Made by a program: the position numbers and the translations under genes
Shown: one piece after another, positions 1 to 64,000 of the stretch
Layout: every line of letters begins with the position of its first letter
How positions within the stretch are numbered: position 1 is the stretch's first letter
From: a phage
Sequence record: PZ386957.1
Length of the DNA stretch: 64,000 bases
Direction: 5' to 3' (one strand)
Notes under the pieces: generated by a model
Told to the model about the DNA's origin: nothing
Database searches by the model: none
Seen by the model: only the letters and a program-made list of their open reading frames with translations

Positions 1-163
1 CCCAATCAAATTTTTCTGATAAAGAAACCTGTAGACCTGTTTGCATGTCCAGCATCACCTGAAACGGATCTTTACCGTCCATAATCGCACCATGATAAGC
101 GGCGATTGCCGCATCGAGATCTTTTTCGTTAACCAGTTTAGCGCAAGAATTAAATTCTGACAT
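1..163 (-). CDS. hypothetical protein, 5' part only (gene runs off the window edge)
   Basis: ATG at 163 preceded by GAGGTG Shine-Dalgarno; frame open to position 1; same orientation as and downstream of the primase gene. Confidence 0.5.
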   Translation of the reverse strand, partial: MSEFNSCAKLVNEKDLDAAIAAYHGAIMDGKDPFQVMLDMQTGLQVSLSEKFDW

Positions 164-173
164 ATTCACCTCA

Positions 174-1202
174 TTAAAATTTACAATATTTCATAAACCG
201 CATTTTAGCCATCAGACCTTGTACGGTGTTCTCTTTGATATATTCCATGATCTGGTCGCGTGTAGCGCCCTCGTCCTGAATCATGGCGTTAACGTCTTTA
301 GAATGCCACGGGCAACGATCCCACAAAACAATCTTTTCCCCCGCATTGATAAACTTTTCCAGTCGGTGCATTGTATCGGCTGACCGTGGTTCCGCATCAA
401 GTACAAACACTCGCTGGTCTGGGAAAGGGATTTCATCTAATCCCAGAGTACCGCCAGTAATTGCACACCCGTTATCAATAAACAATGAATCGATCGGACC
501 TTCTAAGAAATACACTGGCTTACTCGGATCGGCGCGTTCAAGACCATAGACCTTACTCGCTAACTCGTGAGTTTTAATCGTCATATATTTGGTCTTTCCG
601 TAATCCTTTCTCAATGCTCGCCCCTGAATGGATTCTATCTTGTTCTCGCGGTTAAAGATAGGAATCACTAAACGCGGTTCAGGTTGTGGATTCTTGAAAG
701 TATCAGCCTTAATGTGATTTGCTACCTTTTGCCATTCTCTCGTGAAATACAGAAGATCCCATTTATCGTGGGGAATGCAACGATCACTGACATACTTTAT
801 TATAGGATGATTAGCCGGAAGAGTATCTAATCTTTCACAGAAAGGCAATGTTTGCACTTTCTTAATTTCCGGCTTTTCAACTTTTTTCAGTGGTTTAAAC
901 GTAGTGCTTTTATGATCGCCTTGTTCTTTTCGTCTTTCCATAAGCCATTCCCTGAATAGGTCCGGCTTATACTGCTTGAGGAACTCCCCTAGCGGCTGAT
1001 TATAGTTACAGTTGAAACAGCCGCATCGCAAACTATCTTTATATGTATAGATACGGAATCGCGCTTGAGTATGATTTTTCTTTGAGTCACCGCAGATCGG
1101 ACAACTTGCTACCAGTGTAAATGAGCTAGTATGCAACCGTTTAAAATTTCGTTCGCCGTATATGGCTTTTTCCGCTATTTCATAATCTGCGTAGTAAATC
1201 AT
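174..1202 (-). CDS. 61: DNA primase (T4 gp61-like)
   Basis: 342 aa; zinc ribbon CPICGDS...CGCFNC, Toprim-like EGPIDSLF and C-terminal EGAT..QIMEY.K recalled from T4 gp61; synteny next to helicase 41. Confidence 0.9.
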   Translation of the reverse strand: MIYYADYEIAEKAIYGERNFKRLHTSSFTLVASCPICGDSKKNHTQARFRIYTYKDSLRCGCFNCNYNQPLGEFLKQYKPDLFREWLMERRKEQGDHKSTTFKPLKKVEKPEIKKVQTLPFCERLDTLPANHPIIKYVSDRCIPHDKWDLLYFTREWQKVANHIKADTFKNPQPEPRLVIPIFNRENKIESIQGRALRKDYGKTKYMTIKTHELASKVYGLERADPSKPVYFLEGPIDSLFIDNGCAITGGTLGLDEIPFPDQRVFVLDAEPRSADTMHRLEKFINAGEKIVLWDRCPWHSKDVNAMIQDEGATRDQIMEYIKENTVQGLMAKMRFMKYCKF

Positions 1203-1211
1203 AATAACCTC

Positions 1212-1415
1212 TTATAGCTCAAATTTCATGAAAGTTCCCACACTTTCATTTTCATTCTCTCCGTTTTCATCTAAGCCAAATTTGTAGACACTACCATCTG
1301 GCGATGTGTAAGAGAATACACGAAAACGGCCTACCGGATCAAGTTCTTCAAGAACATATTCTTTTCCGGCTTCAAAAAGTGCATATGTGCTTTTAAGACA
1401 TTTCATCGTAATCAT
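1212..1415 (-). CDS. hypothetical small protein
   Basis: ORF track; tightly packed in the same orientation between 61 and the next gene. Confidence 0.45.
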   Translation of the reverse strand: MITMKCLKSTYALFEAGKEYVLEELDPVGRFRVFSYTSPDGSVYKFGLDENGENENESVGTFMKFEL

Positions 1416-1603
1416 TTAAGCGCCACCGACAACAGAATGAGAACTACACCAACATACATTGTGATCTCGGATAACTTTTCTGTTTTTGTTTTGTGTCCAG
1501 ATAATCCGAAAACAACAACACCGATAATAGCGGACAGCAAGCCAACGATAAACATGATGATACTAAGCACCGTCTTTCTCCTTCTTGCGTTTTTCTTTAC
1601 CAA
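1412..1603 (-). CDS. small membrane protein
   Basis: ORF track; basic N-terminus followed by a long hydrophobic stretch (TVLSIIMFIVGLLSAIIGVVVFGL). Confidence 0.45.
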   Translation of the reverse strand: MVKKNARRRKTVLSIIMFIVGLLSAIIGVVVFGLSGHKTKTEKLSEITMYVGVVLILLSVALK

Positions 1604-1735
1604 CTACACTAGGTCCACGATTGGTAATAGATCCGCTCGTTTCCCCTGCTGCGATCTTCTCAGGATTGCCGCCAGCATCGCCAGCGGTCATATCTTCTTT
1701 GAGTTTATTTTCTTCAACAAACTGTTTAAAGCCAA

Positions 1736-2110
1736 TCATAGAATAATCTCTTTCAGTAAGTCAACAATCTGGTCTTTCGTCAGTTTATCCTGATTCTCTA
1801 CAATCTTGATAACACAAGCGTTAACGTCTTTTCGAGTCACGCGGGAGATCGTTTTAATACGATGAAACGGTTCGTAGAAATATACTGCTTCATTATAGAG
1901 CGCAGCAATTTTTCGACGCATTTGATCTTTATCCGCCAGAAAAACAATTGCAGTTTTCGGATCTACACCAGCCACATCATAAAGTTCGGCGACTCCCCAG
2001 CGTCCTTCCGGTTCAACCATACCAGCATGTTTACCGTTAATGAAGATGAGAACATCCCCGTTGTTCGCGGTTTTAAATGCTACATCTTCCGGCGTAATCA
2101 TATTTTTCAT
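1736..2110 (-). CDS. hypothetical protein
   Basis: 124 aa ORF in the position of the T4 61.x small genes; no motif recognised. Confidence 0.55.
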   Translation of the reverse strand: MKNMITPEDVAFKTANNGDVLIFINGKHAGMVEPEGRWGVAELYDVAGVDPKTAIVFLADKDQMRRKIAALYNEAVYFYEPFHRIKTISRVTRKDVNACVIKIVENQDKLTKDQIVDLLKEIIL

Positions 2111-2140
2111 AATATAGTCTCCTTAGAGTTTCATTATAGA

Positions 2141-2776
2141 TCAATCGAATGTAGAAAGCAAATGTTTTGTTTCTTTCAGTTGTCGTTCAAGATCTTTGCG
2201 TTTCTCTTTAAGTTGCATTTTAGCATTATTTCGCTCTCTTGTAACCTCTTTATCAATGCTCTTATTCCACTTATCAATATCAGAATAAGTTGGCATACCC
2301 AATTCTAGACCTAATGCGGTTGGATACAGGGTAACAGTCCATAAACCGCTAATCTTCTTAAATAGGTCGGGGTGTAGTGTACTATCTACATCTTCCGGTG
2401 TCAACTCTTTTTCTTCTTTCAGTGGTGGGATCTCGTCATATGGTTCCAGTGCATTTACTTTAATATCAGATACCTCATCAAAGAATCCGCGTACATCCGC
2501 AGGAAATACACAAGCAATTTCCCAACCGTGATCACGCAGAGAAGTAATATTTTTCACTCCCCCACCATGTGTGATGATTGATGTGACATTGCCATCAAGG
2601 TCCACCGAATTTACGAGAAATGGCTTATCGTCTGTCAGATCATTATAAAACTGTGCTTCGGCTGTAGTCATCTCCAGAAACAGATCTCGGATCGGACGAC
2701 CATCAGGTGCGTTACCTTCCTTGAGAGTATAAAAGCGACTTACGATCCATTTTTGCGGTAAAGCATTAGCGATCAT
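2141..2776 (-). CDS. hypothetical protein
   Basis: 211 aa ORF between 41 and 61; C-terminal charged coiled-coil-like tail; no motif recognised. Confidence 0.55.
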   Translation of the reverse strand: MIANALPQKWIVSRFYTLKEGNAPDGRPIRDLFLEMTTAEAQFYNDLTDDKPFLVNSVDLDGNVTSIITHGGGVKNITSLRDHGWEIACVFPADVRGFFDEVSDIKVNALEPYDEIPPLKEEKELTPEDVDSTLHPDLFKKISGLWTVTLYPTALGLELGMPTYSDIDKWNKSIDKEVTRERNNAKMQLKEKRKDLERQLKETKHLLSTFD

Positions 2777-2826
2777 GTTATATCTCCTATCAAATCATTC
2801 ACCAGCGCCCCGTAGGGCGCATTTTA

Positions 2827-4239
2827 TTAGAAAGTCATGTTATTTGCTAGCTCGTCGAGTTTTTCGCGTTTCTCGGCTTGCTGTGCGCTTTGTGGTTTAA
2901 TTTGTGCGTTCTCCTGGTCGGCGATCTGGTTTGGAACTTCATACCAACGCTGATTTCCTTTTTTCACACCAACGTTAAAGCGAGAATAATAGTTCTTATC
3001 GCCGTAACGAGATTTGATCTGCTTGAGCAGTTGAACGCCCATTTTTGCAAGGTCTTCGGTTTCAATCACACCCAACATAAAATCGGCTGTAGCCGGAAGA
3101 CCTGCGGATTCAGCGGTATCACTCATGTTAAGGTCCGATGCATCCCATCCCGCGCGAGTAGTCTGTGCCGCAGTCCAGCCAACAACATCCCACTTAACAA
3201 AAAATCCTCGCAGTTCTTCCGCAATAGCCTTAACTAGTGTGTAACTGTTTTCAGAGTATACACGCAAACGAGACGATGCGCAAATCCCCAGATAGTCAAC
3301 AATTACAACATCAGGTTTAAACTGTTTCTTGAGTCGCAATTCATTCATTAACGCCTCAAAGTGGTTGGAGTTCGCGCCACCAGTCGGATATTGCTTGATC
3401 ATCAGCTTGCCGATTGGACGTTCTCCGGCTTTCTTATTCTTAACACGTTTCATACGTGCCGAATATTCAGCAAAAGAAACATTACCATTATCCAATTCAT
3501 CTAAGGTAATGTCAAGCAAGTTTGCGTCAATACGTTTTGCTACTACGTGCTCTGCCATCTCCATTGAGATATACAGGACATTATAACCACATTCCATATA
3601 ATCGGCAGCGAGAGAACATAAGCCCAATGATTTACCAACGTTTACACCAGCAAGCAACACATTCAAGGTCTTTTTCTCTGCCCCACCTTTCGTTATTTTA
3701 TTCAGACTAGGCAGCTTAAACGGGATCTTATTCGCTTTAGTCTGATATAACAAGAATCGTTTTTCAAAGTCATTAAACCAGTCATGACCTACATCAGAAT
3801 CAAACGTAATGGATAGTGCCTCCTGCATGATCTCAGGAATAGCGCCCTCGCCTGGCAATTTCTTATTCTGTTTTTCTTTTGGTAGCTGTGCGTTCGCCTG
3901 AATCTCTAGCGCCCGTGACATTGCATTATACATAGCACGGTCACGAATAAATTTTTCTGTTTCCTTCATTAACCAATCAAGGTCTTCCGGTGTATTCTCC
4001 AAAGAATCAAGAAGAGTTTTAGCCCCTTCATATGTTGTCTGATTGCCTCTCTCCTTGTCTAAAGCAATCTGTAATGCTGTAGGGGTAGGAATATTGGAAT
4101 ATTCGTCTACATGCTTTTTAATCAGCTTATAAATCAGTTTTTCTTCGTCTTCGGTGAAGTAGTCCGCTTTAAGATGAGGCCATACATTCGTGAAGAATGT
4201 GCCATTATAAATCAACTGTGAAAAGATAGTTTTAATCAT
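2827..4239 (-). CDS. 41: replicative DNA helicase (DnaB-like, T4 gp41-like)
   Basis: 470 aa; Walker A GVNVGKS and RecA-like core; size and position match T4 gp41. Confidence 0.9.
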   Translation of the reverse strand: MIKTIFSQLIYNGTFFTNVWPHLKADYFTEDEEKLIYKLIKKHVDEYSNIPTPTALQIALDKERGNQTTYEGAKTLLDSLENTPEDLDWLMKETEKFIRDRAMYNAMSRALEIQANAQLPKEKQNKKLPGEGAIPEIMQEALSITFDSDVGHDWFNDFEKRFLLYQTKANKIPFKLPSLNKITKGGAEKKTLNVLLAGVNVGKSLGLCSLAADYMECGYNVLYISMEMAEHVVAKRIDANLLDITLDELDNGNVSFAEYSARMKRVKNKKAGERPIGKLMIKQYPTGGANSNHFEALMNELRLKKQFKPDVVIVDYLGICASSRLRVYSENSYTLVKAIAEELRGFFVKWDVVGWTAAQTTRAGWDASDLNMSDTAESAGLPATADFMLGVIETEDLAKMGVQLLKQIKSRYGDKNYYSRFNVGVKKGNQRWYEVPNQIADQENAQIKPQSAQQAEKREKLDELANNMTF

Positions 4240-4241
4240 AC

Positions 4242-4553
4242 TTAGCCTCCAACTACACGCATAACAAAGGTCTTGAGTTTATACCAGAAAGTTTCTTTTT
4301 TCAACTTTTCTTCTGCTTCTTTGATCTGCGCGGTTAACGCCTTAATGACGTGAGGATATACCACATCACGATCTGACGGCGTGGAGTAGTCGACCACAAT
4401 ACCTTTAGTGTCTGGATCGTATTCAACATTATGAATATAGACAATATGATGCTCTCCCTCTTCATCAACAATTATCAGTTCCTGAATAACTGTCTTCATT
4501 GCTTCTTGAATCAAGCCGTGTGCTTCTTCTAAACTCGTTGGTTTCTTATCCAT
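4242..4553 (-). CDS. hypothetical protein in the T4 gene 40 position
   Basis: 103 aa ORF between uvsX and 41 where T4 has gene 40; GAGAGG RBS upstream; no sequence motif confirmed. Confidence 0.5.
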   Translation of the reverse strand: MDKKPTSLEEAHGLIQEAMKTVIQELIIVDEEGEHHIVYIHNVEYDPDTKGIVVDYSTPSDRDVVYPHVIKALTAQIKEAEEKLKKETFWYKLKTFVMRVVGG

Positions 4554-4576
4554 AATATAATCCTCTCTAGATATGA

Positions 4577-4597
4577 AAAAGGGGCACGTAGCCCCTT
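4577..4597 (-). terminator. hairpin after uvsX, possible intrinsic terminator or attenuator
   Basis: GGGGC-ACGTA-GCCCC stem-loop with flanking A/T run immediately 3' of the uvsX stop. Confidence 0.4.
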
Positions 4598-4608
4598 TAC
4601 TACCATTG

Positions 4609-5679
4609 TTATGCTAACATATCTTCGATTTCTTTGTCAACTGCTTCGTCGCTGATCACTTGCCCCAGCTTATAATGGTCATTGATTGCTTCGTTAAACT
4701 TATCGTTTGTCAGAAGTGGTTTCCAGAACTCAATGCTGTTGGTTTCTTTAGCACGGAACTTTCGTTCTTCGGTTTCCATCTCTCCGGTCTCAGTATTCAG
4801 GATGGAACGAGAATACCAGCCGTTTGACGGTTTCACTACCCAACCTAACTCTACAGCCAATTCTAGCAAACCGGAATAAGGATCGATACCACCGCTAAAG
4901 GTTACGCTAATCGGGAACTTAGATTTTTCTTTAACGGTTCGTGATTTTTCCGCATTCAGGATAAAATCATAACCAGTAATTTCGGTTCCTTCTTTCTGTT
5001 GACGACGACCGATAATAAAGCATTCGTTGGCGCTGTACATTGCGCCCGTACCACCGGACATAACGGTCTTGCTAAACATTTCTTGCGTTTCGTATGTGTG
5101 GTTAATCGCAATGCACGGAATGTCATTCATAGTCAGATATGGTGTAATCATACGGAACAAGCCTTTAAGTGCTTTAGCTCGCGTCATATCCTGCGCCGAT
5201 TTCTCATTAATCGCGTCTTCAACTTCTTTTTTGCTTGCTAAGTTACCGATTGAGTCAATAAAGATGATCACTTTATCTTCACGGGTAATTTGCTCAAGCT
5301 GGTTCATGATCTCAAATTTAAGTTCTTCGATGTTCTTGATTGGAACGTGTACCACGCGATCAGGATCTACACCCATAGATGACAGATATGCGGAAGTAAT
5401 ACCAAACTCAGAATCAAAGAACAAACAAGCCGCATCAGGATTCTGTTTCATGTATGCACTAACACAAGTTAATCCCATGTTTGATTTAAAGTGCTTAGAT
5501 GGACCAGCAAAGAAAATCAGACCAGATTGAAAGCCTTTTTTAAGATCACCAGAAAACGCAATATTCAGCATCGGGATCTTAGTGCGAGTATTTGTTTTTT
5601 CGTTAAAGAAGCTGGATTTAGACAGTACCGCAGTAGTTTTCAGGGTAGAGTTCTTTTTCAGTTTTTCCAGTACAGACAT
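4609..5679 (-). CDS. uvsX: UvsX recombinase (RecA/Rad51 family)
   Basis: 356 aa; near-colinear with recalled T4 UvsX (FFNEK..RTKIPM.NIA.SG, GPSK.FKSN, IAINHTYETQEMFSKTVM.GGTG). Confidence 0.92.
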   Translation of the reverse strand: MSVLEKLKKNSTLKTTAVLSKSSFFNEKTNTRTKIPMLNIAFSGDLKKGFQSGLIFFAGPSKHFKSNMGLTCVSAYMKQNPDAACLFFDSEFGITSAYLSSMGVDPDRVVHVPIKNIEELKFEIMNQLEQITREDKVIIFIDSIGNLASKKEVEDAINEKSAQDMTRAKALKGLFRMITPYLTMNDIPCIAINHTYETQEMFSKTVMSGGTGAMYSANECFIIGRRQQKEGTEITGYDFILNAEKSRTVKEKSKFPISVTFSGGIDPYSGLLELAVELGWVVKPSNGWYSRSILNTETGEMETEERKFRAKETNSIEFWKPLLTNDKFNEAINDHYKLGQVISDEAVDKEIEDMLA

Positions 5680-5690
5680 TATTAATACCT

Positions 5691-5918
5691 CTATTCAGTT
5701 AATCCGTAATACTTTAATTGCTTCATTGTTATTCGATCTTTGTAGTGCTCTTGAATTAACTTTTTCATCGCATCAACATCGATCGTCACAAATACTTCGT
5801 TGCTGTGATTTCCGTGAACTTTCTTGAAGTGCTCTATCGCGTCCTCTCGTTCACGTCTAATCTTTTCGATATCTCTCATAGTATATTTCTCACGCTGGCG
5901 GGTATCGTCACCCAACAC
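5691..5918 (-). CDS. hypothetical small protein
   Basis: 75 aa ORF; the only gene between polymerase and uvsX, where T4 carries imm, 42 and beta-gt. Confidence 0.45.
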   Translation of the reverse strand: MLGDDTRQREKYTMRDIEKIRREREDAIEHFKKVHGNHSNEVFVTIDVDAMKKLIQEHYKDRITMKQLKYYGLTE

Positions 5919-5940
5919 CCGCCATTATACACACTTTATC

Positions 5941-7380
5941 TTAAATGTCAAACAGGTCCGTAAGCGATGCCACTTTTTCATATTGCAGCTTTGCAGCCGT
6001 GGTAATGTTCTCCAGTGGTTTGACGAAAGTCTTATTGAACAACAAAGACCAGTCCAACCACTTTAACACCTCTGATTCAATTTCTGGAGGAATACGAGTA
6101 CCAGACAACCAACCAAAACAGATTTCTCCAAACGGATTTCGATCTTTGAGCGGTACGATCATAACTTTCTCGCCCTCACGAATCGGATCTAGTCCAAATT
6201 TTCGAGCATTACGATTATAACACAATACGCTCTTAACCGCATACGGACAGCCCTTAATCGGATACCCGTTTGAATCGCTGTATTTCTGTAGGTTGTTTGC
6301 AGATGATACCGCAGCAACCTCAAGATAGTCAAGTTTTCTAAATTCTTGCTCAAAAATACCGTAGTATTCCTGCAATGACTCTTCACCTTCCTGCAACATA
6401 CGACGAATACATTCTTTCAGTGATTTCTGACATGCTTTAGGTGTAGAACTACGTTGCGTTTCTAAGCCCATGATTTTTAGCTTAGGTTCAGCAAAGCGAG
6501 TTCCTTCCATATCCCAAACATTAAGAGCATAACGCTTTTTACCAGTCCAGAATCCACCGATACCCGCAGATTTCAACGGAGGACCAGCAATTGCCTCACG
6601 GTCCATAAACATCAAGTGCTCATAGTTGTTCATGTACTCGCATAACTCGCGATATCCCTTGTCGATAATAGGTTCCATTCGATGTTTACCGAAATTATCA
6701 AGGAAGTCAACAAGTTTTTCGGTATCGTCGAAACGGTCTTCCCCACCAACCTTATCAACAACATTGTTAACCAGCACATAAACGGAGTCAGTATCACAAT
6801 AACGAACATATGCAAAATCGGTTGTTCCGCAAAGTTCGTTTAAGTATTCGTTAATCTTACGCTCAATCCACTGAATTGCAAGCTGACCGAACAAAGTGAT
6901 CGCACTAGCATTACGCAGATCATACAAACGAAATTTCGGATTTCCTACATATTTTCAATGAGTCGCGCAACCAACTCACCCGCCGTTAGGCTGCTGCATA
7001 TCGCTATGCAGATAAGACTATATCACCTATCAACCGAAGTCAATAGCCCACCATTTCGAGCGCCATTAGCTTGCACCCTACACCGTTACACTCATCACGG
7101 TTAGTCGTTAGGCATTTACAGCATTATAGCTGATTTAGCACGGGATTGTCAACCAGTCCGTATACGTTGATATTCCCCGTTTAGATGGGTTTAAGGTGCG
7201 CTAGGATGTTTACGCACCATAAAGGCTGTTAATCAATACCTTTCGTGAAAGTTGGTTTGTGTTACATAGAATAGACTCGTCTTGACATATCGCTAGATGC
7301 CGTTCTAATTCCTCGATTGGTAACGAATCAAGATAGGCCAATTCTTCATCGGTGAAGTCTTTACGATGATCTATATTCAT
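5941..7380 (-). CDS. 43: DNA polymerase C-terminal subunit gp43B, intron-containing: exon 1 = 7212..7380, group I intron = 6948..7211, exon 2 = 5941..6947
   Basis: ATG at 7380 (AAGGAG RBS) overlaps the HEG stop as ATGA; exon 1 encodes MNIDHRKDFTDEEL...NTNQLSRKVLINSLYGA (motif B KxxxNSxYG); joining U7212 to U6947 reads ...LYGALGNPKFRLYDLRN, colinear with T4 ...LYGALGNIHFRYYDLRN; exon 2 carries motif C YCDTDSVYV; spliced product 391 aa. Confidence 0.82.
6948..7211 (-). ncRNA. group I self-splicing intron, ORF-less, within gene 43B
   Basis: 5' exon end GGUGCGU pairs with intron GCGCACC (P1, U-G wobble at splice site); adjacent intron CCUA pairs with 3' exon UAGG (P10); intron ends in G; internal P/Q/R/S-like elements (CGGGGAAUAUCAACG, AAUCCCGUGC, AACGACUAA, GAUAUAGUCU); two in-frame stops inside. 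Confidence 0.75.
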
Positions 7381-8198
7381 GATATATCTTTCTCCTTAAG
7401 CCGACAATTGTTAAAATGCCAGCGTTTTAAAGACTGTGCAACTCCAGATTTACCGCAATGTGGACATACAGCAATAATTTTCTTGCTTTCTTCCCAGCGT
7501 TTCTTTGCGGCTTCTTTCATCTTTTCTTTAGAGTCGTCAGACATTTTCTTACCTTTCATGCCCTTAACGCAATCTGGATTTTCTGCTATTCTAGCAAGCA
7601 TTCTTTGTCTTTGCAACTCTTTTTTCTCGTCGCTCCACCCTGCGGATATTTTATCACGTTCTTCCTGTGATAGCGTCTTACCAACTTGTTTGTGTGGATT
7701 TTTAGAATAATATTCTTTTAATCCTTTAGCGATCTTTGCCTTTGTATCATCAGAGTGAGATTTGTCAATATCTTTGTTGCTATTATACTTCTCGATGTTT
7801 CTTTTTGAAACGGCATCATAAAATTCTTTGTTTGACTTTCTCGTCTTTTTGATACCGTTAGAAACTTTGACAGCAATTACCGGATTTTTCATCGGGTTAT
7901 TGTCGCCGGAAGTGTCGATGTGATAGAAGCCACCGACACCGCCTAACGTGATGTTATATGTATCAGACCGCTTTAGAAAGTCTTCGTTTACGATCTCGGC
8001 CTCTTTGTCATAAGCGTCTTTCTCGTTATCATATTCAAACAGAATATCTTTATGGAAGTTTTCGACCCCATACTTCGCGATAGCTCGTTTGATATGAATA
8101 CCGCTACCCATATATGAATCATCTGGGTCGTCGGTCTTGTGTACACCAACATAGATCATATTGTTTATCTTATTTGTGATCCGATACACATAATACAT
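7377..8198 (-). CDS. freestanding GIY-YIG homing endonuclease (Seg-like) inserted between 43A and 43B
   Basis: 273 aa; N-terminal GIY-YIG module YVYRITNKINNMIYVGVH, repeated NUMOD3-like S..E.R.KIS segments, C-terminal CPHCGKSG zinc finger; start overlaps 43A stop (TAATG), stop overlaps 43B start (ATGA). Confidence 0.85.
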   Translation of the reverse strand: MYYVYRITNKINNMIYVGVHKTDDPDDSYMGSGIHIKRAIAKYGVENFHKDILFEYDNEKDAYDKEAEIVNEDFLKRSDTYNITLGGVGGFYHIDTSGDNNPMKNPVIAVKVSNGIKKTRKSNKEFYDAVSKRNIEKYNSNKDIDKSHSDDTKAKIAKGLKEYYSKNPHKQVGKTLSQEERDKISAGWSDEKKELQRQRMLARIAENPDCVKGMKGKKMSDDSKEKMKEAAKKRWEESKKIIAVCPHCGKSGVAQSLKRWHFNNCRLKEKDIS

Positions 8199-9685
8199 TA
8201 TTCACCTCGTCGTTTCTTTAACATCTCCTTAATCTTTTCAGCATTACGGTCACACGCCAACATCATGTTTTTGTACTGTTTACGCTGGTCGAACACCTTT
8301 TTGATTTCAATCGGTACTACACCCTGAATATCTTTTCGATACATCCAACCGTTAGGAGAACATGAGTATTCATCGCTAGGCCGTTCCGCTGTTTTATTAA
8401 TATAGTCGATCATTGGCGCGGTGTCAAATGATCCAGCTATAGTTTCCGGCGAAATGTTAACCTGTCGGATGATAGACGGATACAGACTTGTTAAGTCAAA
8501 GCTCATCATCCAACGGTAAGCATTAGGTACTGGTTCTTTTACAAAAGCACCTGGATACGTCTGCTTAGGCTGTATCTTATTTTCCGGTACTACTTTACCC
8601 TCAGCTTTCAGAGATCCGAAGATAATAGCATCCCATACCTTCATCGGGTTATACACATGGTTAAATTTAATCTTTGCATAGTAGCATAGACTATACACAA
8701 GATCGATAAATCCGCGCTTTTTATCAATCGCCAATACACGATCAACGTCGCCGATGTTATAATCGATGTAAAGTTGATGGTTGTCATCACGCAATTTCTT
8801 TAACGGACCATCATAATCAACCTTACCGATTCCTGTCTCATATTCAGCAACATAATCTAATGCATATGTTGGTTGAGTCGTAAAGCTGAATTTCTTGTAC
8901 AGGTCAATGTAATCAAGGCTTTCGATCCCCATGATCGTAAATGCTTCACGCTCGTTGCCAAAATCATCCTGTGAGATTCGGGATTTAATCTTACCGCACG
9001 GGCTTAATCGGTTTGCCGTTCGACTTCCAAACTTATTACTGATACGCTTAATGATATACGGGATATCGAATGTTTCTGTGTTCCAGCCAGTGAAACCAAC
9101 TGGTCGATTTTCCTCAAAGAATCGGATGTATTCTAACAGCAATTCATCTTCCGTATCGTAGACGTTATAAACAACACGCTCTACTATATCAGGTCGAAGA
9201 ATAGACTTTCTTGCTTCCCATATTTCACCGTTTTTGCCTTTCAAATCAAAGACAAAGAAACGATCATGTACGGAATCATAATGCGTAATTGCATCAATAG
9301 GATATTTTGCTTCTTCTGGCTTCGGGAATTCCGGCGCAGTAACCTCAATATCAACCCATGCTACACGGATTTTATTTCGGTCATATCGAATCTCACCCTT
9401 GTATGTGTCGGATAGATAGGAGATGATAAAATCATCCATTCCTAACGCCTCTTGCCCCATCTCTCCCATCTTTTTACGCCATTTGTTGGCCTCGTTCATA
9501 GATGGGAATTTTTTAGCAATGCAAGGCTTGCCATAGATATCTTTATAATTAGTAACCATACCAGGCGCGGCATGATGAAATAAAGTTGGCGTATACTCAA
9601 CGTAACGCTCTTGTTCTTGTCCGGTATCATCAATATAACGCTCGTAGATCTTATCACCTACTCTCTCACATGACAGAAAATACAT
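8198..9685 (-). CDS. 43: DNA polymerase N-terminal subunit gp43A (N-terminal and 3'-5' exonuclease domains, motif A)
   Basis: Start refined to ATG 9685 (MYFLSCERVGDKIYERYIDD vs T4 MKEFYISIETVGNNIVERYIDE); contains FDIPY, YNI.DV, DLTSLYPSIIRQVNISPET; ends with TAA where T4 gp43 continues. Confidence 0.9.
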   Translation of the reverse strand: MYFLSCERVGDKIYERYIDDTGQEQERYVEYTPTLFHHAAPGMVTNYKDIYGKPCIAKKFPSMNEANKWRKKMGEMGQEALGMDDFIISYLSDTYKGEIRYDRNKIRVAWVDIEVTAPEFPKPEEAKYPIDAITHYDSVHDRFFVFDLKGKNGEIWEARKSILRPDIVERVVYNVYDTEDELLLEYIRFFEENRPVGFTGWNTETFDIPYIIKRISNKFGSRTANRLSPCGKIKSRISQDDFGNEREAFTIMGIESLDYIDLYKKFSFTTQPTYALDYVAEYETGIGKVDYDGPLKKLRDDNHQLYIDYNIGDVDRVLAIDKKRGFIDLVYSLCYYAKIKFNHVYNPMKVWDAIIFGSLKAEGKVVPENKIQPKQTYPGAFVKEPVPNAYRWMMSFDLTSLYPSIIRQVNISPETIAGSFDTAPMIDYINKTAERPSDEYSCSPNGWMYRKDIQGVVPIEIKKVFDQRKQYKNMMLACDRNAEKIKEMLKKRRGE

Positions 9686-9717
9686 AATATAAACTCCTTC
9701 ACTTACGAAAGACACTC

Positions 9718-9746
9718 ATTATAGGGGAATCGACTTAGTTTGTCAA
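9718..9746 (-). promoter_or_regulatory. sigma70-type early promoter upstream of gene 43A
   Basis: Minus strand reads TTGACA-17 nt-TATAAT; flanked by inverted repeat ATAGGGG/CCCCTAT. Confidence 0.6.
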
Positions 9747-9767
9747 TACCCCTATCCCATCAGTATC

Positions 9768-10130
9768 TTAGCGTCCGATCTGATACTTTTCGATCAGTGT
9801 CCATTCTTCTTTCTGTTTGAAAGACAGAACACGGAAGTTATTCACTTCGGTAGTTTCAAAATCACTATCAATCAGGGTACACAGATTCCACTGCGCAAGA
9901 AGTTTTGCAATGTTATTACGGCGTAACTCATCTTCCCACGTCATTTTAACACTACGACCATCTAATTTCAATAACTCCTTGAAGTGAACGATATAATAGC
10001 GCCCTTTCTTCTGGAGAATATGACAAGATTGATACAGTGTCTTGTCTCGATTATTGGCAATGCCGCAGCGGGTTAAAGTCTCCTTAATTTTAAGGAAGTT
10101 TTCAGGATTAATCAAATTAATTTCAATCAT
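9768..10130 (-). CDS. regA: RegA translational repressor
   Basis: 120 aa; MIEI.L..PE.FLK.KETLTR.GIANN.DK.LYQSCHILQKKG.YYIVHFKE matches recalled T4 RegA almost residue by residue. Confidence 0.92.
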   Translation of the reverse strand: MIEINLINPENFLKIKETLTRCGIANNRDKTLYQSCHILQKKGRYYIVHFKELLKLDGRSVKMTWEDELRRNNIAKLLAQWNLCTLIDSDFETTEVNNFRVLSFKQKEEWTLIEKYQIGR

Positions 10131-10131
10131 T

Positions 10132-10710
10132 TTACCACCTTTCTATAATCTTTTTAAGTCGTTTCCTTTCTGTTTGGTTCTTAGTAACACCCGCCAAAAG
10201 TTCATCGGTCGCATACGGTTTAATGTGCTTCAATAACTTGTCCATATATCCCTTTTCATTAGCCAAATCGAGATAAAACCGGGCGTCATCCATATTTACA
10301 CAATATGCTTTCGCCACTGCCATTAAAACCAATTTTTGGTCCAATTCTTCTGTTAGTTTAGCCCATTTACCGTATCGTTTCCCCTTAGAAATACTCTGTA
10401 AGAGATAATCAAAATGCATTTGATCTGGGAGGCCATGACCGATTAAATTCATCACATACGCGCTATATAGGCAATCTGCGTGCTGGGAAAGAGCGGTGTT
10501 AATCCATCTCTGGTTATATGCAGAATTGTTTCCCACATTAACGTGCTGTTTATCTAAGGTGATATGATCCATCAGAGCAAATAATGCATTGTCGGTTTTC
10601 TCGGTGAATGTATCCGCTAATTCAGACACCTTTTCCCAATCACGAGAGCGCCATGCAATTTCATGCTCGTTTAATTGTGTATCATCTTCACCGAAAAATT
10701 GACCTAACAT
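10132..10710 (-). CDS. 62: clamp loader small subunit (gp62-like)
   Basis: 192 aa; QLNEHEIAW, KRYGKWAKL and C-terminal QLKK motifs recalled from T4 gp62; synteny regA-62-44-45. Confidence 0.8.
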   Translation of the reverse strand: MLGQFFGEDDTQLNEHEIAWRSRDWEKVSELADTFTEKTDNALFALMDHITLDKQHVNVGNNSAYNQRWINTALSQHADCLYSAYVMNLIGHGLPDQMHFDYLLQSISKGKRYGKWAKLTEELDQKLVLMAVAKAYCVNMDDARFYLDLANEKGYMDKLLKHIKPYATDELLAGVTKNQTERKRLKKIIERW

Positions 10711-11684
10711 TATACGAACTCCAATTCAACCATTAATTGCATTAACAAAAAGACAATGTGAATCTCTTTATCAGCCGCGTGCGCAAACATCTGATTATTT
10801 TCACCGATAATCTCAGTGAGACGAATAATAGACGCTGGCTTAACTTGAGTATACAACTCATTATAAAGTTTCTTGACAAATTGAGCGTATGTATTGGTAT
10901 AGCGTGGTGCGAGTTTACGCACATTAGCAAACTGTTTAGTTTTAAGTGCTTCCACCACATCGGTTACTTCGGTATTGCTACTTTCGATAACCATGCTCAA
11001 TACGCCAGCATCAATTTTACCATGTTTAGCGTAGCGGTCCAAAAGTTTCATTACGCGTCGGAAGTCTGGGAAGTTCTGCTTAACCAGTTCCGCCAATACG
11101 CGCATTTCTTCTACTGGCACACCTTCTTTATCAAGAATTGCTTTGCACCGGACGATCATTTCTTTCATCATGCGAAGCTGATCATCTTTAGTCGGAGATC
11201 CAAACGTGATGGGATCAAATCGAGATCGCAACGCTGGGATAATACCTTCTAGATCGTTTGCTGTGATAATGAATGTCACGTTGTTTGAGTATGCCTCAGA
11301 GAAACTACGCAAGTGTCTTTGAGCGTCAGCCAACCCCGCTCGGTCATACTCATCGATAATAACAACTTTGCCTTTTTCTCGTTTTTCTTCATCGAGTGAT
11401 ACACTCTGCGCAAAGCGTGTAATCTCATCGCGGATAAAATCAATCTTACAATCTGCGCCGTTAACAAACAGATAATCAACACCCACATCTTCGCAAAGCG
11501 CCTTAGCAACGGTTGTTTTACCAGTACCCGGCGATGGGCTATGCAGGATCATAGAAGGGATTCGGCCTTGCTTAACAATCTGCGCGAAGATCTTTTTATC
11601 TGCTTCCGGCAGAATACATTCAGAAATTGATTTCGGACGGTATTTCTGTTCCCACTGAAACTCATTTTCATTAACACTCAGCAT
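10710..11684 (-). CDS. 44: clamp loader large subunit (AAA+ ATPase, gp44-like)
   Basis: Walker A SPSPGTGKTTVAKALC, Walker B IIDEYDR; start refined to ATG 11684 with GAGG RBS; ATGA overlap with gene 62. Confidence 0.88.
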   Translation of the reverse strand: MLSVNENEFQWEQKYRPKSISECILPEADKKIFAQIVKQGRIPSMILHSPSPGTGKTTVAKALCEDVGVDYLFVNGADCKIDFIRDEITRFAQSVSLDEEKREKGKVVIIDEYDRAGLADAQRHLRSFSEAYSNNVTFIITANDLEGIIPALRSRFDPITFGSPTKDDQLRMMKEMIVRCKAILDKEGVPVEEMRVLAELVKQNFPDFRRVMKLLDRYAKHGKIDAGVLSMVIESSNTEVTDVVEALKTKQFANVRKLAPRYTNTYAQFVKKLYNELYTQVKPASIIRLTEIIGENNQMFAHAADKEIHIVFLLMQLMVELEFV

Positions 11685-11749
11685 ATAATCACCTCTCACA
11701 AATTACATCATTAAAACGGGGAGTATTTACACTCCCCACAAACATTATA

Positions 11750-12436
11750 TTAGTCGGTGTAGCTGGAGTCAAGGTCACACGCGATCATATAAGATACGGT
11801 TTCACTTGCCAGCCATACAGCCTTACGGCGAGTGAAGCTCAATTTGTAATCGCCGAAGTCGGTAGCAACCAGTTTCATGTTATCTTTACGAATAAAGAAA
11901 TGGAAGTCTGCGGTTCCGGCATATTCGCCCATATCAAGACAAAACATCTCATTCGGATTATTTTTGTCAATTTCTTCCCAACCTTTGATCATAAGACGAC
12001 CATCAATCGGTAGAAACTCAAGGCGATCCACTTTAAGCTGATTGCTCATTTTCATAAGCTGTTTCAGATCGTCGTTGCTCAGTTCGTAATCTACATCGCT
12101 TGCAGGTGGAGTAACTCGGCCTTTCGGTGATACGATAGCAGCAGCACTAGCACCAGGATAATTAATTTTCAGACGATCGTTAGACACACGAATGTTACCA
12201 GTGCGGTTATCAACCGTAATATCTGCTTCATCGCCTACCAGATTCAGGATACCCAAGAAAGAGTTAAGATCATAGATCCCGATTTCGTGTTCCAGTTCTT
12301 GATTCAGAGTCGCTTCACCATATACAACGTTTGTCATGTTTTTGGTGATCAGGACGTTTCCTTTTTTCAGGATGATACCTGGGTTAATAGCGGAAAAGTT
12401 TTTCAGGGTAGCAATGGTTTCTTTAGTCAGTTTCAT
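11750..12436 (-). CDS. 45: sliding clamp (gp45-like)
   Basis: about 228 aa; N-terminus MKLTKETIATLKNFSAINPGIILK matches T4 gp45 MKLSKDTTALLKNF...; synteny. Confidence 0.9.
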   Translation of the reverse strand: MKLTKETIATLKNFSAINPGIILKKGNVLITKNMTNVVYGEATLNQELEHEIGIYDLNSFLGILNLVGDEADITVDNRTGNIRVSNDRLKINYPGASAAAIVSPKGRVTPPASDVDYELSNDDLKQLMKMSNQLKVDRLEFLPIDGRLMIKGWEEIDKNNPNEMFCLDMGEYAGTADFHFFIRKDNMKLVATDFGDYKLSFTRRKAVWLASETVSYMIACDLDSSYTD

Positions 12437-12466
12437 CAAATCACCTTTATCATGTTAATCAATTAA

Positions 12467-12844
12467 TTACGGGTTTACTTCGTGTTCGTTACGAATCTTG
12501 AGCATTTTGTTTTGGAAGTTTTCCGCAGCTTGCTCATCAATAGTATGAGTATACTTAAATCCAATGTATGCTGTCAAGTATTGTTGCAGAGCATAGACAG
12601 TAACAGGATTCTTTGCGGTCTTCTTGCCTTCTAGATATACCAGATCACCACGAACATCAAACGCAAGTTTACGACGAATCACATTATCAACAAACTCATC
12701 AACAACAAAATGCCAAATGTTGCTATCGGTTCCAATATCAAAATTAATCACACAGCCTTGTTTGACATAATCAAACGGTATCGGGAATAGTTTATAGTCA
12801 AGTTCGATAAACATTAATTGTTCTTTTAAGCTCATACGTTTCAT
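12467..12844 (-). CDS. hypothetical protein in the T4 rpbA position (RNA polymerase-binding protein A-like, unverified)
   Basis: Immediately upstream of gene 45 as rpbA is in T4; start taken at internal Met (MKRMSL) just after the upstream stop; no motif confirmed. Confidence 0.45.
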   Translation of the reverse strand: MKRMSLKEQLMFIELDYKLFPIPFDYVKQGCVINFDIGTDSNIWHFVVDEFVDNVIRRKLAFDVRGDLVYLEGKKTAKNPVTVYALQQYLTAYIGFKYTHTIDEQAAENFQNKMLKIRNEHEVNP

Positions 12845-12848
12845 TCTA

Positions 12849-13241
12849 TCACTTCCCATCAGCAATTGCAATCAGACGAGTTACCACTACGCTAGCGGCT
12901 TCAATCAGCAGTTCATCGGTGTCAATCTGATAACCCTTTTCGAGAATATCTTTACCACGAATAGTTTTAGCGCCTTTAGCAATTGAATCATCGTAATACT
13001 TGCGCATTGCCGCGATCCATTCTTTTTGTACCATATCATCAATATGCGCGTACAGTTCAAAGCGTGCTTGCTGCGGGATAACCTTCATTTTAGCTTTCTC
13101 GCTTTCCGGCATTTGCAGTACCCACGCTTTACGGATCTTGTTCATTGCTCGGTCAAATTCGAGGCTGGTTTTCTTGTTCTGAATGTCTGCTACAGTAATT
13201 TTAGCCAGGTTTGCGGAAGTAGTCATAATATTAATCTCCAA
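12849..13241 (-). CDS. hypothetical protein
   Basis: 130 aa ORF between 46 and 45 (T4 45.x position). Confidence 0.5.
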   Translation of the reverse strand: MEINIMTTSANLAKITVADIQNKKTSLEFDRAMNKIRKAWVLQMPESEKAKMKVIPQQARFELYAHIDDMVQKEWIAAMRKYYDDSIAKGAKTIRGKDILEKGYQIDTDELLIEAASVVVTRLIAIADGK

Positions 13242-13256
13242 AATAAAATCAGTATA

Positions 13257-13487
13257 TCACGTTCTAAAGTTTGTTGCAACCCCAGCATCAGGGTAATCAA
13301 GTTTATCAAAGTTGGGGACCAGCATAAACTCATGATGACGACAAGACAACATTTTTGTTATGTCTTCATCGCTGTATATGCTGTTTTTCATATCCCCCAT
13401 ACTAACGACATATTCTTCACCGGAATATAGATTGATTAAGGTATACAATTCTAACTCCGGCTGCGTTACTCTGTCAAATGTTAACAT
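13257..13487 (-). CDS. hypothetical small protein
   Basis: 76 aa ORF; its upstream end overlaps the 3' end of gene 46. Confidence 0.4.
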   Translation of the reverse strand: MLTFDRVTQPELELYTLINLYSGEEYVVSMGDMKNSIYSDEDITKMLSCRHHEFMLVPNFDKLDYPDAGVATNFRT

Positions 13488-15156
13488 TCATTTCAGTGAA
13501 TCGCCCACGTTTAACCATCTTGAGATGACGGCTAAAATCATCAGGGTTATGGTCACGATGGCTGATAATATACACGTTATCATCTAACTTGTCAATGATG
13601 GAATCAAGTGCTTTTACGCCTTGAACGTCCGTAGCCCCATCATAAATTTCGTCGAGTACCAACAAAGAAATATTAGTACCAGATACTTTACCAGCAACAT
13701 CACGCCACGTAAAGAGCATCGCAAGATCAATACGTGCTTTTTCGCCTTGACTGAATGATGTATACGAAAACGATTCACGCCCCCGTGATTTAATTGTTTC
13801 GTTAAACTCTTCATCTAACGTAAAGATATAATCCGCTTCCATGATATCAAGATAATACGCAATCCGATCATTGAAATATGGAATATATTTCTTGACGATA
13901 GACGCCTTAACACCGGAATCCTTCAACATTTCTGTCACAAATCCACGATGATATTTTTCAAGAACTAGCTTTGATTTTTCATTAGTGATCTCTACCAGTT
14001 CGTGTTCCAGTTTAGCAAGTTCTTCGGAATTGTCAACCCTTTCTTTTTGCAATTCCTGCATTGCTTTCTGAATCTGTTTAGCACGACCTACAGATGCCGT
14101 TAAATTCGCTCTCTGCGACTCTATAGCGCGTTTAATTTCCAAGACCTTAGTTTGTGCTGTCTGGAAAGAATTGGCTTTCTCTGCGTATTCTACGCGTTTC
14201 TCGTCAATCAGAGACAGTTTATGTTCCGCTTGTGCTTTTTGTTCGCGTACAGCTTGATCATTACCTTGAATGATCGGTTGTGTGCACGTAGGACAGACCC
14301 CGCCTTTCTCATGCATATGAATAACACGGTCAAAGTTCTGGATCTGCGCACCAATCTGTGCGATAGCCGTATTAATTTTAGCCAATGCCGCGCTAGGATC
14401 TTCCGGCATAACAACAGCCAATAGCTCATCGGTCAAGCGAGTTTCTTCGGCTTTAAATGCTTTAGCCGATTCTACCTCTTTATCATACATATTCTGTAAA
14501 CGCTGGAGATTCTCGGCACTCGCCTTGCCAGCGTCTTCTATGTACTTTTTATGAGTGTTGATTTGTTGCTGAACGTGATTAGCTTTCATTTCCTGCATTT
14601 GGATATTCTGGGTTATCTCGCGCACATACGCTTTATTCAGTTTATCCATTTCGCCTAGCGTAGCAATATCAAGCAAATCCTCGACCAGTTTACGGCGACC
14701 CGCTGCCGGAAGACTCATAAACGGAACATAACCAGCAGTGCCTAAAACAACGATCTGTTTAAAGCTGGCTAGGTTCATGCCTATGATACCTTCAAAATAT
14801 TCCTGAAAGTCTTTGGTGCTTGCGCTCTCGTCGATCTTTTGACCGTCGCGATGCACTTCGAATACTTCCGGTTTTTGACCACGTTTGATGTAAAACTCTT
14901 TCCCGTCCAGTTCAAACCAGACTTCGACTAACAGTTTCTTTTTGTTGACGCTGTTAATCAATTGGCCTTTCTTGATACTACGAAACGGTTTACCGAACAA
15001 CACAAAGCAAAGCGCCTCGATCATTGTTGATTTACCAGCACCGTTAACACCAGTGATTAGTGTCTTTTTGAATCCGTCTAGCTGAATCTCAACAGGTTCA
15101 GCACCCACGCTCATTATATTTTGATAGCGCAAGGTTTTAAAATTTAACTTTGCCAT
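13474..15156 (-). CDS. 46: recombination nuclease subunit gp46 (SbcC/Rad50-like ATPase)
   Basis: 560 aa from ATG 15156 (GGAG RBS); Walker A GVNGAGKST, long coiled-coil, CPTC zinc hook, C-terminal signature and Walker B LLVLDEI. Confidence 0.88.
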   Translation of the reverse strand: MAKLNFKTLRYQNIMSVGAEPVEIQLDGFKKTLITGVNGAGKSTMIEALCFVLFGKPFRSIKKGQLINSVNKKKLLVEVWFELDGKEFYIKRGQKPEVFEVHRDGQKIDESASTKDFQEYFEGIIGMNLASFKQIVVLGTAGYVPFMSLPAAGRRKLVEDLLDIATLGEMDKLNKAYVREITQNIQMQEMKANHVQQQINTHKKYIEDAGKASAENLQRLQNMYDKEVESAKAFKAEETRLTDELLAVVMPEDPSAALAKINTAIAQIGAQIQNFDRVIHMHEKGGVCPTCTQPIIQGNDQAVREQKAQAEHKLSLIDEKRVEYAEKANSFQTAQTKVLEIKRAIESQRANLTASVGRAKQIQKAMQELQKERVDNSEELAKLEHELVEITNEKSKLVLEKYHRGFVTEMLKDSGVKASIVKKYIPYFNDRIAYYLDIMEADYIFTLDEEFNETIKSRGRESFSYTSFSQGEKARIDLAMLFTWRDVAGKVSGTNISLLVLDEIYDGATDVQGVKALDSIIDKLDDNVYIISHRDHNPDDFSRHLKMVKRGRFTEMNVNI

Positions 15157-15400
15157 TAATCCACTCCGCAATCACACATTCCATAATATTAAATGCTAAC
15201 ACATCTTCATCAATGTTGTAAACACTTGCCGCCTTCACTTTAACTAATGTGTCTCTGCGATCTGGCAGCATGATCACATAATCCAGTGTCGCAGGGTCAT
15301 ATGTCATAAAGGGATCAATGTAAATCCCTTTATTCAATGCCAGATATTCGCGAAGACCTTCTATAACCCTGTGTCTAAGGTAGGTCATCGATAGAATCAT
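15137..15400 (-). CDS. hypothetical small protein
   Basis: 87 aa ORF between 47 and 46. Confidence 0.45.
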   Translation of the reverse strand: MILSMTYLRHRVIEGLREYLALNKGIYIDPFMTYDPATLDYVIMLPDRRDTLVKVKAASVYNIDEDVLAFNIMECVIAEWINGKVKF

Positions 15401-15957
15401 TTTAGTTTATGTTCCTCTAAAAATTCTTCAATTTCACCTTGCAGGTCTTCCGCTTGCTGTTCCAGAATATCGCGAAACTCACCTACACTCAAGCGGTAAT
15501 CACATTTCACCAGTCGATGCGGGAGAATATACCCTTTATACATCGTCTCTGACGCTTCCAGGAATACCCCGCTATGCATAACAGAGATCCACCCTGTTAA
15601 CGTCAAAGGTGTATTCGGAAAATAATATTTGCTGGATTGTTTCCACTGGACGAAAGCACCATATACAATCGGATTATATTCACCGACAACACTCTTAATA
15701 ATGGATTCTACCCTGTCTTTTACAAAGTCGCCAATGTCCATAGTCACCATCAACTCTTGTGGGTGAATCACTTTAAGGTAACGACGATAATCATCATCAT
15801 AGTACAGCTTAACCACTGGTCCACCCCACATAGACGAAATATTCGCTTTCAGATATCCATAAATCGGATTCTTATCATAGGATTGTTTTAGCGTGTAGTT
15901 ATGCAACAGCGTAATAAAATGTTGCATCACCTCAACCGCGCCCGTAATCGTATTCAT
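15397..15957 (-). CDS. hypothetical protein
   Basis: ORF track 15397..15981; start refined to ATG 15957 with GGGGGA RBS. Confidence 0.5.
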   Translation of the reverse strand: MNTITGAVEVMQHFITLLHNYTLKQSYDKNPIYGYLKANISSMWGGPVVKLYYDDDYRRYLKVIHPQELMVTMDIGDFVKDRVESIIKSVVGEYNPIVYGAFVQWKQSSKYYFPNTPLTLTGWISVMHSGVFLEASETMYKGYILPHRLVKCDYRLSVGEFRDILEQQAEDLQGEIEEFLEEHKLK

Positions 15958-16276
15958 AATATGTCCCCCTTTCAATTTCATATTGTTTCAGGTCTTCTAA
16001 AAGCTCATCCATTGCTTGTTTCAGCACATGACGCAGAGTAAAGTAATAGCTTTCATCAAATTCTATTTCCGCGCGAGGGATAGAGCGAATCTTACACTTA
16101 ACGGTAGTATCAGTGAGTCGCTTTTCGACCATCATCCGAACTTCTTCATGCTCTTTGGAATACCATACATCAACGGAGATCCCCTTACGTCGAGCAAACA
16201 TAGGCAAAGCTGCATTAAATTCTACTACTTTTTGTGCAAGTGTTTTCATTTTACATACTCCACGATTCACGGGCAA
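15932..16276 (-). CDS. hypothetical protein
   Basis: 114 aa ORF, same orientation. Confidence 0.45.
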   Translation of the reverse strand: MPVNRGVCKMKTLAQKVVEFNAALPMFARRKGISVDVWYSKEHEEVRMMVEKRLTDTTVKCKIRSIPRAEIEFDESYYFTLRHVLKQAMDELLEDLKQYEIERGTYYEYDYGRG

Positions 16277-16514
16277 TCACATTCTGGGTAATATCAGCAA
16301 TCTTACGGGATACGATGTTTGTTAGCCCCTCTTTGGTGATATTTTCACGATCAAATGGGATTTCGTCATGAGTCCATAACCCAGAGTTAGACCGAAATGA
16401 TAGCATATACTGACCATCTCGTACAACCTCAAATACATGGATCTTAGTGAACTTCGCTAAACCTTCGTTGATTTTGTTCAGTGCATCAGTAATCATAATA
16501 TAACCTCCAATCAA
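16251..16514 (-). CDS. hypothetical small protein
   Basis: 87 aa ORF directly downstream of gene 47. Confidence 0.45.
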   Translation of the reverse strand: MIGGYIMITDALNKINEGLAKFTKIHVFEVVRDGQYMLSFRSNSGLWTHDEIPFDRENITKEGLTNIVSRKIADITQNVIARESWSM

Positions 16515-16552
16515 TTTTTAGAGAGTATAACGGGGATTTCTCCCCGCGTCAA

Positions 16553-17578
16553 CTAATTTTTTGCGCTATTTACTTCGGCTAAAAGTTCATCAGAAATACG
16601 CTTGACCGCCGCAAGTTCTTCCGGTTCTAGGTTTTGTTCTTCCAGATATTCATAGACCATCTGAATAGTGCTTTTAACCTCAATAACACCAGTTTCCTGT
16701 GATGCGCTACTCTCCAGCTTATGGACCACTTTTAGCTTGTGTACAACGGCCTCTAACGCGCTTTCTAACTTAGTTAACCCATTATCAGCGACCGTTGCGA
16801 TAAGACGCACACTAAGCCCCTTATAGCGTTCTACATCGATTTTATCATCTGACGGGTAAGTGATACGCACATGATAAGTTTTGTCGTTCTGGATAAACTC
16901 TTTTTTGTGTGTATCGGTATCAAATACCCAAAAACCACGCGGATCATTTTCGTCACCAGCCGTTAGTGTGTATGGTGTACCGATATACGTTACGTTACCG
17001 CCATCACTGATAGTATGAAAGTGACCAGAAAACACTTCACGGTATTTCTTGAGGAAGTCCGCGCTATAACCTTCGGATTTTAACCCTTTATAGAAATAGT
17101 AACCGGACAATTCCCAATGACCTACACAATATTCGCTAAATGAATTTTGAATAAACTCTAAAACCTCGGATTTATTGTCATCACAAAACCACGGGAACAG
17201 GTCGAATGATACCCCGTCAAAGCTAACGGTTTCCGGCTTATCAATGACCTTAATGCAATCATACTGGCTTAACACTTCACGCGGTGCGTTAGGCTGGATC
17301 TTGTTTCGTTTAAACATATCATGATTGCCTACCGTGATATAACAGGTGATTCCTGCCTCTTCCAGTAATGGGATGACCTTAGTACGGTTAAATTTCATGG
17401 TTTCATGAGTTATCGCCTTGCGGCAATCAAACCAATCCCCTGTCTGAATCCATGTCTTAATATCATGTTCTTTTGAGTATTCAACCGCTTTCTTGATGGT
17501 ATCAAGAATATAATCATGTACCCACGGATCATCGCCACCGATACCAGTATGCAGATCACCCAAAAGCAAAATTTTCAT
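16553..17578 (-). CDS. 47: recombination nuclease subunit gp47 (Mre11/SbcD-like phosphoesterase)
   Basis: 341 aa; calcineurin-like motifs LLLGDLH, GDWFD, GNHD, GHFH. Confidence 0.9.
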   Translation of the reverse strand: MKILLLGDLHTGIGGDDPWVHDYILDTIKKAVEYSKEHDIKTWIQTGDWFDCRKAITHETMKFNRTKVIPLLEEAGITCYITVGNHDMFKRNKIQPNAPREVLSQYDCIKVIDKPETVSFDGVSFDLFPWFCDDNKSEVLEFIQNSFSEYCVGHWELSGYYFYKGLKSEGYSADFLKKYREVFSGHFHTISDGGNVTYIGTPYTLTAGDENDPRGFWVFDTDTHKKEFIQNDKTYHVRITYPSDDKIDVERYKGLSVRLIATVADNGLTKLESALEAVVHKLKVVHKLESSASQETGVIEVKSTIQMVYEYLEEQNLEPEELAAVKRISDELLAEVNSAKN

Positions 17579-17668
17579 AGTCTCTTCCTCTCTTCGTTTT
17601 CGATGCTCTCACTATATCATAGAAAAATAAAAAGGGAAACCCCTTTCAGAGTCTCCCTTATAAAGCCA

Positions 17669-17956
17669 TTACAGCATACTTAATACCGTTTGACGTGTAC
17701 TAACCCACATAGCGGAAAGCAGTTCTGGAGTGTGTGGCTGTTTGTAGATATCACGTAATTTTCCGATAGCGTAGATATACGCATCACGGTTATCATCGAT
17801 GATAGCTTGTTCAGCCCACCGCTTAAGGCGTGCAATCTCTCGCGAGTTCTTACGCAAGATCTTTTCCGCTTTCTTAGCGGCTTTCGCCTCTAGTTCTGCT
17901 TGTACTTTGTCTACTTCATTCACTACAATCTGGTCATGTTGTTCATCGTAAGTCAT
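17669..17956 (-). CDS. hypothetical small protein
   Basis: 95 aa ORF in the T4 alpha-gt interval; much too small to be a glucosyltransferase. Confidence 0.45.
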   Translation of the reverse strand: MTYDEQHDQIVVNEVDKVQAELEAKAAKKAEKILRKNSREIARLKRWAEQAIIDDNRDAYIYAIGKLRDIYKQPHTPELLSAMWVSTRQTVLSML

Positions 17957-17957
17957 A

Positions 17958-18191
17958 TTATTTTCCTTCTGGGATATAGTCGATGATTAAAGAAAATTCA
18001 TCTTCTGATACATTATAGCTATGTGAGATTGTACCCGTCAAGACCTCAAGATCCGGTGACTTGATATTACACGGATCGATAATCACCGGAACGCCGCAAT
18101 CTCTCAAAAATAATTTGGCGAAATACGGCACAAGGTCAGTTTCAAACTCTGCTTCTTCCAGCAAACGGGAAATATTAATTTTCAATCTCAT
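17958..18191 (-). CDS. hypothetical small protein
   Basis: 77 aa ORF. Confidence 0.4.
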
Positions 18192-18708
18192 AGAATTGGT
18201 CCAGGCTAGGCAATTCCTCGGTCAATACATCTTCAACCTTCGGCGCTTTCGGCTTATTGACCGATTCCTCGTAATTGTTGATCTTATCGTAAATGTCCTG
18301 AATGAATGCCTCATCAGCAATCTGGCACATATCAGCGTCGCGTTCGTCATATACATGATGCACAAAATACTTATATTTTGCGGCTGTCGCTGTTCTTTCT
18401 TTTTTAATGCGCTGTACAAAGGCATTAAAGCACGCTTGCGTAATGTAAGCATGAGGATTTTTATACTTTGTCTCGTCAAAATTAATCAAACCTTTGACCG
18501 CCGCTTCGATTCCATCGTCGATCATTTCTTCGCGCCATGTTTGACTATAACCAGAAAAGTTAAAACGCCGTGATAGATTTTTAGAGATTTGCATAATTGC
18601 TAGACCGATTTGATCGCTCATTGGAACTTGTCGACCTTCGGCTGCAATTCGCTGTTTCCAACGACAAATTTCTTCGTAAAGTTCTTTATTGTTTACATAA
18701 TCAGACAC
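18175..18708 (-). CDS. 55: late-transcription sigma factor gp55
   Basis: 177 aa; [57 protein letters not shown] matches recalled T4 gp55. Confidence 0.92.
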
Positions 18709-18748
18709 TTCGCACCCTCGCTATTATTTAGGAAATAACCCTTTCGGG

Positions 18749-20221
18749 CTATCTCCATTCTCGTTTATATTTGCGGTCTTTATCAATCCACTGTTGCACC
18801 ATCTCTATTGATTCAGGATCATTTTCATCAAGGGTAAACCCTTTCTTCTTCATGCGGTATTTGAAACCATCAAATCTTTTAGCCTCATCACTGGTCATAT
18901 TATGTTTCTTTTTAAATGATTGCTTACTCTTACGTTGACCACAATCAAGCTGAATCATTTTATCAGTGATAATTTTTGCATTAGGGAAAAATTCTTTGAT
19001 GTATTCAGCCAAAGGCCAATCAGGAACATAGAGATTTACTTCCTGTGTTGATTCGTTATCACGCAAATTGCTACGGAGACACAACTGAAAAGCCGAATCA
19101 AGATAATCGGTTAAATGACGCGCATCAACAAAATCATTGACAGGAAGATCACAACTACGTGCTAATCCGCGAAGAATATCAATTTCCCACGGACGAGCGT
19201 TATAGCTATACAATACCGCAACATTAGTATGATGTATATAATAGTTAAGACCATGTGGACCATATGATAAGCGAACACCTTTACCGCGTGTTGCGTATTC
19301 ACGGTCTTTGTTTACTGTATAGATGAAATTATCACCACATTCATTTATAACCAGGTCAATCATCTTTTCAAATGTACCATTAACCTTAGATTGATTTCGT
19401 GACCATCTCTCGGAATCGGTCATCAAAATGATGTTAACCCGGTGAGTATTCTTATACTCAGTAAAATACAATCTAGATCTTAACTCACTTTCGACAAATT
19501 CGCAACCAACATAATGTTTAAGATACTTCCCGCTATATGTTCGTTCCAGTTCAGCACTTGCTATAGTGACTTTCTTGAAATTTTCCCATACATGATGCTT
19601 TGTGTCGTTCAGGAAAATAACCCGTGATCCATTTTCTCGATGGCCATCATTATGCTTCACCATAACGCGAATCTTACTATTCAATAACGCTCCATAAAGC
19701 GATGTAAGCGCACTATCGATATAATCTAACCCTTTCTTACCCTCATCTAGTTTTTGCTTGATATAGGGCGTTTCAGAAGGTTTTAGAATTAATTCCTGCA
19801 TATCTTCCGATTTATCGGCTATTGGTTCGCAATATTTCAGAATCATACCCAAATTAGATTTAAGTGCGCATTCTTCAAACTCAACCAATTTAGGAACTTC
19901 GTCAATATAAAGGCTATAATCATTGAATAGCTTAGAAGGTTCCAGCGAGGCAAGCGCGTTATGTGTAATAAACAACACATCAATATCATCTCTAAGAGAT
20001 TGAATAATAGACGCTTGCACTGTCATGTAACTTTTTAGTTTGCTGTCACTATCAATCAAGACAGCACGACCGCCTAACTTCATAAACTTATTGTAAGATT
20101 GTTCACTTAAAACACGCGTTGGTGAAGCAATAACCGCTTTTTCTTTTGTCTCTAGGACGTGGGAAAGAATTGCGTCAGTCTTCCCCGCTGCTGGTAATGC
20201 GATTAATGTTTCAATTTTCAT
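18749..20221 (-). CDS. P-loop NTPase of unknown function (possible helicase/ATPase)
   Basis: 490 aa; N-terminal Walker A ALPAAGKT and Walker B-like LYIDEVP; not assignable to a known T4 gene from memory. Confidence 0.65.
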   Translation of the reverse strand: MKIETLIALPAAGKTDAILSHVLETKEKAVIASPTRVLSEQSYNKFMKLGGRAVLIDSDSKLKSYMTVQASIIQSLRDDIDVLFITHNALASLEPSKLFNDYSLYIDEVPKLVEFEECALKSNLGMILKYCEPIADKSEDMQELILKPSETPYIKQKLDEGKKGLDYIDSALTSLYGALLNSKIRVMVKHNDGHRENGSRVIFLNDTKHHVWENFKKVTIASAELERTYSGKYLKHYVGCEFVESELRSRLYFTEYKNTHRVNIILMTDSERWSRNQSKVNGTFEKMIDLVINECGDNFIYTVNKDREYATRGKGVRLSYGPHGLNYYIHHTNVAVLYSYNARPWEIDILRGLARSCDLPVNDFVDARHLTDYLDSAFQLCLRSNLRDNESTQEVNLYVPDWPLAEYIKEFFPNAKIITDKMIQLDCGQRKSKQSFKKKHNMTSDEAKRFDGFKYRMKKKGFTLDENDPESIEMVQQWIDKDRKYKREWR

Positions 20222-20526
20222 TAGAAACCCTTACGTCGTGCTTTCTGGCATTTCTTGATCGCCTTATCCGAAATTTCACGTTTCGGGGCGATCTCTTTAA
20301 CGCCAAATGCTTTCACTCCAAATTCAGAAAGAATATATTCTACCATCAATTCACGCACACGCGCTTTACCGATATTCACACCATTATTTTTCAGATATTG
20401 CTGGCCTTCTACTTGCATAAGGTCCAGATCTGCATCAGTGATATTAATCTCTTCCATGCGTCCAAATCGAGAGTAAACCATGTGTGCGATTGCATTGTGT
20501 ACTAACATAATATATTCCTCACTCAA
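20221..20526 (-). CDS. hypothetical protein
   Basis: 101 aa ORF. Confidence 0.45.
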   Translation of the reverse strand: MSEEYIMLVHNAIAHMVYSRFGRMEEINITDADLDLMQVEGQQYLKNNGVNIGKARVRELMVEYILSEFGVKAFGVKEIAPKREISDKAIKKCQKARRKGF

Positions 20527-20529
20527 GAA

Positions 20530-20637
20530 TTACTTAATGATACTTACTTTACCAGATCCGTGACAATGAGCGCAACACCCATCACCACGCAATCCTGTTC
20601 CGTTACAGTGTTTACACTTCTTCAAAGGTAAAGCCAT
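20530..20637 (-). CDS. 35-aa zinc-ribbon mini-protein (two DnaJ-type CxxCxGxG motifs)
   Basis: Unlisted short ORF MALPLKKCKHCNGTGLRGDGCCAHCHGSGKVSIIK; two perfect CxxCxGxG motifs; no obvious Shine-Dalgarno. Confidence 0.35.
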   Translation of the reverse strand: MALPLKKCKHCNGTGLRGDGCCAHCHGSGKVSIIK

Positions 20638-20677
20638 TATGGCAAATAAAGCAATAATGAACACCGAAACTAAATTC

Positions 20678-20947
20678 TCAATAATCATAAATCGCCCTCA
20701 GTTCTTTATAGCCTCCAATGTGCTCGTTGTCAATGAATATCTGGGGGTATACAAATCGGAGGCTGTCTTTACCCAACCTCCCCGCCAGTTCTTCAATCAT
20801 ATCACGGTCGGGAATAATGTCAACCCCGACCTGCTTGAATACTGGTTTAAGTGTATACGGAATACCCAGATCATCCAGTAGCTTCATTGCACTAATACAA
20901 CCATAACAATGATAAGCCTCTTTCGGTATACCGTATATCTCGATCAT
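20678..20947 (-). CDS. glutaredoxin/NrdH-like small redoxin
   Basis: 89 aa; CxxC (CYGC) near N-terminus and C-terminal IGGY..L motif; in the T4 nrdH position. Confidence 0.65.
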   Translation of the reverse strand: MIEIYGIPKEAYHCYGCISAMKLLDDLGIPYTLKPVFKQVGVDIIPDRDMIEELAGRLGKDSLRFVYPQIFIDNEHIGGYKELRAIYDY

Positions 20948-21444
20948 TTCTCAGCCTTTAATCTTTCCAGTTCTTCTTCCAGTTCCTTGATGCGTTGTTC
21001 TCGTTCAAAATCACGCTGTAACTTAGTGGCGAATACTCGTTTAAACTGATTGTAATCATCGATTTTAAACACTTCTTCTTCGCCATAGCGACGTACAGAA
21101 ACTTCGTAGTTATTGAAGAATTGTTGCATCATTGCTTCGGATGATAGTTCTGCTGATACTACTTTAAAATATTGATCTTCTGTAGGCGAAAACCAATTGC
21201 AAGCATAAAGATAAACCTTTTCATTGTCTGGACACTGGTAAGCCTTACCATCGATTTCAATCACAGAAACATATTCAGGTATAGTAGATGAATCAATAGC
21301 TAAGACTTTAAACTGACGGTCCCCGATAAACTCGGAGATCGCACGATTCGCATCACTGATCGCAAATGCTTTACGCGCTTGTTCGTTTTTCCACTGATAG
21401 GTCATGCCAACAACAAACATATTACCAACCTCGCTCTTTACCAA
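20944..21444 (-). CDS. tandem-paralog family protein (one repeat domain plus coiled-coil tail)
   Basis: 166 aa; repeat-domain signature (G.TYQWK...F.V..ID....YVSVIEIDGKAY) shared with neighbouring genes; C-terminal charged helix. Confidence 0.6.
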   Translation of the reverse strand: MVKSEVGNMFVVGMTYQWKNEQARKAFAISDANRAISEFIGDRQFKVLAIDSSTIPEYVSVIEIDGKAYQCPDNEKVYLYACNWFSPTEDQYFKVVSAELSSEAMMQQFFNNYEVSVRRYGEEEVFKIDDYNQFKRVFATKLQRDFEREQRIKELEEELERLKAEK

Positions 21445-22255
21445 TCAAAAATTCAACTTCACGACGTTTAATGTCTTCTTGAAGGTCTTTAATCTTCTGG
21501 CGATCTTGCATGATTTCGTCCATTTTGTCAAGTGCTGCGATGAAATCATCGAAACGTTCAAAGGTTTTACCTTCATTTGCTTCGCCAAATTTAACCATTG
21601 TCAGGCCGTAACGACTACTAAACAGACGTTTCAACTGTCCAACGACCTTAGAATCATCGTTCACCTTTTCTTCTGGTTCTTTCACTGTTTCAACTTCACG
21701 AAAATATTTTCGTTCAAGCCCAACAAACCACACAGCATCAACATCATCATCAACACCCGCCGAATGAGGATTAAATGTTCCACAAGCATTATCATTATTG
21801 ACGTCGATCATAGTAACGAAACCAACAGAATCAACGGAAGATACCGTAAAAGTCTCATCTCCTATCCAATCAGCAATTTTACGGTTGATATTAGAACAGT
21901 GAGAAAACGTCACTTTTGCGTTTACATCTTTCCAAGTATAAGTTTTACCAACTTCCCATTTAGGAGGAACTTCTTCAACTTCACGAAAGAATTTTCTATC
22001 GAATGGACTAAAGAAATATGTTGATGTCCAAATGTCTTTTCCTGTAGCAGTTTTCGCCGTATGATAAACACCGTCTAGCTCTATTGCATCAATCCAACCG
22101 TTACCCTCGATCTCGATGATGGTAAATGGCTTGTCACCAATAGCTACACTAATATCGCTGTTAAGTGGAGAAAGACAACCGTCTACGTTAGTAATAAACT
22201 CAGTTTTAGCGTTTTCGTCTTTCCAAGTGTAAGTTTTACCAATTTCCCATTTCAT
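21422..22255 (-). CDS. tandem-paralog family protein (two repeat domains)
   Basis: 277 aa; internal duplication KWEIGKTYTWKDENAK... and KWEVGKTYTWKDVNAK..., each ending [DE]RK[FY]FREVE. Confidence 0.65.
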   Translation of the reverse strand: MKWEIGKTYTWKDENAKTEFITNVDGCLSPLNSDISVAIGDKPFTIIEIEGNGWIDAIELDGVYHTAKTATGKDIWTSTYFFSPFDRKFFREVEEVPPKWEVGKTYTWKDVNAKVTFSHCSNINRKIADWIGDETFTVSSVDSVGFVTMIDVNNDNACGTFNPHSAGVDDDVDAVWFVGLERKYFREVETVKEPEEKVNDDSKVVGQLKRLFSSRYGLTMVKFGEANEGKTFERFDDFIAALDKMDEIMQDRQKIKDLQEDIKRREVEFLIGKERGW

Positions 22256-22267
22256 AATATAATCCTC

Positions 22268-22747
22268 TTAACCGATTTTATCAAGTTCGTTTAATGCTTT
22301 CTCTGCTTCCTGTATAGCTTGCACCCTTTCCGGCATTTTGTCAAGAAAATCTTTCAACTCTTCAAAACTGGAGATATGACGCAAGGCGTTAGCACCGATA
22401 GCCGCATGTGATTTGCATTCAAAGCGAATTTTATAATTATCCATCGCCAACTTGAGAAGATCAATTAGTTTAGATTCTTCTGGAATAATAATTTCTTCAA
22501 ATCTGCTACGGTCATGATCCAGAAACCAACAAGATAGACCTACATCGGTTGAACTCATATAAGTTCCATCATGAAGATATACAGACCGCACGTATCCTTT
22601 TTTCGCATCAACCGACGCAACTTTAAACGGTAATCTCAGATATTTCAAATAATCAACATCATACCATTTAAAAAATTGGTTTGCATCTTTTACATCTTTC
22701 CACGCATAGGTCTTACCAGCTTCCCATTTCATAATATCATCTCTCAT
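22268..22747 (-). CDS. tandem-paralog family protein
   Basis: 159 aa; KWEAGKTYAWKDVKDANQF start of repeat domain; helical tail. Confidence 0.6.
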   Translation of the reverse strand: MRDDIMKWEAGKTYAWKDVKDANQFFKWYDVDYLKYLRLPFKVASVDAKKGYVRSVYLHDGTYMSSTDVGLSCWFLDHDRSRFEEIIIPEESKLIDLLKLAMDNYKIRFECKSHAAIGANALRHISSFEELKDFLDKMPERVQAIQEAEKALNELDKIG

Positions 22748-23276
22748 TTTTGATACGTGATTCTAATTGGATCATACGGTCGCGCGTTTGCTTGTATTCA
22801 CGGATAGCACCGATCCGGCTAGGCATACCATCTAGGACGCTCTTAATCCCTTCTAGGGTAGTGATTTTAGCAATGCTATTATGTAACCCCATCTTATCGA
22901 TCAACTGAATGTCGTAGGCTTCCATAAGCAGTCCCAGACGTTCTAAGGTTAAATCTTGTTCTTTATCTTCTTCCGATTCTGGAATCTTAGGTTCAATAGT
23001 AACTTCGGTAAAGAAACGACGCTCACCACCCCAAAACCACACACCGGAACAGTCAATAGGGGATTCTTTTAAAGTCATGGAGTCGAAATCACTACCAATA
23101 ATAGTAATTTCTCTAACATCACCATCGTCGTCAATGTCTTCTACCTTAAACGGGCGACCAGCCAACAGGTCCATAATACATCTGTTAATACCAGACGAAA
23201 ATTTAGTCAGTTCGGCTTTCGACGCTTCGCATTCAATCTTGTAAGTTTTACCAACTTCCCATTCCATAATAATCAC
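22737..23276 (-). CDS. tandem-paralog family protein
   Basis: 179 aa; EWEVGKTYKIECEASKAEL and ERRFFTEV repeat-domain signature. Confidence 0.6.
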   Translation of the reverse strand: MIIMEWEVGKTYKIECEASKAELTKFSSGINRCIMDLLAGRPFKVEDIDDDGDVREITIIGSDFDSMTLKESPIDCSGVWFWGGERRFFTEVTIEPKIPESEEDKEQDLTLERLGLLMEAYDIQLIDKMGLHNSIAKITTLEGIKSVLDGMPSRIGAIREYKQTRDRMIQLESRIKNER

Positions 23277-23277
23277 C

Positions 23278-23787
23278 TCAAATAATTTTCACTGGAATAC
23301 TATTAACAATCTTGTATTGTACTTGATTGTCAGACCCCCGCCACGGCTTCTTCGTTGGCATATCTTTAATATAACGCCCATCGATGAACATGTCAACTGA
23401 TTCTACAATTTTTCTTTGCTCATCATTCAATTGGTCAAGGGTATAACCGGACCATAGCCAAATATCTTTATTTGGCATCCATGATTTTACTTCATCGATG
23501 ATCCGCTGTACACCCTTTAAATTGCGTTTATACAGTGGATCACCACCTAAGAATGTTAGCCCCTGAATAAAATCAGGTCTAAGCAGATCCAGAATCAATC
23601 CCATTGTATCATCGGTGAATGGTTCCCCGTTCTTAGGATTGAGTAGGCTAGCATTAAAGCAACCATCACATGCGTGTGAACATCCGGTAACGTAAAGGGA
23701 GACTCTCACTCCCTCACCGTTAACCATATCACAATCTTTAATATCGGCATAGCGTAGTTTGCCGTATGTATCAGAACTCATATTCAA
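23278..23787 (-). CDS. nrdG: anaerobic ribonucleotide reductase activating protein NrdG (radical SAM)
   Basis: 169 aa; radical SAM cluster motif CSHACDGC; size and position match T4 NrdG. Confidence 0.88.
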   Translation of the reverse strand: MNMSSDTYGKLRYADIKDCDMVNGEGVRVSLYVTGCSHACDGCFNASLLNPKNGEPFTDDTMGLILDLLRPDFIQGLTFLGGDPLYKRNLKGVQRIIDEVKSWMPNKDIWLWSGYTLDQLNDEQRKIVESVDMFIDGRYIKDMPTKKPWRGSDNQVQYKIVNSIPVKII

Positions 23788-23923
23788 TTACCCCGAACTC
23801 GTTTACAATCTGCGCTTTATAGTAACCACCGCGAGATGCTAATAGATAAGCTGGGCTTAGGTATTCGTATTCACGGATTTCTACTTGTGCGTTTTCAGTT
23901 TCCCAAATCAGTAAAGTCCACAT
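23771..23923 (-). CDS. hypothetical small protein
   Basis: ORF track 23771..23998 trimmed to ATG 23923 (AGGAGA RBS) because the longer start would lie upstream of its own promoter. Confidence 0.4.
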   Translation of the reverse strand: MWTLLIWETENAQVEIREYEYLSPAYLLASRGGYYKAQIVNEFGVIEYEF

Positions 23924-23965
23924 ATTTGATTCTCCTGTAAAGTTGTATCTCGTCTTGATGAATAT

Positions 23966-23994
23966 AGTATAGGGGATCTCGCGATCCCCGTCAA
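23966..23994 (-). promoter_or_regulatory. sigma70-type early promoter
   Basis: Minus strand TTGACG-17-TATACT; spacer contains palindrome GGGGATCGCGAGATCCCC. Confidence 0.55.
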
Positions 23995-23998
23995 GCAT

Positions 23999-24547
23999 TT
24001 ATTTTAAATTTTTTCGAATGTATTCAGACCATTCCTTCCCTGTCAGTTCGGTCCCATTCTGGAAACTGAAATATTCATACGGCATCGAGTCAAGATAAAA
24101 CAGGATCATACATCGCGCCATATAATACCAATCACGATTAAAGTAAACTACGTTATCACCAGTACCATCAACCCCTTTATCATAACCATCGCTGGTACGG
24201 GCGACCCATTGAATAGTATCATTTTTCTCACGGATAGTCACAGGTTCCCAATATCCAGCACATCCAGCATGACCACACGAACAAGTAAGGAAATATTGCC
24301 CTTTTGCTTTGTTGTCATCCCATTCACGATGGATTGGTTCGATCTCGTGAAACAGTGCCAAACAATCATGATTATGCAACACTGGCTTACCATCAATCAA
24401 TGCATGGAATGTATACAAACGACCCGTAGACAAATAGCTATCCTCACGCTCAACCAGTTCAATAGCAATCTTTTTAGCTCGTTCTTTGTGTCGTTGTGCT
24501 TTACGCTTACGGTTTAATGATTTCATATTCACCTCACACATTATCAA
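23999..24547 (-). CDS. hypothetical protein (Cys/His-rich)
   Basis: 182 aa ORF between nrdD and nrdG; CSCGHAGCAGY motif. Confidence 0.55.
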   Translation of the reverse strand: MIMCEVNMKSLNRKRKAQRHKERAKKIAIELVEREDSYLSTGRLYTFHALIDGKPVLHNHDCLALFHEIEPIHREWDDNKAKGQYFLTCSCGHAGCAGYWEPVTIREKNDTIQWVARTSDGYDKGVDGTGDNVVYFNRDWYYMARCMILFYLDSMPYEYFSFQNGTELTGKEWSEYIRKNLK

Positions 24548-25083
24548 AGGTCGCGATATAGTACATTATGAAAATGAGAACTTGCATTACCAATATTGTA
24601 GATAACAAATTCTTCATCCGGCGCTTGCGCTACAAATTGAGTATGAGCAACCGCTACGACTTTAAAAATACGATCCGTGATCTTGTGCTTAATTTCTGCC
24701 CCTACTTCCATAGGAACATATTCATTTGTTTCTGTTTCAGTCGCAAAACAGCCATCTTCTTCATAAGCACGAACAAATCGGTCGCAATCAGTACGCTTAA
24801 CAAATTCAAGAGTATATAATTCTCGTGAATTGTCGGTATAGACCAATACAGAATTATTATGATAGCGAATCACATACAGGTTATTATCATCGTCAATTAC
24901 GCAAAAGCTACGGATTCCTTCGCCTTGACTCCAGCAGATATTAACCACCGTTCCTCTAATAAAAAAACTTTCCTTTAAATTAAAACTAGTCAATGTGCTA
25001 GCGTGCATTTTAACAACAACACCATCACCAATTTCCAGTTTACGAAGTTTAACTTCTTTGCTCAGTACACAAAACATCATCAT
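24544..25083 (-). CDS. hypothetical protein
   Basis: ORF track 24544..25131 trimmed to ATG 25083 (the MMMF start) downstream of the promoter at 25112-25139. Confidence 0.55.
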   Translation of the reverse strand: MMMFCVLSKEVKLRKLEIGDGVVVKMHASTLTSFNLKESFFIRGTVVNICWSQGEGIRSFCVIDDDNNLYVIRYHNNSVLVYTDNSRELYTLEFVKRTDCDRFVRAYEEDGCFATETETNEYVPMEVGAEIKHKITDRIFKVVAVAHTQFVAQAPDEEFVIYNIGNASSHFHNVLYRDL

Positions 25084-25111
25084 ATTGTCCTCTCTTTGTT
25101 TCGATGTGAGC

Positions 25112-25139
25112 ATTATACATGAGCTAATCATGTTGTCAA
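25112..25139 (-). promoter_or_regulatory. sigma70-type early promoter
   Basis: Minus strand TTGACA-16-TATAAT directly after the nrdD terminator. Confidence 0.55.
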
Positions 25140-25155
25140 CACCCCAAAACGAAAA

Positions 25156-25177
25156 AGCCGACCCTTTCGGATCGGCT
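25156..25177 (-). terminator. rho-independent terminator after nrdD
   Basis: AGCCGATCCGAAAGGGTCGGCT hairpin followed by a U-tract on the minus strand. Confidence 0.6.
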
Positions 25178-25182
25178 AAAAA

Positions 25183-27045
25183 TTACATGTGCTTAACGCG
25201 GTTTACCATCTCGGAGTGTTTCCCGTGGTTAAATGGACGCAGATCAACAGATCCAAGATATCCACTAACGCGGCGGATAACATTCATCTTTTCCAGATTG
25301 TCATTGCCGCAATCAGGGCAAACAAAACCAGACTCGGTCGCTCTCATTTCCTTATTAGATCCGCATACATGACATACATCAGAAGGAGTATTAACACCGA
25401 AGTAGTGCAATTTATCCATTGCATAGTCTACTACAGTTTCAAGACCTTTCAGGTTGTTTTTCATGTCTGGGAACTCAACATAAGAGATCATGCCACCGGA
25501 CGCCAGACAGTGATAATCTTTCTCAAAGTCGATTTTCTCAAACGGTGTAACCTTCCGGTCTACGTCAAGGTGGAATGAGTTGGTGTACCAGTCTTTATCG
25601 GTAGCACCCTTAACAATACCAAATTGCTCTCGGTCCAGTCGATTAAATCGATAGCAAAGGCTCTCGGCTGGCGTACCGTAAAGACTAAAACCAAGTCCGG
25701 TTTCGTCCTTCCATTTTTCAGTATAATGACGCAAGATCTTAAGAATATGTTTACCGTATCGCTGCGCATCTTCCGAATCAAACGGATGAACACCAAACAG
25801 GACGCTCAATACCTCATGTAAACCAATATACCCAAGAGAGATACTAGCGCGACCATCTTTCAGCACTTCCAAAATTTCATCGTTTTGATGAATACGGAAA
25901 AATGCACCTTCGGTATACAGTACAGGGGCAACATTGGCTTTAGCACCTTTTAAAGCGTCTACGCGACTCATGAGAGCATCAAAACAAATAGGCATACGAT
26001 TAGCTAGCTCTTGTTCGAATAGCTCAATTCTGCGCATTACAGACGCTTTACCAGCACGACGCGCGGCAATAAGGGCAATACGCGGAAGATTCAGAGTCAC
26101 AACACCCAAGTTATTACGTCCGTCTAATACTTCTTCGCCTTTCTCATTATGCCACACACCCAGGAAGCTACGACAACCCATCGGGCTAACCGGAACACTA
26201 GATCCGGTGATACTACGGTTATTCTTCGCAGAGATATAATCAGGGTAAAGACGCTTACTAGAACATTCCAATGCAAGTTGCTTAATGTCGTAGTTCGGAT
26301 CTTCCGGTTTAAGGTTTAATCCTTCTTCTAAGAACATCACCAGCTTAGGAAACACCGGAGTTATACCATCTTTACCTAAACCTTTAGTTCGAACTTTCAG
26401 GATCGCTTTCTGAATCAGTTTTTCTTCCCAGCTAGTACCCATACCAAAGGTTAAAGTCACAAAAGGCGTTTGACCGTTGGTGGAGAACAAAGTGTTGATT
26501 TCATATTCCAACGCTTGATACCCGTCTAAAGTTTCTTTTTCTGTCTTCTCTTGTGCATAGAGAGTATCAGCTTTGATTCCGTAGGTTTCGGCATCAGCAA
26601 GGTGTTTATGATATGTTTTCTCAACATACGGTGCTAACACCTGATCGATGTTTGCAATTGTGGTCCCGCCATATTGATGACTTGCCACCTGTGCGATAAT
26701 TTGAGCGGTTACAGCACAAGCAACGCCGATTGATCTCGGACTTTCGATTTGTGCACTACCCAATTTAAAACCATTCTCTAACATGTCCTTGAGATTAACA
26801 AGACAGCAGTTAGTAAACGGCATAGCGGGTGCATAATCCATATCATGATAATGAATATCACCGTCTACATGCGCTTTATAGATGTGCTCAGGTAACACGG
26901 TTTTAGCAATCTGTTTAGACACAGCGCCAGCAATCAGATCTCGACGTGTCGGGAATGTTCGCGCGTCTTTGTTCGCGTTCTCTTTGCTTACTTCGTTTTC
27001 TTTACCCGTTGCAATCTCTGTAATGTCTTTGATTAGTTTTTCCAT
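25183..27045 (-). CDS. nrdD: anaerobic ribonucleoside-triphosphate reductase NrdD (glycyl radical enzyme)
   Basis: 620 aa uninterrupted; C-terminal glycyl-radical motif RRVSGYLGS and CxxC...CxxC zinc site (CHVCG, CPDCG). Confidence 0.92.
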   Translation of the reverse strand: MEKLIKDITEIATGKENEVSKENANKDARTFPTRRDLIAGAVSKQIAKTVLPEHIYKAHVDGDIHYHDMDYAPAMPFTNCCLVNLKDMLENGFKLGSAQIESPRSIGVACAVTAQIIAQVASHQYGGTTIANIDQVLAPYVEKTYHKHLADAETYGIKADTLYAQEKTEKETLDGYQALEYEINTLFSTNGQTPFVTLTFGMGTSWEEKLIQKAILKVRTKGLGKDGITPVFPKLVMFLEEGLNLKPEDPNYDIKQLALECSSKRLYPDYISAKNNRSITGSSVPVSPMGCRSFLGVWHNEKGEEVLDGRNNLGVVTLNLPRIALIAARRAGKASVMRRIELFEQELANRMPICFDALMSRVDALKGAKANVAPVLYTEGAFFRIHQNDEILEVLKDGRASISLGYIGLHEVLSVLFGVHPFDSEDAQRYGKHILKILRHYTEKWKDETGLGFSLYGTPAESLCYRFNRLDREQFGIVKGATDKDWYTNSFHLDVDRKVTPFEKIDFEKDYHCLASGGMISYVEFPDMKNNLKGLETVVDYAMDKLHYFGVNTPSDVCHVCGSNKEMRATESGFVCPDCGNDNLEKMNVIRRVSGYLGSVDLRPFNHGKHSEMVNRVKHM

Positions 27046-27089
27046 TGTATCACCTATGAAAAAGCGGGATTTCTCCCGCTCGTTGATAG

Positions 27090-27584
27090 TTATTTTACCA
27101 GTTCTGCTAATTCTTTTTCCGCCGCTTCCAGTTCAGCTTTCAGTTGTTTGATCTCTTGTCGCTTCTTATTAGCGGCTTCCTGCTTACTATTTCGGATAAC
27201 CTGATCTAGATACAACTCCCAATCCTGAATATTTTTGATAATGTAGCCGTCAACATTAATTGGTCGGAGATTCAGTACAGCTTCCAGTTTAGTTGCAAAA
27301 ACTTTAATTGCTGGGGTGAAGTATTCATATTCGTTATCTTCAAACCAATAACCTAGACTTGCATTCTCAATACGAAGATGAAGTTTAAGATCAAGGTCTT
27401 TATCATCGGTATATAGGTCTTTTACACACCCCATAGAATTAACAACAACTTTAAAACGAATTTTATCTACACCACCAAAAACATCTTCAAGAATATCAGC
27501 AATTGAGCTATTAGCGCAAGATTGGTCGCTGAATGCGTCAAGGTTTTCTTTAGTTACAGTATACCAAACATCTTGTACCCACAT
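27090..27584 (-). CDS. hypothetical protein, related to the tandem-paralog family
   Basis: 164 aa; shares the VFATKL segment and C-terminal coiled-coil with the 20944..21444 protein. Confidence 0.55.
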   Translation of the reverse strand: MWVQDVWYTVTKENLDAFSDQSCANSSIADILEDVFGGVDKIRFKVVVNSMGCVKDLYTDDKDLDLKLHLRIENASLGYWFEDNEYEYFTPAIKVFATKLEAVLNLRPINVDGYIIKNIQDWELYLDQVIRNSKQEAANKKRQEIKQLKAELEAAEKELAELVK

Positions 27585-27615
27585 AATATAATCCTCTCGT
27601 TGTTAAGTGGGAGTA

Positions 27616-27643
27616 TTATAGCATACTCCCTTCGCATGTCAAG
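27616..27643 (-). promoter_or_regulatory. sigma70-type early promoter
   Basis: Minus strand TTGACA-16-TATAAT; -10 lies inside inverted repeat GGGAGTAT..ATACTCCC. Confidence 0.6.
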
Positions 27644-28817
27644 CACTAACTTTTTTCTTTACTGCTTTCACCTTCTGGCGAATTGCTCGAATCTCTTCGA
27701 TCTCTTTTTCAGTCTCTTTAACAATTTCTTTGCGATTCTGAATATCTGTATCGAGATTATCATCAAGTTTAGGCAGCATGTCAATCAAGAACTTTTTAAA
27801 GTCTTTCAGGTTTCGAATAACAGCACCTTCGCCCATTACCGCAACACCCACACCATCCGGCAGATCACCAAACAGCTTAACCAGTTCAGACAGATGATCA
27901 TGATCTTCTAGTGCTTCTTCCGGTTCAGATGGCAGTTCAACAAAGTTATAACGTTCATCATTGCTGATCAAGTGATACCAGCAAAGCCCGAAAGATTTCG
28001 GTGTATATTCTACACCATCAATTTCAACCGCGTCAACACTTCCATAATCATCTACTTTAGTTACCTTAAATCCTTGTCCCAGCTTTTGAACAATTTCAAC
28101 AACATGACTTGATACAGTTTCAGCGGTAAACCAATATGGCAAATTATGCTGATTTGGCTTGTAGCGTTCACCTACTTTAAATCTCTGACCATCCGCTTGC
28201 ATAGAATGAAATTGTTGTTTCGTGATTTCCGCGAAGTATTCAAATTCGCCACCATCAAACACACAAGCCCATTGATCACAAAAACGATCTGCCTTAACAG
28301 TTTCACCTTTCGCGGTGATCATGGTAGCTGATCCGTGCAATTCTTCTTCAACTAAAAAGCCATATTCGACAAAATCAACAAGTTTCATAGCTTCTTTGTG
28401 ATCTGGATCATGCTCTCCCCAGAATCGCTTAAATTCTTGCAAACCTTCTGGGGTAAACGAATAACATTTACCTTTTTCAAAGTAAGTCGGCATTGCATCC
28501 TCTTTCTTGTTCATCGCTTCGTATGCCTCTTTTGAGATGCGTTTAAAGTATTTACGCTCATTGTGCATAATCATAGTAGCCCAATAATCAACAATATCAT
28601 TAGCGGAATAAACTACATCTCCAGCTTCAATAGTAATAACATGACCGTGGTCATCTTTTTCTAATACTTTAAAGCCCTTTTCTACGATTTCAGCAACCCG
28701 AATATGACCACGGCGCGAAGCATCGGTCAGAATAATTGAATAGCGAGAAAAGTCTAGAAACTCATCTTTACCGCCTTCACGGAATGCATAGTAATGACCT
28801 TCAAAGAATTTAGCCAT
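27639..28817 (-). CDS. tandem-paralog family protein (three repeat domains)
   Basis: 392 aa; three internal copies of the roughly 85-aa repeat domain, each ending in an ERKYF-like motif; C-terminal lysine-rich helix. Confidence 0.65.
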   Translation of the reverse strand: MAKFFEGHYYAFREGGKDEFLDFSRYSIILTDASRRGHIRVAEIVEKGFKVLEKDDHGHVITIEAGDVVYSANDIVDYWATMIMHNERKYFKRISKEAYEAMNKKEDAMPTYFEKGKCYSFTPEGLQEFKRFWGEHDPDHKEAMKLVDFVEYGFLVEEELHGSATMITAKGETVKADRFCDQWACVFDGGEFEYFAEITKQQFHSMQADGQRFKVGERYKPNQHNLPYWFTAETVSSHVVEIVQKLGQGFKVTKVDDYGSVDAVEIDGVEYTPKSFGLCWYHLISNDERYNFVELPSEPEEALEDHDHLSELVKLFGDLPDGVGVAVMGEGAVIRNLKDFKKFLIDMLPKLDDNLDTDIQNRKEIVKETEKEIEEIRAIRQKVKAVKKKVSA

Positions 28818-28848
28818 AATATAATCCTCTCGTTGTTTAGATGGGAGT

Positions 28849-28877
28849 ATCTTACTACTCCCGTTTCATCATGTCAA
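28849..28877 (-). promoter_or_regulatory. sigma70-type early promoter
   Basis: Minus strand TTGACA-17-TAAGAT inside inverted repeat GGGAGTA..TACTCCC. Confidence 0.5.
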
Positions 28878-29440
28878 GCGTTAAATGACTTTTGGATCTC
28901 TTTCAGTTCAGCTACTTTATCGGCGCTATATTTTGCTTGATGTTCCATGCGCTTAAGCTCACCTTTGATATAGGTTTCTAGCTTAGGTTTATTCTCAATC
29001 AGAAAATCTTTCAAGTCATCGGCATTTTTAAAGTATAGCTGATTATCAAAGCTAAAATCTTCCAGCGTCAAGGATACCAAAGAAGATTTCGCAAACAAGT
29101 TAATCAGATCTTCCAGAGATTCTTCTTTCTTAACTGGTTTCATTTCTTCAAACTGCTTTTTAGTGATGCGTTTAAAGTATTTGCGCTCGTTTGCAGCAAT
29201 CAGAACAGATGCACCTTCATACCCATGAGTTTCTACCAGATACACACGCCCCATCGCATCAACAGTGAGAACTTTAAAGCCGTTACAAAGCACGTCATAC
29301 AAGAACTTATTATGTTGCGGACATCGTTTGATAAATTCTGCGGCTGTTTCTGCACTACGGAAAGTGTAATAACGACCTCGTTCAAAAGCAGCATCATTTG
29401 AAGACTTAGCCGGATACAATTTATACGTTTTCTGTACCAT
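28874..29440 (-). CDS. tandem-paralog family protein
   Basis: ORF track 28874..29458; start refined to ATG 29440 (GAGG RBS); contains NGFKVLTVDAMGRVYLVE and ERKYFKRI repeat signature. Confidence 0.6.
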   Translation of the reverse strand: MVQKTYKLYPAKSSNDAAFERGRYYTFRSAETAAEFIKRCPQHNKFLYDVLCNGFKVLTVDAMGRVYLVETHGYEGASVLIAANERKYFKRITKKQFEEMKPVKKEESLEDLINLFAKSSLVSLTLEDFSFDNQLYFKNADDLKDFLIENKPKLETYIKGELKRMEHQAKYSADKVAELKEIQKSFNA

Positions 29441-29454
29441 AATATAATCCTCTA

Positions 29455-29727
29455 TCATTTCACTAATTGAACAGCACGAAACAGAATGCGGTCACACGGA
29501 AGAAGCATAAATTCCCAACGCGGATCAAAGTCTTTAGCGGTATATGTTTTCCCATCAACCGAGATTTCACTTACATAACCAATAGGTGACACTTTAAGAA
29601 CAGTAAACCCATTCTTGATGACTTCGTAGGTATCTTTCAAACCTTCGTAGTCATCCTCTAGGAAGTCTTTACGTGCTTGCTCAGATTTAAAAACATAGGC
29701 CACACCGGATTTAAACATCTTACGCAT
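29455..29727 (-). CDS. tandem-paralog family protein (single repeat domain)
   Basis: ORF track 29455..29787 trimmed to ATG 29727 (AGGAGA RBS), downstream of the promoter at 29759-29787; NGFTVLKVSPIGYVSEISVDGKTY signature. Confidence 0.55.
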   Translation of the reverse strand: MRKMFKSGVAYVFKSEQARKDFLEDDYEGLKDTYEVIKNGFTVLKVSPIGYVSEISVDGKTYTAKDFDPRWEFMLLPCDRILFRAVQLVK

Positions 29728-29758
29728 TGTTGATTCTCCTTCTTGATTAGATGGGAGT

Positions 29759-29787
29759 ATTTTACTACTCCCATTTCTTATTGTCAA
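29759..29787 (-). promoter_or_regulatory. sigma70-type early promoter
   Basis: Minus strand TTGACA-17-TAAAAT inside inverted repeat GGGAGTA..TACTCCC. Confidence 0.5.
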
Positions 29788-29790
29788 CTA

Positions 29791-30264
29791 CTATCTTAAT
29801 CTTTGTATAAATTGTTTCTTATACTTCTTCGTGATCTCTTCTCTTGTATCAGCGTCACAGTAATCGAAACCTTCTGCGTCCATAATAGCAACCATCTCCG
29901 CGCGTGTCAAGCGTGAAAATCGTTTTACTTTATCAACAGCATATTGAGGATGTAAATGATTGTTGGTGTAGTCTCCTTTGATGTAATTAACATAGTTTGT
30001 AGCCCAAACAACGAAATCAGCACCTAAAGCACCAACACCAAACCGTTTAAAGTCTCCGGTCAACGATCCTTCTAGGCGGTTGCAACACGAATGAAGCAAT
30101 CCCCTTACGCGGCCTTGCCCTTTACCATCTAGATCGTGGTCGTGGTCAAGATGGTTTTTGCTCATATCCTCAAAAAGTGGCAATTGACAAAGGGGGCAAA
30201 TGCCCCCCTGTTTTTCGAATAGTTCTTGTTTGTACTCTTTAGCACTCTTAGCAGTCAGTAACAT
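29791..30264 (-). CDS. 49: recombination endonuclease VII (gp49, Holliday junction resolvase)
   Basis: Start refined to ATG 30264 (MLLTAK, GGAGGG RBS); CPLCQ and HLDHDHDL motifs; colinear with recalled T4 gp49. Confidence 0.88.
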   Translation of the reverse strand: MLLTAKSAKEYKQELFEKQGGICPLCQLPLFEDMSKNHLDHDHDLDGKGQGRVRGLLHSCCNRLEGSLTGDFKRFGVGALGADFVVWATNYVNYIKGDYTNNHLHPQYAVDKVKRFSRLTRAEMVAIMDAEGFDYCDADTREEITKKYKKQFIQRLR

Positions 30265-30288
30265 AAATTCACCCTCCAAAGAAGGTAT

Positions 30289-30570
30289 TTAACCATGAAT
30301 CTTGTTTTTGACTACAAAGGATCGGAACTCATCAAAGCCACCAATATAATCACCATCATAGAAAATCTGCGGCATGGTGGCAATAACTTCTACCCCTGCG
30401 CGATCCTGAATATCGGCAATGATAGAATCAATCTTTACAGGGCGACCGTTTTCGTCCACACCATCATTAACCGGAATGTAGATGTAAGGGATCTTACGCG
30501 CTTCACAAAGGCGCTTTGCATTCTGGCAATACTTACAGTTGTAACCTTCAAAACCAAAAATTTCTACCAT
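30289..30570 (-). CDS. nrdC: thioredoxin/glutaredoxin NrdC
   Basis: CKYC active site (T4 NrdC CVYC), conserved IGGFD..R.F; start refined to ATG 30570. Confidence 0.8.
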   Translation of the reverse strand: MVEIFGFEGYNCKYCQNAKRLCEARKIPYIYIPVNDGVDENGRPVKIDSIIADIQDRAGVEVIATMPQIFYDGDYIGGFDEFRSFVVKNKIHG

Positions 30571-30578
30571 GTTATACC

Positions 30579-31391
30579 TCAATCTACGTTAGTTACATAA
30601 ACTTCTTGCGTATCAGAAGACTTGCCACCTGAACGATCTAGGCAATAGGTCTTATTCAACAGGACGCAGTTTAAATCATTCCGCTTGATAAAATCAAGCA
30701 AATGGTTGTTAACTTTCCCTTTGTGGTGAGTAACATTGCTTAATCCAAACTTAGTACCGCTAGACATTAATGATTCTATCCACATGTAGAATTTAATCTC
30801 TTCTTCTTCACTCCAGAACTTATTATATTCTGCCGACGTGATCCAATATGGCGGGTCCAAATAAACGAAATCACCGGGCAAGATCTCGATCTCGTCATAA
30901 CGACCAGACGTAAAATTGATTCGACCGTCTTTGTTTTCTTCTTTAAAATTCAGGACACGCTCTACCGCGTTTTCGTTAAAAGTCCGGCGACCAAAATTAG
31001 CATTAAATTCGCCCTTTCGGTTATGGCGGTTAATGTTGCTAAAACTATGCTGAATCAGAACAAACAGAGATAGCGGATCTGGATTCTCGTTATACTTCTT
31101 GCGGAATGCCATATAAGAATCTTTATCATCACGAGACAAACCATTCTCGGCAATAATCCGCTTGATCGTAGAAACCGGATCAGGGCACTCGTCAATCGCT
31201 TTGTAAGCATCAATTAAGCGGTGATCATAGTCATTAGCCAGAACATCCCCTTCGACGTACAGAGACACGCTCAAACCGCCACAAAAGGCATCGACAAAGC
31301 GGTTATAGTGCTTAGGGAAATACTTACTAACACCTGGCAATAACTTTTCCTTATTGCCAGTATAGGGAATTAAACCTAATGCTTTCTTCAT
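30579..31391 (-). CDS. dam: DNA adenine methyltransferase (Dam, N6-A MTase)
   Basis: 270 aa; AdoMet motif FVD.FCGGLSVSL and catalytic DPPY; colinear with recalled T4 Dam. Confidence 0.88.
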   Translation of the reverse strand: MKKALGLIPYTGNKEKLLPGVSKYFPKHYNRFVDAFCGGLSVSLYVEGDVLANDYDHRLIDAYKAIDECPDPVSTIKRIIAENGLSRDDKDSYMAFRKKYNENPDPLSLFVLIQHSFSNINRHNRKGEFNANFGRRTFNENAVERVLNFKEENKDGRINFTSGRYDEIEILPGDFVYLDPPYWITSAEYNKFWSEEEEIKFYMWIESLMSSGTKFGLSNVTHHKGKVNNHLLDFIKRNDLNCVLLNKTYCLDRSGGKSSDTQEVYVTNVD

Positions 31392-31822
31392 TATCCCTTC
31401 CTCAAATAAGTTCTTTCAATTTCTACCAGTTCGAAAAATTCATCCCAATCACACGGAAAATTGCAGTTTCCGAAATGATCCTCTTTGTAAAGTTCTTTAC
31501 CGGATGGCAGCTTAATATCTGTTACGCTGTAGTATCCGCAACAATCGCAATCACCATCTGTATATTCTGTTTTGGTAGGAATATCCATCATTGCCAGATA
31601 CAAAGGTACATCGTCTTGCTCAAAGTTCATGTAACCTTCATGGTCGAATGAAACAAAGTTATCATCGCCACCGAAAGGGATATAGTGGTCATAATCGGTT
31701 ACAGGTTGACCGTGCAATTCCCATTCTACAATTTTAACATTACCGCTAAACTTGATACCCATAATTTCAACAAGAAAATGAGTATCGTCAATGTAAATCT
31801 TACTAGGAGTTGGATAAACCAT
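31391..31822 (-). CDS. hypothetical protein
   Basis: 143 aa ORF, Cys-rich C-terminus (DGDCDCCGY, CNFPC). Confidence 0.5.
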   Translation of the reverse strand: MVYPTPSKIYIDDTHFLVEIMGIKFSGNVKIVEWELHGQPVTDYDHYIPFGGDDNFVSFDHEGYMNFEQDDVPLYLAMMDIPTKTEYTDGDCDCCGYYSVTDIKLPSGKELYKEDHFGNCNFPCDWDEFFELVEIERTYLRKG

Positions 31823-31832
31823 TATATAATCC

Positions 31833-32129
31833 TCATATCTCAGAGAATAGAATCTCTGTTAGCTTCACTGACTGCTCTCTGAATGTTAGCGTATACTCGA
31901 AAGGAAAGTCAACACCCAATTTCAGAAGAGAATAGCCTACCGCCTCTTTATGCTTGTCGGTTAGGGCGATCCTAACCAATTCCCGTTGAATCTCTTTAGG
32001 CGGTGAATGGATAGTAACACGGGTATCATGCAATGTCCAGTCACCATTACGAATCAAGATTAACGGTTTATCGTCATTGAAGATCACCGACCCCTTTCCG
32101 GTCGGTGAGTGTTTTATACTAATCATCAA
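31833..32129 (-). CDS. hypothetical protein
   Basis: 98 aa ORF. Confidence 0.45.
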   Translation of the reverse strand: MMISIKHSPTGKGSVIFNDDKPLILIRNGDWTLHDTRVTIHSPPKEIQRELVRIALTDKHKEAVGYSLLKLGVDFPFEYTLTFREQSVKLTEILFSEI

Positions 32130-32340
32130 ATTCTAAGAAATATTCTGGAACGATATAACCGTTAAAGTCATTACACTTATAAAAATGTGGTGCATTTAAT
32201 GCTGGATGAGCATTAGTAAAGAGTGTACCCTCTAGAAACAGAATGTAATTAACAGGTCTGATACCGACAGAATCTGGATCTAATCCTTTTTCTCTCAGTT
32301 CAGCCAGCGTTAAAACTCGTCCAGATCGTCCCTTAGTCAT
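32119..32340 (-). CDS. hypothetical small protein
   Basis: 73 aa ORF. Confidence 0.4.
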   Translation of the reverse strand: MTKGRSGRVLTLAELREKGLDPDSVGIRPVNYILFLEGTLFTNAHPALNAPHFYKCNDFNGYIVPEYFLEFDD

Positions 32341-32626
32341 GATTTACCCCAAATTCATCAAGATTATGTCGCAGCATTTCAGAGTATTTTTCTACTTCTT
32401 TAATCTTAGTGTGGATCTCCACGATCTCATCTCCAATATCAGAAAGTTTAATGGCAATTGCGAGCGTGCTTTTACCAGCTTTCGCAATCTCTTTCAGTTC
32501 AACCAATAGATCCGCGTATTTCAGTAGCAGTTCTTCACGTCGAACATAAGCGACGGTCAAAGCCTCATCAGCGATTTCTAAAGCATTTTCAGCGACACCA
32601 ACAACCATTTTACGAGTAGACAGCAT
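32333..32626 (-). CDS. hypothetical protein
   Basis: 97 aa ORF, helical. Confidence 0.45.
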   Translation of the reverse strand: MLSTRKMVVGVAENALEIADEALTVAYVRREELLLKYADLLVELKEIAKAGKSTLAIAIKLSDIGDEIVEIHTKIKEVEKYSEMLRHNLDEFGVNHD

Positions 32627-32640
32627 AAATTCACCTCACA

Positions 32641-32949
32641 TTATTTCACGTTAACGCCGTCATCAATCCAGCCGACGCTATTTGGTTTAACAGTTTTACC
32701 ATAGGATGCATACTTAATCAAGCATGGTTTAACATCATTATCAAATCTTCCTAAACGTACTCCCAAATCAGGAATATCCATGTATGCGGCTTTATATCCC
32801 CATGTACAATATTCAGCATCAATCTCAACCGGACGGCCTTTAAAAGCATACACTACACCGTGACGGTCAACGATAACATAGCGATAGCCAGCCGGAAGAT
32901 ACACAGTTTCGCCGTAAACTTTAACTGGAGTAGCAGAAGAGATAAACAT
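32641..32949 (-). CDS. hypothetical protein
   Basis: 102 aa ORF. Confidence 0.45.
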   Translation of the reverse strand: MFISSATPVKVYGETVYLPAGYRYVIVDRHGVVYAFKGRPVEIDAEYCTWGYKAAYMDIPDLGVRLGRFDNDVKPCLIKYASYGKTVKPNSVGWIDDGVNVK

Positions 32950-33019
32950 AATATAATCCTCACATCGTTCATTTGATGCGGTTATTATAGGATAACCGCA
33001 TTTTCATATCAACAGTTTT

Positions 33020-33394
33020 TTAAAAATCTTCTTCCGGTTTATATCGACCGTCATCGACTGGTTTTGGACTGAATCCTTTATGCGTGCGCGGCTTCGCTTC
33101 CGGTTTACCAGCAATCATCAAACCAAAACATTTCAGCCCCTTATAACACATAACAATATCAACCACGGTCCACGTTATAGGCCATACGATTGCAGCAATA
33201 CAAAATGCTCCTGTATCGACCTCTTTGGTGTCCTTGTCGAATCTGGCATACAAGCAGAATACTAGATACGAGATCATTGCACCAGTAGTCCAGATATAAA
33301 GTACATTAACAATATCTTGTGTTGTCACATTGTCCTCCTTACATGTCTTGCAGTGCGTAAAAGCATTTTTCTTCGTAGTCATAGAAAATGTCAA
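33020..33394 (-). CDS. membrane protein, start uncertain
   Basis: Hydrophobic helices (MISYLVFCLYARF, AFCIAAIVWPITWTVVDIVMCY); 5' end overlaps the upstream gene, so the true start is probably internal. Confidence 0.45.
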   Translation of the reverse strand: MTFSMTTKKNAFTHCKTCKEDNVTTQDIVNVLYIWTTGAMISYLVFCLYARFDKDTKEVDTGAFCIAAIVWPITWTVVDIVMCYKGLKCFGLMIAGKPEAKPRTHKGFSPKPVDDGRYKPEEDF

Positions 33395-33617
33395 AGTATG
33401 CTTTTTCTACATACTCGCCATTGATCCAAGAGGCAGTAACAATCATAGTTGTCCAGTTAGATCCACTCTCAACAGCAAAGGTTTTGATGCCCAGCTTCGC
33501 TGCTAAGTCGAAAGCAAACCGGACGCAACCACGGCAGGAAGTGATATTGGAAGTTTTGATTTTGATGCCACCGCGAGTTTTGGAAATTTCTACTTTAGCG
33601 AAAGACAAGTTGCTCAT
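33339..33617 (-). CDS. hypothetical protein
   Basis: 92 aa; ATG with GGAGA RBS downstream of the promoter at 33651-33679. Confidence 0.5.
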   Translation of the reverse strand: MSNLSFAKVEISKTRGGIKIKTSNITSCRGCVRFAFDLAAKLGIKTFAVESGSNWTTMIVTASWINGEYVEKAYFDIFYDYEEKCFYALQDM

Positions 33618-33650
33618 TTTGATTCTCCTTAAGAAAGTGTGTTTCGTTTT

Positions 33651-33679
33651 GATGTGTGTAGTATAGGGGATACGTGATC
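33651..33679 (-). promoter_or_regulatory. sigma70-type early promoter
   Basis: Minus strand TTGACA-17-TATACT; spacer palindrome GGGGAT..ATCCCC. Confidence 0.55.
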
Positions 33680-33696
33680 CCCTGTCAACAACTTTT

Positions 33697-34026
33697 TTAT
33701 GATTTTAGTGAATTAACCACTACATCAAAATGATGTACAGAGCACACCTTACGAAACACATATTCATCATGTTTAGGAATCGCCCCTAACCGCTCTATTT
33801 CGCTTGCTGACACGATAAACTGTTTATCTGGTGCATATGCCTTGCGTGCTTCAACAACGCACGGGAAACGCGTTTCAGAGAGTTCTGGATAGTTTTCTGA
33901 ATCCATCAGGACAATGAATACCCTGTTACATTGATTGTAGAATCCTGTTTTTGATTTCATCAAGTTTTCTTCTCTGTACAATTCGTGCAATCTTCCTTTC
34001 ATGATTTCGTTGGTTCTTGTCTTCAC
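33697..34026 (-). CDS. hypothetical protein, start uncertain
   Basis: 109 aa ORF overlapping the upstream gene by about 100 nt. Confidence 0.4.
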   Translation of the reverse strand: MKTRTNEIMKGRLHELYREENLMKSKTGFYNQCNRVFIVLMDSENYPELSETRFPCVVEARKAYAPDKQFIVSASEIERLGAIPKHDEYVFRKVCSVHHFDVVVNSLKS

Positions 34027-34282
34027 AGTTTACCCATTCAACAAGATCTTTACCTAACTCGAAAGCCCATTCTCGGTCTTGCTTTACGTTTTGTAGGTAT
34101 GGACTTTCTGACACTCTACGAAGTGATGTTGTCGTAACAAGAATGATCCCAGGAATGGTCGGATGTTCCTTTCCATATACAATAGGACGAGAGTCACGCT
34201 CGACACCTTCCAAGAAGGTGTATCCTGAATCATTTAGAATCATATACATTTTCGGTTCGTTCATCACAGATTCCTCAGCCAA
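33926..34282 (-). CDS. hypothetical protein
   Basis: 118 aa ORF. Confidence 0.45.
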   Translation of the reverse strand: MAEESVMNEPKMYMILNDSGYTFLEGVERDSRPIVYGKEHPTIPGIILVTTTSLRRVSESPYLQNVKQDREWAFELGKDLVEWVNCEDKNQRNHERKIARIVQRRKLDEIKNRILQSM

Positions 34283-34518
34283 TTGTTAAAACGAGCAAAC
34301 AATGATGCTTTTCGTGCTTCTTTTACTCTACTCGCAGATAAGCCACTGAAACACCACTCATAATTATCGTGAAACTCAGGATCAACGGGAACGCCAGCTT
34401 TGCGTAATTCTCCGGTTGTTACTAAGAATCCCTCATAGTATGGCGTACCTTCAACAATAATTGGAAGGTTAACTTCATCCAAGAATGAATAACGTCGGCA
34501 GAAAATTTCAATTTTCAT
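34264..34518 (-). CDS. hypothetical small protein
   Basis: 84 aa ORF. Confidence 0.45.
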   Translation of the reverse strand: MKIEIFCRRYSFLDEVNLPIIVEGTPYYEGFLVTTGELRKAGVPVDPEFHDNYEWCFSGLSASRVKEARKASLFARFNNWLRNL

Positions 34519-34763
34519 TTTACATTGTCTCCATAGATCTTGCCATCAATATCAATCTCACCAGCACGAACATCTAAGATAAGATGCGGTAGGTGTATGC
34601 AGTTTTCCCAACCTACGCGCTTCATTTCGGCTACAGCAACGTAAGCCCATCCGTTCGCTGTAATAAAGTCTACTTCAACTTTCAGGGGAAAGCAAGACTT
34701 TTCTATGTCTTCGAATCCGACAATGTGTTTTGTTGTTGAATATGGAATGTATCCGGTAATCAT
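34515..34763 (-). CDS. hypothetical small protein
   Basis: 82 aa ORF, stop/start overlap with neighbours. Confidence 0.45.
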   Translation of the reverse strand: MITGYIPYSTTKHIVGFEDIEKSCFPLKVEVDFITANGWAYVAVAEMKRVGWENCIHLPHLILDVRAGEIDIDGKIYGDNVK

Positions 34764-35008
34764 TTTGTGATCTCCTTGTACTCAACACACCATAAGCGAG
34801 TAGCCCATGATAAACGCTCGTAACGCTGGCAGAAATCAGACCATAGGTATTGTGTACCGTCGTCCTGCATGGTTGAAATATGCGTCTTCTCTCCTACTTT
34901 CACGAATGAAGTATTCGATTTTGTGATCTCGACCGGAGTATAGCCAACTAGCGCCGCATGTACTTTAGTCTCGATTTCATCCATATCAGCCAATGTTTTA
35001 ACCTTCAT
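34760..35008 (-). CDS. hypothetical small protein
   Basis: 82 aa ORF. Confidence 0.45.
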   Translation of the reverse strand: MKVKTLADMDEIETKVHAALVGYTPVEITKSNTSFVKVGEKTHISTMQDDGTQYLWSDFCQRYERLSWATRLWCVEYKEITK

Positions 35009-35018
35009 AATTTAATCC

Positions 35019-35309
35019 TCAAATGGTAGTTTTGCGAAGATGGTCATTACATGCTTTTAATGCATCAGTCGCGGTGTCATAGCGAGTATTATCATAGCAC
35101 CAATCACCATCCGTCAACTGATAAATTAATCCATCCTTTTTAGCTTCGATGAAAGATAACTCTTTGAAAGTTTCTACTTTCTTTGCTGACACTCCACGGT
35201 CACGGCGTTTGTAAAGTTTCTTTAAAACTCTTTCCGCTTGTTCTTCTTTCTCGCCAGACAGATCCCAGATAATGCTACGGATATGTTTGATCATTTGTTC
35301 GGTGTTCAT
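35019..35309 (-). CDS. hypothetical protein
   Basis: 96 aa; AGGAGA RBS; promoter at 35339-35366. Confidence 0.5.
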   Translation of the reverse strand: MNTEQMIKHIRSIIWDLSGEKEEQAERVLKKLYKRRDRGVSAKKVETFKELSFIEAKKDGLIYQLTDGDWCYDNTRYDTATDALKACNDHLRKTTI

Positions 35310-35338
35310 CTTTGATTCTCCTTAGTTGGTATGTGCGC

Positions 35339-35366
35339 ATTATAACATTGGGATTTTCATTGTCAA
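35339..35366 (-). promoter_or_regulatory. sigma70-type early promoter
   Basis: Minus strand TTGACA-16-TATAAT. Confidence 0.55.
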
Positions 35367-35410
35367 CACCTAAAAACAAAAAGGCTATCCCGAAGGACAG
35401 CCCATAAAAA

Positions 35411-36229
35411 TTACACGCGAGCACCGTAGATCGTGCCAACTTTAGTCCATGTTGGGGCATTACCAGTAACAGCTTTACCAGCAGCACCACCAGGCCACGG
35501 AACACCAGCGCGACCAGTACCATCATACCATGAGTCGTTAGCCTTAGCACCTGCTTGACCAGCGTCACCACCGTTACCAGCATAATATATATTACCGTTA
35601 TACGATCCTCTACCCGGCGCGGTATATGTAGCAGCGGTTGACCCTATTTCCATGTTGGAATATGCACCAGCCGCACCATAAGGACGACCACCACCACCAC
35701 CCATTGACAACCCAATGATCGGATAATATGAGTAATAAGCACCGCCACCGCCACCGCCACCGCCAGCGATGACACCATTATTTGTGATGCGTAGACGTGT
35801 ACCGATACCATTATTGATAGCAGTCCCGCCAGCTTGTCCAGGACCAGTGCTGGAATTAGTACCGCCATCACCACCCTTACCACCACGACCCCAAACATGG
35901 ACACCTGGGTTAATGTTTAATGTAATATACTCATTAGCAAGATCGCTAGGAAAATCGAGACACGGAACACTAGCAGAATGAGAAACAATATCCCCGGTAA
36001 TGGTAATTACTACCGGAGTAGACCCGTGTGATCTTAGATAACTAATCAAAGTATCTTTATTGTAACTATGGTTAGACCCAATACTATAATAAACCTCTTT
36101 AGAACGTCCCACCATCGCACTCATCCAAGCCGGACGACCTAAGCGTACAGCTTCCATTGCGGCACTCATCCACCGTTGGCCTGTTTCATTAACGGCAGAT
36201 GATCCTACCCATCCAGAAGATATTGCCAT
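35411..36229 (-). CDS. glycine-rich protein of unknown function
   Basis: 272 aa; C-terminal half dominated by poly-Gly and GGxGG tracts (GGGGGGGGAYYSYY, MGGGGGRPYG, GNGGDAGQAG); locally GC-rich; hairpin terminator downstream. Confidence 0.6.
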   Translation of the reverse strand: MAISSGWVGSSAVNETGQRWMSAAMEAVRLGRPAWMSAMVGRSKEVYYSIGSNHSYNKDTLISYLRSHGSTPVVITITGDIVSHSASVPCLDFPSDLANEYITLNINPGVHVWGRGGKGGDGGTNSSTGPGQAGGTAINNGIGTRLRITNNGVIAGGGGGGGGAYYSYYPIIGLSMGGGGGRPYGAAGAYSNMEIGSTAATYTAPGRGSYNGNIYYAGNGGDAGQAGAKANDSWYDGTGRAGVPWPGGAAGKAVTGNAPTWTKVGTIYGARV

Positions 36230-36283
36230 AAAATTTCCTCACAAGAAAAGCCCCAATTAAGGGGCATTGATTAATAATATTAC

Positions 36284-36505
36284 TTAGATGATCTCTGCTT
36301 CAACATTCAGGAAGAAAGACCATGTTTTGTTTGGGTAACGAAGCGCCCAAGATTCGGCAGTTTTAACACCAACTTCGAACAATTGACGGCTGGTTACTTT
36401 AGCCATACCATCTTCGATGATAACGTTTTCAATAATCATCGGGTACTTAGCTCCACGCATGAAACCAAAGCCAGCAGATGATTTGATGATTTTAACAGTT
36501 GCCAT
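36284..36505 (-). CDS. hypothetical small protein
   Basis: 73 aa; ATG with GGAGA RBS downstream of the promoter at 36544-36572. Confidence 0.5.
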   Translation of the reverse strand: MATVKIIKSSAGFGFMRGAKYPMIIENVIIEDGMAKVTSRQLFEVGVKTAESWALRYPNKTWSFFLNVEAEII

Positions 36506-36543
36506 TTTGATTCTCCTAGAAAGTGTCGTGTTTCGATGTGTGC

Positions 36544-36572
36544 ATTATGATATATCCAGATCCGGCTGTCAA
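36544..36572 (-). promoter_or_regulatory. sigma70-type early promoter
   Basis: Minus strand TTGACA-17-CATAAT. Confidence 0.55.
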
Positions 36573-36591
36573 CACTTTCTAAGAAAAATTT

Positions 36592-36876
36592 TTAAATTAA
36601 TCGAATGTAGCCCAAAATTTCAGCACTTTTAGCCAGACCTAAAACTTCCCATTCAAGGTCGCCGTAGTCATAATTTGCAACCATCAGTTCACCGTTTTTC
36701 ATACAGCAATCATGAGAGAAAATTTGCCCCGCATAAACCACGATAGTGATAAACTTTCCTGATTCTGGCGGTGTGGAAGACAAAGCGACCATATGACCAT
36801 TCAGTTTAGTCACAAGTGATGGAACAATAAAATTCGGGTTTACCTGAATCCCTTTCAATTCGTTAGTATCTTTCAT
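36592..36876 (-). CDS. hypothetical protein
   Basis: 94 aa ORF. Confidence 0.45.
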   Translation of the reverse strand: MKDTNELKGIQVNPNFIVPSLVTKLNGHMVALSSTPPESGKFITIVVYAGQIFSHDCCMKNGELMVANYDYGDLEWEVLGLAKSAEILGYIRLI

Positions 36877-37253
36877 GCCATACCTCTTAAAACACTAATA
36901 GCATAATCATGCTGGTTATTCATAATATCGATTGCATTGTGGTAACGAGCTAAACCATCGAGGATAAATTCTTGTTTATCCTGTTTCAGCTTAGTATCAC
37001 GCGCAGCCATCAGAGCATCAAGGACAGGTCCAAAGTGATTGTCTAATTCATATTCGGTCGCAATGTTTCCTATGGCCTCATCGATCCGTGATTCCAATGC
37101 TTGTTTTTCGTTGATCACTTGCTGGGTATATTCCAACACATCAAGAATATCGCGGGTAACATCGCCGTGATAAGGTATTCCCGCGTGAAGGTGATCAATT
37201 AGTCTTTGAATATCAATGTTCAATTGTAGCCCTCCTCTGAAAGTACATCCCAA
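36873..37253 (-). CDS. hypothetical protein
   Basis: 126 aa ORF. Confidence 0.45.
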   Translation of the reverse strand: MGCTFRGGLQLNIDIQRLIDHLHAGIPYHGDVTRDILDVLEYTQQVINEKQALESRIDEAIGNIATEYELDNHFGPVLDALMAARDTKLKQDKQEFILDGLARYHNAIDIMNNQHDYAISVLRGMA

Positions 37254-37558
37254 ATCGTTGCGTCAAGATGCATTAAGTTCCACATAATAGAGTCATAACT
37301 ACCGAAGCCAGAAGTAAAAATTACATCACACTGTCGATAGGTCTTATGAAAATCGGTGGCTGTCTCTGCATCAATCGGCATATCGTCACCGGAAAGCACC
37401 AGACATTTAAGAATCATAACTCTGTTAGCCGTCGGCGCTTGCTTAGTCTTTTCAGCATATTTTTCGATGATCCGTTTTGCCTTTTCTTCTTTGATACGTC
37501 CAGACATAATCCGGTTTTGGTATTGATTCATAATAACTTCAATTACATCATTTTGCAT
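37220..37558 (-). CDS. hypothetical protein
   Basis: 112 aa ORF. Confidence 0.45.
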   Translation of the reverse strand: MQNDVIEVIMNQYQNRIMSGRIKEEKAKRIIEKYAEKTKQAPTANRVMILKCLVLSGDDMPIDAETATDFHKTYRQCDVIFTSGFGSYDSIMWNLMHLDATIWDVLSEEGYN

Positions 37559-37757
37559 TCTTCACGGTCTCCATAATTGTTTTGTAAGCCAGTTTAAGAT
37601 GATCACCGAAAAACTTTGCGGTATTACCTTTCGGATCGCGAAGCATTGTTTCTACGATCTCGTCAGCAGTAACAATTTCTCCTTTCTTTGCGGCATGTTC
37701 TACCATATACTTCAAAGTTTCTTCGGAAGCAAGTGCTGCGGCTACTGGATTAATCAT
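37548..37757 (-). CDS. hypothetical small protein
   Basis: 69 aa; AGGAGA RBS; promoter at 37787-37815. Confidence 0.5.
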   Translation of the reverse strand: MINPVAAALASEETLKYMVEHAAKKGEIVTADEIVETMLRDPKGNTAKFFGDHLKLAYKTIMETVKNAK

Positions 37758-37786
37758 TTTGGTTCTCCTTTGTTGTCGATGTGTGC

Positions 37787-37815
37787 ATTATGCTATACCT
37801 TATTCTTGTTGTCAA
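37787..37815 (-). promoter_or_regulatory. sigma70-type early promoter
   Basis: Minus strand TTGACA-17-CATAAT. Confidence 0.55.
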
Positions 37816-37831
37816 CACCTAAAAACGAAAA

Positions 37832-37854
37832 AGCCACCCTTTCGGATGGCTTTT
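37832..37854 (-). terminator. rho-independent terminator after the 715-aa gene
   Basis: AGCCATCCGAAAGGGTGGCT hairpin followed by a U-tract on the minus strand. Confidence 0.6.
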
Positions 37855-37863
37855 GATTACATT

Positions 37864-40011
37864 TTATTCTCGTCCATTTGTATAGTAGTGTTTGAATCGC
37901 CCATAGCCAGTTTCAATAGACATATCTTTCTGTCGGACAATCGCCCAATAGCCATTGCATGAATCTTGCAAATACAGATCCTTACCTTTTAGGAACTCGT
38001 TAAAGATCGTAATCTGCCAATCATAATAGACGGCATCAGCGAGACTATCCATCCAACCATGTGGATCATCCATCAGTTCGACAAGCTCATCGATAACCCA
38101 ATATGGACACGGGCTAAATTTACCTTTACTAAAATCATTGAACAAGGTAACAAGTTTAACTTCCGGTCGCGGTTCATCCGGCTGCACAGGTCGTTTATTA
38201 ACCACAACCTGTACATATTTCGTATACCCGATGATTTCGCCGGAGTCAAGAGTATCGTTATTGTTCTTATCTGCATAAGCCACAAAACGATAAACACCGG
38301 AATCATTTATTGTTGCATTAGCTTTACGGTAAATCGGCACGCGAGAATCAGCAATAGGTAATTTAACACCAGCTTTGCTAAACTCATAGGTAGGTACATA
38401 ATCAGCCGGAGGCTTCAACATGGTAGCCTCAAGAACAAGCGGTTCACCTTCCGTAATCTGTACCGGATGCGGACCATCAAATTCCATATTAGGCACTACC
38501 TCAACATGGTAGGTAGCGCGTGCTGCAATATCGTAATCGGTATGCGCACTATATGGATCTTTACTCGGACTATCGCGGTATTCATGCGACCAGATACCGT
38601 TATGGTCTCGGTCTGCGGAATCAGTGATCTTATACTCTTTCGCTTCAATAGGCAAATCTGCGACTTTAACATCATTTTTCAGAATTACTAATGAACGCGT
38701 TTGAGTCGGATCACCGCTTGCTGGCGGTTCTGGATCGACGATCTTAATTACAATCGGTTCACCAATCTCAATATTACGATAATCATATTCTTTATCGTAA
38801 ATGTCAAGCATACGGCGGTCATAGAACAAAGGACGTCCGGTCGGTGTTCTCTGCGGATCATCATCACGCGCGGGAGCCACCAACAGTTGAAGTGCTACGC
38901 TATCGTCATATTGCAATTCATTAAGCGTAATGCGGTCATATCCCGGATCACCGTATTTCTTGCTTTGGAGTTGCTTACCGCCTAGCATCCACGTAAAGTA
39001 AACATTATTTGCAAGCATACCATAATGGCGGTTCCATGAGTTATCCGCTGGTAATACTGGCATATCAAAGTTTACTTCCGATCCAGAAGGATAACGAAAT
39101 TCGATTGCTGCAAAGTCATTACGGAAAAATTCGTTTTCCTTAACTTTGACAGTAAATCGGTGTCGCTGCCCTTCAATGAATGATTCACCAGCACCAGGTC
39201 CATTAACCACTTTATAGGAGCGAACGCAAGCTACATATTCACCTGCATCATTTTCGGTAGCATGTTTGGTTGCATAGAGTGTTTTGTTGGTAGACTCATA
39301 AACAAGAGTACCGTCGCCACGCTCTAAGCGATACCTTACAATGGTATGCTCTGCGTCATTAGGCGCATCATCTTCTACCGTGAAATAAGCTGGTGCATAT
39401 TTCTGGACATTGAATACTGCGGGATTTTCCTTAATATCGGCAACAAACGGATAAACAAATTTAACGTCGCCGTGTTCGTCGCTCAATTCCATTCGGTAAT
39501 TACCGGAAAATTCAGGCCATGCAAATTTTGCAATTTTAAATTCACGATGGTCTAATCCCAGATCACCATCAATGGAATCAACGAGGCCATTATTATAATA
39601 CAGGTCAACCGAAATATTAGCCGGAATATTACTACGGAAAACAATTTTTGCTTTAATTTCATCACCAATATCAAAAGACGTTGGAGGATGAACATATTCG
39701 ACAAAGACATTATCGAATAAACTAAAGGTAAAGTTTTCCGTGCCGATATCTACGGATTCGCCAGAAAAATTTTCATCATCTTGCGCATAACCACGAAGGT
39801 TAACAGACCATCCGGTTTTATCCTCTTCTTTCACTGAATCCAATACATAGGAAGGAGTTGCAGTAGTCGCAATGACCTTATTGTCTTTCTTCCACGTAAA
39901 ACCCTTTTTAGGTTTAGTTGGTTCAGGGGATTCCCCAGCAAGGGAACAAGCGAAAGTATGAGGAAGCCAAATGGTAGTATTAACGCTAGTATCTTTATTT
40001 TCTACTGGCAT
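37864..40011 (-). CDS. large protein of unknown function with Ig-like-looking repeats
   Basis: 715 aa; repeated D.G.Y.C/F-type motifs (ENDAGEYVACVRS, INDSGVYRFVAYA) suggestive of Ig-like beta-sandwich domains; no signal peptide or catalytic motif recognised. Confidence 0.65.
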   Translation of the reverse strand: MPVENKDTSVNTTIWLPHTFACSLAGESPEPTKPKKGFTWKKDNKVIATTATPSYVLDSVKEEDKTGWSVNLRGYAQDDENFSGESVDIGTENFTFSLFDNVFVEYVHPPTSFDIGDEIKAKIVFRSNIPANISVDLYYNNGLVDSIDGDLGLDHREFKIAKFAWPEFSGNYRMELSDEHGDVKFVYPFVADIKENPAVFNVQKYAPAYFTVEDDAPNDAEHTIVRYRLERGDGTLVYESTNKTLYATKHATENDAGEYVACVRSYKVVNGPGAGESFIEGQRHRFTVKVKENEFFRNDFAAIEFRYPSGSEVNFDMPVLPADNSWNRHYGMLANNVYFTWMLGGKQLQSKKYGDPGYDRITLNELQYDDSVALQLLVAPARDDDPQRTPTGRPLFYDRRMLDIYDKEYDYRNIEIGEPIVIKIVDPEPPASGDPTQTRSLVILKNDVKVADLPIEAKEYKITDSADRDHNGIWSHEYRDSPSKDPYSAHTDYDIAARATYHVEVVPNMEFDGPHPVQITEGEPLVLEATMLKPPADYVPTYEFSKAGVKLPIADSRVPIYRKANATINDSGVYRFVAYADKNNNDTLDSGEIIGYTKYVQVVVNKRPVQPDEPRPEVKLVTLFNDFSKGKFSPCPYWVIDELVELMDDPHGWMDSLADAVYYDWQITIFNEFLKGKDLYLQDSCNGYWAIVRQKDMSIETGYGRFKHYYTNGRE

Positions 40012-40032
40012 ATTATCCCCTTATTGCTGACA

Positions 40033-40431
40033 CTAAGCCAGCTTAGTGAGTTTATAGATGGTTTTAAAGCATAGAACTTTAATATCGTCTAAAACGCTCT
40101 GTAGAGAGCTATCAACATCATTATAAATCTCACTTGCCATTTGCGCTAATTCCTGCAAATAGGCAACTTCGCTAATCTCCTTTCGGACGACCAACGTCGG
40201 TTGATATCTTCCGGTAATACCGATATTAGTTTCCGTGAAAGTATCAACCAATTCTTGCATTTCAAGATAGAACTCTTCTAGCGCCTTATGTTTTGCGTAA
40301 GACCCCGGACCAGTTACCCCAAAATGCGCAGAATGCATATAAGTAACGCTCATTAGGCATTCACCAATAAAGCGGTCCACATTATTAGCCTTTCCTTCAT
40401 CGGAAGTTTTTCTAAATTCGCTGAATTTCAA
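40033..40431 (-). CDS. hypothetical protein
   Basis: 132 aa ORF. Confidence 0.5.
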   Translation of the reverse strand: MKFSEFRKTSDEGKANNVDRFIGECLMSVTYMHSAHFGVTGPGSYAKHKALEEFYLEMQELVDTFTETNIGITGRYQPTLVVRKEISEVAYLQELAQMASEIYNDVDSSLQSVLDDIKVLCFKTIYKLTKLA

Positions 40432-40721
40432 TTTCGTCGATTCTCCACATTATAAGCAACTACAAATTGCTTCGCAGCATATTCGCCCATCATAAAACAT
40501 TGTCTTGCATCCATACACCTACTACGTGCATATGTTTTCATTAAATGCTCATGAAATTTTTGGCTAGTTTCAACGGATGGTTGGATCTTGCTTATATAGA
40601 CAATCATCGCACCATCAAAATAATCGGTAAAATCACCGACTGGATTATTTTGGTCGGCACTTACACTACCGACTGCCATTAGACAAAATGCTGCGGTTAA
40701 AGTTTTACGAATAAATGACAT
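40428..40721 (-). CDS. small secreted/periplasmic protein
   Basis: 97 aa; N-terminal signal-peptide-like sequence MSFIRKTLTAAFCLMAVGSVSA; TATAAATA-like element upstream. Confidence 0.5.
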   Translation of the reverse strand: MSFIRKTLTAAFCLMAVGSVSADQNNPVGDFTDYFDGAMIVYISKIQPSVETSQKFHEHLMKTYARSRCMDARQCFMMGEYAAKQFVVAYNVENRRN

Positions 40722-40783
40722 AAGTCATTCCCCCAGATTAAAAAAGTTCAAGTATATTTATAATCTAGGGTATATTTTAACCC

Positions 40784-41380
40784 TTATTGGGTAGTACCAT
40801 CAGTAAAATGTTTACGACAAACAGAAACATATTTATCCTCGGCACCGACTTCTATTTGAGCACCATCACGGATAACGTTTCCATCTTTATCAACACGAAG
40901 GACCATTGTCGCTTTCTTGCCACAATGACAGATACCCTTCATTTCGACCAGTTTATCAGCCAATGCCATTAATGCCGCAGATCCTTCAAATAAATTTCCC
41001 TGAAAGTCGGTGCGAAGTCCATAGCACAAAACAGGGATATTGGCATCATCAACCAGTGCACATAAGCCTAAAACATGTTCTTTAGTCATAAATTGGGCTT
41101 CATCCACAAATACAGCATCAGGACGCCAGCGTTCCGGTCTACGCTTACCTAGTGATTCACGGTACACAAGGTCGAAAAGATCATCAGATTTAGTGAATGT
41201 GATCGCTGGAGCACTTAGACCAATCCGTGAAACAACTTCACTTTCTGAATCTCGATTATCAATCGCTGGTTTAAGAATTAATACTCGCATATCACGTTCT
41301 GTATAGTTATAAGCACTTTGTAACAGGGAAGTAGACTTACCAGCGTTCATAGATGCATAGTAGAAATATAGTTGCGCCAT
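40784..41380 (-). CDS. tk: thymidine kinase
   Basis: 198 aa; P-loop AQLYFYYASMNAGKST, FVDEAQF, C-terminal zinc-binding Cys pairs. Confidence 0.92.
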   Translation of the reverse strand: MAQLYFYYASMNAGKSTSLLQSAYNYTERDMRVLILKPAIDNRDSESEVVSRIGLSAPAITFTKSDDLFDLVYRESLGKRRPERWRPDAVFVDEAQFMTKEHVLGLCALVDDANIPVLCYGLRTDFQGNLFEGSAALMALADKLVEMKGICHCGKKATMVLRVDKDGNVIRDGAQIEVGAEDKYVSVCRKHFTDGTTQ

Positions 41381-41673
41381 TAATTAATCTCCAAAAATCC
41401 AGCAAGACCTAAACCGATATAAGTCCAGATACCAATGAAAAAGATGTTAATACTCATGGCAAGGATAAACCCTTTTAGCGTTTTAGGATACCCAACCCAA
41501 TATTCCCGACCATCTTCTAACCGGATCAGTTTATTGCCTTGCGAGTCCATATCAACTACAACATGTTTATTTCGAGATTGCAATAGATATTGGTTTACAA
41601 TCTCTACACCAGCCATAATACAAATAACGAAAAGAAAAGTCCACACAACAAGATTAATGATAGTCTCAAGCAT
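41380..41673 (-). CDS. small membrane protein
   Basis: 97 aa; two hydrophobic helices. Confidence 0.45.
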   Translation of the reverse strand: MLETIINLVVWTFLFVICIMAGVEIVNQYLLQSRNKHVVVDMDSQGNKLIRLEDGREYWVGYPKTLKGFILAMSINIFFIGIWTYIGLGLAGFLEIN

Positions 41674-41920
41674 TTTCTATCACCTCAACCCAATCCGGTA
41701 GTTCTTGAAAGACTCCATCGCCTTCATGATGTTTACAGCCTTTATTGGTGCAATACATCCACCAATCCCACATTCCCCACGGTAAACGCTGCATATCGTC
41801 GTTGCAGCAAGTGAAGATAATAGGCCAACCACATCTAACACATCGGCAGTTTTCCTTCATGTGAGCGCTATTAGGCTTCATATTCCACCACCACAATATT
41901 GATATCCGGCGTAAAATCAT
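41666..41920 (-). CDS. Cys/Trp-rich small protein, start uncertain
   Basis: 84 aa ORF; CRCVRCGW and CTNKGCKHH motifs. Confidence 0.4.
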   Translation of the reverse strand: MILRRISILWWWNMKPNSAHMKENCRCVRCGWPIIFTCCNDDMQRLPWGMWDWWMYCTNKGCKHHEGDGVFQELPDWVEVIENA

Positions 41921-42326
41921 TAATGATTTCTTCTACGCATTCCCATTCTAGGCCGCCAATCCCACAACCAATTTTAGGAATATAGAACGGCTTAACAGTA
42001 CCTTCAAATGCGAAGTTAAGTTGTTCGAATCCACGGATGATAGCGGAATATTCAGCATTTGGTCCTGGACGGAATTGCGTATAAAGATTAATACCCATCC
42101 AGTTATAACCATTAACGGTATGATGCCAAACATTAAACTCGCCTAGCTTACTAGCCGTTCCTCTCGGTGTCTTTTTGTCAGTAGCCAATGCTTGTGGGAA
42201 CTCTTTTGCGATCTTTGCAGCAATACCAGCGCCCATAGTATGAAAACAATTACAACCATGAATCAAATGACCGTTTCCTTGTTTAAACAGGGCGATGAGA
42301 TCGCCCTTTACAGTATCAATAATCAT
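41871..42326 (-). CDS. macro-domain-like protein (possible ADP-ribose binding/hydrolase)
   Basis: 151 aa; HGCNCFHTMGAGIAAKI motif recalled as typical of phage macro-like domains; assignment from memory only. Confidence 0.5.
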   Translation of the reverse strand: MIIDTVKGDLIALFKQGNGHLIHGCNCFHTMGAGIAAKIAKEFPQALATDKKTPRGTASKLGEFNVWHHTVNGYNWMGINLYTQFRPGPNAEYSAIIRGFEQLNFAFEGTVKPFYIPKIGCGIGGLEWECVEEIINDFTPDINIVVVEYEA

Positions 42327-42341
42327 AATATAAACCTCTCA

Positions 42342-42701
42342 TTAGTCACGGGAAGACAACCCAGCCATAAAACGGCTTAAAAGCGTGTCACGATAAGCAA
42401 AGCATAATTGCTTATCAGGGGCAGTATCACACAGGTTGCGTTTTGTTTTAGCAAAGCTGGCAATACTCAGATCCCATGCTCGATTTTTTCGTTTTTCGTC
42501 TCGGCCTTGTTTGTAGGCTTCGTCGAGTTCAAGTGCGATAAAATCGCTACACATGTTATCATCATCACAGAAGGTTTTAATGATCTTTTTGTTGATCTCA
42601 AATCCTTTGTATTCGAATTTTGGATAAGGTCGCTCATTACTAGCAAGCGCACCAGCAGAGAACATCATAGCAATCATAGCAATTATTGTCAACTTTTTCA
42701 T
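42342..42701 (-). CDS. secreted/periplasmic protein
   Basis: 119 aa; signal peptide MKKLTIIAMIAMMFSAGALASN. Confidence 0.5.
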   Translation of the reverse strand: MKKLTIIAMIAMMFSAGALASNERPYPKFEYKGFEINKKIIKTFCDDDNMCSDFIALELDEAYKQGRDEKRKNRAWDLSIASFAKTKRNLCDTAPDKQLCFAYRDTLLSRFMAGLSSRD

Positions 42702-42708
42702 ATATTCC

Positions 42709-43299
42709 TCAATAGCGTTTAGTTTTAAGGATGCCTTTACTCTTTAAATGGTTAGCCTTTTTTAGTACATCATCAGCATAACCCAATCCGGCTTTATAGT
42801 TCCATCCAGCATTGTAAGAAGCTAGCGCGAGTCGGATATTACCGTTTCGAACATCCAGCCAGTATGCTAACTCATCCATCGCGTAGAATGCAGAAACCTC
42901 GCGATTCATGATAAAGTTAATTGTCTGGCGATCACTCATTTTAACACCGCGCTTTGCATTTTTCGCTTTCACCGTTTTAAGGTAATTTTGAAATAATCCA
43001 TAAGCATGATGATTTTTCTTTGGTGCTAAGTTTGCACCCGCGCTTGATTCTTGCCATGCGATACCCGCCAGGATGTGACCTAAACCCTTTCCGTTATAGC
43101 GAATATTCGGATGGTCATTTTTCAACTTACCGCTTTTCTCGAATTGTTCGCCGTATTGATAGGCGAAATGTAAATTATCTAGTTGGTGTGCTGTAAAGTT
43201 GTCTATCGGCGCTTTTTTGATCGGTGCGCTAGTCGATGCGTGTGCAGCACCAACGGCTAGTGACAGACTCAATACTATCGCTTTTAGAACTTTTAACAT
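42709..43299 (-). CDS. secreted lytic transglycosylase-like protein (SLT domain)
   Basis: 196 aa; signal peptide; SLT-like catalytic AWQESS and GLFQ, AYN motifs. Confidence 0.7.
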   Translation of the reverse strand: MLKVLKAIVLSLSLAVGAAHASTSAPIKKAPIDNFTAHQLDNLHFAYQYGEQFEKSGKLKNDHPNIRYNGKGLGHILAGIAWQESSAGANLAPKKNHHAYGLFQNYLKTVKAKNAKRGVKMSDRQTINFIMNREVSAFYAMDELAYWLDVRNGNIRLALASYNAGWNYKAGLGYADDVLKKANHLKSKGILKTKRY

Positions 43300-43384
43300 T
43301 AATTTCTCCTGTTTGGCTTAACTTTCTGATTCCATAATATAGCCCTATCACCAGAAAGTCAAGCATTAATTTAACCAATTTCCA

Positions 43385-43807
43385 TTATTGGTCCACTTTC
43401 AAAACAACCGCCGACATTTTACCAGCCAGTCGTTTTGGATTCTCTATAATCATTCGGCAGCATAGACCGTGATACGGTTTACCCTCTTCGATTAGATCTA
43501 CTGTCATCCCGATCCACATGTTATTGTCAGTGATTTCTAATCGATTAGGTCGGTCTTCCATTTTCAGGAAGTCGAAGATCTCTGGCAAACGAGTTTCAAT
43601 CTTATTGAATAGTTCCATCGTTTTATGTTCATCAATATGACGATCTGTTAGTCGATCAATCATGTGTGGACTAAAACGAATGAAAATATATTCACCGTAA
43701 CCATCATTCAAGCATTTTTCTTTAATCTGCGCGTTAGTCTTACGCATTTCGGTTTCGAAGAATCTGCGCAGCTTGCTACGGCGAACGTGTACGTTAATTG
43801 TTTCCAT
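43385..43807 (-). CDS. regB: RegB site-specific endoribonuclease
   Basis: ORF track 43385..43849; start refined to ATG 43807 (METINVHVRRSKLRR vs T4 MTINTEVFIRRNKLRR); conserved RLEITD and CRM.I.N.RL.GK. Confidence 0.85.
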   Translation of the reverse strand: METINVHVRRSKLRRFFETEMRKTNAQIKEKCLNDGYGEYIFIRFSPHMIDRLTDRHIDEHKTMELFNKIETRLPEIFDFLKMEDRPNRLEITDNNMWIGMTVDLIEEGKPYHGLCCRMIIENPKRLAGKMSAVVLKVDQ

Positions 43808-43808
43808 T

Positions 43809-44120
43809 TTATTCTCCTTTCTTAAACAAATTGTGAAGCCAGTATACAAACGGGATTTCTTTAAACTTGAACTTACCCATATTGAGCATATTCACGCCGA
43901 CACTTAAATCCCATAATTCTTTTGGGGTGATAATATGCCATTGATGGTCATGAAGATAAACACAACCGTGGCCTTTTGCAATAATAACATCAACCCAAAT
44001 GCCTTGTTTTGTTCTAACTTTTGCGGTAATGCCATCCCCATTATCAATGGCAGCATAAGGTTTAAACGCTTCGAAATATCGGCTTCCGTCGTAATTTGTA
44101 TAAATCAAAATTTCTTTCAT
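43809..44120 (-). CDS. hypothetical protein
   Basis: 103 aa; GGGAGA RBS; promoter at 44148-44177. Confidence 0.5.
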   Translation of the reverse strand: MKEILIYTNYDGSRYFEAFKPYAAIDNGDGITAKVRTKQGIWVDVIIAKGHGCVYLHDHQWHIITPKELWDLSVGVNMLNMGKFKFKEIPFVYWLHNLFKKGE

Positions 44121-44147
44121 TTGGTTCTCCCTTGTTTCGATGGGGGT

Positions 44148-44177
44148 ATATTACTACCCCCCGTTTCATGTTGTCAA
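44148..44177 (-). promoter_or_regulatory. sigma70-type early promoter
   Basis: Minus strand TTGACA-17/18-TAATAT inside inverted repeat GGGGGTA..TACCCCC. Confidence 0.5.
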
Positions 44178-44438
44178 CTACTTTTTCAAGAATTTTTTAA
44201 TTGCGTTCCAAAGACCTTTATTCTCAGGTTGTTTTGGTTCTTCGATCAGTGTCCATGTTCGACCGTCTAAGTGTGCACAATTTTTAAGGCAAATAAAAAT
44301 CTGGTGTCCCTTATCATCACGGATATAACCACTATTCGCAAATCTTTCATGTGGTGTATATTCATACAGTGTATTTGGTGTAATATACTTGCGGTTACTA
44401 TAAGGTGTCATCACATACATCATGGTATTAACTCCCAT
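44178..44438 (-). CDS. hypothetical small protein
   Basis: 86 aa ORF. Confidence 0.45.
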   Translation of the reverse strand: MGVNTMMYVMTPYSNRKYITPNTLYEYTPHERFANSGYIRDDKGHQIFICLKNCAHLDGRTWTLIEEPKQPENKGLWNAIKKFLKK

Positions 44439-44614
44439 TTATCACCGCGAAGATGAGAACATCCACCATCAAGAAGTATCGTAATACGATAACCTATATC
44501 ATCTTTGATGTAACCGATTGTCGGTGGATTTTCGTCGTCTCGTGTCGGGGTAAAATCATACATCTTTCCGGGCGTAATATCTTGTCCTTTATTGCTATTG
44601 GTATAAACTTGCAT
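44420..44614 (-). CDS. hypothetical small protein
   Basis: 64 aa ORF. Confidence 0.4.
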   Translation of the reverse strand: MQVYTNSNKGQDITPGKMYDFTPTRDDENPPTIGYIKDDIGYRITILLDGGCSHLRGDKWELIP

Positions 44615-44635
44615 TTTCTTAATCTCCTATATTAA

Positions 44636-45334
44636 CTAACCACGTGTATAGTGTTCCAGAACAACGGTCAGATGAATATCTTCTAATAAATCTTTCCAAA
44701 AGTCAACATATGGTTCTTCCGGCATACCGTTTTTCTTTGCCTCTTCACGCGCGAGTTTAACACGCTCGTAGAGATCTTTCAATTCTTCCCGCACATCATC
44801 AAAGGTTCTTTCGCCCATCTTACATGCTAAGATAGAATCACGTTGAGATAGCGGGAATTGTAGATCACCTGTCTGATAGATTTCAAGTAGCTGATAACCA
44901 ACACGCAGAGCATGAGAAAGATCTTTCCAGTTACTGAAATACTTTTCAGATTTGGCTACCTGTTTCTTGAGATAACCAGACAAACCCCACATCCCAACAT
45001 GATAGAATTTATCGCGATGTGTTCGGATGTATTCCCATTCTCTGGAGGATTCAATCAACATGTTACTAGGCGCGTGCACCATGTCAATAGCGCCAATATC
45101 ACCTTTACATGCCAGATTGATAAACCGTTTTAGACTGAACATATTAACGTCAATATCGTCTTTGGTGTTCTTGATACCTTGACCGCTAGTGCTTTGGTCA
45201 TAGTGTTCTTTCATCGATCCTAAGATAATTTCTTTAGCAGTCGGAACAAAGATACCACGATAATCTTTATCGGAATTTTCAGTATTAAGGCCGTATAAGT
45301 GAGATCCGAAGACCATTTTAACCATTGTATGCAT
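44636..45334 (-). CDS. Pol-beta-superfamily nucleotidyltransferase-like protein
   Basis: 232 aa; N-terminal GS-x10-DKD (GSHLYGLNTENSDKDYRG) plus downstream acidic DIDVNM, matching the minimal nucleotidyltransferase signature. Confidence 0.6.
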   Translation of the reverse strand: MHTMVKMVFGSHLYGLNTENSDKDYRGIFVPTAKEIILGSMKEHYDQSTSGQGIKNTKDDIDVNMFSLKRFINLACKGDIGAIDMVHAPSNMLIESSREWEYIRTHRDKFYHVGMWGLSGYLKKQVAKSEKYFSNWKDLSHALRVGYQLLEIYQTGDLQFPLSQRDSILACKMGERTFDDVREELKDLYERVKLAREEAKKNGMPEEPYVDFWKDLLEDIHLTVVLEHYTRG

Positions 45335-45387
45335 AATTAAACCCTCAGTTGATTAAGAGATTGCATCATATCATCATAAAAAGAAAA

Positions 45388-45410
45388 AGCCAACCCTTTC
45401 GGATTGGCTT
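45388..45410 (-). terminator. rho-independent terminator after the GrcA-like gene
   Basis: GCCAATCCGAAAGGGTTGGC hairpin followed by a U-tract on the minus strand. Confidence 0.55.
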
Positions 45411-45415
45411 AGAGT

Positions 45416-45832
45416 TTACATTGATTCCGTAAAGGTTCGAGTAATAATATCTAATTGTTGCTCACGAGTTAAGCTATTGAAGCGGCAAGCATAGCCCGAA
45501 ATTCGTACAGTTAGCGACGGGTATTTTTCAGGATTTTCCAGCGCATCCAGAAGAAGATCGCGATTCATTACGTTGACATTGATATGTTGAGCACCGCGAT
45601 TAGTTCCGATCTCACCGTCAACCATCACCGAACGGAAGCTAGTTGTGTGCAGTGCCAGCGAATCTACGTCTTCGGCAGTGATCACATGGTCTTCTGCGAA
45701 AGTCTTACTAACAATTACTTTAGCACCGATCAGTGCTTTCGGTTCTGATACCAGAATCATAGGCGCGAAGTGTCCACCAATAACAGTACCTTTATGCTCA
45801 CCTTTCATGATTTGAATTGCTTTAAATTCCAT
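45416..45832 (-). CDS. grcA: autonomous glycyl radical cofactor (GrcA/YfiD-like)
   Basis: 138 aa; C-terminus QHINVNVMNRDLLLDALENPEKYPSLTVRISGYACRFNSLTREQQLDIITRTFTES nearly identical in pattern to recalled E. coli YfiD glycyl-radical domain. Confidence 0.85.
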   Translation of the reverse strand: MEFKAIQIMKGEHKGTVIGGHFAPMILVSEPKALIGAKVIVSKTFAEDHVITAEDVDSLALHTTSFRSVMVDGEIGTNRGAQHINVNVMNRDLLLDALENPEKYPSLTVRISGYACRFNSLTREQQLDIITRTFTESM

Positions 45833-45967
45833 AATTCACCTCTTATAGATCAGGACGTTCGTCATTAATTTTACCAACCAAAACCCCATAGAGTTTATCA
45901 GGTTGGACTTTACGATTCTTTTTAATTGTAGCACGAAATCGACGAGCTACGCTATCTTTATTTTTCA

Positions 45968-46459
45968 TCAGTTGATACCTAAGCCAATGAAAATAGGTTG
46001 GTCTTCTACATTACCCATCCCAACACTAAGTCGATTTACTTCTAAAAACTGCAATACGCTGTCAGTAAATCCGCGCATGGTAGTATCTAGGATAAAAATT
46101 GTTTTGTCAAGCCGACGACCTCGCCATGTAATCGGATTCAGGAAAGTTCGGATAGACGTGCAATCTATATTTGAAATGTTGATATTTTCACCACGACCGC
46201 GATCTCGGATCGTTTTGGCATGTTCCCGCGTCGTTGAAACGATAAAGACACTATAGCCTTTTCGCGTATAATGGTCATATAACTTGATTGTAGCGTCTGT
46301 ATGCCCTGTTTGACGTCCTAAATTGATTGAGACGATGGAATCTAGGTCATCAGCAAAATTGCGCTTCTTACGGCGTTCTATGATGCCATTTACGGAAGAA
46401 ACACACATAGCATAAATCAAATCTTTACTTTCTAATTCTAAATCAATGTCAATATTCAT
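45968..46459 (-). CDS. hypothetical protein
   Basis: 163 aa ORF. Confidence 0.5.
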   Translation of the reverse strand: MNIDIDLELESKDLIYAMCVSSVNGIIERRKKRNFADDLDSIVSINLGRQTGHTDATIKLYDHYTRKGYSVFIVSTTREHAKTIRDRGRGENINISNIDCTSIRTFLNPITWRGRRLDKTIFILDTTMRGFTDSVLQFLEVNRLSVGMGNVEDQPIFIGLGIN

Positions 46460-46519
46460 AATAAGTCTCCAGTAAACGGGGAGAGATCCTTAGATTGTCT
46501 CCCCATTGATGGTTAATAA

Positions 46520-46909
46520 TTATTTTGGATCTGGGTAAGCAGAACTCAGCAATTCAAAATGCACACCGTCTTTGAATGCCAAAAAATCCCCGCCCCATTT
46601 AATCGGAATATTCAATTCCTTACTAGCTTGTTTAAATGCATCAGCGATCATTCGGTAATATTTCATGTTCCATGTATCCTTATCTTTCGGATACGCTACA
46701 ACATCAACCGCGAAGCCATGAAGATGGCGAGATTTCATAGTCTTAGACTTACCTTCCGCAAAATATTTCTTCTGCGTTTCCAGACTGCGCACACCTTCCG
46801 TAATGCCAAAATCTACAGGAGTTAATTCAAGTGCGCGAGTCGCCACCTTAACCAGATCTGGATGCACACCAACAAGTCGGTCTTTACTTCTTTGAGATAA
46901 TTTAAACAT
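46520..46909 (-). CDS. peptidase M15-family cell-wall hydrolase (T5-type L-Ala-D-Glu endopeptidase, candidate endolysin)
   Basis: 129 aa; zinc-ligand motifs SRHLHGFAVD and GVHFEL; resembles recalled phage T5 endolysin. Confidence 0.78.
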   Translation of the reverse strand: MFKLSQRSKDRLVGVHPDLVKVATRALELTPVDFGITEGVRSLETQKKYFAEGKSKTMKSRHLHGFAVDVVAYPKDKDTWNMKYYRMIADAFKQASKELNIPIKWGGDFLAFKDGVHFELLSSAYPDPK

Positions 46910-46937
46910 TATTCACCCCCTTTGTGAGTGATAATAT

Positions 46938-47129
46938 TTAGATTCCGGTGATCCTGCATAGAGTTCTTGTATTAGCACCAATCAGGATAGCATTAACGAC
47001 AACCATTCCCCAATCAACCCACGGATTATTATAAATGCTGAATCCGTTTGCAAGGCCAAATACAAGCATTCCGGTACACATACTCAGAGCAATAATCAAC
47101 ATCACGGTAAAACCAAATGCAAATTTCAT
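46938..47129 (-). CDS. small membrane protein
   Basis: 63 aa, two hydrophobic helices; directly upstream of the M15 peptidase gene. Confidence 0.45.
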   Translation of the reverse strand: MKFAFGFTVMLIIALSMCTGMLVFGLANGFSIYNNPWVDWGMVVVNAILIGANTRTLCRITGI

Positions 47130-47130
47130 A

Positions 47131-47361
47131 TTATTTTCCTTTTCTCTGTTTACGTTTATAAAAGTAATACATTACCTCATCGCGTCCGGTGATCCAACAT
47201 GCTAGGGCAGTAAACAAGTTTACAATTCCCAACACACCTACGGATGCGGCGCTATCAACGGACATAGGAACAGTAAAGGCCATAGCTAGCATCGCAACGC
47301 CACAAATGATATTAAGCACCATTATAATAAGACCGAAGAAAACCATTGTCAATCCTCCCAA
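47131..47361 (-). CDS. small membrane protein
   Basis: 76 aa, hydrophobic, basic C-terminus. Confidence 0.45.
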   Translation of the reverse strand: MGGLTMVFFGLIIMVLNIICGVAMLAMAFTVPMSVDSAASVGVLGIVNLFTALACWITGRDEVMYYFYKRKQRKGK

Positions 47362-47540
47362 ATAAGAAAACCAACAATCACACCCATAATAAGAGAGGAT
47401 GCACCACTAATCAAGCAACCCGCGCCAAGTGATTCCCACCAGATCAGGGAAGCGACAATAACGCAAAATCCCCAGACTACCGCAATTATAACATAGACAA
47501 ACATAATCCAAAATAGATACTTGTTCATAATAAATCCCAT
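47349..47540 (-). CDS. small membrane protein
   Basis: 63 aa, hydrophobic. Confidence 0.45.
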   Translation of the reverse strand: MGFIMNKYLFWIMFVYVIIAVVWGFCVIVASLIWWESLGAGCLISGASSLIMGVIVGFLIWED

Positions 47541-47713
47541 TCACCAATCAAATATGAAAATAGCCAAATAAACAGAAACGAGACAATTGATCCAGCAAGC
47601 AAAATAATATTAGAGAATCCGCCGTTTATCCAGTCGATCAAACAGAATATTCCAGTATAGAAACACAACCCAATTACAAAACAGACGATAAGCAACCATA
47701 GGTAAAACGCCAT
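47525..47713 (-). CDS. small membrane protein
   Basis: 62 aa, hydrophobic. Confidence 0.45.
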   Translation of the reverse strand: MAFYLWLLIVCFVIGLCFYTGIFCLIDWINGGFSNIILLAGSIVSFLFIWLFSYLIGEWDLL

Positions 47714-47774
47714 AGAAAGCCCTCCAGTGAGCTAAATTAGTGCGGGTAGTACATTCTCCTACCCGCGTTGTTAA

Positions 47775-47933
47775 TCATCGTATAGCGTGTTCTATGGCGA
47801 CTCCTACAAGGCCACTAACAACACCAGTACAGAAAGCAACTAGAGCATTCATTCGGTCTTTAGGGATCATTGCAAACAGTACAACACCCACACAGAAAGC
47901 CATCACCATTGAAGTTAACATTTGTTCCATCAT
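47775..47933 (-). CDS. small membrane protein (52 aa, not in ORF track)
   Basis: ATG immediately after the upstream stop; hydrophobic MMEQMLTSMVMAFCVGVVLFAMIP...; antisense to plus-strand ORF 47740..47955. Confidence 0.4.
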   Translation of the reverse strand: MMEQMLTSMVMAFCVGVVLFAMIPKDRMNALVAFCTGVVSGLVGVAIEHAIR

Positions 47934-47935
47934 TA

Positions 47936-48274
47936 TTACACCTTTAAAGTCATAGACGCATAAACATTAATACCAGGCCAATTGGGATCACAATTATACT
48001 CAACATCCCACAAATAAAGCGGTTTGGATGTATCAGCCAAGTTTTTAAAATCTTCTACCCACATTTCAAGGCTATAGGATGGATAAACTAGGCTATCATA
48101 TCCACCGTAACGTTGGCCTACTGGTCTGTCAGTAAAAACTACCTCAAGATCCGGTAATTCTTTTTCTAGGATAACCGCCAGCGCATAAATCAGGCGGTCT
48201 TCCTTGTTACGCTGCCGTAGGACCGTTGTCAGTTGGTTCTTCTGGTTCACTAGCAAGTACCTCCACATTTTCAC
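47936..48274 (-). CDS. hypothetical protein, start uncertain
   Basis: 112 aa ORF with non-ATG first codon; overlaps the upstream gene. Confidence 0.4.
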   Translation of the reverse strand: MKMWRYLLVNQKNQLTTVLRQRNKEDRLIYALAVILEKELPDLEVVFTDRPVGQRYGGYDSLVYPSYSLEMWVEDFKNLADTSKPLYLWDVEYNCDPNWPGINVYASMTLKV

Positions 48275-48527
48275 AGAATGAAATTTTCACGGACACAATT
48301 TTACCATAAGTGAAGAATGAATATACATTATCGAGATATTCAACATCACCTACAATCACATCAAACTGCGGGTCAGCCACTGCCGCAACATATTCTACCA
48401 GTTCATCAAGAGAATGCAACTTAATTTCATCAATTCGGCTATATTTGGTTGCATCTTTAATTTTAAAACCACGTTCTTTCAGCTTATCAATCAGAATTTC
48501 ACGCGGAGTTTCAAACAGTTTGCTCAT
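48207..48527 (-). CDS. hypothetical protein
   Basis: ORF track 48207..48545; start refined to ATG 48527 (GAGG RBS). Confidence 0.5.
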   Translation of the reverse strand: MSKLFETPREILIDKLKERGFKIKDATKYSRIDEIKLHSLDELVEYVAAVADPQFDVIVGDVEYLDNVYSFFTYGKIVSVKISFCENVEVLASEPEEPTDNGPTAA

Positions 48528-48549
48528 AATATAATCCTCACACAATTAA

Positions 48550-48744
48550 TCAATGGTCAATAATCTTACACATTACAATTGAAAGAACAAAGACAGCAAC
48601 CCACATATAGATCCCAGCAATCAGGGCAATTTCAATCTCACAGTATCCAAGAAGTACAACAGGAATAAAAACAAACATACAGACCAGCGCAAAGAAACTA
48701 GCAAAGGCGCTCGAAAATCCGATGGCAGTATTAGTAATCTTCAT
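48550..48744 (-). CDS. small membrane protein
   Basis: 64 aa, hydrophobic. Confidence 0.45.
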   Translation of the reverse strand: MKITNTAIGFSSAFASFFALVCMFVFIPVVLLGYCEIEIALIAGIYMWVAVFVLSIVMCKIIDH

Positions 48745-48750
48745 ATTAAG

Positions 48751-48948
48751 TCATCTCACAGTTTTATAAATGAAAACAATAAAATCCCAGACAAAAAAGA
48801 CAGTGAAAATAATCATCGTCAAGACAGTAAACACTGTCAGATTTTCATCGTTAGTTAATTCATAGTCGCCCATCCATACAATCACAAGATATAGCATTGA
48901 AAGAACGGAAGCACCTACGAAGTTGAAAAACATATTCTTGAGCGTCAT
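48751..48948 (-). CDS. small membrane protein
   Basis: 65 aa, hydrophobic. Confidence 0.45.
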   Translation of the reverse strand: MTLKNMFFNFVGASVLSMLYLVIVWMGDYELTNDENLTVFTVLTMIIFTVFFVWDFIVFIYKTVR

Positions 48949-48949
48949 A

Positions 48950-49132
48950 TTAACAATCCTCGCGGCTTAAGTCAACTGCAATTGCATACAGCATAATGAA
49001 TATGCTAGCAGATCCTAGAATCAATGCACCTTCACATGTTGTAACCCGCTCGTCAAAGTATAGCATCAGCCATCCGAGGATGTTAAAGGCGCATACAGCG
49101 CCTATGTTGGCTAACCAATTAATCTTTTTCAT
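48950..49132 (-). CDS. small membrane protein
   Basis: 60 aa, hydrophobic. Confidence 0.45.
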   Translation of the reverse strand: MKKINWLANIGAVCAFNILGWLMLYFDERVTTCEGALILGSASIFIMLYAIAVDLSREDC

Positions 49133-49140
49133 ATTGTACC

Positions 49141-49467
49141 TTAGAAAGAAACTGTTTTCAAGAAATCCAGATTTTCAGTGCCGAAAGTAGAAAAGTAGTG
49201 TTTTCCTTTTTCGGTTTTAGAGAAAGCGATTGTCTTCTCTACATGGTGACGGAAGCCAGACAGACGATCACCCAGATCAAGGCGGCAAGCGTAAGTAGTG
49301 CCGTTTTCGAAAGTAACCTCGATTTGAGTTTTGTCATATTCGCCTTCATAGGCTTTTGCTGCGGCGTCCTGTGCTTTACGCTCGAAGTCTTCGAAGTGGA
49401 ATACTTCGTTTGCGTTAGCGAATACGGAAGATTCAGAGAAGATAACTTTAACAGATACTGGTTTCAT
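49141..49467 (-). CDS. hypothetical protein
   Basis: ORF track 49141..49536 trimmed to ATG 49467 (AGGAG RBS), downstream of the promoter at 49505-49533. Confidence 0.5.
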   Translation of the reverse strand: MKPVSVKVIFSESSVFANANEVFHFEDFERKAQDAAAKAYEGEYDKTQIEVTFENGTTYACRLDLGDRLSGFRHHVEKTIAFSKTEKGKHYFSTFGTENLDFLKTVSF

Positions 49468-49504
49468 TTTGATACTCCTTTGTGTGTTTCGTTTCGATGG
49501 GTGT

Positions 49505-49533
49505 ATTATGCTATACACCCTATCGTATGTCAA
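49505..49533 (-). promoter_or_regulatory. sigma70-type early promoter
   Basis: Minus strand TTGACA-17-CATAAT. Confidence 0.55.
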
Positions 49534-49540
49534 CAACTTT

Positions 49541-49729
49541 TTAGTCTTTTTTCATAATTTCTAGGGCAGCTTCTACCGCACCTTTCCAACCTTCCCACAT
49601 GATGGACATGGTAAGGAAGTTAAAGCACCCGCAGGAATCGGCCTTTTTAGAAATAAACCATTCTACAAACTCTGTGCTAATGCCATTCTCTTTAGCAGAT
49701 TCGCGCAGTTGTTCAATCTGGTCTTCCAT
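49541..49729 (-). CDS. hypothetical small protein
   Basis: 62 aa ORF. Confidence 0.45.
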   Translation of the reverse strand: MEDQIEQLRESAKENGISTEFVEWFISKKADSCGCFNFLTMSIMWEGWKGAVEAALEIMKKD

Positions 49730-49738
49730 AGTATCACC

Positions 49739-49927
49739 TCAACACTTAACGTTATTCAAACGGTTTTGAAAATAAACATAACATGCATAATTCTGTTTTG
49801 GCTGTACCGTATCAGATAAGCACGCTTTTACCGCTTCGCGATCCGATGGATCTACACCCTCAGCTTTAAGTAGTGCTAAGATCTGGTAGTAGCGTTCTCT
49901 CAGTTGCGCTAATGGTTTCTCTCCCAT
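49739..49927 (-). CDS. hypothetical small protein
   Basis: 62 aa ORF. Confidence 0.45.
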   Translation of the reverse strand: MGEKPLAQLRERYYQILALLKAEGVDPSDREAVKACLSDTVQPKQNYACYVYFQNRLNNVKC

Positions 49928-49936
49928 AATACCCCC

Positions 49937-50158
49937 TTACAGTTGATCAGCAATGTAAGCATGACAAGCTCGAAGTTTCATTAATGCACTACCTTTCACT
50001 TCGCCTACGATGTTCATAACTTCTAAGCGGTCAGATGGATTCATTTTAGAGCACCAGATCTGGTTAGCCAGTTCCAGCTTGCTCATATTAGGTTCCATCT
50101 CAAACAGTTCACGCTCAAAGTCGATAATTTCTTTTGCTGCTTCTTTAAAGTTGATCAT
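49937..50158 (-). CDS. hypothetical small protein
   Basis: 73 aa; GGGAGA RBS; promoter at 50188-50216. Confidence 0.5.
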   Translation of the reverse strand: MINFKEAAKEIIDFERELFEMEPNMSKLELANQIWCSKMNPSDRLEVMNIVGEVKGSALMKLRACHAYIADQL

Positions 50159-50187
50159 TTTGATTCTCCCGTTCAGTTGATGGGTGT

Positions 50188-50216
50188 ATTGTAGGGGAGT
50201 TGTCCTCCCCTGTCAA
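50188..50216 (-). promoter_or_regulatory. sigma70-type early promoter
   Basis: Minus strand TTGACA-17-TACAAT; spacer inverted repeat GGGGAGG..CTCCCC. Confidence 0.55.
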
Positions 50217-50226
50217 CACTTTTTTA

Positions 50227-50412
50227 TTAGAAATATGCAATATAGTTTGCCAGTCCTACAGAGTCATCATTCGGCATTGCTTTTACTGCCAGTTCAAATC
50301 CTGCTTCAACTTTCTGTTTAGCGGATTCTTCGTTATAACCCCAGATCACCAGAATAGCTACTACGTTTTCTTTGCTTACTGCTTTCAGTGCTTTAGTGAT
50401 GCGACGTGCCAT
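50227..50412 (-). CDS. hypothetical small protein
   Basis: 61 aa; AGGAGA RBS; promoter at 50459-50487. Confidence 0.5.
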   Translation of the reverse strand: MARRITKALKAVSKENVVAILVIWGYNEESAKQKVEAGFELAVKAMPNDDSVGLANYIAYF

Positions 50413-50458
50413 AATTTGATTCTCCTAGTTAGAAAGTGTATCTCGTTTCGATGGGTGT

Positions 50459-50487
50459 ATTATGCTATAGACCGGATCTGGTGTCAA
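50459..50487 (-). promoter_or_regulatory. sigma70-type early promoter
   Basis: Minus strand TTGACA-17-CATAAT. Confidence 0.55.
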
Positions 50488-50514
50488 CAACTTTTTTAAA
50501 AAAATTTAGGTAAT

Positions 50515-50540
50515 AAAAAAGCCACTCCGAAGAGTGGCTT
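50515..50540 (-). terminator. rho-independent terminator
   Basis: GCCACTC-TTCGG-AGTGGC hairpin followed by a U-tract on the minus strand. Confidence 0.6.
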
Positions 50541-50542
50541 AT

Positions 50543-50690
50543 AGGGAAGGTAGCGAATCTTCCTTGTCTCCAACCTGCTAGCGGCCTAGCAAGTGAATGC
50601 TTTAGCGTACCGGATTACCCCCATACGCTGTAATAAATGCGGCTAGGTGACGTCCAAATCATTCTAACCGCGCTGTTTTTAGTTCACTAT
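50543..50690 (-). ncRNA. candidate small structured RNA (speculative)
   Basis: About 150-nt GC-rich ORF-free interval between a TATAAATA late-promoter-like element (about 50683-50690) and the terminator at 50515-50540; three predicted hairpins; no tRNA T-loop. Confidence 0.25.
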
Positions 50691-50908
50691 TATTTATATA
50701 GCTTTCTATCGCTACGTTTCCGGTCTTCTTCCTTGATACAATTAAATGCATCAAACAGACACATACCGCTGATAGTGAACATGATCAGGTTTTCGACGAT
50801 ATCCCACGTTTTAGCCCCTGTGCAGATATTCCAAACAGTCATAAAAGCAAATAGTGCAGAAGAGATCACAAGCATGATACTTGCTAAGATATAAAAAGTC
50901 ATTTTCAT
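50690..50908 (-). CDS. small membrane protein
   Basis: 72 aa, hydrophobic. Confidence 0.45.
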   Translation of the reverse strand: MKMTFYILASIMLVISSALFAFMTVWNICTGAKTWDIVENLIMFTISGMCLFDAFNCIKEEDRKRSDRKLYK

Positions 50909-51099
50909 GGTTTTACCTCAATTCTTCGATATTCATCACACATCCACGCAGTAAGCAAGAATCCCATCACATAAGCAACAAAATACGTTAATGCTTCTTC
51001 TGGTTCGGTGCTATGCGCCATCATCAGACCAGCGAGAAAGGTCTTAACAATTACATTTAAAATAATTAGCCACGCAAATAATTTCATCGTTTGCCCCAT
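50905..51099 (-). CDS. small membrane protein
   Basis: 64 aa, hydrophobic. Confidence 0.45.
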   Translation of the reverse strand: MGQTMKLFAWLIILNVIVKTFLAGLMMAHSTEPEEALTYFVAYVMGFLLTAWMCDEYRRIEVKP

Positions 51100-51308
51100 T
51101 TCGGACGAGATTTTTCAAATTTATACATTCCGTAACAATCTCGGATCATCCACGTAACAAGAGCACCAGTCAATACAGAAAGTACACAGAAAAAGTAAAA
51201 CGGTCCAGTTGCATTGTCAACATGAGCAAGCCAGGTAAAGAAAGCACATGCTAAGAACGTAAAGAACATCATAAAACACAGGAAAGCGAAATATTTTATG
51301 CTACTCAT
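51084..51308 (-). CDS. small membrane protein
   Basis: ORF track 51084..51326; start refined to ATG 51308 (MSSIKYFAFLCF). Confidence 0.45.
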   Translation of the reverse strand: MSSIKYFAFLCFMMFFTFLACAFFTWLAHVDNATGPFYFFCVLSVLTGALVTWMIRDCYGMYKFEKSRPKWGKR

Positions 51309-51411
51309 AGCGCCACCATACAACAAATCATAAGAAAGCCCAACGCAATAAGAATTGCATCAAATTTAGTGAACTCCGGTCCACCTATCAACATCATTCG
51401 TTCTATCTCGT

Positions 51412-51657
51412 TCATAGCGTACATACCCATCTGAAAGCTCCACATAAAGCGATCAGTAGACTAGGTATAAACGAGACTAAAACAAGATAACAAAAATCAT
51501 CTAAGGTAACACCGGAATAGCTACCAACTGTAATCACACCGATGATCAGACACAGAAAGAAAACAAATGCAATCAGAAACAAAGTATTGCTAAACAGTTT
51601 AGTGATCATTAGACACCCCACGACGGTCAATTTCAAAAACTTTCTTATCACCAACAA
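51412..51657 (-). CDS. small membrane protein, start uncertain
   Basis: 81 aa hydrophobic ORF overlapping the upstream gene. Confidence 0.4.
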   Translation of the reverse strand: MLVIRKFLKLTVVGCLMITKLFSNTLFLIAFVFFLCLIIGVITVGSYSGVTLDDFCYLVLVSFIPSLLIALCGAFRWVCTL

Positions 51658-51808
51658 AGCAGGTCACTACCGCCTCGTTGACTTCCGCAAATTGTTGTGT
51701 TACCCACTTAAGGTCATTGCGCATCAATGTTTTATTAATAACAAATGTTGTGCCTTTCTTATCCTTACCCATAAATTTTGCTTTAACCACATCAAAATCA
51801 TATTCCAT
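51599..51808 (-). CDS. hypothetical small protein
   Basis: 69 aa ORF with GGTGA RBS. Confidence 0.45.
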   Translation of the reverse strand: MEYDFDVVKAKFMGKDKKGTTFVINKTLMRNDLKWVTQQFAEVNEAVVTCFVGDKKVFEIDRRGVSNDH

Positions 51809-51817
51809 ATTATCACC

Positions 51818-51988
51818 TTATTTGCTAATCGCTAAACCCAATCCAAAGAGAGCACCCGATGCTACAGTATATCCGAAAGTTTCAAGGGCAGTAAAGATAT
51901 CGAAGCCACCAGCTAACAGAGTTGCAGCAAACATAGAGCCACCTGCGAACATAAACACATTTCCAAAAGTTTTAGCAATAATTTTCAT
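51818..51988 (-). CDS. small membrane protein (56 aa, not in ORF track)
   Basis: ATG 51988 with AGGAGA RBS downstream of a promoter at about 52015-52048; hydrophobic MKIIAKTFGNVFMFAGGSMFAATLLAGGFDIF... Confidence 0.4.
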   Translation of the reverse strand: MKIIAKTFGNVFMFAGGSMFAATLLAGGFDIFTALETFGYTVASGALFGLGLAISK

Positions 51989-52054
51989 GTTGATTCTCCT
52001 CTCGTTTGTTTGTGGGGGTATCTTACTACCCCCGTTTCATGTTGTCAATTGTTT

Positions 52055-52432
52055 TTAAGAAAATTTTACTTCGTCTACAATGTCTTTCATGACATTGATT
52101 TCCATTCCGGTCAGAACACGTTGGAACATGTGCTGCACATACGCTTTCAGGTATCCATTTGATGGCTTGCTATCAAAAGTCTTTTTAGTGTAGTAGTCAT
52201 CACCGAAAGCTACTGTAATTACATTTTCGTCGTCGTTCCAAGCGATATAAGCAAATTTGCCGTTATCCCAGAAGCGAGCACTAATTGCTACTTTTGTTGA
52301 ATCGAATCCTACTTCGCTGTGAGATTCAAGAACTACTTGCGTGCCAGTTTCTTTATGAATGTAGTAGCGGGATACTAAGTCAAAGTTACGGGTGTAGTGA
52401 CATTCGAAGTTATCTTTAAACATCATCATCAT
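52055..52432 (-). CDS. hypothetical protein
   Basis: 125 aa; AGGAGA RBS; promoter at 52471-52499. Confidence 0.5.
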   Translation of the reverse strand: MMMMFKDNFECHYTRNFDLVSRYYIHKETGTQVVLESHSEVGFDSTKVAISARFWDNGKFAYIAWNDDENVITVAFGDDYYTKKTFDSKPSNGYLKAYVQHMFQRVLTGMEINVMKDIVDEVKFS

Positions 52433-52470
52433 TTTTGATTCTCCTAAGTGTGTTTCGTTTCGATGTGTGC

Positions 52471-52499
52471 ATTATGCTATAGTCGTTTATGGTTGTCAA
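52471..52499 (-). promoter_or_regulatory. sigma70-type early promoter
   Basis: Minus strand TTGACA-17-CATAAT. Confidence 0.55.
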
Positions 52500-52516
52500 C
52501 ACCTAAAAACAAAAAA

Positions 52517-52534
52517 CCCCGAAAAAATTCGGGG
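52517..52534 (-). terminator. rho-independent terminator after the 2H-phosphoesterase gene
   Basis: CCCCGAA-AAAA-TTCGGGG hairpin followed by a U-tract on the minus strand. Confidence 0.6.
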
Positions 52535-52541
52535 TATAGAA

Positions 52542-53012
52542 TTACAGTTTGGTCGTCCACTCCAGATCTAGATCTTCGACATACTCATGAGATCGGACAA
52601 TCTCTAAATCGAACTCTAGGTCAGTGCCAAATTTACGCGCACCAACATCATAAGAAAGCGTGATATGCGGTACATATTCAGGATAATCCCACGTCGCACC
52701 TAAAGCAGTTCCGATATCGTGTCTGAATTGCATGTAGTCGCTTTCAAATGCCAGCACAAGTGCATTAGTACCGGATTGAGTTTCAAACACTTTCAGATGG
52801 CATAGAGAGCCTAAGAACTTCTCCCCTTCTTCTGGGATAAACGGAACATAAACACGAGAATATAAGATAGTGCTATGCAGTTTATCACGAGGAACGGCAT
52901 TAGGAAGATCGTAGAACTCTTGCAATTTTTCAATGCGGTCTAGTGTATCCTCAGTGAATTTAACCGCCGCATATGTACCTTTAACGGATTCTTTGAACGG
53001 GGTCATAATCAA
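52542..53012 (-). CDS. 2H-phosphoesterase (two HxT/S motifs), probable Acb1/gp57B-like cyclic-nucleotide phosphodiesterase
   Basis: 156 aa; HSTI and HITL motifs at positions typical of the 2H fold; sits immediately upstream of 57A-like and gene 1 as 57B does in T4. Confidence 0.65.
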   Translation of the reverse strand: MIMTPFKESVKGTYAAVKFTEDTLDRIEKLQEFYDLPNAVPRDKLHSTILYSRVYVPFIPEEGEKFLGSLCHLKVFETQSGTNALVLAFESDYMQFRHDIGTALGATWDYPEYVPHITLSYDVGARKFGTDLEFDLEIVRSHEYVEDLDLEWTTKL

Positions 53013-53275
53013 GCCTCCGTGATCAGTTCTACTTCCTCTTTAGCGTCTTCCGCTGCTTCGTCTTTAGAGAGAAGTGCTTTTACTTCTTCAACAATTGCAT
53101 CAAGGGAAACAGTGCCATTTTCATCTGGCTGAATACCCAGAATACGCACCAATTCCATCAAGACGCGCTCACGATCTTTCAGTTGGCCTTCTAAGAATGC
53201 GGCTTTTTCTTGAGTGTCAAACAGACGTACTTTCAGGACATTAATCATTTGTTCATGCTGATTGGACATATTCAC
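53009..53275 (-). CDS. 57A: gp57A-like small chaperone (tail fibre assembly), by position
   Basis: 88 aa acidic coiled-coil ORF between the 57B-like gene and gene 1. Confidence 0.55.
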   Translation of the reverse strand: MNMSNQHEQMINVLKVRLFDTQEKAAFLEGQLKDRERVLMELVRILGIQPDENGTVSLDAIVEEVKALLSKDEAAEDAKEEVELITEA

Positions 53276-53301
53276 ATCTCCTACTTGTTGATAACTTTTT
53301 A

Positions 53302-53958
53302 TTAAATGTTCGCGAGAATCGCGCTTTCAAATTCTTCTAATGTACCATTATTTATGATAATGGTTTCACCGTCAATAGGCAAAATTCCTTTTTCGGTGGA
53401 GTGAGTCGATACAATACCAGTATCACGCTGAATATGCAACACCTTAGCACCCATAGCACGCATGAGAGCAATTTCAATAGGCTGACGAACATCAACCACT
53501 ACAAAATACCCTTCTTCATTTTTGCGCTTCATAAACTCATTCACGAAGAGATTACACCAGTAAAGCGGATTAATCAAGTTAACCATTATATCAGTACCGA
53601 GAGTGGTTAACATGAGACGAATAGACCAGACGTTATTATGTTTTTCGCCGATCTCATTAACGACCTTGTAAATCTCAACCAGACGGTCACACGTAAAGGA
53701 ACTACCGCCACACTTCGAATCTAGCATAAGAAGACACTGGATAAACCATTTATGCGCTGTGTAGGTATCAATACCTAGATCGGCTTCTCTGTCACGCCCT
53801 AGCCCATCAAAATCAAGATACGTTAGACCTAAATCCGGTTGACATTCACATAAGACTTCTTTGATCGGTGCTGCTAGTTGATAACTATGACCATCAATGA
53901 TTAACGCGGCAGTATCTTTCCCCACTCGTTTTTTACCACAAAGTGCAATCAATTTCAT
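53302..53958 (-). CDS. 1: deoxynucleoside monophosphate kinase (gp1)
   Basis: 218 aa; N-terminal P-loop MKLIALCGKKRVGKDT matches T4 gp1 MKLIFLSGVKRSGKDT. Confidence 0.85.
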   Translation of the reverse strand: MKLIALCGKKRVGKDTAALIIDGHSYQLAAPIKEVLCECQPDLGLTYLDFDGLGRDREADLGIDTYTAHKWFIQCLLMLDSKCGGSSFTCDRLVEIYKVVNEIGEKHNNVWSIRLMLTTLGTDIMVNLINPLYWCNLFVNEFMKRKNEEGYFVVVDVRQPIEIALMRAMGAKVLHIQRDTGIVSTHSTEKGILPIDGETIIINNGTLEEFESAILANI

Positions 53959-53973
53959 AATATAATCCTCGTA

Positions 53974-54564
53974 TTACTTTCTAAAAGCTGGATGCATTGC
54001 TTTGATACCCTCAACCCTCTGGCGGTCAGCCGCCTGAATTGCCGGACGAGGAACGATCAATTGTCCATCCCGTTCAATGCTCATTGTTTTAAATGGAAGA
54101 ATTGCAGTACATACCAGAGATTCATGCATATCATCGGTGTATGTTAACTCAAGTTCTCCTAATTGGGAACACCAACAACCATAAAAGTTAAATGTGCATA
54201 CAATGTTACGGCGTTCATTGTCCATCATGTGAACTTGAACGGCTTCCGGCATTGAATCCTTCCACGCAGTGGAGTTCCCGTTATTGTAGTCTACTATAGA
54301 AAGCATCCAGGTGTAAAGGTTTAGATAGCTTTCTAGATGTTCATCGACAATAAACCGGACTACCAACGGATCAAACTCTACATGACTAGAAGGATAGTCT
54401 GCCATAGCCAAACCATATTGACCAGCAACTTGTTTAGTCGGTGGAATTGTTATAGCAGGAAGTGTAACACCTTGACAGTTTAAAGTAAAGCCTTTTGTTA
54501 GTTGACCATCTGGAATGGTTATTTGCCAGTTACTAGGATTAGCATAGTTAAAGAGATTAGACAT
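53974..54564 (-). CDS. 3: tail completion/sheath stabiliser protein (gp3), by synteny
   Basis: 196 aa ORF between gene 1 and gene 2 in T4 order; sequence not verified from memory. Confidence 0.55.
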   Translation of the reverse strand: MSNLFNYANPSNWQITIPDGQLTKGFTLNCQGVTLPAITIPPTKQVAGQYGLAMADYPSSHVEFDPLVVRFIVDEHLESYLNLYTWMLSIVDYNNGNSTAWKDSMPEAVQVHMMDNERRNIVCTFNFYGCWCSQLGELELTYTDDMHESLVCTAILPFKTMSIERDGQLIVPRPAIQAADRQRVEGIKAMHPAFRK

Positions 54565-54769
54565 GTTAATACCTTCTTAAATGAAAATATTTATCAAATA
54601 GTATCGCTTCGCGAGTGCCGGAGGCACTATTTTTGTTATTATTTTTGATGATTAATTATTAATCAAACGTGTATCTTTCAGGATAATAAAGATCACCGTT
54701 TTGGTGCTTTTTTAATCACTACCTGTAAATTTATACAGTAATAAATAAAAGGGATAAACCGTTAGAGTA

Positions 54770-55030
54770 TTGCTTATGTCAGAAGATATTTTGTTAAAAC
54801 TCTATGATCGATTAGATAACGAGTTAGCAACATTACGTGGTGAAGTTCTCTATTTGTCTAAATGTAATCAGGATCTGCTTAAGCAGATTGCAGAAAGGGA
54901 TGACCAAATAAAATCCCTTTCCGGTGCATTACGTGATCGTGACAAGGCATTAGAGATTTTACAGCGTGTAACCAATAAAGAAGAATTGAAAGATTTTCTA
55001 CATGGTTATGCTCACGCCATCGATCTATAA
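54770..55030 (+). CDS. hypothetical coiled-coil protein
   Basis: 86 aa plus-strand ORF between genes 3 and 2; AATAAATA late-promoter-like element about 20 nt upstream, hairpin terminator just downstream; weak RBS. Confidence 0.4.
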   Translation: MLMSEDILLKLYDRLDNELATLRGEVLYLSKCNQDLLKQIAERDDQIKSLSGALRDRDKALEILQRVTNKEELKDFLHGYAHAIDL

Positions 55031-55031
55031 T

Positions 55032-55056
55032 AAAAAAGCCCGTCAATGACGGGCTT
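55032..55056 (-). terminator. bidirectional hairpin terminator (strongest on minus strand, after gene 2)
   Basis: AGCCCGTC-AATG-ACGGGCT hairpin with a T-run on the minus strand and a weaker one on the plus strand. Confidence 0.55.
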
Positions 55057-55069
55057 AATTGTATGTAGT

Positions 55070-55897
55070 TTAAAACAGTTTCCAGACTTTTCGAGCGTCG
55101 TAATTTTTTCCTTTGGACAAAAATTTATAGGTCGGAAGATATACTGCCCTAGCCCAATCTTTTGGCGATATCTCTATCAGTTTTGTCCTGATATGTCCTG
55201 GCAAATATGCTTTGATCATGTGATCACTTCCACGCATACCCTTTACGTCGCTCCATTTGATTTTTAAGCGAGTTTTATTGCTTAGACTAGGGGTAGATGC
55301 GTATTGCTTTAAAAGTGCTTCTAAGAACTGTTGACGCGCTTTAGGAGGCGCATAGTGCAAGTTCAAGCCTAACATGATCGTATTACCCGCTTTACTGGTT
55401 CCTTCACCTAGACAGATGATCAACGGAAAAGCATCGTAAAATTCAAGAGTATTCTTATATTTTGGGTCATATGCATAAGTATAGATCCGGCCTACTTGTG
55501 GTTTTACTACCTGGTGACCTTTTACTCCTGCTTTGATAGTCTTCATAAACCATTCTTGCGACTTCTCTTTAGGTCGGGATACTTTAGCCATATCCCGGAG
55601 GGACGCACGAAAATCATTAATAAGCATCATAGCACGTTGTTGCTTATTCAAACCTTTAGCACTTTTACCCTTTAATCGTGCAATCTCAATTGCTTGTTTA
55701 ATCTCTCCTGAATAACGAGACATACTCTTAGTGAATGTGGTATAGGGTATTCCTTTTTCTTGAGCAAATGCTTTAGCTGTAATGCCTTTTGCTTTCGCTT
55801 TAGCGAACTCTATACCCAGGTCAATCCACTGTTTAGCCTTTCTTTGTTGTGGCGTTTGCTTAACGTCTTCTTCTGTGATTATTTCAAATACGCTCAT
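55070..55897 (-). CDS. 2: DNA end-protector protein (gp2), by size and synteny
   Basis: 275 aa (T4 gp2 about 274 aa), basic; between gene 3 and gene 4. Confidence 0.65.
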   Translation of the reverse strand: MSVFEIITEEDVKQTPQQRKAKQWIDLGIEFAKAKAKGITAKAFAQEKGIPYTTFTKSMSRYSGEIKQAIEIARLKGKSAKGLNKQQRAMMLINDFRASLRDMAKVSRPKEKSQEWFMKTIKAGVKGHQVVKPQVGRIYTYAYDPKYKNTLEFYDAFPLIICLGEGTSKAGNTIMLGLNLHYAPPKARQQFLEALLKQYASTPSLSNKTRLKIKWSDVKGMRGSDHMIKAYLPGHIRTKLIEISPKDWARAVYLPTYKFLSKGKNYDARKVWKLF

Positions 55898-55908
55898 AAT
55901 ATTATCCT

Positions 55909-56385
55909 CTATTTGTTAAGCCCTTTAAACCCGAATACTTTCTTTAATGCATGTTCGGTGATGATCTTAAACTCCATGTTATTTTTCTTACATAGTTCCA
56001 CCGCCGCAGCCCATTTTTCTGTATTCACTGTGTATGTGTAACATTCTTGCATATATCTTTGCTTAGTCTTTGCCGTTATTCGTTTTGGTTTTTGTGGTGG
56101 CATTGTTTCTTTTGCTGGTTTTATTTCCCATAGATACTCCTTACCATCATCAAATTTAACTGCGATATCCATATAATAACGGCGTTTCTTGTTATCGGCG
56201 CTGGACCAGTATGGAATTACTACCGTCTCAGATCCCCACCTAACCACATGTGGATTGCGGTCGAGCCAACGGAAAATGTGCAGCTCCCAAGATGACCGAT
56301 ACGTGATTTTATGAATGTTGGGACCGCGATACTTCTCAGGATTTTCTGGCTTAAATTTGCCCTTGTAAGTGTTAGATCCTCCCAT
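55909..56385 (-). CDS. 4: head completion protein (gp4)
   Basis: 158 aa; position adjacent to and divergent from gene 53 as in T4. Confidence 0.75.
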   Translation of the reverse strand: MGGSNTYKGKFKPENPEKYRGPNIHKITYRSSWELHIFRWLDRNPHVVRWGSETVVIPYWSSADNKKRRYYMDIAVKFDDGKEYLWEIKPAKETMPPQKPKRITAKTKQRYMQECYTYTVNTEKWAAAVELCKKNNMEFKIITEHALKKVFGFKGLNK

Positions 56386-56400
56386 TTTAGCACCCTTTCT

Positions 56401-56408
56401 TATAAATA
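56401..56408 (+). promoter_or_regulatory. T4-type late promoter (gp55-dependent) for gene 53
   Basis: Exact TATAAATA about 30 nt upstream of the gene 53 start codon. Confidence 0.6.
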
Positions 56409-56440
56409 CATAATACTATTTATTAATTGGAGTGCGAAAA

Positions 56441-56995
56441 ATGCTCTTTTCTTTCTTCCCAGCCGTAGAATACAATGGCAAGATGATTACTGACATTGTG
56501 CGAAATTATCGCGCCTACTTTAATTCTATCATCTCAGATTATAATATTCAAACTTATTACATTCAGGGTAGCCCACGACCGGAACAAGTTGCATATGAAG
56601 TATACGGAAATCAGCAATTATATTGGATCTTGTTGATGTTAAATGACGTATATGATCCGTTCCATGACTGGATCACCGATCAGGAGACTGCCTATGAATC
56701 AGCCGAACAGCGTTACTCCCGCGTAGGAGGAAATCAGGTATTATATCACGTTGACATTGACGGAAACAAGTATTGGAACTTAACAGAATATCCGAAGGGA
56801 TCAGAGAACTGGTATGATAAAGGCGATATTCATCACCGTCATTTGCAGTTTCATGGTGCATTGTCGGCAGTCGATACACTAGAAGATGCAATTCTTCGTA
56901 ATGAGGAACGACGCAAGATTAAAATTATCGATCCGACTCAAATTAAACAATTCATTAACGCGTTTATTCGTGAAATGGAAAAGGCTGATGTGTAA
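56441..56995 (+). CDS. 53: baseplate wedge protein gp53
   Basis: Start refined to ATG 56441 (MLFSFFPAVEY vs T4 MLFTFFDPIEY); YYI.GSPRPE, GN.QLYW.LLM.ND.YDP, VGG.Q..YHV, GAL.AVDT, R.IKII all match. Confidence 0.88.
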   Translation: MLFSFFPAVEYNGKMITDIVRNYRAYFNSIISDYNIQTYYIQGSPRPEQVAYEVYGNQQLYWILLMLNDVYDPFHDWITDQETAYESAEQRYSRVGGNQVLYHVDIDGNKYWNLTEYPKGSENWYDKGDIHHRHLQFHGALSAVDTLEDAILRNEERRKIKIIDPTQIKQFINAFIREMEKADV

Positions 56996-57004
56996 GGTGA
57001 TAAC

Positions 57005-58804
57005 ATGTTAATGATTAATAACTCCGTTAAATGGTTTACCGGGATTGTGGAAAACAGGGAAGATCCATTGATGTTAGGACGGTTACAGGTCCGTATTCAT
57101 GGTGTACACCCTTCATTATCCGCTCACGGTGATATACAAGGTTTACCGACCGAAGACCTGATATGGATTACTCCAGTACAAGATATTACAAGCGCGGCGA
57201 TCTCCGGTATAGGCCAAAGTCCTACTGGTATTGTTGAAGGTTCAATGGTATTTGGTTTAGCCTTAGATGAACGTTATTTGAATTGCCTTATTCTGGGGAC
57301 AATTGCAGGACAATATACAGAGCAACCATTAACAACCGAGGGATTTTGTGATCCGTCCGGTGCATATCCTCGCTATATCGGCAACGATGTTAATATTCTT
57401 GCTCGCGGCGGGGTTAATCCATCAACGGGACAAACAACAAAACCTGATAGTGTCTATATTCGAGATGAAAACACTGGAGTTGCCGTAAATCCAGACGACG
57501 AGCCATTAGACCAAATTCCGGTTGACGATAACCCAGAATACACAATAGAAAAAATGTTGCGGGGCGATGAGGGATATCGCGAGAAATGGTATCTTGATTC
57601 AGAAGGATATCCGACAATAGGCATCGGGCATTTGATCATTTATAAGAAAACCAGTGATCTGGGTATTATCAATAATGAACTTTCTAAGCTGGTAGGGCGT
57701 GAAGTTACAAACGGAAGACTTACCGCCGAAGAAGTTAGTAAAGTATTTGCTGACGATATAGAAAAGACTCGTCGTGATATGCGCAAACATCCACGAATTG
57801 CACCTGTCTATAATAAATGTAATGCCTCACGTCGTATGGCATTAGAAAATATGGCGTTTCAAATGGGTGTTGGTGGATTGGGTAAATTTAAGAATAGTCT
57901 TGCTGCAATGCTGGCGGAAGAATGGAAACAAGCCTATGATGGATTACGTCAATCTGTATGGGCTAATCAAACTCCAGGACGCTCCAGCCGTGTTTCTAAA
58001 ATTATTTTAACTGGTAACTTAGAATCATATGGCGTAATTGCTCCAAAGAAAGAGGAATCAATTTCGGATGATCCGCGAGCACGTTTAAGAAATGCCCGTA
58101 TTGCTGCCTATAAGACACAGAGAGCAGAAGAAGACCCAGAAGCACCGTTTACCCCACAAGACACACGAATCATGTTTAAAGAGCCTAAGAGTTCGTATTC
58201 TGCAAGGTATCCTTATAACCATGTGTACGAGTCAGAGAGCGGTCATATTATCGAGATTGATGATACTCCTTCTCATGAGCGATATCATCGTAAACATCCT
58301 TCTGGTACATTTGAAGAAACCAGACCGGACGGAACGAGGGTAGAAAAGATTGAAGGCGATGACTATTTGATCGTTAAACAAGGCCGGAAAGTAAACGTTA
58401 AGGGTAATTTGCAAGTTGTTGTTGAAGGTGACGCGCAAGTTTATTATATGGGTAATGTTATGCAAACCGTTGATGGTAACGTCACTGAATTTATTCGTGG
58501 CAATGTTAATCAGACCGTTGAAGGCACTGCTAACATGCATGTTGTCGGTGATGTTATCGCACAGCTTGACGCTAATTTGACGGCTAATGTCAAGGGTAAT
58601 GCTGAATTAATGATCGAGGGTAACACTACAGAGACAATTAAAGGTAACTATGATTTAACCGTTGAGGGTAATTTTAATATGACCGTCAATGGCACTAAAT
58701 CAGATCAGGTTAATGGTGACTGGTCCCGTAATTGTGGTGCAAGCGTTAAAGATATTGCATCTGGTACAGTTAAAATTGATGGTAGCCGTATTGATCTTGG
58801 GTGA
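57005..58804 (+). CDS. 5: baseplate hub/central spike with lysozyme domain (gp5)
   Basis: 599 aa; internal T4-lysozyme-like DSEGYPTIGIGHLI; C-terminal beta-helix repeats (VEGN...VKGN...). Confidence 0.9.
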   Translation: MLMINNSVKWFTGIVENREDPLMLGRLQVRIHGVHPSLSAHGDIQGLPTEDLIWITPVQDITSAAISGIGQSPTGIVEGSMVFGLALDERYLNCLILGTIAGQYTEQPLTTEGFCDPSGAYPRYIGNDVNILARGGVNPSTGQTTKPDSVYIRDENTGVAVNPDDEPLDQIPVDDNPEYTIEKMLRGDEGYREKWYLDSEGYPTIGIGHLIIYKKTSDLGIINNELSKLVGREVTNGRLTAEEVSKVFADDIEKTRRDMRKHPRIAPVYNKCNASRRMALENMAFQMGVGGLGKFKNSLAAMLAEEWKQAYDGLRQSVWANQTPGRSSRVSKIILTGNLESYGVIAPKKEESISDDPRARLRNARIAAYKTQRAEEDPEAPFTPQDTRIMFKEPKSSYSARYPYNHVYESESGHIIEIDDTPSHERYHRKHPSGTFEETRPDGTRVEKIEGDDYLIVKQGRKVNVKGNLQVVVEGDAQVYYMGNVMQTVDGNVTEFIRGNVNQTVEGTANMHVVGDVIAQLDANLTANVKGNAELMIEGNTTETIKGNYDLTVEGNFNMTVNGTKSDQVNGDWSRNCGASVKDIASGTVKIDGSRIDLG

Positions 58805-58812
58805 GGTAACTA

Positions 58813-59379
58813 ATGGTTGAAATTCTTCCGATGAGTTCAAAATTGGAGGATATCAGCGAGCGAGAACTCTTTGAGGTGGTGTTCTCTTATAAAGCAACGC
58901 CACCGGATGCAAATACCACATACACGATTAAAGAGTTTAAGATCAGCGAGTATCGCCCTAATAAGGGCGTTACCGTTGAAGAAACTAAAATATCTGGTGA
59001 GTATCTGGATAGTTTTTCGCTTGGCGCGGATTCTCTTAAATATATAACGAAAGATCGAATTAAAAAATCTGCCGGAAGTTTTGATGATTTACCAGATCCA
59101 ACTACCGCAGATCTATATTATTTTAACGCTCCTACACGTCTACAGGAGGTTTATACTTATAAAGTAACCCTAACCTATATCCAATCTGTTTCAGAGTCTT
59201 CTGGGGGTTCTGGTGAAGGAAATAGTGGTGGTTCCAATAGCCGAGAGGGTGCTGGTGAAACTAATCCGCCTCCGGTAGTAACAGAGCACACAATAGAGAA
59301 AGTTTATACTCAAACCGTTTTTGGAAATTGGGATGTGTGGGCGCAACAACTAAGAGACTATGTACATAGGGGTGTTTAA
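58813..59379 (+). CDS. baseplate-associated protein (gp5.1-like), by position
   Basis: 188 aa ORF between gene 5 and the PAAR-like gene; Gly/Ser-rich linker. Confidence 0.5.
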
Positions 59380-59672
59380 TGGCTGGATTATCATATGACA
59401 AAGCACGAACAACCGGACATGAACAATTTCCACCCACGATAATTAATGCATCACAATCTAAGGTATTCGTTGAAGGTATTCCGGTATTAGTGGAAGGTGA
59501 TTCTATAATTCCACATACACGAACAGTTAAGCCCTATGATACACACGGAGGAACTACCGTAGCCAGTACCCCGAAAGTATTTGTTACCGGAAAGAAAGCA
59601 ATTCAAATGGCAGATCGTATTAGCTGTGGCGATACCGTCGCTATGGCATCTTCTAAGGTTTATATAAGGTAG
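59379..59672 (+). CDS. 5.4: PAAR-repeat spike-tip protein (gp5.4-like)
   Basis: 97 aa; position after gene 5; N-terminus [14 protein letters not shown] resembles recalled T4 gp5.4. Confidence 0.7.
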
Positions 59673-59676
59673 TAAC

Positions 59677-60231
59677 ATGAAAGAAAACGTCATTCATTAC
59701 ACAGAAGAAGACCGTAATTTTTATAACGAACTTCATAATGCTTTCGTCTATGATGATGGTATTCTTTATTGGAAACATACAAGATCGAATCGTATAAAAC
59801 CCGGCGACATTGCAGGTGTGTTATGGACAAACAATAAAACCGGATATTCTAGTTGGAAGATCGGATTTAATGGCAAGAAATATCATCGGTCATTACTGGT
59901 TTATGTTATGCACTATGGACATATACCAACGGCTTCTCAAGTTATCGACCATATAAACAACACATCAACGAATGACAGAATAGAAAATTTGCGGGTCACA
60001 ACCCAGCATCAAAATACTCAGAATAAGTCGAAGGCGAGAAATAAAACCAATGGAAAATACAAGGGTGTGTTTTTAACCAAAAACGGAAGATGGAAAACCC
60101 AGATTGTCGTGAATGGTCGATGTGTTTACTTAGGAACATTTGACTGTGAAGAAACCGCCGCAAAAGAATACAACAAAGCTGCAACTCATTATTTTGGTGA
60201 GTATGCGAAATTGAACGAATTAAGGGTATAA
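59677..60231 (+). CDS. freestanding HNH homing endonuclease with AP2 DNA-binding domain
   Basis: 184 aa; HNH core IDHINNTSTNDRIENLRVTTQHQN; AP2-like YKGVFLTKNGRWKTQIVVNGRCVYLGTFDCEETAAKEYNKAA; inserted between 5.4 and 6. Confidence 0.85.
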   Translation: MKENVIHYTEEDRNFYNELHNAFVYDDGILYWKHTRSNRIKPGDIAGVLWTNNKTGYSSWKIGFNGKKYHRSLLVYVMHYGHIPTASQVIDHINNTSTNDRIENLRVTTQHQNTQNKSKARNKTNGKYKGVFLTKNGRWKTQIVVNGRCVYLGTFDCEETAAKEYNKAATHYFGEYAKLNELRV

Positions 60232-60232
60232 A

Positions 60233-62137
60233 ATGACAAAGCAAAAGATTACACAAATTCCTGATATTTTTAATGCTGCTACATTCGATGAAATTAAAAG
60301 CGCATTAACAGACTGGATGAGAAACCAGGAAGAATTTAAAGATTTTGATTTTAATGGTGCTGGTATTAACGTATTGATGGACTTGCTTGCATATAACACT
60401 CTGTATATTCAGCAATTCGCTAACGCCGCTCTATATGAATCTTTTATCAGAACGGCAATTAAGCGTAGTTCAGTTGTTCAAGCCGCGCAAGATTTAGGAT
60501 ATTTGCCAGCGAGTAAAACTAGTGCATCAACTACTATTATGTTGCACGTATCACATCCGCGAAATCCGGCAAGTATTCGAATCCCACGAGGAACTAAATT
60601 TATTGCAAGTGTGGATCGCCAGACTTCTTACCCATTTGTTACTACAGAAGACGTTGTGAGCGTTTTAGGTTCAAATGGTTTATATACGCCTATGCTTAAA
60701 GTCGCACAAGGTCGTATCGTTAGAACAGAAATGTTATTCGATCCTAAAAAGCAAATTCTGATCCGCGATCCAGATATTGACCGCGCTCAGGTTAAATTGT
60801 GGGTGGATGGTGCTGAATGGAAAGACTGGACACGAGAAAGTATTGTTAATGCAACTGGCGCTAGTAATATTTTCTATATGCGCGAAACCGTAGACGGACA
60901 TACAGAAATTTTCTTTGGTGAAGGTGAATCAACTTTATCTGCTGCTGGCGGTGCACTGGAAGCAAATTATATTGGTGGACTTAAGCCGTCAACTGGTGCT
61001 AATATTGTTATCGAATATATCAGCACTAAAGGCGCGGAAGCTAACGGATCTGTCAATTTCACATACGCGGATACATTGTCATCTATCTCTATTGTTAAAA
61101 TTATTGAGAATCCGACAAATGATCGTGATTATGTCGGTGCTGATGGTGGCGGTGATCCTGAATCAATCGAACGTATTCGTGAACTTGCTCCGGTAATGCG
61201 TGAATCTCAGCGTCGTTGTGTAACTGCTTCCGACTATGAGGCTTTTGTTTCAAGCCGATTTGGTAGTATTGTTCAGGCGGTACAATGTTTCACCGATCGA
61301 GAAAAACCTGGTTATGCTTTTGTTGCTGTTAAGCCTAAATCTGGTTTGCGCTTGACAACTGTTCAAAAAGAAGATATGCGGGATTATCTGGCAAAATATA
61401 ATCTTGCTCCTATCACGCCGAGCATCATTGACCCTAACTATCTGTATATTAAACAGAATATTAAAGTTTCCTATTCAATCAATGACTTGTCAGAATCAGA
61501 GCAGTGGTTGCGCGGTGCGGTTATTGATCAGATTGATGCATACTATACCGATGAAGTGGAAATTTTTAACCAGACCTTTAGTAAGTCTAAAATGCTTGCG
61601 CGTATTGACAAAGCCGATGTTTCTGTGATAGGTTCTAGTGCAGAGATTGAAATGGTGCGTGAAATTGACAATTTCTATAAAGCGCCTATGGCTGGCATCA
61701 AATTTTTAAACCAGTATAAGAGCGGTGTTAAATCAAGTTCGTTTAACTTTGAGAAAGACGGGAAGCAATATCCGATCCACTATGTGAGCACCGAAATGGA
61801 CACCGAAAGCGGATTGGCTAAAATGCTGGTTGGACCATTCCCTGTAGGGGCAACAATAGCATTACCTCATTATGACGGCACTGATTTTGATAAAGAGACT
61901 ATCGAAGGTGCGGATCTTTACTTTGTGGTAGGTGAAGTTGACCATTACAATGATTTAATCTCATGGGATCTGGGTAGACTTAACATTCATTCCGATTTCT
62001 TCACTGGTTCTTATATTGAGTTGACAGCGAAGCCAATCGCTGATAACATCTTTACAAGAGACGGGTCATTGATTGTATTCGAAAATGATCTTCGTCCGCA
62101 GTATACAACTATTAGTCTGGAGGCAATTGCTCAATGA
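60233..62137 (+). CDS. 6: baseplate wedge protein gp6
   Basis: 634 aa; position and size match T4 gp6; stop overlaps gp7 start (ATGA). Confidence 0.88.
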   Translation: MTKQKITQIPDIFNAATFDEIKSALTDWMRNQEEFKDFDFNGAGINVLMDLLAYNTLYIQQFANAALYESFIRTAIKRSSVVQAAQDLGYLPASKTSASTTIMLHVSHPRNPASIRIPRGTKFIASVDRQTSYPFVTTEDVVSVLGSNGLYTPMLKVAQGRIVRTEMLFDPKKQILIRDPDIDRAQVKLWVDGAEWKDWTRESIVNATGASNIFYMRETVDGHTEIFFGEGESTLSAAGGALEANYIGGLKPSTGANIVIEYISTKGAEANGSVNFTYADTLSSISIVKIIENPTNDRDYVGADGGGDPESIERIRELAPVMRESQRRCVTASDYEAFVSSRFGSIVQAVQCFTDREKPGYAFVAVKPKSGLRLTTVQKEDMRDYLAKYNLAPITPSIIDPNYLYIKQNIKVSYSINDLSESEQWLRGAVIDQIDAYYTDEVEIFNQTFSKSKMLARIDKADVSVIGSSAEIEMVREIDNFYKAPMAGIKFLNQYKSGVKSSSFNFEKDGKQYPIHYVSTEMDTESGLAKMLVGPFPVGATIALPHYDGTDFDKETIEGADLYFVVGEVDHYNDLISWDLGRLNIHSDFFTGSYIELTAKPIADNIFTRDGSLIVFENDLRPQYTTISLEAIAQ

Positions 62138-64000
62138 TTAAAGCGCCTAGTGTTACCAGCTTGACAATTGAAAAATTGTCTGCAAATCAGGCGTATATCA
62201 CATGGGATGACGTAGGCGAAAACTTCTTTTATTTTGTGGAGTTAGCCGAAACCAGAACTCAAGACGGGGAGGAAATCCCCGTCGAGGAATTGACATGGGT
62301 CAATCTGGGATATACAGCCGATAATAACTGGTTTGAAGATAAAAACTTATTCCCTGAATATTTTTACAAGTTCAGGGTAGCTGTTGCCGCAGAAGGGTTT
62401 GAACAAAGCAAATGGATCGAAACAGAAGAATTTCAGACATTTGCGACCAATGCTTATAACTTCTCTATGATGCGTGAATTTAATCTCGCGAATGAGTTTG
62501 TTAAACAAAAATTTACTTTGGATAATCGGGATTATATCAAGTTTAATACTGACTTGATTCAAGCGTCATTGATGAAAGAAGATTTTATCTTTAGTCCAGA
62601 ATATGCGAATATTACAAATATCGCCGATAAAATCATTGTAGATGAGAACTTTCATGAGATCCAAGATCACATAGAAAAAGTCTGTACAGACATTAACCGC
62701 ACTATGTTAGCGGAAATGAACGGCGTGCTATATCTCTTCGAACGTTTTCAGCCGATTGTCAAAGTATCCAATGACAAAGGTCAGACATGGAAAGCATATA
62801 AGGCATTCAATGACCGTGTAGGCAATCCAGTTTCCAGAACATGCGTTTATCAGTCTAAGACGACTACTTACGTGCTAGGGTATGACCGTATATTTTATGG
62901 ACGACAAGCAAGCGATACTCGCTGGAGTGCCGACGATGTGCGGTTTAGTGATGATACTATCACATTTGCTAAAATTGGCGATGAGAATGACTTAGGCTTT
63001 GATGTTGAAGTCTTTGGTGTGTTTGCTCGATTGACTGGCGATACCACGAAATACGCCGAAGCAATGGCGTGTAATGACGCTTATTTGTGGGTTGGTGCTA
63101 AAGACATTATCCGTCGTATTCGTCTTACTAATACCCCGGTCGATACCGTGCAAGGATCACCGACTTTCGGGGAGAAGATATTCGATCCTGATGTTATTCG
63201 TGTTACTGGTAATGATAAAGCAGTAATTCAGAAAATGGATGTGGTAGACGGGCAATTATTGGTCTTTGTTACTGGTGAAGTAAAACAGAGATATCAAGAT
63301 CCGACTAAACCGGAAAACGTGATTCCGTCCGAGGATGCTGGTGTATATCTTATGGTTGAAGATGGTCTGTCTTTTATTCGTGTATTCGGGAATACCCCAG
63401 AAGAACGTGAATACATTCAGCACGGATTTAGTAACATGTCAACCAATGGTGATGAGGCGTTTATTAGCCATTATAATCATCATTTCGGGGCAATATTACC
63501 TGATCCAGAAACTGCCGCAAAATATGACGGGTTAAGTGCTGCTGTAAAATATTCTCAGGAGCCAACTTATCTAACTGATAAGAAAATTCATCAAACGACA
63601 TTCCGCGCAAGCTACGATGACCTGCGTATGTGGCAATTAGGACCGCAATCCTATTACAATGAGGCCGATTATACATGGATGCGTCGAAATGGTGTGCGAG
63701 TATGGATCACTAATGATAATAGACCACTGGTTGTTTATCCAGAGGTAGTGTACACTCAGGAAGTAGATCCAACTGGTATTGCTGATGAAAACAGAATTAA
63801 TAAAGAAGTTTACGATAAAGGAACAGTCACCTGCTACCTGAATAATGTTAAATTTGAAGGATTCAAACAATATGCATCCGGTGTAATGTTCCATAAGAAC
63901 ACAGGGGAGATCATAGGATTCTATCAATTTAACTATCGTGTTCGCGACCAAGTTGGTGTATACTGGAAGCCTACTAATGTTGCATTCATCGCAGAATTGC
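62134..64000 (+). CDS. 7: baseplate wedge protein gp7, N-terminal part (continues beyond window)
   Basis: Frame open from ATG 62134 to the window end; MIKAPSVTSLTIEKLSANQAYITWDDVG...YLFERFQPIVKVSNDKGQTWKA...SADDVRFS closely matches recalled T4 gp7. Confidence 0.9.
   Translation, partial: MIKAPSVTSLTIEKLSANQAYITWDDVGENFFYFVELAETRTQDGEEIPVEELTWVNLGYTADNNWFEDKNLFPEYFYKFRVAVAAEGFEQSKWIETEEFQTFATNAYNFSMMREFNLANEFVKQKFTLDNRDYIKFNTDLIQASLMKEDFIFSPEYANITNIADKIIVDENFHEIQDHIEKVCTDINRTMLAEMNGVLYLFERFQPIVKVSNDKGQTWKAYKAFNDRVGNPVSRTCVYQSKTTTYVLGYDRIFYGRQASDTRWSADDVRFSDDTITFAKIGDENDLGFDVEVFGVFARLTGDTTKYAEAMACNDAYLWVGAKDIIRRIRLTNTPVDTVQGSPTFGEKIFDPDVIRVTGNDKAVIQKMDVVDGQLLVFVTGEVKQRYQDPTKPENVIPSEDAGVYLMVEDGLSFIRVFGNTPEEREYIQHGFSNMSTNGDEAFISHYNHHFGAILPDPETAAKYDGLSAAVKYSQEPTYLTDKKIHQTTFRASYDDLRMWQLGPQSYYNEADYTWMRRNGVRVWITNDNRPLVVYPEVVYTQEVDPTGIADENRINKEVYDKGTVTCYLNNVKFEGFKQYASGVMFHKNTGEIIGFYQFNYRVRDQVGVYWKPTNVAFIAEL

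Follow-up and report, generated by a model that had tools for sequence, protein, structure and literature searches.

What is the protein encoded just ahead of the late sigma factor gene in a relative of phage RB49, and what would it do during infection? The window considered here, meaning the whole stretch of DNA that was analysed, comprises 64,000 nucleotides of phage sequence record PZ386957.1. It comes from a Krischvirus (RB49-like, T4-type), and its positions 14000-26000 are ~93% identical in nucleotide sequence to 59 records. A first-pass annotation had placed at 18749-20221 an unassigned P-loop NTPase of 490 amino acids, immediately upstream of gene 55. The coordinates are right, and the strand on which the frame is open is the minus strand; the plus-strand frame of 18749..20221 is full of stops. 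The placement is right as well, with 40 nt between the stop codon of the gene and the GTG start of gene 55. The genes concerned are the following:

18749..20221, minus strand: coding sequence of an SF2 helicase-type ATPase (490 aa, ATG start, TAG stop), orthologue of RB49p044 / phrog_2467
18175..18708, minus strand: gene 55 (late sigma factor), with a GTG start and 99% amino acid identity to RB49 gp55
20221..20508, minus strand: gene 55.2 homologue (DUF7570), 95 aa, Pfam PF24454 with E 5e-29

The 490-aa ORF is a genuine conserved gene and not a chance ORF. The protein is matched by phrog_2467, a PHROGs family of unassigned function, with E 1e-148, and its orthologue in RB49 is RB49p044 (NP_891615.1), labelled "hypothetical protein". 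The ORF had not gone wholly unnoticed. RB49ORF044c appears in Nolan et al. (2006) with a weak DEAD/DEAH match, and one phage record (W115) labels the orthologue "putative helicase". The general kind, an SF2 helicase, is already known, and the gene was weakly flagged earlier; what is newly added is the Fe-S-less XPD/DinG-like architecture, how widespread the fusions to a primase-like domain are and their setting in mobile elements, the coupling to 55.2 and the history of allele swapping. The exact allele of the window was absent from the records in an exact-protein look-up, an NCBIfam search with the 490-aa protein gave no match, and PDB sequence searches, with the single protein or with a family profile, returned nothing even at E<=10. 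Among the papers in the library searched, none describes an experiment on the gene. A homology search, named at first pass as the check that could overturn its reading, identified no known T4 replication or packaging gene; in RB49, dda and gene 41 are present as genes separate from the helicase orthologue.

Which kind of NTPase is it? Residues were called invariant from an alignment of 27 homologues with 34-79% identity, and by this alignment the protein carries what reads as a full SF2-type motif set. The main landmarks, all on the minus strand, are:

20177..20200, minus strand: motif I / Walker A, residues 8-15 (ALPAAGKT), with P10, G13, K14 and T15 invariant in the 27 homologues
19892..19912, minus strand: motif II / Walker B, residues 104-110 (LYIDEVP; DExx), with L104, D107, E108 and V109 invariant
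19574..19891, minus strand: 106-aa insertion (residues 111-216) separating motif II from motif III, where XPD/DinG proteins have their Arch domain
19061..19090, minus strand: motif VI-like segment, residues 378-387 (FQLCLRSNLR), putative arginine fingers, with F378, Q379, L380, C381, R383 and R387 invariant
18752..18961, minus strand: basic helical C-terminal tail, residues 421-490, with 20 K+R in 70 residues and low conservation

The Walker A motif had been recognized correctly and numbered one residue too far along, as 9-16; the Walker B-like LYIDEVP, said to lie near residue 107, is where it was expected, with D107 and E108 at its centre. Both motifs that mark an SF2 protein are present and invariant (AAGKT at residues 11-15 and DEVP at 107-110), and the protein has two tandem RecA-like domains. 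Between and beyond them, the same homologues share S33, L38 and S42 in motif Ia, F84, T86 and H87 in motif Ib, a motif III-like TIAxAN at residues 219-224, and Y301, N304, R307, Y320, G324 and N326 in motifs IV and V, followed by a further conserved block (S339, N341, W345). In motif VI the invariant Q379, R383 and R387 stand at the expected place, with the spacing Q-x3-R-x3-R and no glycine, in contrast to QxxGRxxR. The last 70 residues are the least conserved part of the protein; a predicted model places helices there at 444-459 and 469-489, and the tail may serve in binding nucleic acid or a partner.

Profile libraries see little of this. The single Pfam match is to the DEAD/DEAH box helicase family over residues 11-111, with 28.7 bits against a gathering threshold of 26, and the same DEAD family matches 15 of the 27 members. 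For the second domain, Pfam Helicase_C matched neither the query nor any of the 27 members, and DEAD_2 and Helicase_C_2 gave nothing at E<=1 with the query or at E<=0.1 with the 27 members. In a fold search, as recommended in the first-pass annotation, XPD/DinG DNA helicases are closest to the predicted model. The NTPase call holds, narrowed to an SF2 helicase-type ATPase with a predicted XPD/DinG-like fold.

Another question concerns the company that the gene keeps. The window's 55.2 homologue has 43.8% identity to RB14 gp55.2, and its stop codon overlaps the helicase ATG as TAATG. T4 makes its gp55.2 early; the protein is an inhibitor of E. coli topoisomerase I and confers a fitness advantage (PMC4396842). 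The helicase gene lies between a small upstream ORF and gene 55 in RB49, Aeh1, Pm5461, Cronobacter phage S13 and two metagenomic contigs; RB16 retains the upstream ORF, but has gene 34 downstream of the helicase. In all seven (RB49, Aeh1, Pm5461, S13, RB16 and both metagenomic contigs) the upstream ORF and the helicase ORF overlap or abut. Homology of this ORF to 55.2 was checked, and found, in RB49, Aeh1, Pm5461, RB16 and one of the contigs (L010); on the other contig (L009) the ORF has a Pfam DUF7570 match, which makes it a candidate 55.2 homologue. A strictly obligatory adjacency to 55.2 is refuted by Aeromonas phage 50AhydR13PP, with its two intervening genes, and by the counts, 55.2 occurring in 1093 records and the helicase in 244.

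Several smaller observations belong to the same neighbourhood. In 50AhydR13PP (L016), a gene for a "DprA-like DNA recombination-mediator protein" (1929-2504) shares 4 nt with the beginning of the helicase homologue and takes the place of 55.2 as the immediate upstream partner; Pfam gave no support for the DprA assignment. In the window, just upstream of 55.2, a 52-aa ORF (20530..20688, minus strand) combines a hydrophobic helix at the N-terminus with two motifs of the DnaJ zinc-finger type (CxxCxGxG); phage W115 has it as "putative membrane protein". Inside nrdH, at 20823->20796 on the minus strand, there is a near-consensus sigma-70 promoter (TTGACA, a 16-nt spacer, TATGAT and an upstream TG), a candidate placed where it could give an early transcript of the 52-aa ORF, 55.2 and the helicase; a simple promoter and terminator scan around the helicase gene did not rise above shuffled expectation. 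At 18737-18750, also on the minus strand, a small hairpin with a GNRA tetraloop (AGCCC-GAAA-GGGTT) and with ATTTCC after it overlaps the stop codon of the helicase gene; it may affect RNA stability or act as a weak terminator before gene 55. Rfam found no RNA family in 17500-21500.

How widespread is the gene? Full-length homologues are present in 244 phage records, which include Krischvirus, Aeromonas T4-likes, RB16/RB43-like phages and phages of Cronobacter, Proteus, Serratia, Morganella and Providencia; the non-T-even Straboviridae genera that have the gene include Krischvirus, Pseudotevenvirus, Bragavirus, Cinqassovirus, Tulanevirus and others. T4 lacks it, as had been supposed: from 55.2 to 55 the T4-type phage RB14 has just 55.1 and one further small ORF, and T4-type phages of this kind are absent from the 244 records. 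The label "lineage-specific" was thus apt as far as absence from T-even phages goes, and misleading if it meant confinement to one phage, since the gene is common to many non-T-even Straboviridae and to some jumbo phages. Predicted-structure matches add uncharacterised proteins from Fusobacterium, Achromobacter and Pseudoalteromonas phages and from two jumbo phages, Atu_ph07 and phiRSL1, and in an exhaustive profile search 1384 cluster representatives match at E<=1e-3.

The allele found in the window is itself unusual, and it coincides with one further feature:

18775..20075, no strand: sharply bounded divergence island (nucleotide identity, dS) relative to all sequenced Krischviruses, an allele swap

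Inside the island, nucleotide identity to RB49 falls to 60-73%, compared with 93-100% in the flanks; its breakpoints lie near codon 50 and near the stop codon. The best protein identity among the 59 Krischvirus records is 67.6%, and the nearest proteins, at 79% identity, are metagenomic. On the contig of one metagenomic relative, most flanking stretches are 90-98% identical to the window and the gene only 71-87%. The dS of the helicase gene, 1.57 against RB49 and 0.95 against the metagenomic allele, is near saturation, versus 0.03 for nrdG and 0.24 for gene 55, and its dN/dS is 0.12-0.16. The gene is under purifying selection, and no arms-race signature was found. Because dS itself is ~1.6 and dN/dS 0.12-0.16, positive or diversifying selection is ruled out as the cause of the island, which, on these sequence comparisons, is an old allele acquired through recombination.

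Elsewhere in the 64-kb window, a single alignable island reaches a similar depth, the gp38 adhesin region (35300-36200, 63-76% identity to RB49). About 1.7 kb from it, a 715-aa ORF (37864..40011, minus strand) with a weak Ig-like match has no counterpart in the aligned RB49 stretch, and by its proximity this region may be a second variable region related to host range. Other differences from RB49 were seen in passing. The DNA polymerase gene 43 is interrupted by an insert of ~1.3 kb (6945-8237, minus strand), which holds a group I intron match (Rfam RF00028, core 6994-7245, E 7e-12, 52 bits against a gathering threshold of 50) together with an ORF (7377..8198) for a GIY-YIG/NUMOD3 homing endonuclease of 273 aa, with gp43 coding ORFs on either side at 8198..9715 and 5941..6927. 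An HNH + AP2 homing endonuclease ORF (59677..60231, plus strand; Pfam HNH_3 E 2e-10, AP2 E 8e-7) sits between a PAAR-like ORF and gene 6, where RB49 has nothing, and the HNH-AP2 gene that RB49 has between 47 and a-gt.4 is absent from the window (junction near 17575); this looks like a mobile endonuclease at differing sites in close relatives. Finally, between nrdH and nrdG (20944..23276, minus strand) there is a tandem array of four paralogous ORFs of 166, 277, 159 and 179 aa, each starting with a W(E/K)xGKTYxWKD-type motif that occurs twice in the 277-aa ORF. The 277- and 159-aa ORFs were scanned against Pfam and gave no match, and the segment 21656-21925 does not align to RB49.

Relatives outside phages bring another partner into view. 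Among the 144 new profile matches listed, 59 are 700-900 aa long, and the fused relatives carry ~300 extra residues that share the patterns hhhDhD(G/D)G, (N/S/T)(S/T)xS/H, RYRhhhP and G(h)DxxK...YhPC and end in a C-terminal G-x-G-N...L...G-L segment. With motif definitions taken from PMC5862659, these patterns appear to correspond to AEP primase motifs I-III followed by a PriCT-like end. Pfam and PDB profile searches with the extension gave nothing significant; among 14 fused members, the "DNA primase" family phrog_9765 matches 11 (best E 1.9e-12), phrog_2135 matches 10, phrog_17236 four and the "Replicative helicase-primase" family phrog_3228 three. The putative primase domain is thus assigned from motifs and PHROG matches together.

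The fusions come from Alphaproteobacteria (Mesorhizobium, Bosea, Azospirillum, Agrobacterium, Methylobacterium) and are located within integrated elements at three loci: directly downstream of a tyrosine integrase; in an island shared with resolvase, GmrSD, HNH and integrase genes; and between housekeeping genes, together with methyltransferases, UmuDC and a Gabija-like pair. They stand where the replication module of such elements is expected, and this ties the helicase core to DNA priming and replication. A search of viral contigs with a fused relative found no related locus, and tblastn against plasmids returned only two weak Sinorhizobium matches. In Mesorhizobium sp. Root552 (L013, 7998-11985), the helicase (462 aa) and the primase-like part (289 aa) are separate ORFs. 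Next to them comes a 490-aa protein that has a type I restriction R-subunit domain 3, and housekeeping genes (mfd, a solute-binding protein and a porin) flank the unit.

Kazlauskas et al. (2018) predicted a novel helicase family of viruses and plasmids, including "some T4-like phages" (PMC5862659). Their pVOG1685/9714-like helicases are fused to All3500-family AEP primases, and helicases fused to primase-like domains are found here too. Their examples are Prim+zf-CHC2+helicase proteins of Firmicutes with the primase N-terminal, whereas most fusions here are alphaproteobacterial with the helicase N-terminal; one (P0121) has its primase-like part N-terminal to the helicase. The combination that characterizes pVOG1685/9714, a remote SF2-like helicase in T4-like phages and primase fusions elsewhere, recurs here in 244 phage records and in primase-like relatives of ~800 aa, and the phrog_2467 family is probably the same as theirs or a sister to it.

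What, then, does the protein do? The reading that we prefer, at a probability of roughly 60%, is that of an active ATP-dependent SF2 DNA helicase or translocase, made early and serving as a non-essential accessory on replication or recombination intermediates. Behind it stand the reality of the gene, the conservation of its motifs, its predicted fold affinity, the synteny, the primase-fused relatives and the purifying selection, all obtained directly. The two RecA-like domains, with all SF2-type motifs, would drive ATP-dependent work on DNA, in a protein with a putative accessory domain between motifs II and III, a basic helical tail and no iron-sulfur domain. Synthesis would most likely fall early in infection, because the gene appears translationally coupled to the 55.2 homologue and 55.2 of T4 belongs to an early transcript. 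Forks, D-loops or R-loops would be the substrates, with the standard T4-type helicases gp41 and Dda, and presumably UvsW, acting alongside; by analogy with XPD/DinG, the polarity may be 5'-to-3'. Against this reading stand the DEVP of motif II, the unusual spacing of the motif VI arginines, the missing Pfam matches to Helicase_C, DEAD_2 and Helicase_C_2 and the empty sequence searches of PDB. Many XPD/DinG enzymes, moreover, use their Fe-S domain in the unwinding wedge, and the phage protein has no such domain. SF2 proteins with all motifs can also be non-unwinding translocases or remodelers, such as IEE (PMC9943667).

Could the motor be aimed at the host or its defences, stripping or remodelling proteins or nucleic acids of either (CRISPR or restriction complexes, for instance, or the R-loops that follow Topo I inhibition) and not at replication proper? 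The gene is accessory and missing from T-even phages, it is swapped between lineages like a cassette, as in the gp38 adhesin region, and it is coupled to 55.2, an inhibitor of host Topo I (PMC4396842). The neighbours of its predicted structure include the defence helicases CasDinG, Hna and DdmD, and the islands of the fused relatives hold Gabija-like, GmrSD and methyltransferase genes. However, allele swaps are common across T4-like genomes, defence cargo beside the replicase of an element is uninformative about the replicase itself, dN/dS is low with no diversifying selection seen, and PADLOC models gave no match at E<=1 for the window protein and only short N-terminal matches, none of them full-length, for its relatives; a role of this kind is unlikely. 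An origin-recognising initiator helicase, in the manner of UL9 or of a mobile-element replicase, is quite unlikely. Its tail would bind a phage site while the motor opens the DNA, so as to start origin-dependent replication in the non-T-even T4-like phages. The partnership of the helicase core with a primase-like domain, in proteins of integrated elements that look like replicases, fits this idea, as do a tail that is basic and variable between lineages and the link that Kazlauskas et al. (2018) drew between the related pVOG9714 and UL9 (PMC5862659); yet none of the 27 members matches Herpes_ori_bp (PF02399), and the phages retain the full T4 replication set, with which T4 manages in the absence of this gene.

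A bolder version would make the conserved 55.2-helicase pair a two-part module for DNA topology and R-loops, or the helicase a captured core of a mobile-element replicase acting as a second, origin-specific initiator; taken together, these proposals are improbable. In the R-loop module, gp55.2 would block host topoisomerase I, negative supercoiling and R-loops would be favoured, and the DinG-like helicase would exploit or resolve the R-loops on phage DNA, for instance in priming or clearing origin-type replication; the helicase half would then have disappeared from T-even phages, where UvsW or Dda would fill its role. Lower still on the scale stands a DEAD-box-type RNA helicase with RNA of the phage or the host as its substrate and a part in mRNA turnover, translation or RNA folding. 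The DEAD/DEAH box family is the sole Pfam match, and motif Ia (SPTRVLSEQ) resembles the PTRELA motif of DEAD-box proteins. On the other side, only 7 residues precede Walker A, too few for a Q motif; motif II reads DEVP in place of DEAD, and motif III (I/V)TIAxAN in place of SAT; Helicase_C does not match, and the relatives are fused to DNA primase-like domains. In the predicted-fold ranking, moreover, DEAD-box structures come below XPD/DinG and align over one domain only. With Q motif, D-E-A-D and S-A-T all missing, this candidate was rejected.

Why should this matter? T4 is the reference for phage DNA replication, and a large part of the wider family carries a helicase-type motor in addition to the T4-type set: RB49, RB16/RB43 and Aeromonas, Proteus, Serratia and Cronobacter phages. 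To know its function would supply a missing piece of the toolkit with which phages now in therapy replicate and recombine their DNA, and would describe an XPD/DinG-like enzyme in a minimal form that lacks Fe-S. It would also account for one half, the helicase, of the uncharacterised fusions to a primase that bacteria carry in integrated mobile elements. In practical terms the impact is moderate, since this is an accessory gene of an unsurprising biochemical class.

How does the protein compare with helicases already described? In XPD and DinG the Arch domain sits between motifs II and III. The phage protein has its insertion 111-216 at this place, by position a candidate Arch-type accessory domain, much smaller at ~106 aa. 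XPD carries its Fe-S domain between motifs Ia and II, with four cysteines for the 4Fe-4S cluster; only ~60 residues separate these motifs in the phage protein, with no Cys at residues 43-103, and the alignment of the 27 homologues has no conserved Cys cluster; membership of the Fe-S XPD group is ruled out by the lack of cysteines in this segment. In this respect it resembles the Fe-S-less members, CasDinG of type IV CRISPR and Gram-positive DinG. It further differs from XPD/Rad3/DinG in motif II, which is DEVP versus DEAH, in its added basic tail, and in that no full-length sequence homology to them is detectable.

Other likenesses come from phages and mobile DNA. T4 UvsW (SF2), Dda (SF1B) and gp41 (DnaB-like) are phage helicases of one replication and recombination system, and UvsW, an SF2 protein like the one described here, processes R-loops and branched DNA. 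IEE, the IS-excision enhancer of E. coli O157, joins an AEP PrimPol to an SF2 helicase-like domain on mobile DNA, and this domain carries all motifs and nevertheless exemplifies a non-unwinding SF2 protein (PMC9943667). Set beside these systems, and given its motif set, the insertion between motifs II and III and the missing Fe-S domain, the phage protein is best described, from its motifs and predicted model, as a minimal Fe-S-less helicase of XPD/DinG-like architecture, akin to that family in design and not a member of it at the sequence level.

Follow-up and report, generated by a model that had tools for sequence, protein, structure and literature searches.

Nine genes for GoF-like barrel proteins in an RB49-like Krischvirus and the replacement of single barrels among sister genomes

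Introduction

Phage T4 carries three single-domain genes whose products, GoF (ComC-alpha), Frd.2 and MotB.1, have by profile a homologous N-terminal five-stranded barrel of ~90 aa, a fold named LSm-like in the literature, where the group is called the "phage LSm-like fold family" (Kim et al., 2025, PMC12152347). All three are small, mostly acidic early-gene proteins for which an essential role has not been established. Effects on mRNA stability or with rho alleles have been described in the family only for the GoF D25Y and G84R mutants, with GoF(D25Y) increasing mRNA half-life and stabilising gene 41 mRNA post-transcriptionally (PMC12152347). In a T4 CRISPRi-ART screen frd.2 stood alone among the fitness genes in lacking a known function (PMC11879866).

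Accessory ORFs in RB49 and phi1 are separated by PeSLs (promoter-early stem-loop cassettes), each combining a sigma70 -35/-10 pair and a Shine-Dalgarno sequence with a stable stem-loop that overlaps the -10 (Arbiol et al., 2010, PMC2839356; Comeau et al., 2014, PMC4122927). Promoter and terminator activity of PeSLs has been measured in RB49/phi1 on other cassettes than those described here (Arbiol et al., 2010).

Genes and repeat domain

The window (the whole stretch of 64,000 nucleotides that was analysed, record PZ386957.1) comes from an RB49-like Krischvirus, a genus that unlike T4 lies outside the Tevenvirinae, with an identity to RB49 of 96-97%. The eight ORFs that a first-pass annotation had flagged as sharing a repeat are all present on the minus strand (genes A to H, Table 1) and are true paralogs, interlinked by all-against-all BLASTP. 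The consensus of the domain, FExGKxY...F...FKVxxVDxxGxVxxI..G...ERxYFxEV, agrees with all three motifs proposed for it. The proposed extent of the family was right for these eight genes but incomplete, with a ninth member, a dc2-like paralog outside the flagged range and directly upstream of helicase gene 41, having been missed, and with the starts of A, C and D now corrected to 21420, 22732 and 23267 on the basis of the RB49 annotation and of a GAGG..ATG context that is conserved. The flagged genes hold 11 domain copies (three in F, two in B and one in each of the others, that of E being the most diverged), the earlier figure having been about 12. The dc2 paralog adds one more, giving nine genes and 12 copies of ~90 aa each.

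Table 1. Barrel genes and putative promoter elements in the window
Feature	Position	Strand	RB49 counterpart	Length (aa)	Barrel(s)	Other features
Ninth paralog	2141..2776	-	dc2 ortholog	211	2453-2761	tail
Gene A	20944..21420	-	RB49p048 ortholog	158	21142-21423	charged helical tail
Gene B	21422..22255	-	RB49p049 ortholog	277	21962-22255, 21650-21967 (tandem)	tail
Gene C	22268..22732	-	RB49p050 ortholog	154	22472-22735	tail
Gene D	22737..23267	-	RB49p051 ortholog	176	22983-23273	tail; AlphaFold2 modelled
Sigma70-like site, 11/12	23368..23396	-				in 3' part of nrdG, ~100 nt upstream of D
Gene E	27090..27584	-	RB49p057 ortholog	164	27297-27584	coiled-coil tail
PeSL upstream of E	27608..27642	-				12/12 sigma70 match, extended -10 TG; hairpin -14.5 kcal/mol
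Gene F	27639..28817	-	RB49p058	392	28521-28817, 28209-28496, 27918-28196	tail
PeSL upstream of F	28843..28877	-				overlaps G stop codon
Gene G	28874..29440	-	RB49p059	188	29144-29395 (basic, pI 9.3)	tail
Gene H	29455..29727	-	RB49p060 ortholog	90	barrel only	no tail
PeSL upstream of H	29753..29787	-				TTGACA, N17, TAAAAT; -10 within GGGAGTA/TACTCCC hairpin, -13.8 kcal/mol

The possibility that these similarities are compositional only was addressed with leave-one-gene-out profiles scored against 999 shuffles. Every copy was recovered at 25-58 bits when held out, the best shuffle reaching no more than 11.4 bits, and the similarity of the domain is therefore not compositional. A charged coiled-coil tail had been said usually to follow the repeat, and a charged helical tail is indeed found in seven of the eight flagged genes, H being the one without. 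When the tails were considered as a conserved second domain, leave-one-out profiles of whole tails or of their middle segment scored above shuffles only for C and, by a narrow margin, for F, and a tail profile matched neither the GoF nor the Frd.2 C-terminus of T4. "Coiled-coil tail" is thus a fair description but "conserved tail domain" is not. Elsewhere in the window, sub-threshold matches to the domain profile lie at 48210-48545, 52058-52471 and 24547-25182.

Family membership and fold

Profile comparisons place the repeat in the GoF/Frd.2/MotB.1 family of early proteins from T4-type phages, of which it is the N-terminal domain. Against a profile built from the window repeats alone T4 GoF scored 39.5 bits and Frd.2 14 bits, with a broader profile giving 84 bits for GoF, 35 for Frd.2 and 22 for MotB.1. 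PHROGs labelled goF match the window proteins, and RB49p058 (gene F) is annotated as "frd.2 / goF mRNA metabolism modulator" and RB49p059 (gene G) as "goF mRNA metabolism modulator", the goF label of both being that of RefSeq. The earlier statement that no family could be recognised is superseded by these matches. The first-pass annotation had named placement in a well-characterised housekeeping family as grounds for rejecting its proposal; the family found has no established housekeeping role, and that objection therefore does not arise.

When 1.84 billion proteins were searched exhaustively with an HMM, only 88 small proteins were recovered, with one to three N-terminal copies each, the domain starting within residues 1-24 in all 88 representatives, a pattern to which the window proteins conform. 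Conservation of the domain extends over many T4-like genera. The same search also gave some 19 large repetitive proteins (Cna-B/VCBS-like), which were rejected as spurious, being partial matches to the profile repeated many times over. Searches of Pfam and NCBIfam gave no meaningful matches, a PDB sequence search gave chance matches only, and two metagenomic multi-domain representatives used as tblastn queries had no match in the phage collection. The window proteins are built like those of the T4 family, with the domain at the N-terminus, then a linker and a C-terminal part that varies, and the two- and three-barrel proteins are variants of this plan. The window genes differ from the T4 genes in number (nine genes and 12 domains, some proteins having two or three tandem barrels), in their long charged helical tails, for which no resemblance to the C-terminal domains of T4 could be detected, and in showing neither one-to-one orthology nor synteny with goF, frd.2 or motB.1. 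What is new here is the nine-gene expansion, the two- and three-barrel proteins and the cassette-like swapping of single barrels among Krischvirus genomes.

An AlphaFold2 model of the gene D protein made with an 87-sequence alignment had a pLDDT of 81.8, most of the barrel being above 90 (single-sequence input gave 38). The predicted fold is a small SH3/FeoA-like beta-barrel, the model showing the N-terminal bent five-stranded antiparallel beta-sheet/barrel characteristic of the GoF family with two helices inserted between beta1 and beta2. Of 58 structural matches in BFVD essentially all came from T4-like phages. The top structural neighbours were the SH3-like domains of FeoA and IdeR, as for T4 GoF as well as Frd.2 and MotB.1, and not Sm proteins. 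Sm D1/D2 and an Sm-like protein appeared in Foldseek only among the non-significant matches, and the N-terminal helix of the Sm/LSm/Hfq proteins is absent from the model. Identity to FeoA and to the DtxR/IdeR C-terminal domains in structural alignments was only 9-15%, the FeoA profile gave no Pfam match at E up to 1, and the window proteins were not assigned to FeoA, which differs further in acting in iron transport rather than in a phage and in having metal-binding histidines, none being reported for GoF (PMC12152347). Ten of the 12 window domains are acidic (pI 4.3-5.9), which argues against direct RNA binding; those of G and H are basic or neutral.

Promoters and transcription

The claim that every gene is preceded by an early promoter of its own was correct for E, F and H, which have strong sigma70 sequences directly upstream, held in part for D, and failed for A, B, C and G, which abut or overlap the preceding gene without a PeSL element. 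Upstream of H, F and E, sigma70 -35/-10 sequences, a stable stem-loop and a Shine-Dalgarno sequence occur between accessory ORFs in the same layout as in the RB49/phi1 PeSLs, with the three hairpins having energies of -11.9 to -14.5 kcal/mol (z -3.0 to -4.5). The sigma70-like site in nrdG is a possible promoter for a D-C-B-A unit. A promoter considered at 22284-22256 before B was rejected, its -10 being the spacer between RBS and ATG and leaving no leader. nrdD follows E with no promoter between them. Judged from these sequence elements, early expression from the PeSL promoters is plausible, but not gene by gene.

Variation among Krischvirus genomes

Of the 59 Krischvirus records, 56 have the region conserved. 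Among sister genomes single barrels have been replaced by versions with 35-62% amino acid identity, with the tails remaining 85-100% identical and the replaced blocks having sharp nucleotide boundaries. The second domain of B in the window is a minority allele, and in ELT4 this domain has been lost exactly at the RKFFREVE motif, leaving B shortened, with A frameshifted in the same genome. The values of dN/dS are below 1 (0.03-0.5), those of 0.2-0.5 with raised dS indicating allele replacement under purifying selection and not in-situ positive selection, which was rejected. A diversifying role had been suggested for the family, which is borne out at the population level by barrel replacement but not in the sense of positive selection. 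Intragenomic gene conversion was rejected as the source of the divergent alleles, as every variant most resembles the domain at the corresponding position, the exception being domain 2 of RB49 B, which is closer to domain 1 of B. Published work on PeSLs describes whole-gene indels between cassettes, whereas here replacement has mostly taken place within genes and is bounded by conserved domain motifs rather than by PeSLs. Mosaicism of T4-like accessory regions can extend to the level of protein domains in addition to whole genes between PeSLs.

Possible function

We consider it fairly probable that in these genes the GoF/Frd.2/MotB.1 family has undergone an expansion specific to Krischvirus, that they are expressed early, and that the barrels bind a macromolecule tied to mRNA turnover or termination and are replaced as cassettes. 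Each protein would consist of one to three N-terminal barrels of ~90 aa followed, in all but H, by a charged helical tail with a probable role in self-association, as suggested by the predicted long helices and the dimer bands of GoF and MotB.1. Transcription would probably be early, from the sigma70 sequences of the PeSLs preceding H, F and E and, for D, from the promoter predicted within nrdG, with G, C, B and A carried on transcripts from these upstream promoters; the proposed units are H-G, F, E-nrdD and D-C-B-A. The barrel would act as a ligand-binding module, variable where the tail that bears it is constant, its ligand being a host or phage macromolecule linked to mRNA turnover or transcription termination by analogy with the stabilisation of gene 41 mRNA by GoF(D25Y). 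Diversity would arise as whole barrel cassettes are exchanged through recombination in the conserved motifs at the domain boundaries. Most likely the products would serve in the early phase as accessory binding modules with RNA metabolism or host factors as their targets.

A rather unlikely alternative, already suggested in the first-pass annotation as an anti-defence role, is that the SH3-like barrels form an arsenal of anti-defence proteins or host-factor decoys, each neutralising a different polymorphic defence or restriction factor, with barrel swapping tracking host diversity. The confinement of replacement to the barrel, the mostly acidic, protein-interaction type of these small domains, their accessory-region location with PeSL cassettes at the bounds, the varying copy number and pseudogenes in ELT4 and the dispensability of the T4 family members in laboratory strains (PMC12152347) are in keeping with such a role. 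Against it are the dN/dS values below 1 and the fact that the one phenotype shown by experiment for the family has to do with rho alleles and the stability of mRNA (PMC12152347). Searches of general sequence, structure and defence-system libraries gave no similarity to a known anti-defence protein; PADLOC also returned nothing, though its models describe defence systems and not anti-defence proteins. Somewhat more doubtful is the proposal that the barrels are exchangeable polymorphic specificity domains on constant self-associating tails, their alleles being traded among Krischviruses through recombination at the motifs bounding the domain, to match variable host targets. If so, the targets of such an early "binder arsenal" might include defence proteins or variants of the RNA degradosome or Rho, and the two- and three-barrel proteins would be multivalent binders.

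That the proteins are genuine LSm/Hfq-type RNA chaperones, forming rings and binding RNA directly, is improbable. The non-significant Foldseek matches to Sm proteins and the basic or neutral barrels of G and H would fit such a function, yet the best structural neighbours, the helices between beta1 and beta2, the missing Sm helix and the acidity of most domains all point away from it. In addition, AlphaFold3 hexamers of GoF and MotB.1 were not confident (Kim et al., 2025), the D25Y effect is Hfq-independent (PMC12152347), and tandem barrels within one chain clash with a homo-hexameric ring. More improbable still are Tudor-like modules binding RNA polymerase or Rho to alter termination, the original "antiterminator" idea for ComC-alpha/GoF; suppression of rho alleles by goF mutations (PMC12152347) is consistent with this, but the scores in question were no better than those of many unrelated small barrels and GoF(D25Y) acted post-transcriptionally in a reporter assay (PMC12152347). 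That the genes are functionless ORFans hitch-hiking on mobile PeSL cassettes is scarcely credible since, despite the damaged A and B of ELT4 and the ability of PeSL-bounded units to excise as mini-circles and shuffle, all eight genes are kept in nearly all of the 59 Krischvirus genomes at dN/dS of 0.03-0.5, the domain persists over many T4-like genera and frd.2 is a T4 fitness gene (PMC11879866).

The favoured reading, of early barrel proteins linked to mRNA turnover or termination, bears on the wild-type function of GoF, a question dating from the late 1970s for which the window phage supplies twelve natural domain variants. The population data separate the varying part, the barrel, from the constant part, the tail, and so point to concrete constructs and allele pairs. 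Several of the window domains, with D and F as examples, carry the residue types of the GoF suppressors, with a basic residue at the position of G84 and an aromatic residue at that of D25.

The repeat family and its relatives

BLASTP connects the products of the eight flagged genes (A-H, orthologs of RB49p048-051 and RB49p057-060) to one another, the lowest E-value being 1e-12, and shows repeats within B and within F. Alignment of the 11 copies excised from them (two from B, three from F and one from each of the others) reproduced the three motifs on which the first-pass annotation had proposed a shared repeat domain, here termed the barrel (~90 aa, numbered within each protein), and the repeat family is real while the accompanying claim of a promoter for each gene is not upheld (see below). 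When run against all 613 six-frame ORFs of the window, the 11-copy profile recovered its training copies and one untrained ORF (E 5e-7), the ortholog of RB49 dc2, directly upstream of the helicase gene 41. With one gene left out at a time, 12/12 copies scored 25-58 bits, against at most 11.4 bits for the top-scoring of 999 shuffles. No further member was found in the remaining RB49 genome, therefore the total is nine genes and twelve domains. Held-out charged tails did not score above shuffles, C excepted, and the resemblance among these tails is mainly compositional and architectural. Three sub-threshold matches to a broadened profile (E 0.004-0.03 over 613 ORFs; table) may reflect either very remote relationship or chance.

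The window phage is RB49-like and T4-type (genus Krischvirus, family Straboviridae), with 59 phage records matching the flagged region at 90-99% identity (RB49 at 96.4%). Every gene of the region is on the minus strand, the order being nrdH, A, B, C, D, nrdG, three small ORFs, nrdD, E, F, G, H and gene 49. In RefSeq, F carries the label 'frd.2 / goF mRNA metabolism modulator' and G the label 'goF mRNA metabolism modulator', the remaining six being 'hypothetical'. Directly after nrdD is a strong intrinsic terminator, a hairpin of -16.5 kcal/mol accompanied by a T-run, directly past which a 12/12 sigma70 promoter serves the next ORFs.

Searches of the flagged proteins against Pfam, NCBIfam, PADLOC and PDB sequences gave no useful match, while PHROGs connected them to several families, three of which are labelled goF. 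With the window-only repeat profile, T4 GoF scored 39.5 bits and Frd.2 14 bits, rising to 84 and 35 bits, with MotB.1 at 22 bits, once distant representatives were added. By these scores the barrel repeat, for which no family had initially been recognised, belongs to the GoF/Frd.2/MotB.1 family of T4-type phage early proteins, and homology to this family is established. The family itself is already known (Kim et al., 2025; PMC12152347), the defining paper making no mention of RB49, paralog expansion or tandem domains; what is new is the expansion to nine genes, the occurrence of tandem barrels in proteins that have coiled-coil tails, and the polymorphism of the barrel cassettes. Searched exhaustively by HMM, 1.84 billion representative proteins gave 107 matches at E <=1e-3, of which 88 were small proteins carrying the domain N-terminally (one copy in 76, two in 10, three in 2); the remainder, large repetitive proteins with partial matches only, were regarded as spurious. 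The T4 goF-cef-motB-motB.1-motB.2 block is missing from RB49 at its T4 position (RB49 1-9400) and no clear ortholog pair links T4 members to window paralogs, therefore the expansion is lineage-specific. In that RB49 interval, gene 39 and a 39.2-like ORF are followed straight by dexA.

Positions of features in the window
Feature	Position	Strand
Ninth paralog (dc2 ortholog)	2141-2776	-
Gene 41	2827-4239	
nrdH	20678-20947	
RB49p055 ortholog	24544-25080	
Starts of A, C, D, G, H	21420, 22732, 23267, 29440, 29727	-
GAGGATTATATTATG sites (examples)	4551, 22253, 27582, 28815, 29438, 32947, 48525, 53956	-
Identity-drop blocks	21660-21940; 22480-22720; 22990-23260; 21130-21410; 27265-27585	
Promoter past nrdD terminator	25112-25139	-
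nrdD terminator	25156-25177	-
Sub-threshold profile matches	48210-48545, 52058-52471, 24547-25182	-
Fourth PeSL	52014-52048	-

Predicted structure

Modelled with an 87-sequence alignment, D reached a pLDDT of 81.8 (38 from the single sequence), with residues 1-90 forming a confident predicted barrel (beta1, two helices, beta2 to beta5), followed by a helix and hairpin at lower confidence and a confident long terminal helix. Foldseek with this model gave no significant match in the PDB, while BFVD yielded 58 structural matches at E <=1e-3 from T4-like phages of Enterobacterales and Aeromonas and from phAPEC8-like phages. The domain is therefore accepted as a small SH3-like barrel, a fold shown at the level of prediction; the nearest PDB relatives of the GoF-family domain are FeoA-type SH3-like domains (Kim et al., 2025; PMC12152347). 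Assignment to the Sm/LSm family proper was not supported.

Barrel exchange between sister phages

Compared with RB49 and Brandy, most proteins of the region are 94-99% identical, with four diverged: B (75%) and G (73%) against RB49, A (68%) and E (65%) against Brandy. These four have raised dS with dN/dS of 0.2-0.5, and their differences are confined to blocks. Segment comparison with six comparator genomes gave barrel identities to the window of 58-62% for A (Brandy, UPWr_E1; tail 86-88%), 35-40% for B barrel 2 (RB49, Brandy, Phi1, ELT4; tail 93-94%), 45% for C (UPWr_E1; tail 96%), 45% for D (UPWr_E1; tail 85%) and 48-49% for E (Brandy, JK32; tail 85-90%), with G the exception in varying more in its tail than in its barrel. 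Nucleotide identity profiles are sharp-edged, B against RB49 showing 20-50% within about 21660-21940 and 96-100% outside, and the drops against sister Krischviruses (to 20-60%, flanks 93-100%) coincide with single barrels. Domain-level allele replacement and purifying selection are both evident, and by barrel-confined replacement, conserved tails and sharp edges the barrels behave as exchangeable cassettes mounted on constant tails.

The nearest relative of each variant is its positional counterpart rather than another paralog, except that RB49 B barrel 2 resembles B barrel 1. The window-type allele of B barrel 2 occurs in 3/59 records. At ELT4 locus 145-1179, B has a single barrel, barrel 2 having been lost exactly at the RKFFREVE motif and the protein joined there to the tail, and a frameshift divides A in two. 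Among Krischviruses, nrdH and the RB49p055 ortholog likewise occur as two widely divergent allele classes, with 54-59% amino acid identity in some genomes and 93-99% in others.

Possible function

The barrel may be a binding module, with a target that, by analogy with GoF(D25Y) and rho-allele genetics, would lie in mRNA turnover or termination. Ten of the 12 barrels are acidic (pI 4.3-5.9), the exceptions being G (pI 9.3) and H (pI 6.6). For most members this acidity points to protein ligands more than to direct RNA binding, and it leaves room for an anti-defence or host-factor role. The charged tails may mediate self-association, GoF and MotB.1 giving dimer bands (PMC12152347).

The GoF suppressor position G84 (G84R) is K/R in 5/12 window barrels (B1, B2, D1, F1 and G1) and the D25 position is aromatic (W/F) in C1, D1 and F1, such that some natural paralogs resemble the gain-of-function states. 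The ninth paralog adjoins gene 41, whose mRNA changes in level with GoF(D25Y) in T4, being stabilised post-transcriptionally (PMC12152347). The residue states and this adjacency fit the mRNA-related reading and prove nothing. In a T4 CRISPRi-ART screen, frd.2 alone among the fitness genes lacked a known function (PMC11879866).

Gene starts and promoters

Starts of five genes were assigned from a conserved GAGGATTATATT-ATG context and RB49 annotation. The full element GAGGATTATATTATG, comprising ribosome-binding site, fixed spacer and start codon, has 13 window sites (<=2 mismatches) against 0.3 expected; the context is therefore not specific to the GoF-type family and looks like a signal used across the genome to initiate translation of early genes.

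Upstream of each of E, F and H is a near-consensus sigma70 promoter with the -10 within a GGGAGTA/TACTCCC hairpin (-11.9 to -14.5 kcal/mol), and the three elements align across ~75 bp. These elements are promoter-early stem-loop (PeSL) cassettes as known from RB49 and phi1, in which promoter and terminator activities have been demonstrated (PMC2839356). D has an 11/12 sigma70-like site ~100 nt upstream, within nrdG, while A, B, C and G abut or overlap the preceding gene, leaving no space for a promoter. The claim of an early promoter per gene therefore holds for E, F, H and possibly D (three or four of eight) and fails for A, B, C and G. A-H are probably expressed early. A fourth PeSL of the E/F/H subclass (TTGACA, N9, GGGGGTA, N6, TACCCCC) lies beyond the flagged region.

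Follow-up and report, generated by a model that had tools for sequence, protein, structure and literature searches.

The window analysed here, a stretch of 64,000 nucleotides (sequence record PZ386957.1), comes from an RB49-like T4-type coliphage of the genus Krischvirus with about 89 to 95% identity to Phi1, RB49, GEC-3S, JK32 and LF73P4. Its nrdG-to-gp57 hyperplastic region, 28.5 kb of small hypothetical genes, was described in a first-pass annotation as carrying at least 17 early promoters on the minus strand. A relaxed scan combined with an inspection of the context recovered exactly 17 minus-strand sites in 23966-52499. All 17 had hexamers matching at 10 to 12 of 12 positions, a spacer of 16 to 18 nt, and a Shine-Dalgarno sequence (SD) and ATG 56 to 75 nt past the start of the -35, in line with the count that had been claimed. 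These sites are cassettes of the type known as PeSLs (promoter-early stem-loops). According to the position of the hairpin, we distinguished class A (five sites), in which the -35 is immediately preceded by a T-tract terminator that is canonical by sequence; class B (three sites), with an inverted repeat in the spacer; and class C (seven sites), with a repeat across the -10. The 17 sites, and one further member, are as follows; single -35 positions refer to the first base.

52433..52535, minus strand: PeSL class A; predicted terminator 52535-52516, ACCCCGAA-tttt-TTCGGGGT and T-tract; -35 TTGACA 52499-52494; -10 CATAAT 52476-52471; SD; ATG 52432
51989..52060, minus strand: PeSL class C; -35 TTGACA 52048; -10 TAAGAT in the loop of GGGGGTA/TACCCCC (52033-52014); ATG 51988
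50413..50540, minus strand: PeSL class A; predicted terminator 50540-50519, AAGCCACTC-ttcg-GAGTGGCTT and T-tract; -35 50487; -10 CATAAT; ATG 50412
50159..50230, minus strand: PeSL class B; -35 50216; spacer hairpin AGGGGAG-gacaa-CTCCCCT (50211-50193); -10 TACAAT; ATG 50158
49468..49547, minus strand: PeSL class C; -35 49533; GGGTGTAT-agcata-ATACACCC (49520-49499) spanning the -10 CATAAT; ATG 49467
44121..44190, minus strand: PeSL class C; -35 44177 right after the upstream stop; GGGGGTA-gtaata-TACCCCC (44161-44142); ATG 44120
43300..43375, minus strand: divergent member; TTGACT-17-TATTAT at 43362; 14-bp long-range inverted repeat around the promoter; ATG 43299
37758..37854, minus strand: PeSL class A; predicted terminator 37854-37829, AAAAGCCATCC-gaaa-GGGTGGCTTTT; -35 37815; -10 CATAAT; ATG 37757
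36506..36590, minus strand: PeSL without stable hairpin; -35 36572; -10 CATAAT; ATG 36505; spacer unlike that of its orthologues
35310..35403, minus strand: PeSL class A; predicted terminator 35403-35382; -35 35366; -10 TATAAT; ATG 35309; right boundary (35333) of the gp38 cassette
33618..33700, minus strand: PeSL class B; -35 33688; AGGGGAT-cacgt-ATCCCCT (33683-33665); -10 TATACT; ATG 33617; close paralogue of Phi1 PeSL206/205
32950..33025, minus strand: PeSL class C; TTGATA 33012; ATGCGGTTAT-cctata-ATAACCGCAT (33001-32976) spanning the -10 TATAAT; ATG 32949
29728..29790, minus strand: PeSL class C; -35 29787; ATGGGAGTA-gtaaaa-TACTCCCAT (29774-29751); ATG 29727
28818..28880, minus strand: PeSL class C; -35 28877; upstream ORF stopping in the spacer; GGGAGTA-gtaaga-TACTCCC (28862-28843); ATG 28817
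27585..27645, minus strand: PeSL class C; -35 27642 with the upstream stop inside it; GGGAGTAT-gctata-ATACTCCC (27630-27609); ATG 27584
25084..25177, minus strand: PeSL class A; predicted terminator 25177-25156 after nrdD; -35 25139; -10 TATAAT; ATG 25083
23924..24010, minus strand: PeSL class B; TTGACG 23994; GGGGATC-gcga-GATCCCC (23989-23972); -10 TATACT; ATG 23923; close paralogue of Phi1 PeSL193/191
16497..16565, minus strand: extra member outside 23966-52499, class B; TTGACG-GCGGGGA-gaaa-TCCCCGT-TATACT; ATG 16496

ARAGORN found no tRNA in the window, and no Rfam family reached the gathering threshold anywhere in it. A highly conserved, structured stretch of 176 nt at 50515-50690 is free of ORFs.

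Taken literally, the pattern proposed in the first-pass annotation (TTGACR-N16/17-TAYAMT) had 10 matches in the window, all on the minus strand, compared to 0.27 expected. Six of these lie inside 23966-52499, and the pattern accordingly describes 6 of the 17 sites. The others deviate from it, mostly in the -10 (CATAAT five times, TAAGAT twice, and TAATAT, TAAAAT and TATTAT once each) and at two sites in the -35 (TTGACT and TTGATA). A profile gave 16 sites E values of at most 3e-11 (1e-11 to 1e-20) and the site at 43362 a weak 1.8e-4, scores that hold by construction since the profile was made from the same 17 sites. Scanning the window with it revealed no other strong family member. The family nevertheless extends beyond 23966-52499, to 16552 (spacer-hairpin type) and 9746. 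An unbiased direct-repeat search returned pieces of this same promoter family as its top families. However, the sites had been called near-identical, which is overstated: exact matches reach 20 to 27 nt in the best pairs but 9.5 nt in the median pair, and what the sites share is blocks.

The 25 nt upstream of the -35 were 73% A+T compared to 60% for the window, with the consensus ..aaAg.tGTTGACA, and the stop codon of the upstream gene either fell in the -35 itself or preceded it by 0 to 30 nt. The sites were concentrated in the 28.5-kb hyperplastic region (17, versus 2 to 3 in the 23-kb replication core), and in the late baseplate region no site matched the profile or preceded a gene.

We then considered the inverted repeats, which had been noted across the spacer or the -10 of many sites. 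A strong repeat was present at 16 of the 17 sites, 36572 being the only one without any, and 10 of them lay in the promoter core (classes B and C), far beyond chance; at 43362, a 14-bp long-range repeat encloses the whole promoter. A hairpin with a dG of -9 kcal/mol or below was found at 15/17 sites but in only 5% of background windows (binomial P~5e-18), and one within the 40-nt promoter core at 10/17 sites compared to 1.2% of the background (P~1e-15). Shuffled sets contained 0.03 core hairpins each, and the RNA fold z-scores of the stem-loops ranged from -1.9 to -5.5. We relied on background, shuffle and orthologue substitution statistics and left out covariation among the paralogous hairpins because it would be circular, the hairpins having been chosen for pairing. 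The hairpin was always located past the upstream stop codon and ahead of the predicted +1, and in the seven class C stem-loops the -10 hexamer is held in the loop. Furthermore, the five upstream terminators and the ten core hairpins never overlapped (hypergeometric P=0.003). This mutual exclusion argues that the core hairpins do the terminators' job, and it thereby supports, indirectly, the equivalence of the classes.

GATC (the Dam site) occurred five times in the spacers, compared to 1.7 expected (P~0.03, the sites not being independent), and in 7 of 13 promoters of a second Phi1 hyperplastic region, a figure confounded by shared ancestry.

Positional orthologues were found in Phi1 and RB49 for 16 of the 17 sites, and sites also had orthologues in GEC-3S. 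Compared with four relatives, 1.2% of positions had changed in the stems and 1.5% in the hexamers, as opposed to 4.7% in the loops and 7.0% at other spacer positions. At 36572, 37815, 49533 and 44177 the orthologous spacers were swapped or mosaic. Phi1 PeSL206/205 and 193/191 differ from the sites at 33688 and 23994 by a few bases, mainly in the loop, and the Phi1 PeSLs tested experimentally (212/210, 206/205 and 193/191) are of class B and nearly identical to these two sites. A scan of IMG/VR with a PeSL pattern of 23 specified bases returned 7 stretches on 3 contigs, and the exact family was not evident outside the RB49-like group.

One could argue that the whole family is a compositional artefact, sigma-70-like hexamers being frequent in phage DNA of high A+T content, with hairpins arising by coincidence. 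Indeed, a loose consensus scan gave 67 promoter-like sites in 20 kb compared to 56 expected, so weak promoter matches alone are uninformative. The strict pattern, however, was enriched from 0.27 expected to 10 matches on one strand only, the profile matches reached E values of 1e-11 to 1e-20 (albeit with a profile built from the same sites), the hairpin enrichment had a P of about 1e-15 to 1e-18, and the sites were kept at orthologous positions in relatives. We rejected this explanation on the pattern, hairpin and conservation statistics and consider its probability negligible.

PeSLs were described by Arbiol et al. 2010 (Genome Biol Evol 2:140, PMC2839356) for two coliphages, RB49 and Phi1, and are also treated by Comeau et al. 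2014 (PMC4122927). By the published definition, a tract rich in A+T precedes a sigma-70 consensus, an SD and ATG form the 3' end, and a stem-loop, often of polyG/polyC type, takes one of five possible positions: in the spacer or over the -10 (the most common ones), over the -35, upstream of the -35, or downstream of the -10. The elements, about 51 to 52 per genome, cluster in hyperplastic regions, where they mainly precede small genes without a known function. Since our sites match the published PeSLs in anatomy, position and sequence, they are a real, further copy of a known feature and no discovery, PeSLs having been known in the same genus since 2010. They share with those of Phi1 and RB49 the genus, the genomic region, the GGGG..CCCC stems and the arrangement of stop codon, AT-rich tract, sigma-70 -35 and -10, variably placed stem-loop, SD and ATG. 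All differences are at the strain level: several spacers are swapped or mosaic, one site has lost its hairpin, and the flanking cassettes differ (a 715-aa ORF at 37864-40011, the gp38 cassette and replaced gene starts).

What the cassettes do can be approached from their anatomy, statistics, orthology and stem conservation and from the mutual exclusivity of the hairpin classes, all of which were established in the present analysis. Very probably, each PeSL provides an early promoter read by the host together with an insulating stem-loop, and can also be used as a recombination substrate. A cassette occupies about 60 to 130 bp between two genes and begins with the upstream stop codon; an UP-like tract rich in A+T comes next, then the sigma-70 promoter, which is close to consensus, and after it a short leader (..CAYCGAAAC..) and a ribosome-binding region (GGAGAATCAAAATG or GAGGATTATATTATG), both of them conserved. 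Unmodified host RNA polymerase would read the promoter immediately after infection, and we infer that this early timing also applies in the present phage. That the sites are early sigma-70 promoters, as first annotated, is in good agreement with their consensus hexamers, their AT-rich tract, their orthologues in Phi1, RB49 and GEC-3S, and published data for this phage group. Indeed, a wild-type clone of the class B element PeSL206/205 of Phi1 reached about 13,000 Miller units in E. coli (Arbiol et al. 2010, PMC2839356), and according to Nolan et al. 2006 the mapped 5' ends of early transcripts are consistent with the early consensus of RB49.

The 17 promoters precede about 70 to 75 minus-strand genes, roughly 4 per promoter, and stretches of as many as a dozen or so genes lack a promoter of the PeSL family. 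This does not fit the proposal that most of the small accessory genes are separate transcription units. In terms of annotation, the PeSLs define about 17 early transcription units of about 4 genes each in the hyperplastic region.

Each cassette, except that at 36572, carries one G+C-rich stem-loop, either beside the promoter (class A) or superimposed on its core (classes B and C). As it is positioned upstream of the predicted transcription start, it should be transcribed only in readthrough RNA from the upstream gene block, where it could act as a terminator, an attenuator or a 3'-end barrier and insulate one early unit from the next. The published terminator test that we found in the PeSL literature concerned a class B (spacer-type) stem-loop only, in a clone other than that of the promoter assay, which on its own cut downstream lacZ as strongly as rrnB T1 (Arbiol et al. 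2010, PMC2839356).

For class C we infer a termination or barrier function. With 0 to 2 U in the 8 to 9 nt following the stem, these hairpins are not canonical intrinsic terminators. T4 RegB cleaves at GGAG. Class C hairpins could be barriers to 3' exonucleases rather than terminators, stabilising the upstream message after processing, for instance by a RegB cut at the GGAG of the downstream SD. The near lack of U residues would fit, the PeSL ribosome-binding block GGAGAATCAAAATG includes GGAG, and a regB gene is present in this region in Phi1 and JK32. However, the complementarity with true terminators fits a barrier or a terminator equally, and the class B element behaved as a strong terminator despite having no clean U-tract. 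We consider this explanation possible but rather unlikely. It is less likely still that class C, and perhaps the spacer type too, represents a distinct cis-element, namely, a RegB-coupled 3'-end stabiliser or a DNA hairpin for a phage protein that times promoter shut-off or targets cassette recombination.

The position of the class B and class C repeats also raises the question of whether they are operators, as initially suggested, through which a dimeric phage or host repressor would switch the early promoters off (or on) coordinately. They are perfect Watson-Crick palindromes over the core promoter, the classical position of an operator, GGGG..CCCC recurs among them, and their stems are conserved as much as the hexamers; moreover, a DNA-binding protein targeting GGGG...CCCC has been speculated on (Arbiol et al. 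2010, PMC2839356). The half-sites, however, vary (GGGGATC, GGGGAG, GGGGGTA, GGGAGTA, GGGTGTAT and ATGCGGTTAT), as do the loop length (4 to 6 nt) and the register relative to the -35 and -10. In five promoters of this family, the core is free of palindromes and a canonical RNA terminator, as judged by sequence, lies upstream; the two types never co-occur. In addition, the activity of a class B element in E. coli was still about 13,000 Miller units, and a class B stem-loop alone lowered downstream lacZ as strongly as rrnB T1. Operator sites thus appear very unlikely, and insulation of one early unit from the next remains the preferred function of the stem-loop.

Finally, PeSLs can serve as recombination substrates, given their shared homology blocks and their confinement to the hyperplastic region; by homologous recombination between cassettes, the gene cassettes they flank might be moved, deleted or swapped. 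That they are recombination hot spots, another suggestion of the first-pass annotation, is a hypothesis already published, for which the window offers suggestive but not significant data. Among 13 indel or replacement events relative to five relatives, 4 to 5 had a boundary no more than 40 bp away from a PeSL, compared to about 2 expected; counted as breakpoints, this amounts to 4 to 5 of about 23, again compared to about 2. The boundaries concerned are 35333 (gp38 cassette), 44127 and 25062 (starts of replaced segments), 33614 (end of the LF73P4 homology) and 37899. The segment replaced in relatives at 43871-44127 starts at the PeSL at 44177, and LF73P4 lacks the gp38 cassette (35333-36284), which is replaced at the junction by just one PeSL, of class B. 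Several other indels are insertions of homing endonucleases, or else gene-precise deletions with no PeSL.

These events raise the possibility that the stem-loops are chiefly DNA-level recombination signals, a hairpin or cruciform for a recombinase or endonuclease VII, with insulation being secondary. Besides the four or five events bounded at a PeSL and the mosaic or swapped orthologous spacers, published mini-circles and PeSL-flanked ORFans that differ between Phi1 and RB49 would be compatible with this. However, the breakpoint enrichment is not significant in the window, about 100 bp of shared homology recombines without need of a hairpin, and the stems measure only 7 to 10 bp, a short length for the stable extrusion of a cruciform. 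According to the PeSL literature, a dedicated recombinase is not known. We also compared G.T with A.C stem mismatches as a measure of RNA-level versus DNA-level constraint; the 33 unique hairpins, drawn from 109 unique promoter cores in the window and in 13 loci, had two G.T mismatches, two A.C and one other, an even split that does not separate the two levels. Of the five orthologue stem substitutions, three were A-to-G changes giving G.U, all at promoter position -6, a polymorphic R throughout the family, and were given no weight. Overall, we find a primary role in DNA recombination improbable and retain promoter plus insulator as the main function, with recombination through shared homology as an additional use that we consider plausible in the window. 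In practical terms, PeSLs mark likely exchange points of accessory-gene cassettes, including the gp38 host-range adhesin, between therapeutic RB49-like phages.

Similar arrangements exist elsewhere. The PeSL-like elements of T4/PST and KVP40/nt-1 (Comeau et al. 2014, PMC4122927) and those of the T-even internal-protein loci are likewise composite terminator/promoter repeats in hyperplastic regions, and modular shuffling has been proposed for them as well. These, however, have T4-type early promoters and weaker, AT-rich stem-loops without polyG/polyC stems, and they are analogues, not homologues, according to the authors (PMC4122927). T4 early promoters share with PeSLs the dependence on host sigma-70, an UP-like tract rich in A between -40 and -44, great strength and small early genes downstream. 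Their -35 resembles GTTTAC, while a G at -33 is preferred in the RB49 group, resulting in (G)TTGACA, and embedded G+C-rich hairpins have not been described in them. In lambdoid morons (Hendrix et al. 2000) and integron cassettes, single accessory genes likewise bring their own promoter and terminator, and circular intermediates of cassettes have been suggested as a parallel. Unlike PeSL cassettes, morons have no shared repeated linker sequence, and integrons need an integrase and attC sites, whereas no such enzyme is known for PeSLs. The early promoters of coliphage N4 also contain an internal inverted repeat, which is extruded as a DNA hairpin and recognised by a phage RNA polymerase carried in the virion. 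In contrast, PeSLs have a plain sigma-70 consensus promoter, and other members of the family function as promoters with no hairpin in the core.

Megablast searches of GenBank phages with segments 23000-38000, 37800-53000, 1-22000 and 53000-64000 returned about 60 phage records matching the window at 87-95% identity, all of them RB49-like T4-type coliphages of the genus Krischvirus (RB49, Phi1, GEC-3S, ECD7, JK32, LF73P4 and others). The layout is as follows.

1-22000: conserved replication core (DNA polymerase, helicase, gp46/47, UvsX)
23000-53000, minus strand: counterpart of the Phi1 nrdG-to-gp57 block, with dense small hypothetical genes
53000-64000: late baseplate genes, the strand switch being visible in GC skew

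The pattern TTGACR-16/17 nt-TAYAMT occurred 10 times in the window, always on the minus strand, compared to 0.27 expected matches, and only 6 of these lay between 23966 and 52499. A relaxed hexamer scan combined with sequence context recovered exactly 17 sites in this range, in agreement with the number proposed by the first-pass annotation. The -10 boxes were more variable than it had described (CATAAT five times, TAAGAT twice, TAATAT, TAAAAT and TATTAT), and two -35 boxes deviated (TTGACT and TTGATA). Calling the sites near-identical was also an overstatement, since the median pair shares an exact match of 9.5 nt and the best pairs 20-27 nt. All 17 are followed by a Shine-Dalgarno sequence and an ATG 56-75 nt past the first -35 base, opening an ORF of 50-392 codons. 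When the 17 sites were used to build a profile HMM, 16 of them scored E = 3e-11 to 9e-20, as expected by construction, site 43362 scored only 1.8e-4, and no comparable match was found elsewhere in the window. A promoter-blind repeat search returned pieces of these same 17 sites as the largest direct-repeat families. Their reading as early promoters is supported, and we infer the early timing in this particular phage. The proposal that small genes are mostly separate transcription units did not hold: about 70-75 minus-strand genes share the 17 promoters, around four each, and runs of up to a dozen genes lack a promoter of the promoter-early stem-loop (PeSL) family.

The translation-start block GAGGATTATATTATG is present in 13 minus-strand copies in the window, compared to 0.04 expected (for example at 27582-27596, 28815-28829, 32947-32961, 22253-22267 and 53956-53970), ahead of both PeSL-first and internal genes. 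An alternative PeSL translation-start block, GGAGAATCAAAATG, includes GGAG, at which T4 RegB cleaves, and relatives carry a regB gene in this part of the genome.

Stems were searched for exhaustively between -70 and +50 relative to each -35, and the sites, named by the first -35 base on the minus strand, fell into classes.

52499, 50487, 37815, 35366, 25139: class A, intrinsic terminator of canonical type, with a 9-11 bp stem, a tetraloop and a T-tract, located 14-53 nt upstream of the -35
50216, 33688, 23994: class B, spacer filled by a 7-bp GGGG..CCCC-type stem
52048, 49533, 44177, 33012, 29787, 28877, 27642: class C, 7-10 bp stem with most of the -10 hexamer in its 6-nt loop and the discriminator as its 3' arm
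43362: 14-bp long-range repeat around the entire promoter
36572: no stable hairpin
16552: additional member outside 23966-52499, hairpin in the spacer
9746: additional member outside 23966-52499

A hairpin of -9 kcal/mol or lower was found at 15 of the 17 sites but in only 5% of random same-strand 95-nt windows (binomial P of about 5e-18). Similarly, 10/17 sites had a hairpin inside the 40-nt core, compared to 1.2% of background windows (P of about 1e-15) and to 0.03 core hairpins per shuffled set. In these ten, the expected stem was the minimum-energy structure (ViennaRNA), with z-scores of -1.9 to -5.5. All hairpins lie downstream of the upstream stop codon, which is in or abuts the -35 at three sites, and ahead of the predicted +1, indicating that they are present only in RNA reading through from upstream. 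The upstream terminators (5 sites) and the core hairpins (10 sites) are never found at the same site (chance of no shared site given these margins, 66/19448 = 0.003), which argues that core hairpins replace canonical terminators. Compared with GEC-3S, Phi1, RB49 and LF73P4, substitution was 1.2% at stem positions, 1.5% in the hexamers, 4.7% in loops and 7.0% in the rest of the spacer; as these comparisons share phylogeny, stem conservation is supportive of the hairpins rather than a formal test. Comparing G.T with A.C mismatches over 33 unique hairpins was uninformative. It had also been suggested that the palindromes are operators. This is unlikely, given that arm sequence, loop length and register are not constant between sites and that promoters of the same family function without a core palindrome. 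Because only 0-2 U follow them, class C stems are non-canonical as terminators, and we consider them a putative attenuator or 3'-end barrier.

Two G+C-rich intergenic stem-loops on the minus strand (47710-47778 and 46456-46523), with the stem arms GCGGGTAG..CTACCCGC and GGGGAGA..TCTCCCC, lack a sigma-70 promoter and are related to the PeSL hairpins as a "stem-loop only" form. Another terminator copy is located at 45378-45416. The Dam site GATC is weakly enriched in PeSL spacers of the window (5 compared to 1.7 expected; spacers include 23972-23989, 33665-33683, 50465-50480 and 36550-36565) and occurs at 7/13 promoters of a second Phi1 hyperplastic region (Phi1 118-134 kb). A Dam methylase is encoded by the phage. 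The frequency of GATC in spacers, on which Arbiol et al. 2010 (PMC2839356) make no comment, may be due simply to common ancestry.

Between the gene 50908..50690 and PeSL 50487, the 176-nt minus-strand stretch 50690-50515 folds strongly (-64.7 kcal/mol, z = -4.2), with a canonical terminator at its end. It contains no credible ORF, and gave no Rfam match at gathering score and no tRNA match. Its identity is 95-99% in all 59 Krischvirus records holding it (blastn, "distant" mode), the surrounding region being about 92% identical. The 3' 89 nt have one variable column across 7 phages (the final T, missing in one sequence), and there is one compensatory pair. The stretch looks like a candidate unannotated small RNA.

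That PeSLs are recombination hot spots, as also suggested by the first-pass annotation, is a published hypothesis with mini-circle evidence (PMC2839356, PMC4122927). When alignments of 22500-53500 to five relatives were chained, 13 distinct indel or replacement events emerged, 4-5 of which have a boundary at a PeSL. About two were expected, PeSL intervals making up about 9% of the region, and the trend is not significant. The boundaries are as follows.

35333: inside PeSL 35366
44127: SD/ATG edge of PeSL 44177
33614: ATG of PeSL 33688
25062: 21 bp inside the first gene past PeSL 25139
37899: about 40 bp from the terminator of PeSL 37815

The gp38 adhesin cassette (35333-36284) consists of terminator, gp38, terminator and class A promoter; LF73P4 lacks it and has in its place a single class B spacer-hairpin PeSL (TTGACACGGGGAGAAATCCCCGTATAAT) between the two genes that flank it here. 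PeSLs bound gp38, which is a host-range gene. Three other events are HNH or AP2-type homing-endonuclease insertions of 600-820 bp in relatives, unrelated to PeSLs, at 30581/30675 (GEC-3S), 45356/45374 (LF73P4 and JK32) and 46535/46613 (RB49 and JK32). Gene-precise deletions or hypervariable adhesin segments account for others. PeSLs 36572, 37815, 49533 and 44177 have swapped or mosaic spacers relative to their orthologues, which fits exchange between paralogous cassettes.

Immediately upstream of PeSL 37815, a 715-aa minus-strand ORF (37864-40011) is shared with JK32 (JK32_00086) and absent from Phi1, RB49, GEC-3S and LF73P4, Phi1 ORF084.1 being a mere 3' remnant. With 96-97% of window 37800-53000 covered, UPWr_E1, Brandy and G2248 probably carry it too. 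Three tandem paralogous minus-strand ORFs of 82-84 aa lie at 34264-35008, where relatives differ by a 140-bp unequal-crossover-type indel (34447/34518); a 394-bp segment of relatives is missing from this phage at 34940. Upstream of the rI homologue 40721..40428, a 62-nt gap contains the box TATAAATA (about 40740-40760, minus strand), which corresponds to the T4-type late-promoter consensus.

Arbiol et al. 2010 (PMC2839356) and Comeau et al. 2014 (PMC4122927) described PeSLs in the RB49/Phi1 phage group, as motifs that recur in the hyperplastic regions of RB49 and Phi1, and the window elements match them in every defining feature of anatomy, position and sequence. Positional orthologues exist in Phi1 and an RB49 assembly for 16/17 sites, and the orthologous places in GEC-3S are independently annotated with promoters and terminators. 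In IMG/VR, a PeSL pattern matched only 7 stretches, distributed over 3 contigs, and neither Rfam (at gathering threshold) nor ARAGORN gave a match in the window. The Phi1 intergenic regions tested by Arbiol et al., PeSL206/205 (TTGACAGGGGATCACCGATCCCCTATACT), PeSL193/191 (TTGACGGGGGTCGGGAGATCCCCTATACT) and the 212/210 element (TTGACAGGGGATCGGTGATCCCCTTATAAT), all belong to class B; only a few bases, most of them in the loop, distinguish them from window sites 33688 and 23994. A wild-type clone of PeSL206/205 in a promoterless lacZ vector yielded about 13,000 Miller units, and most other clones had acquired -35 or -10 mutations; the PeSL211/210 stem-loop matched rrnB T1 in how strongly it reduced lacZ downstream (PMC2839356). 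According to Nolan et al. 2006, the RB49 early consensus agrees with the early-transcript 5'-end mapping of Desplats et al. 2002. The window elements are PeSLs and, by every available criterion, are real and predicted to be functional. When PeSLs were described in detail in this genus in 2010, their promoter, stem-loop and recombination roles were interpreted in the same way.
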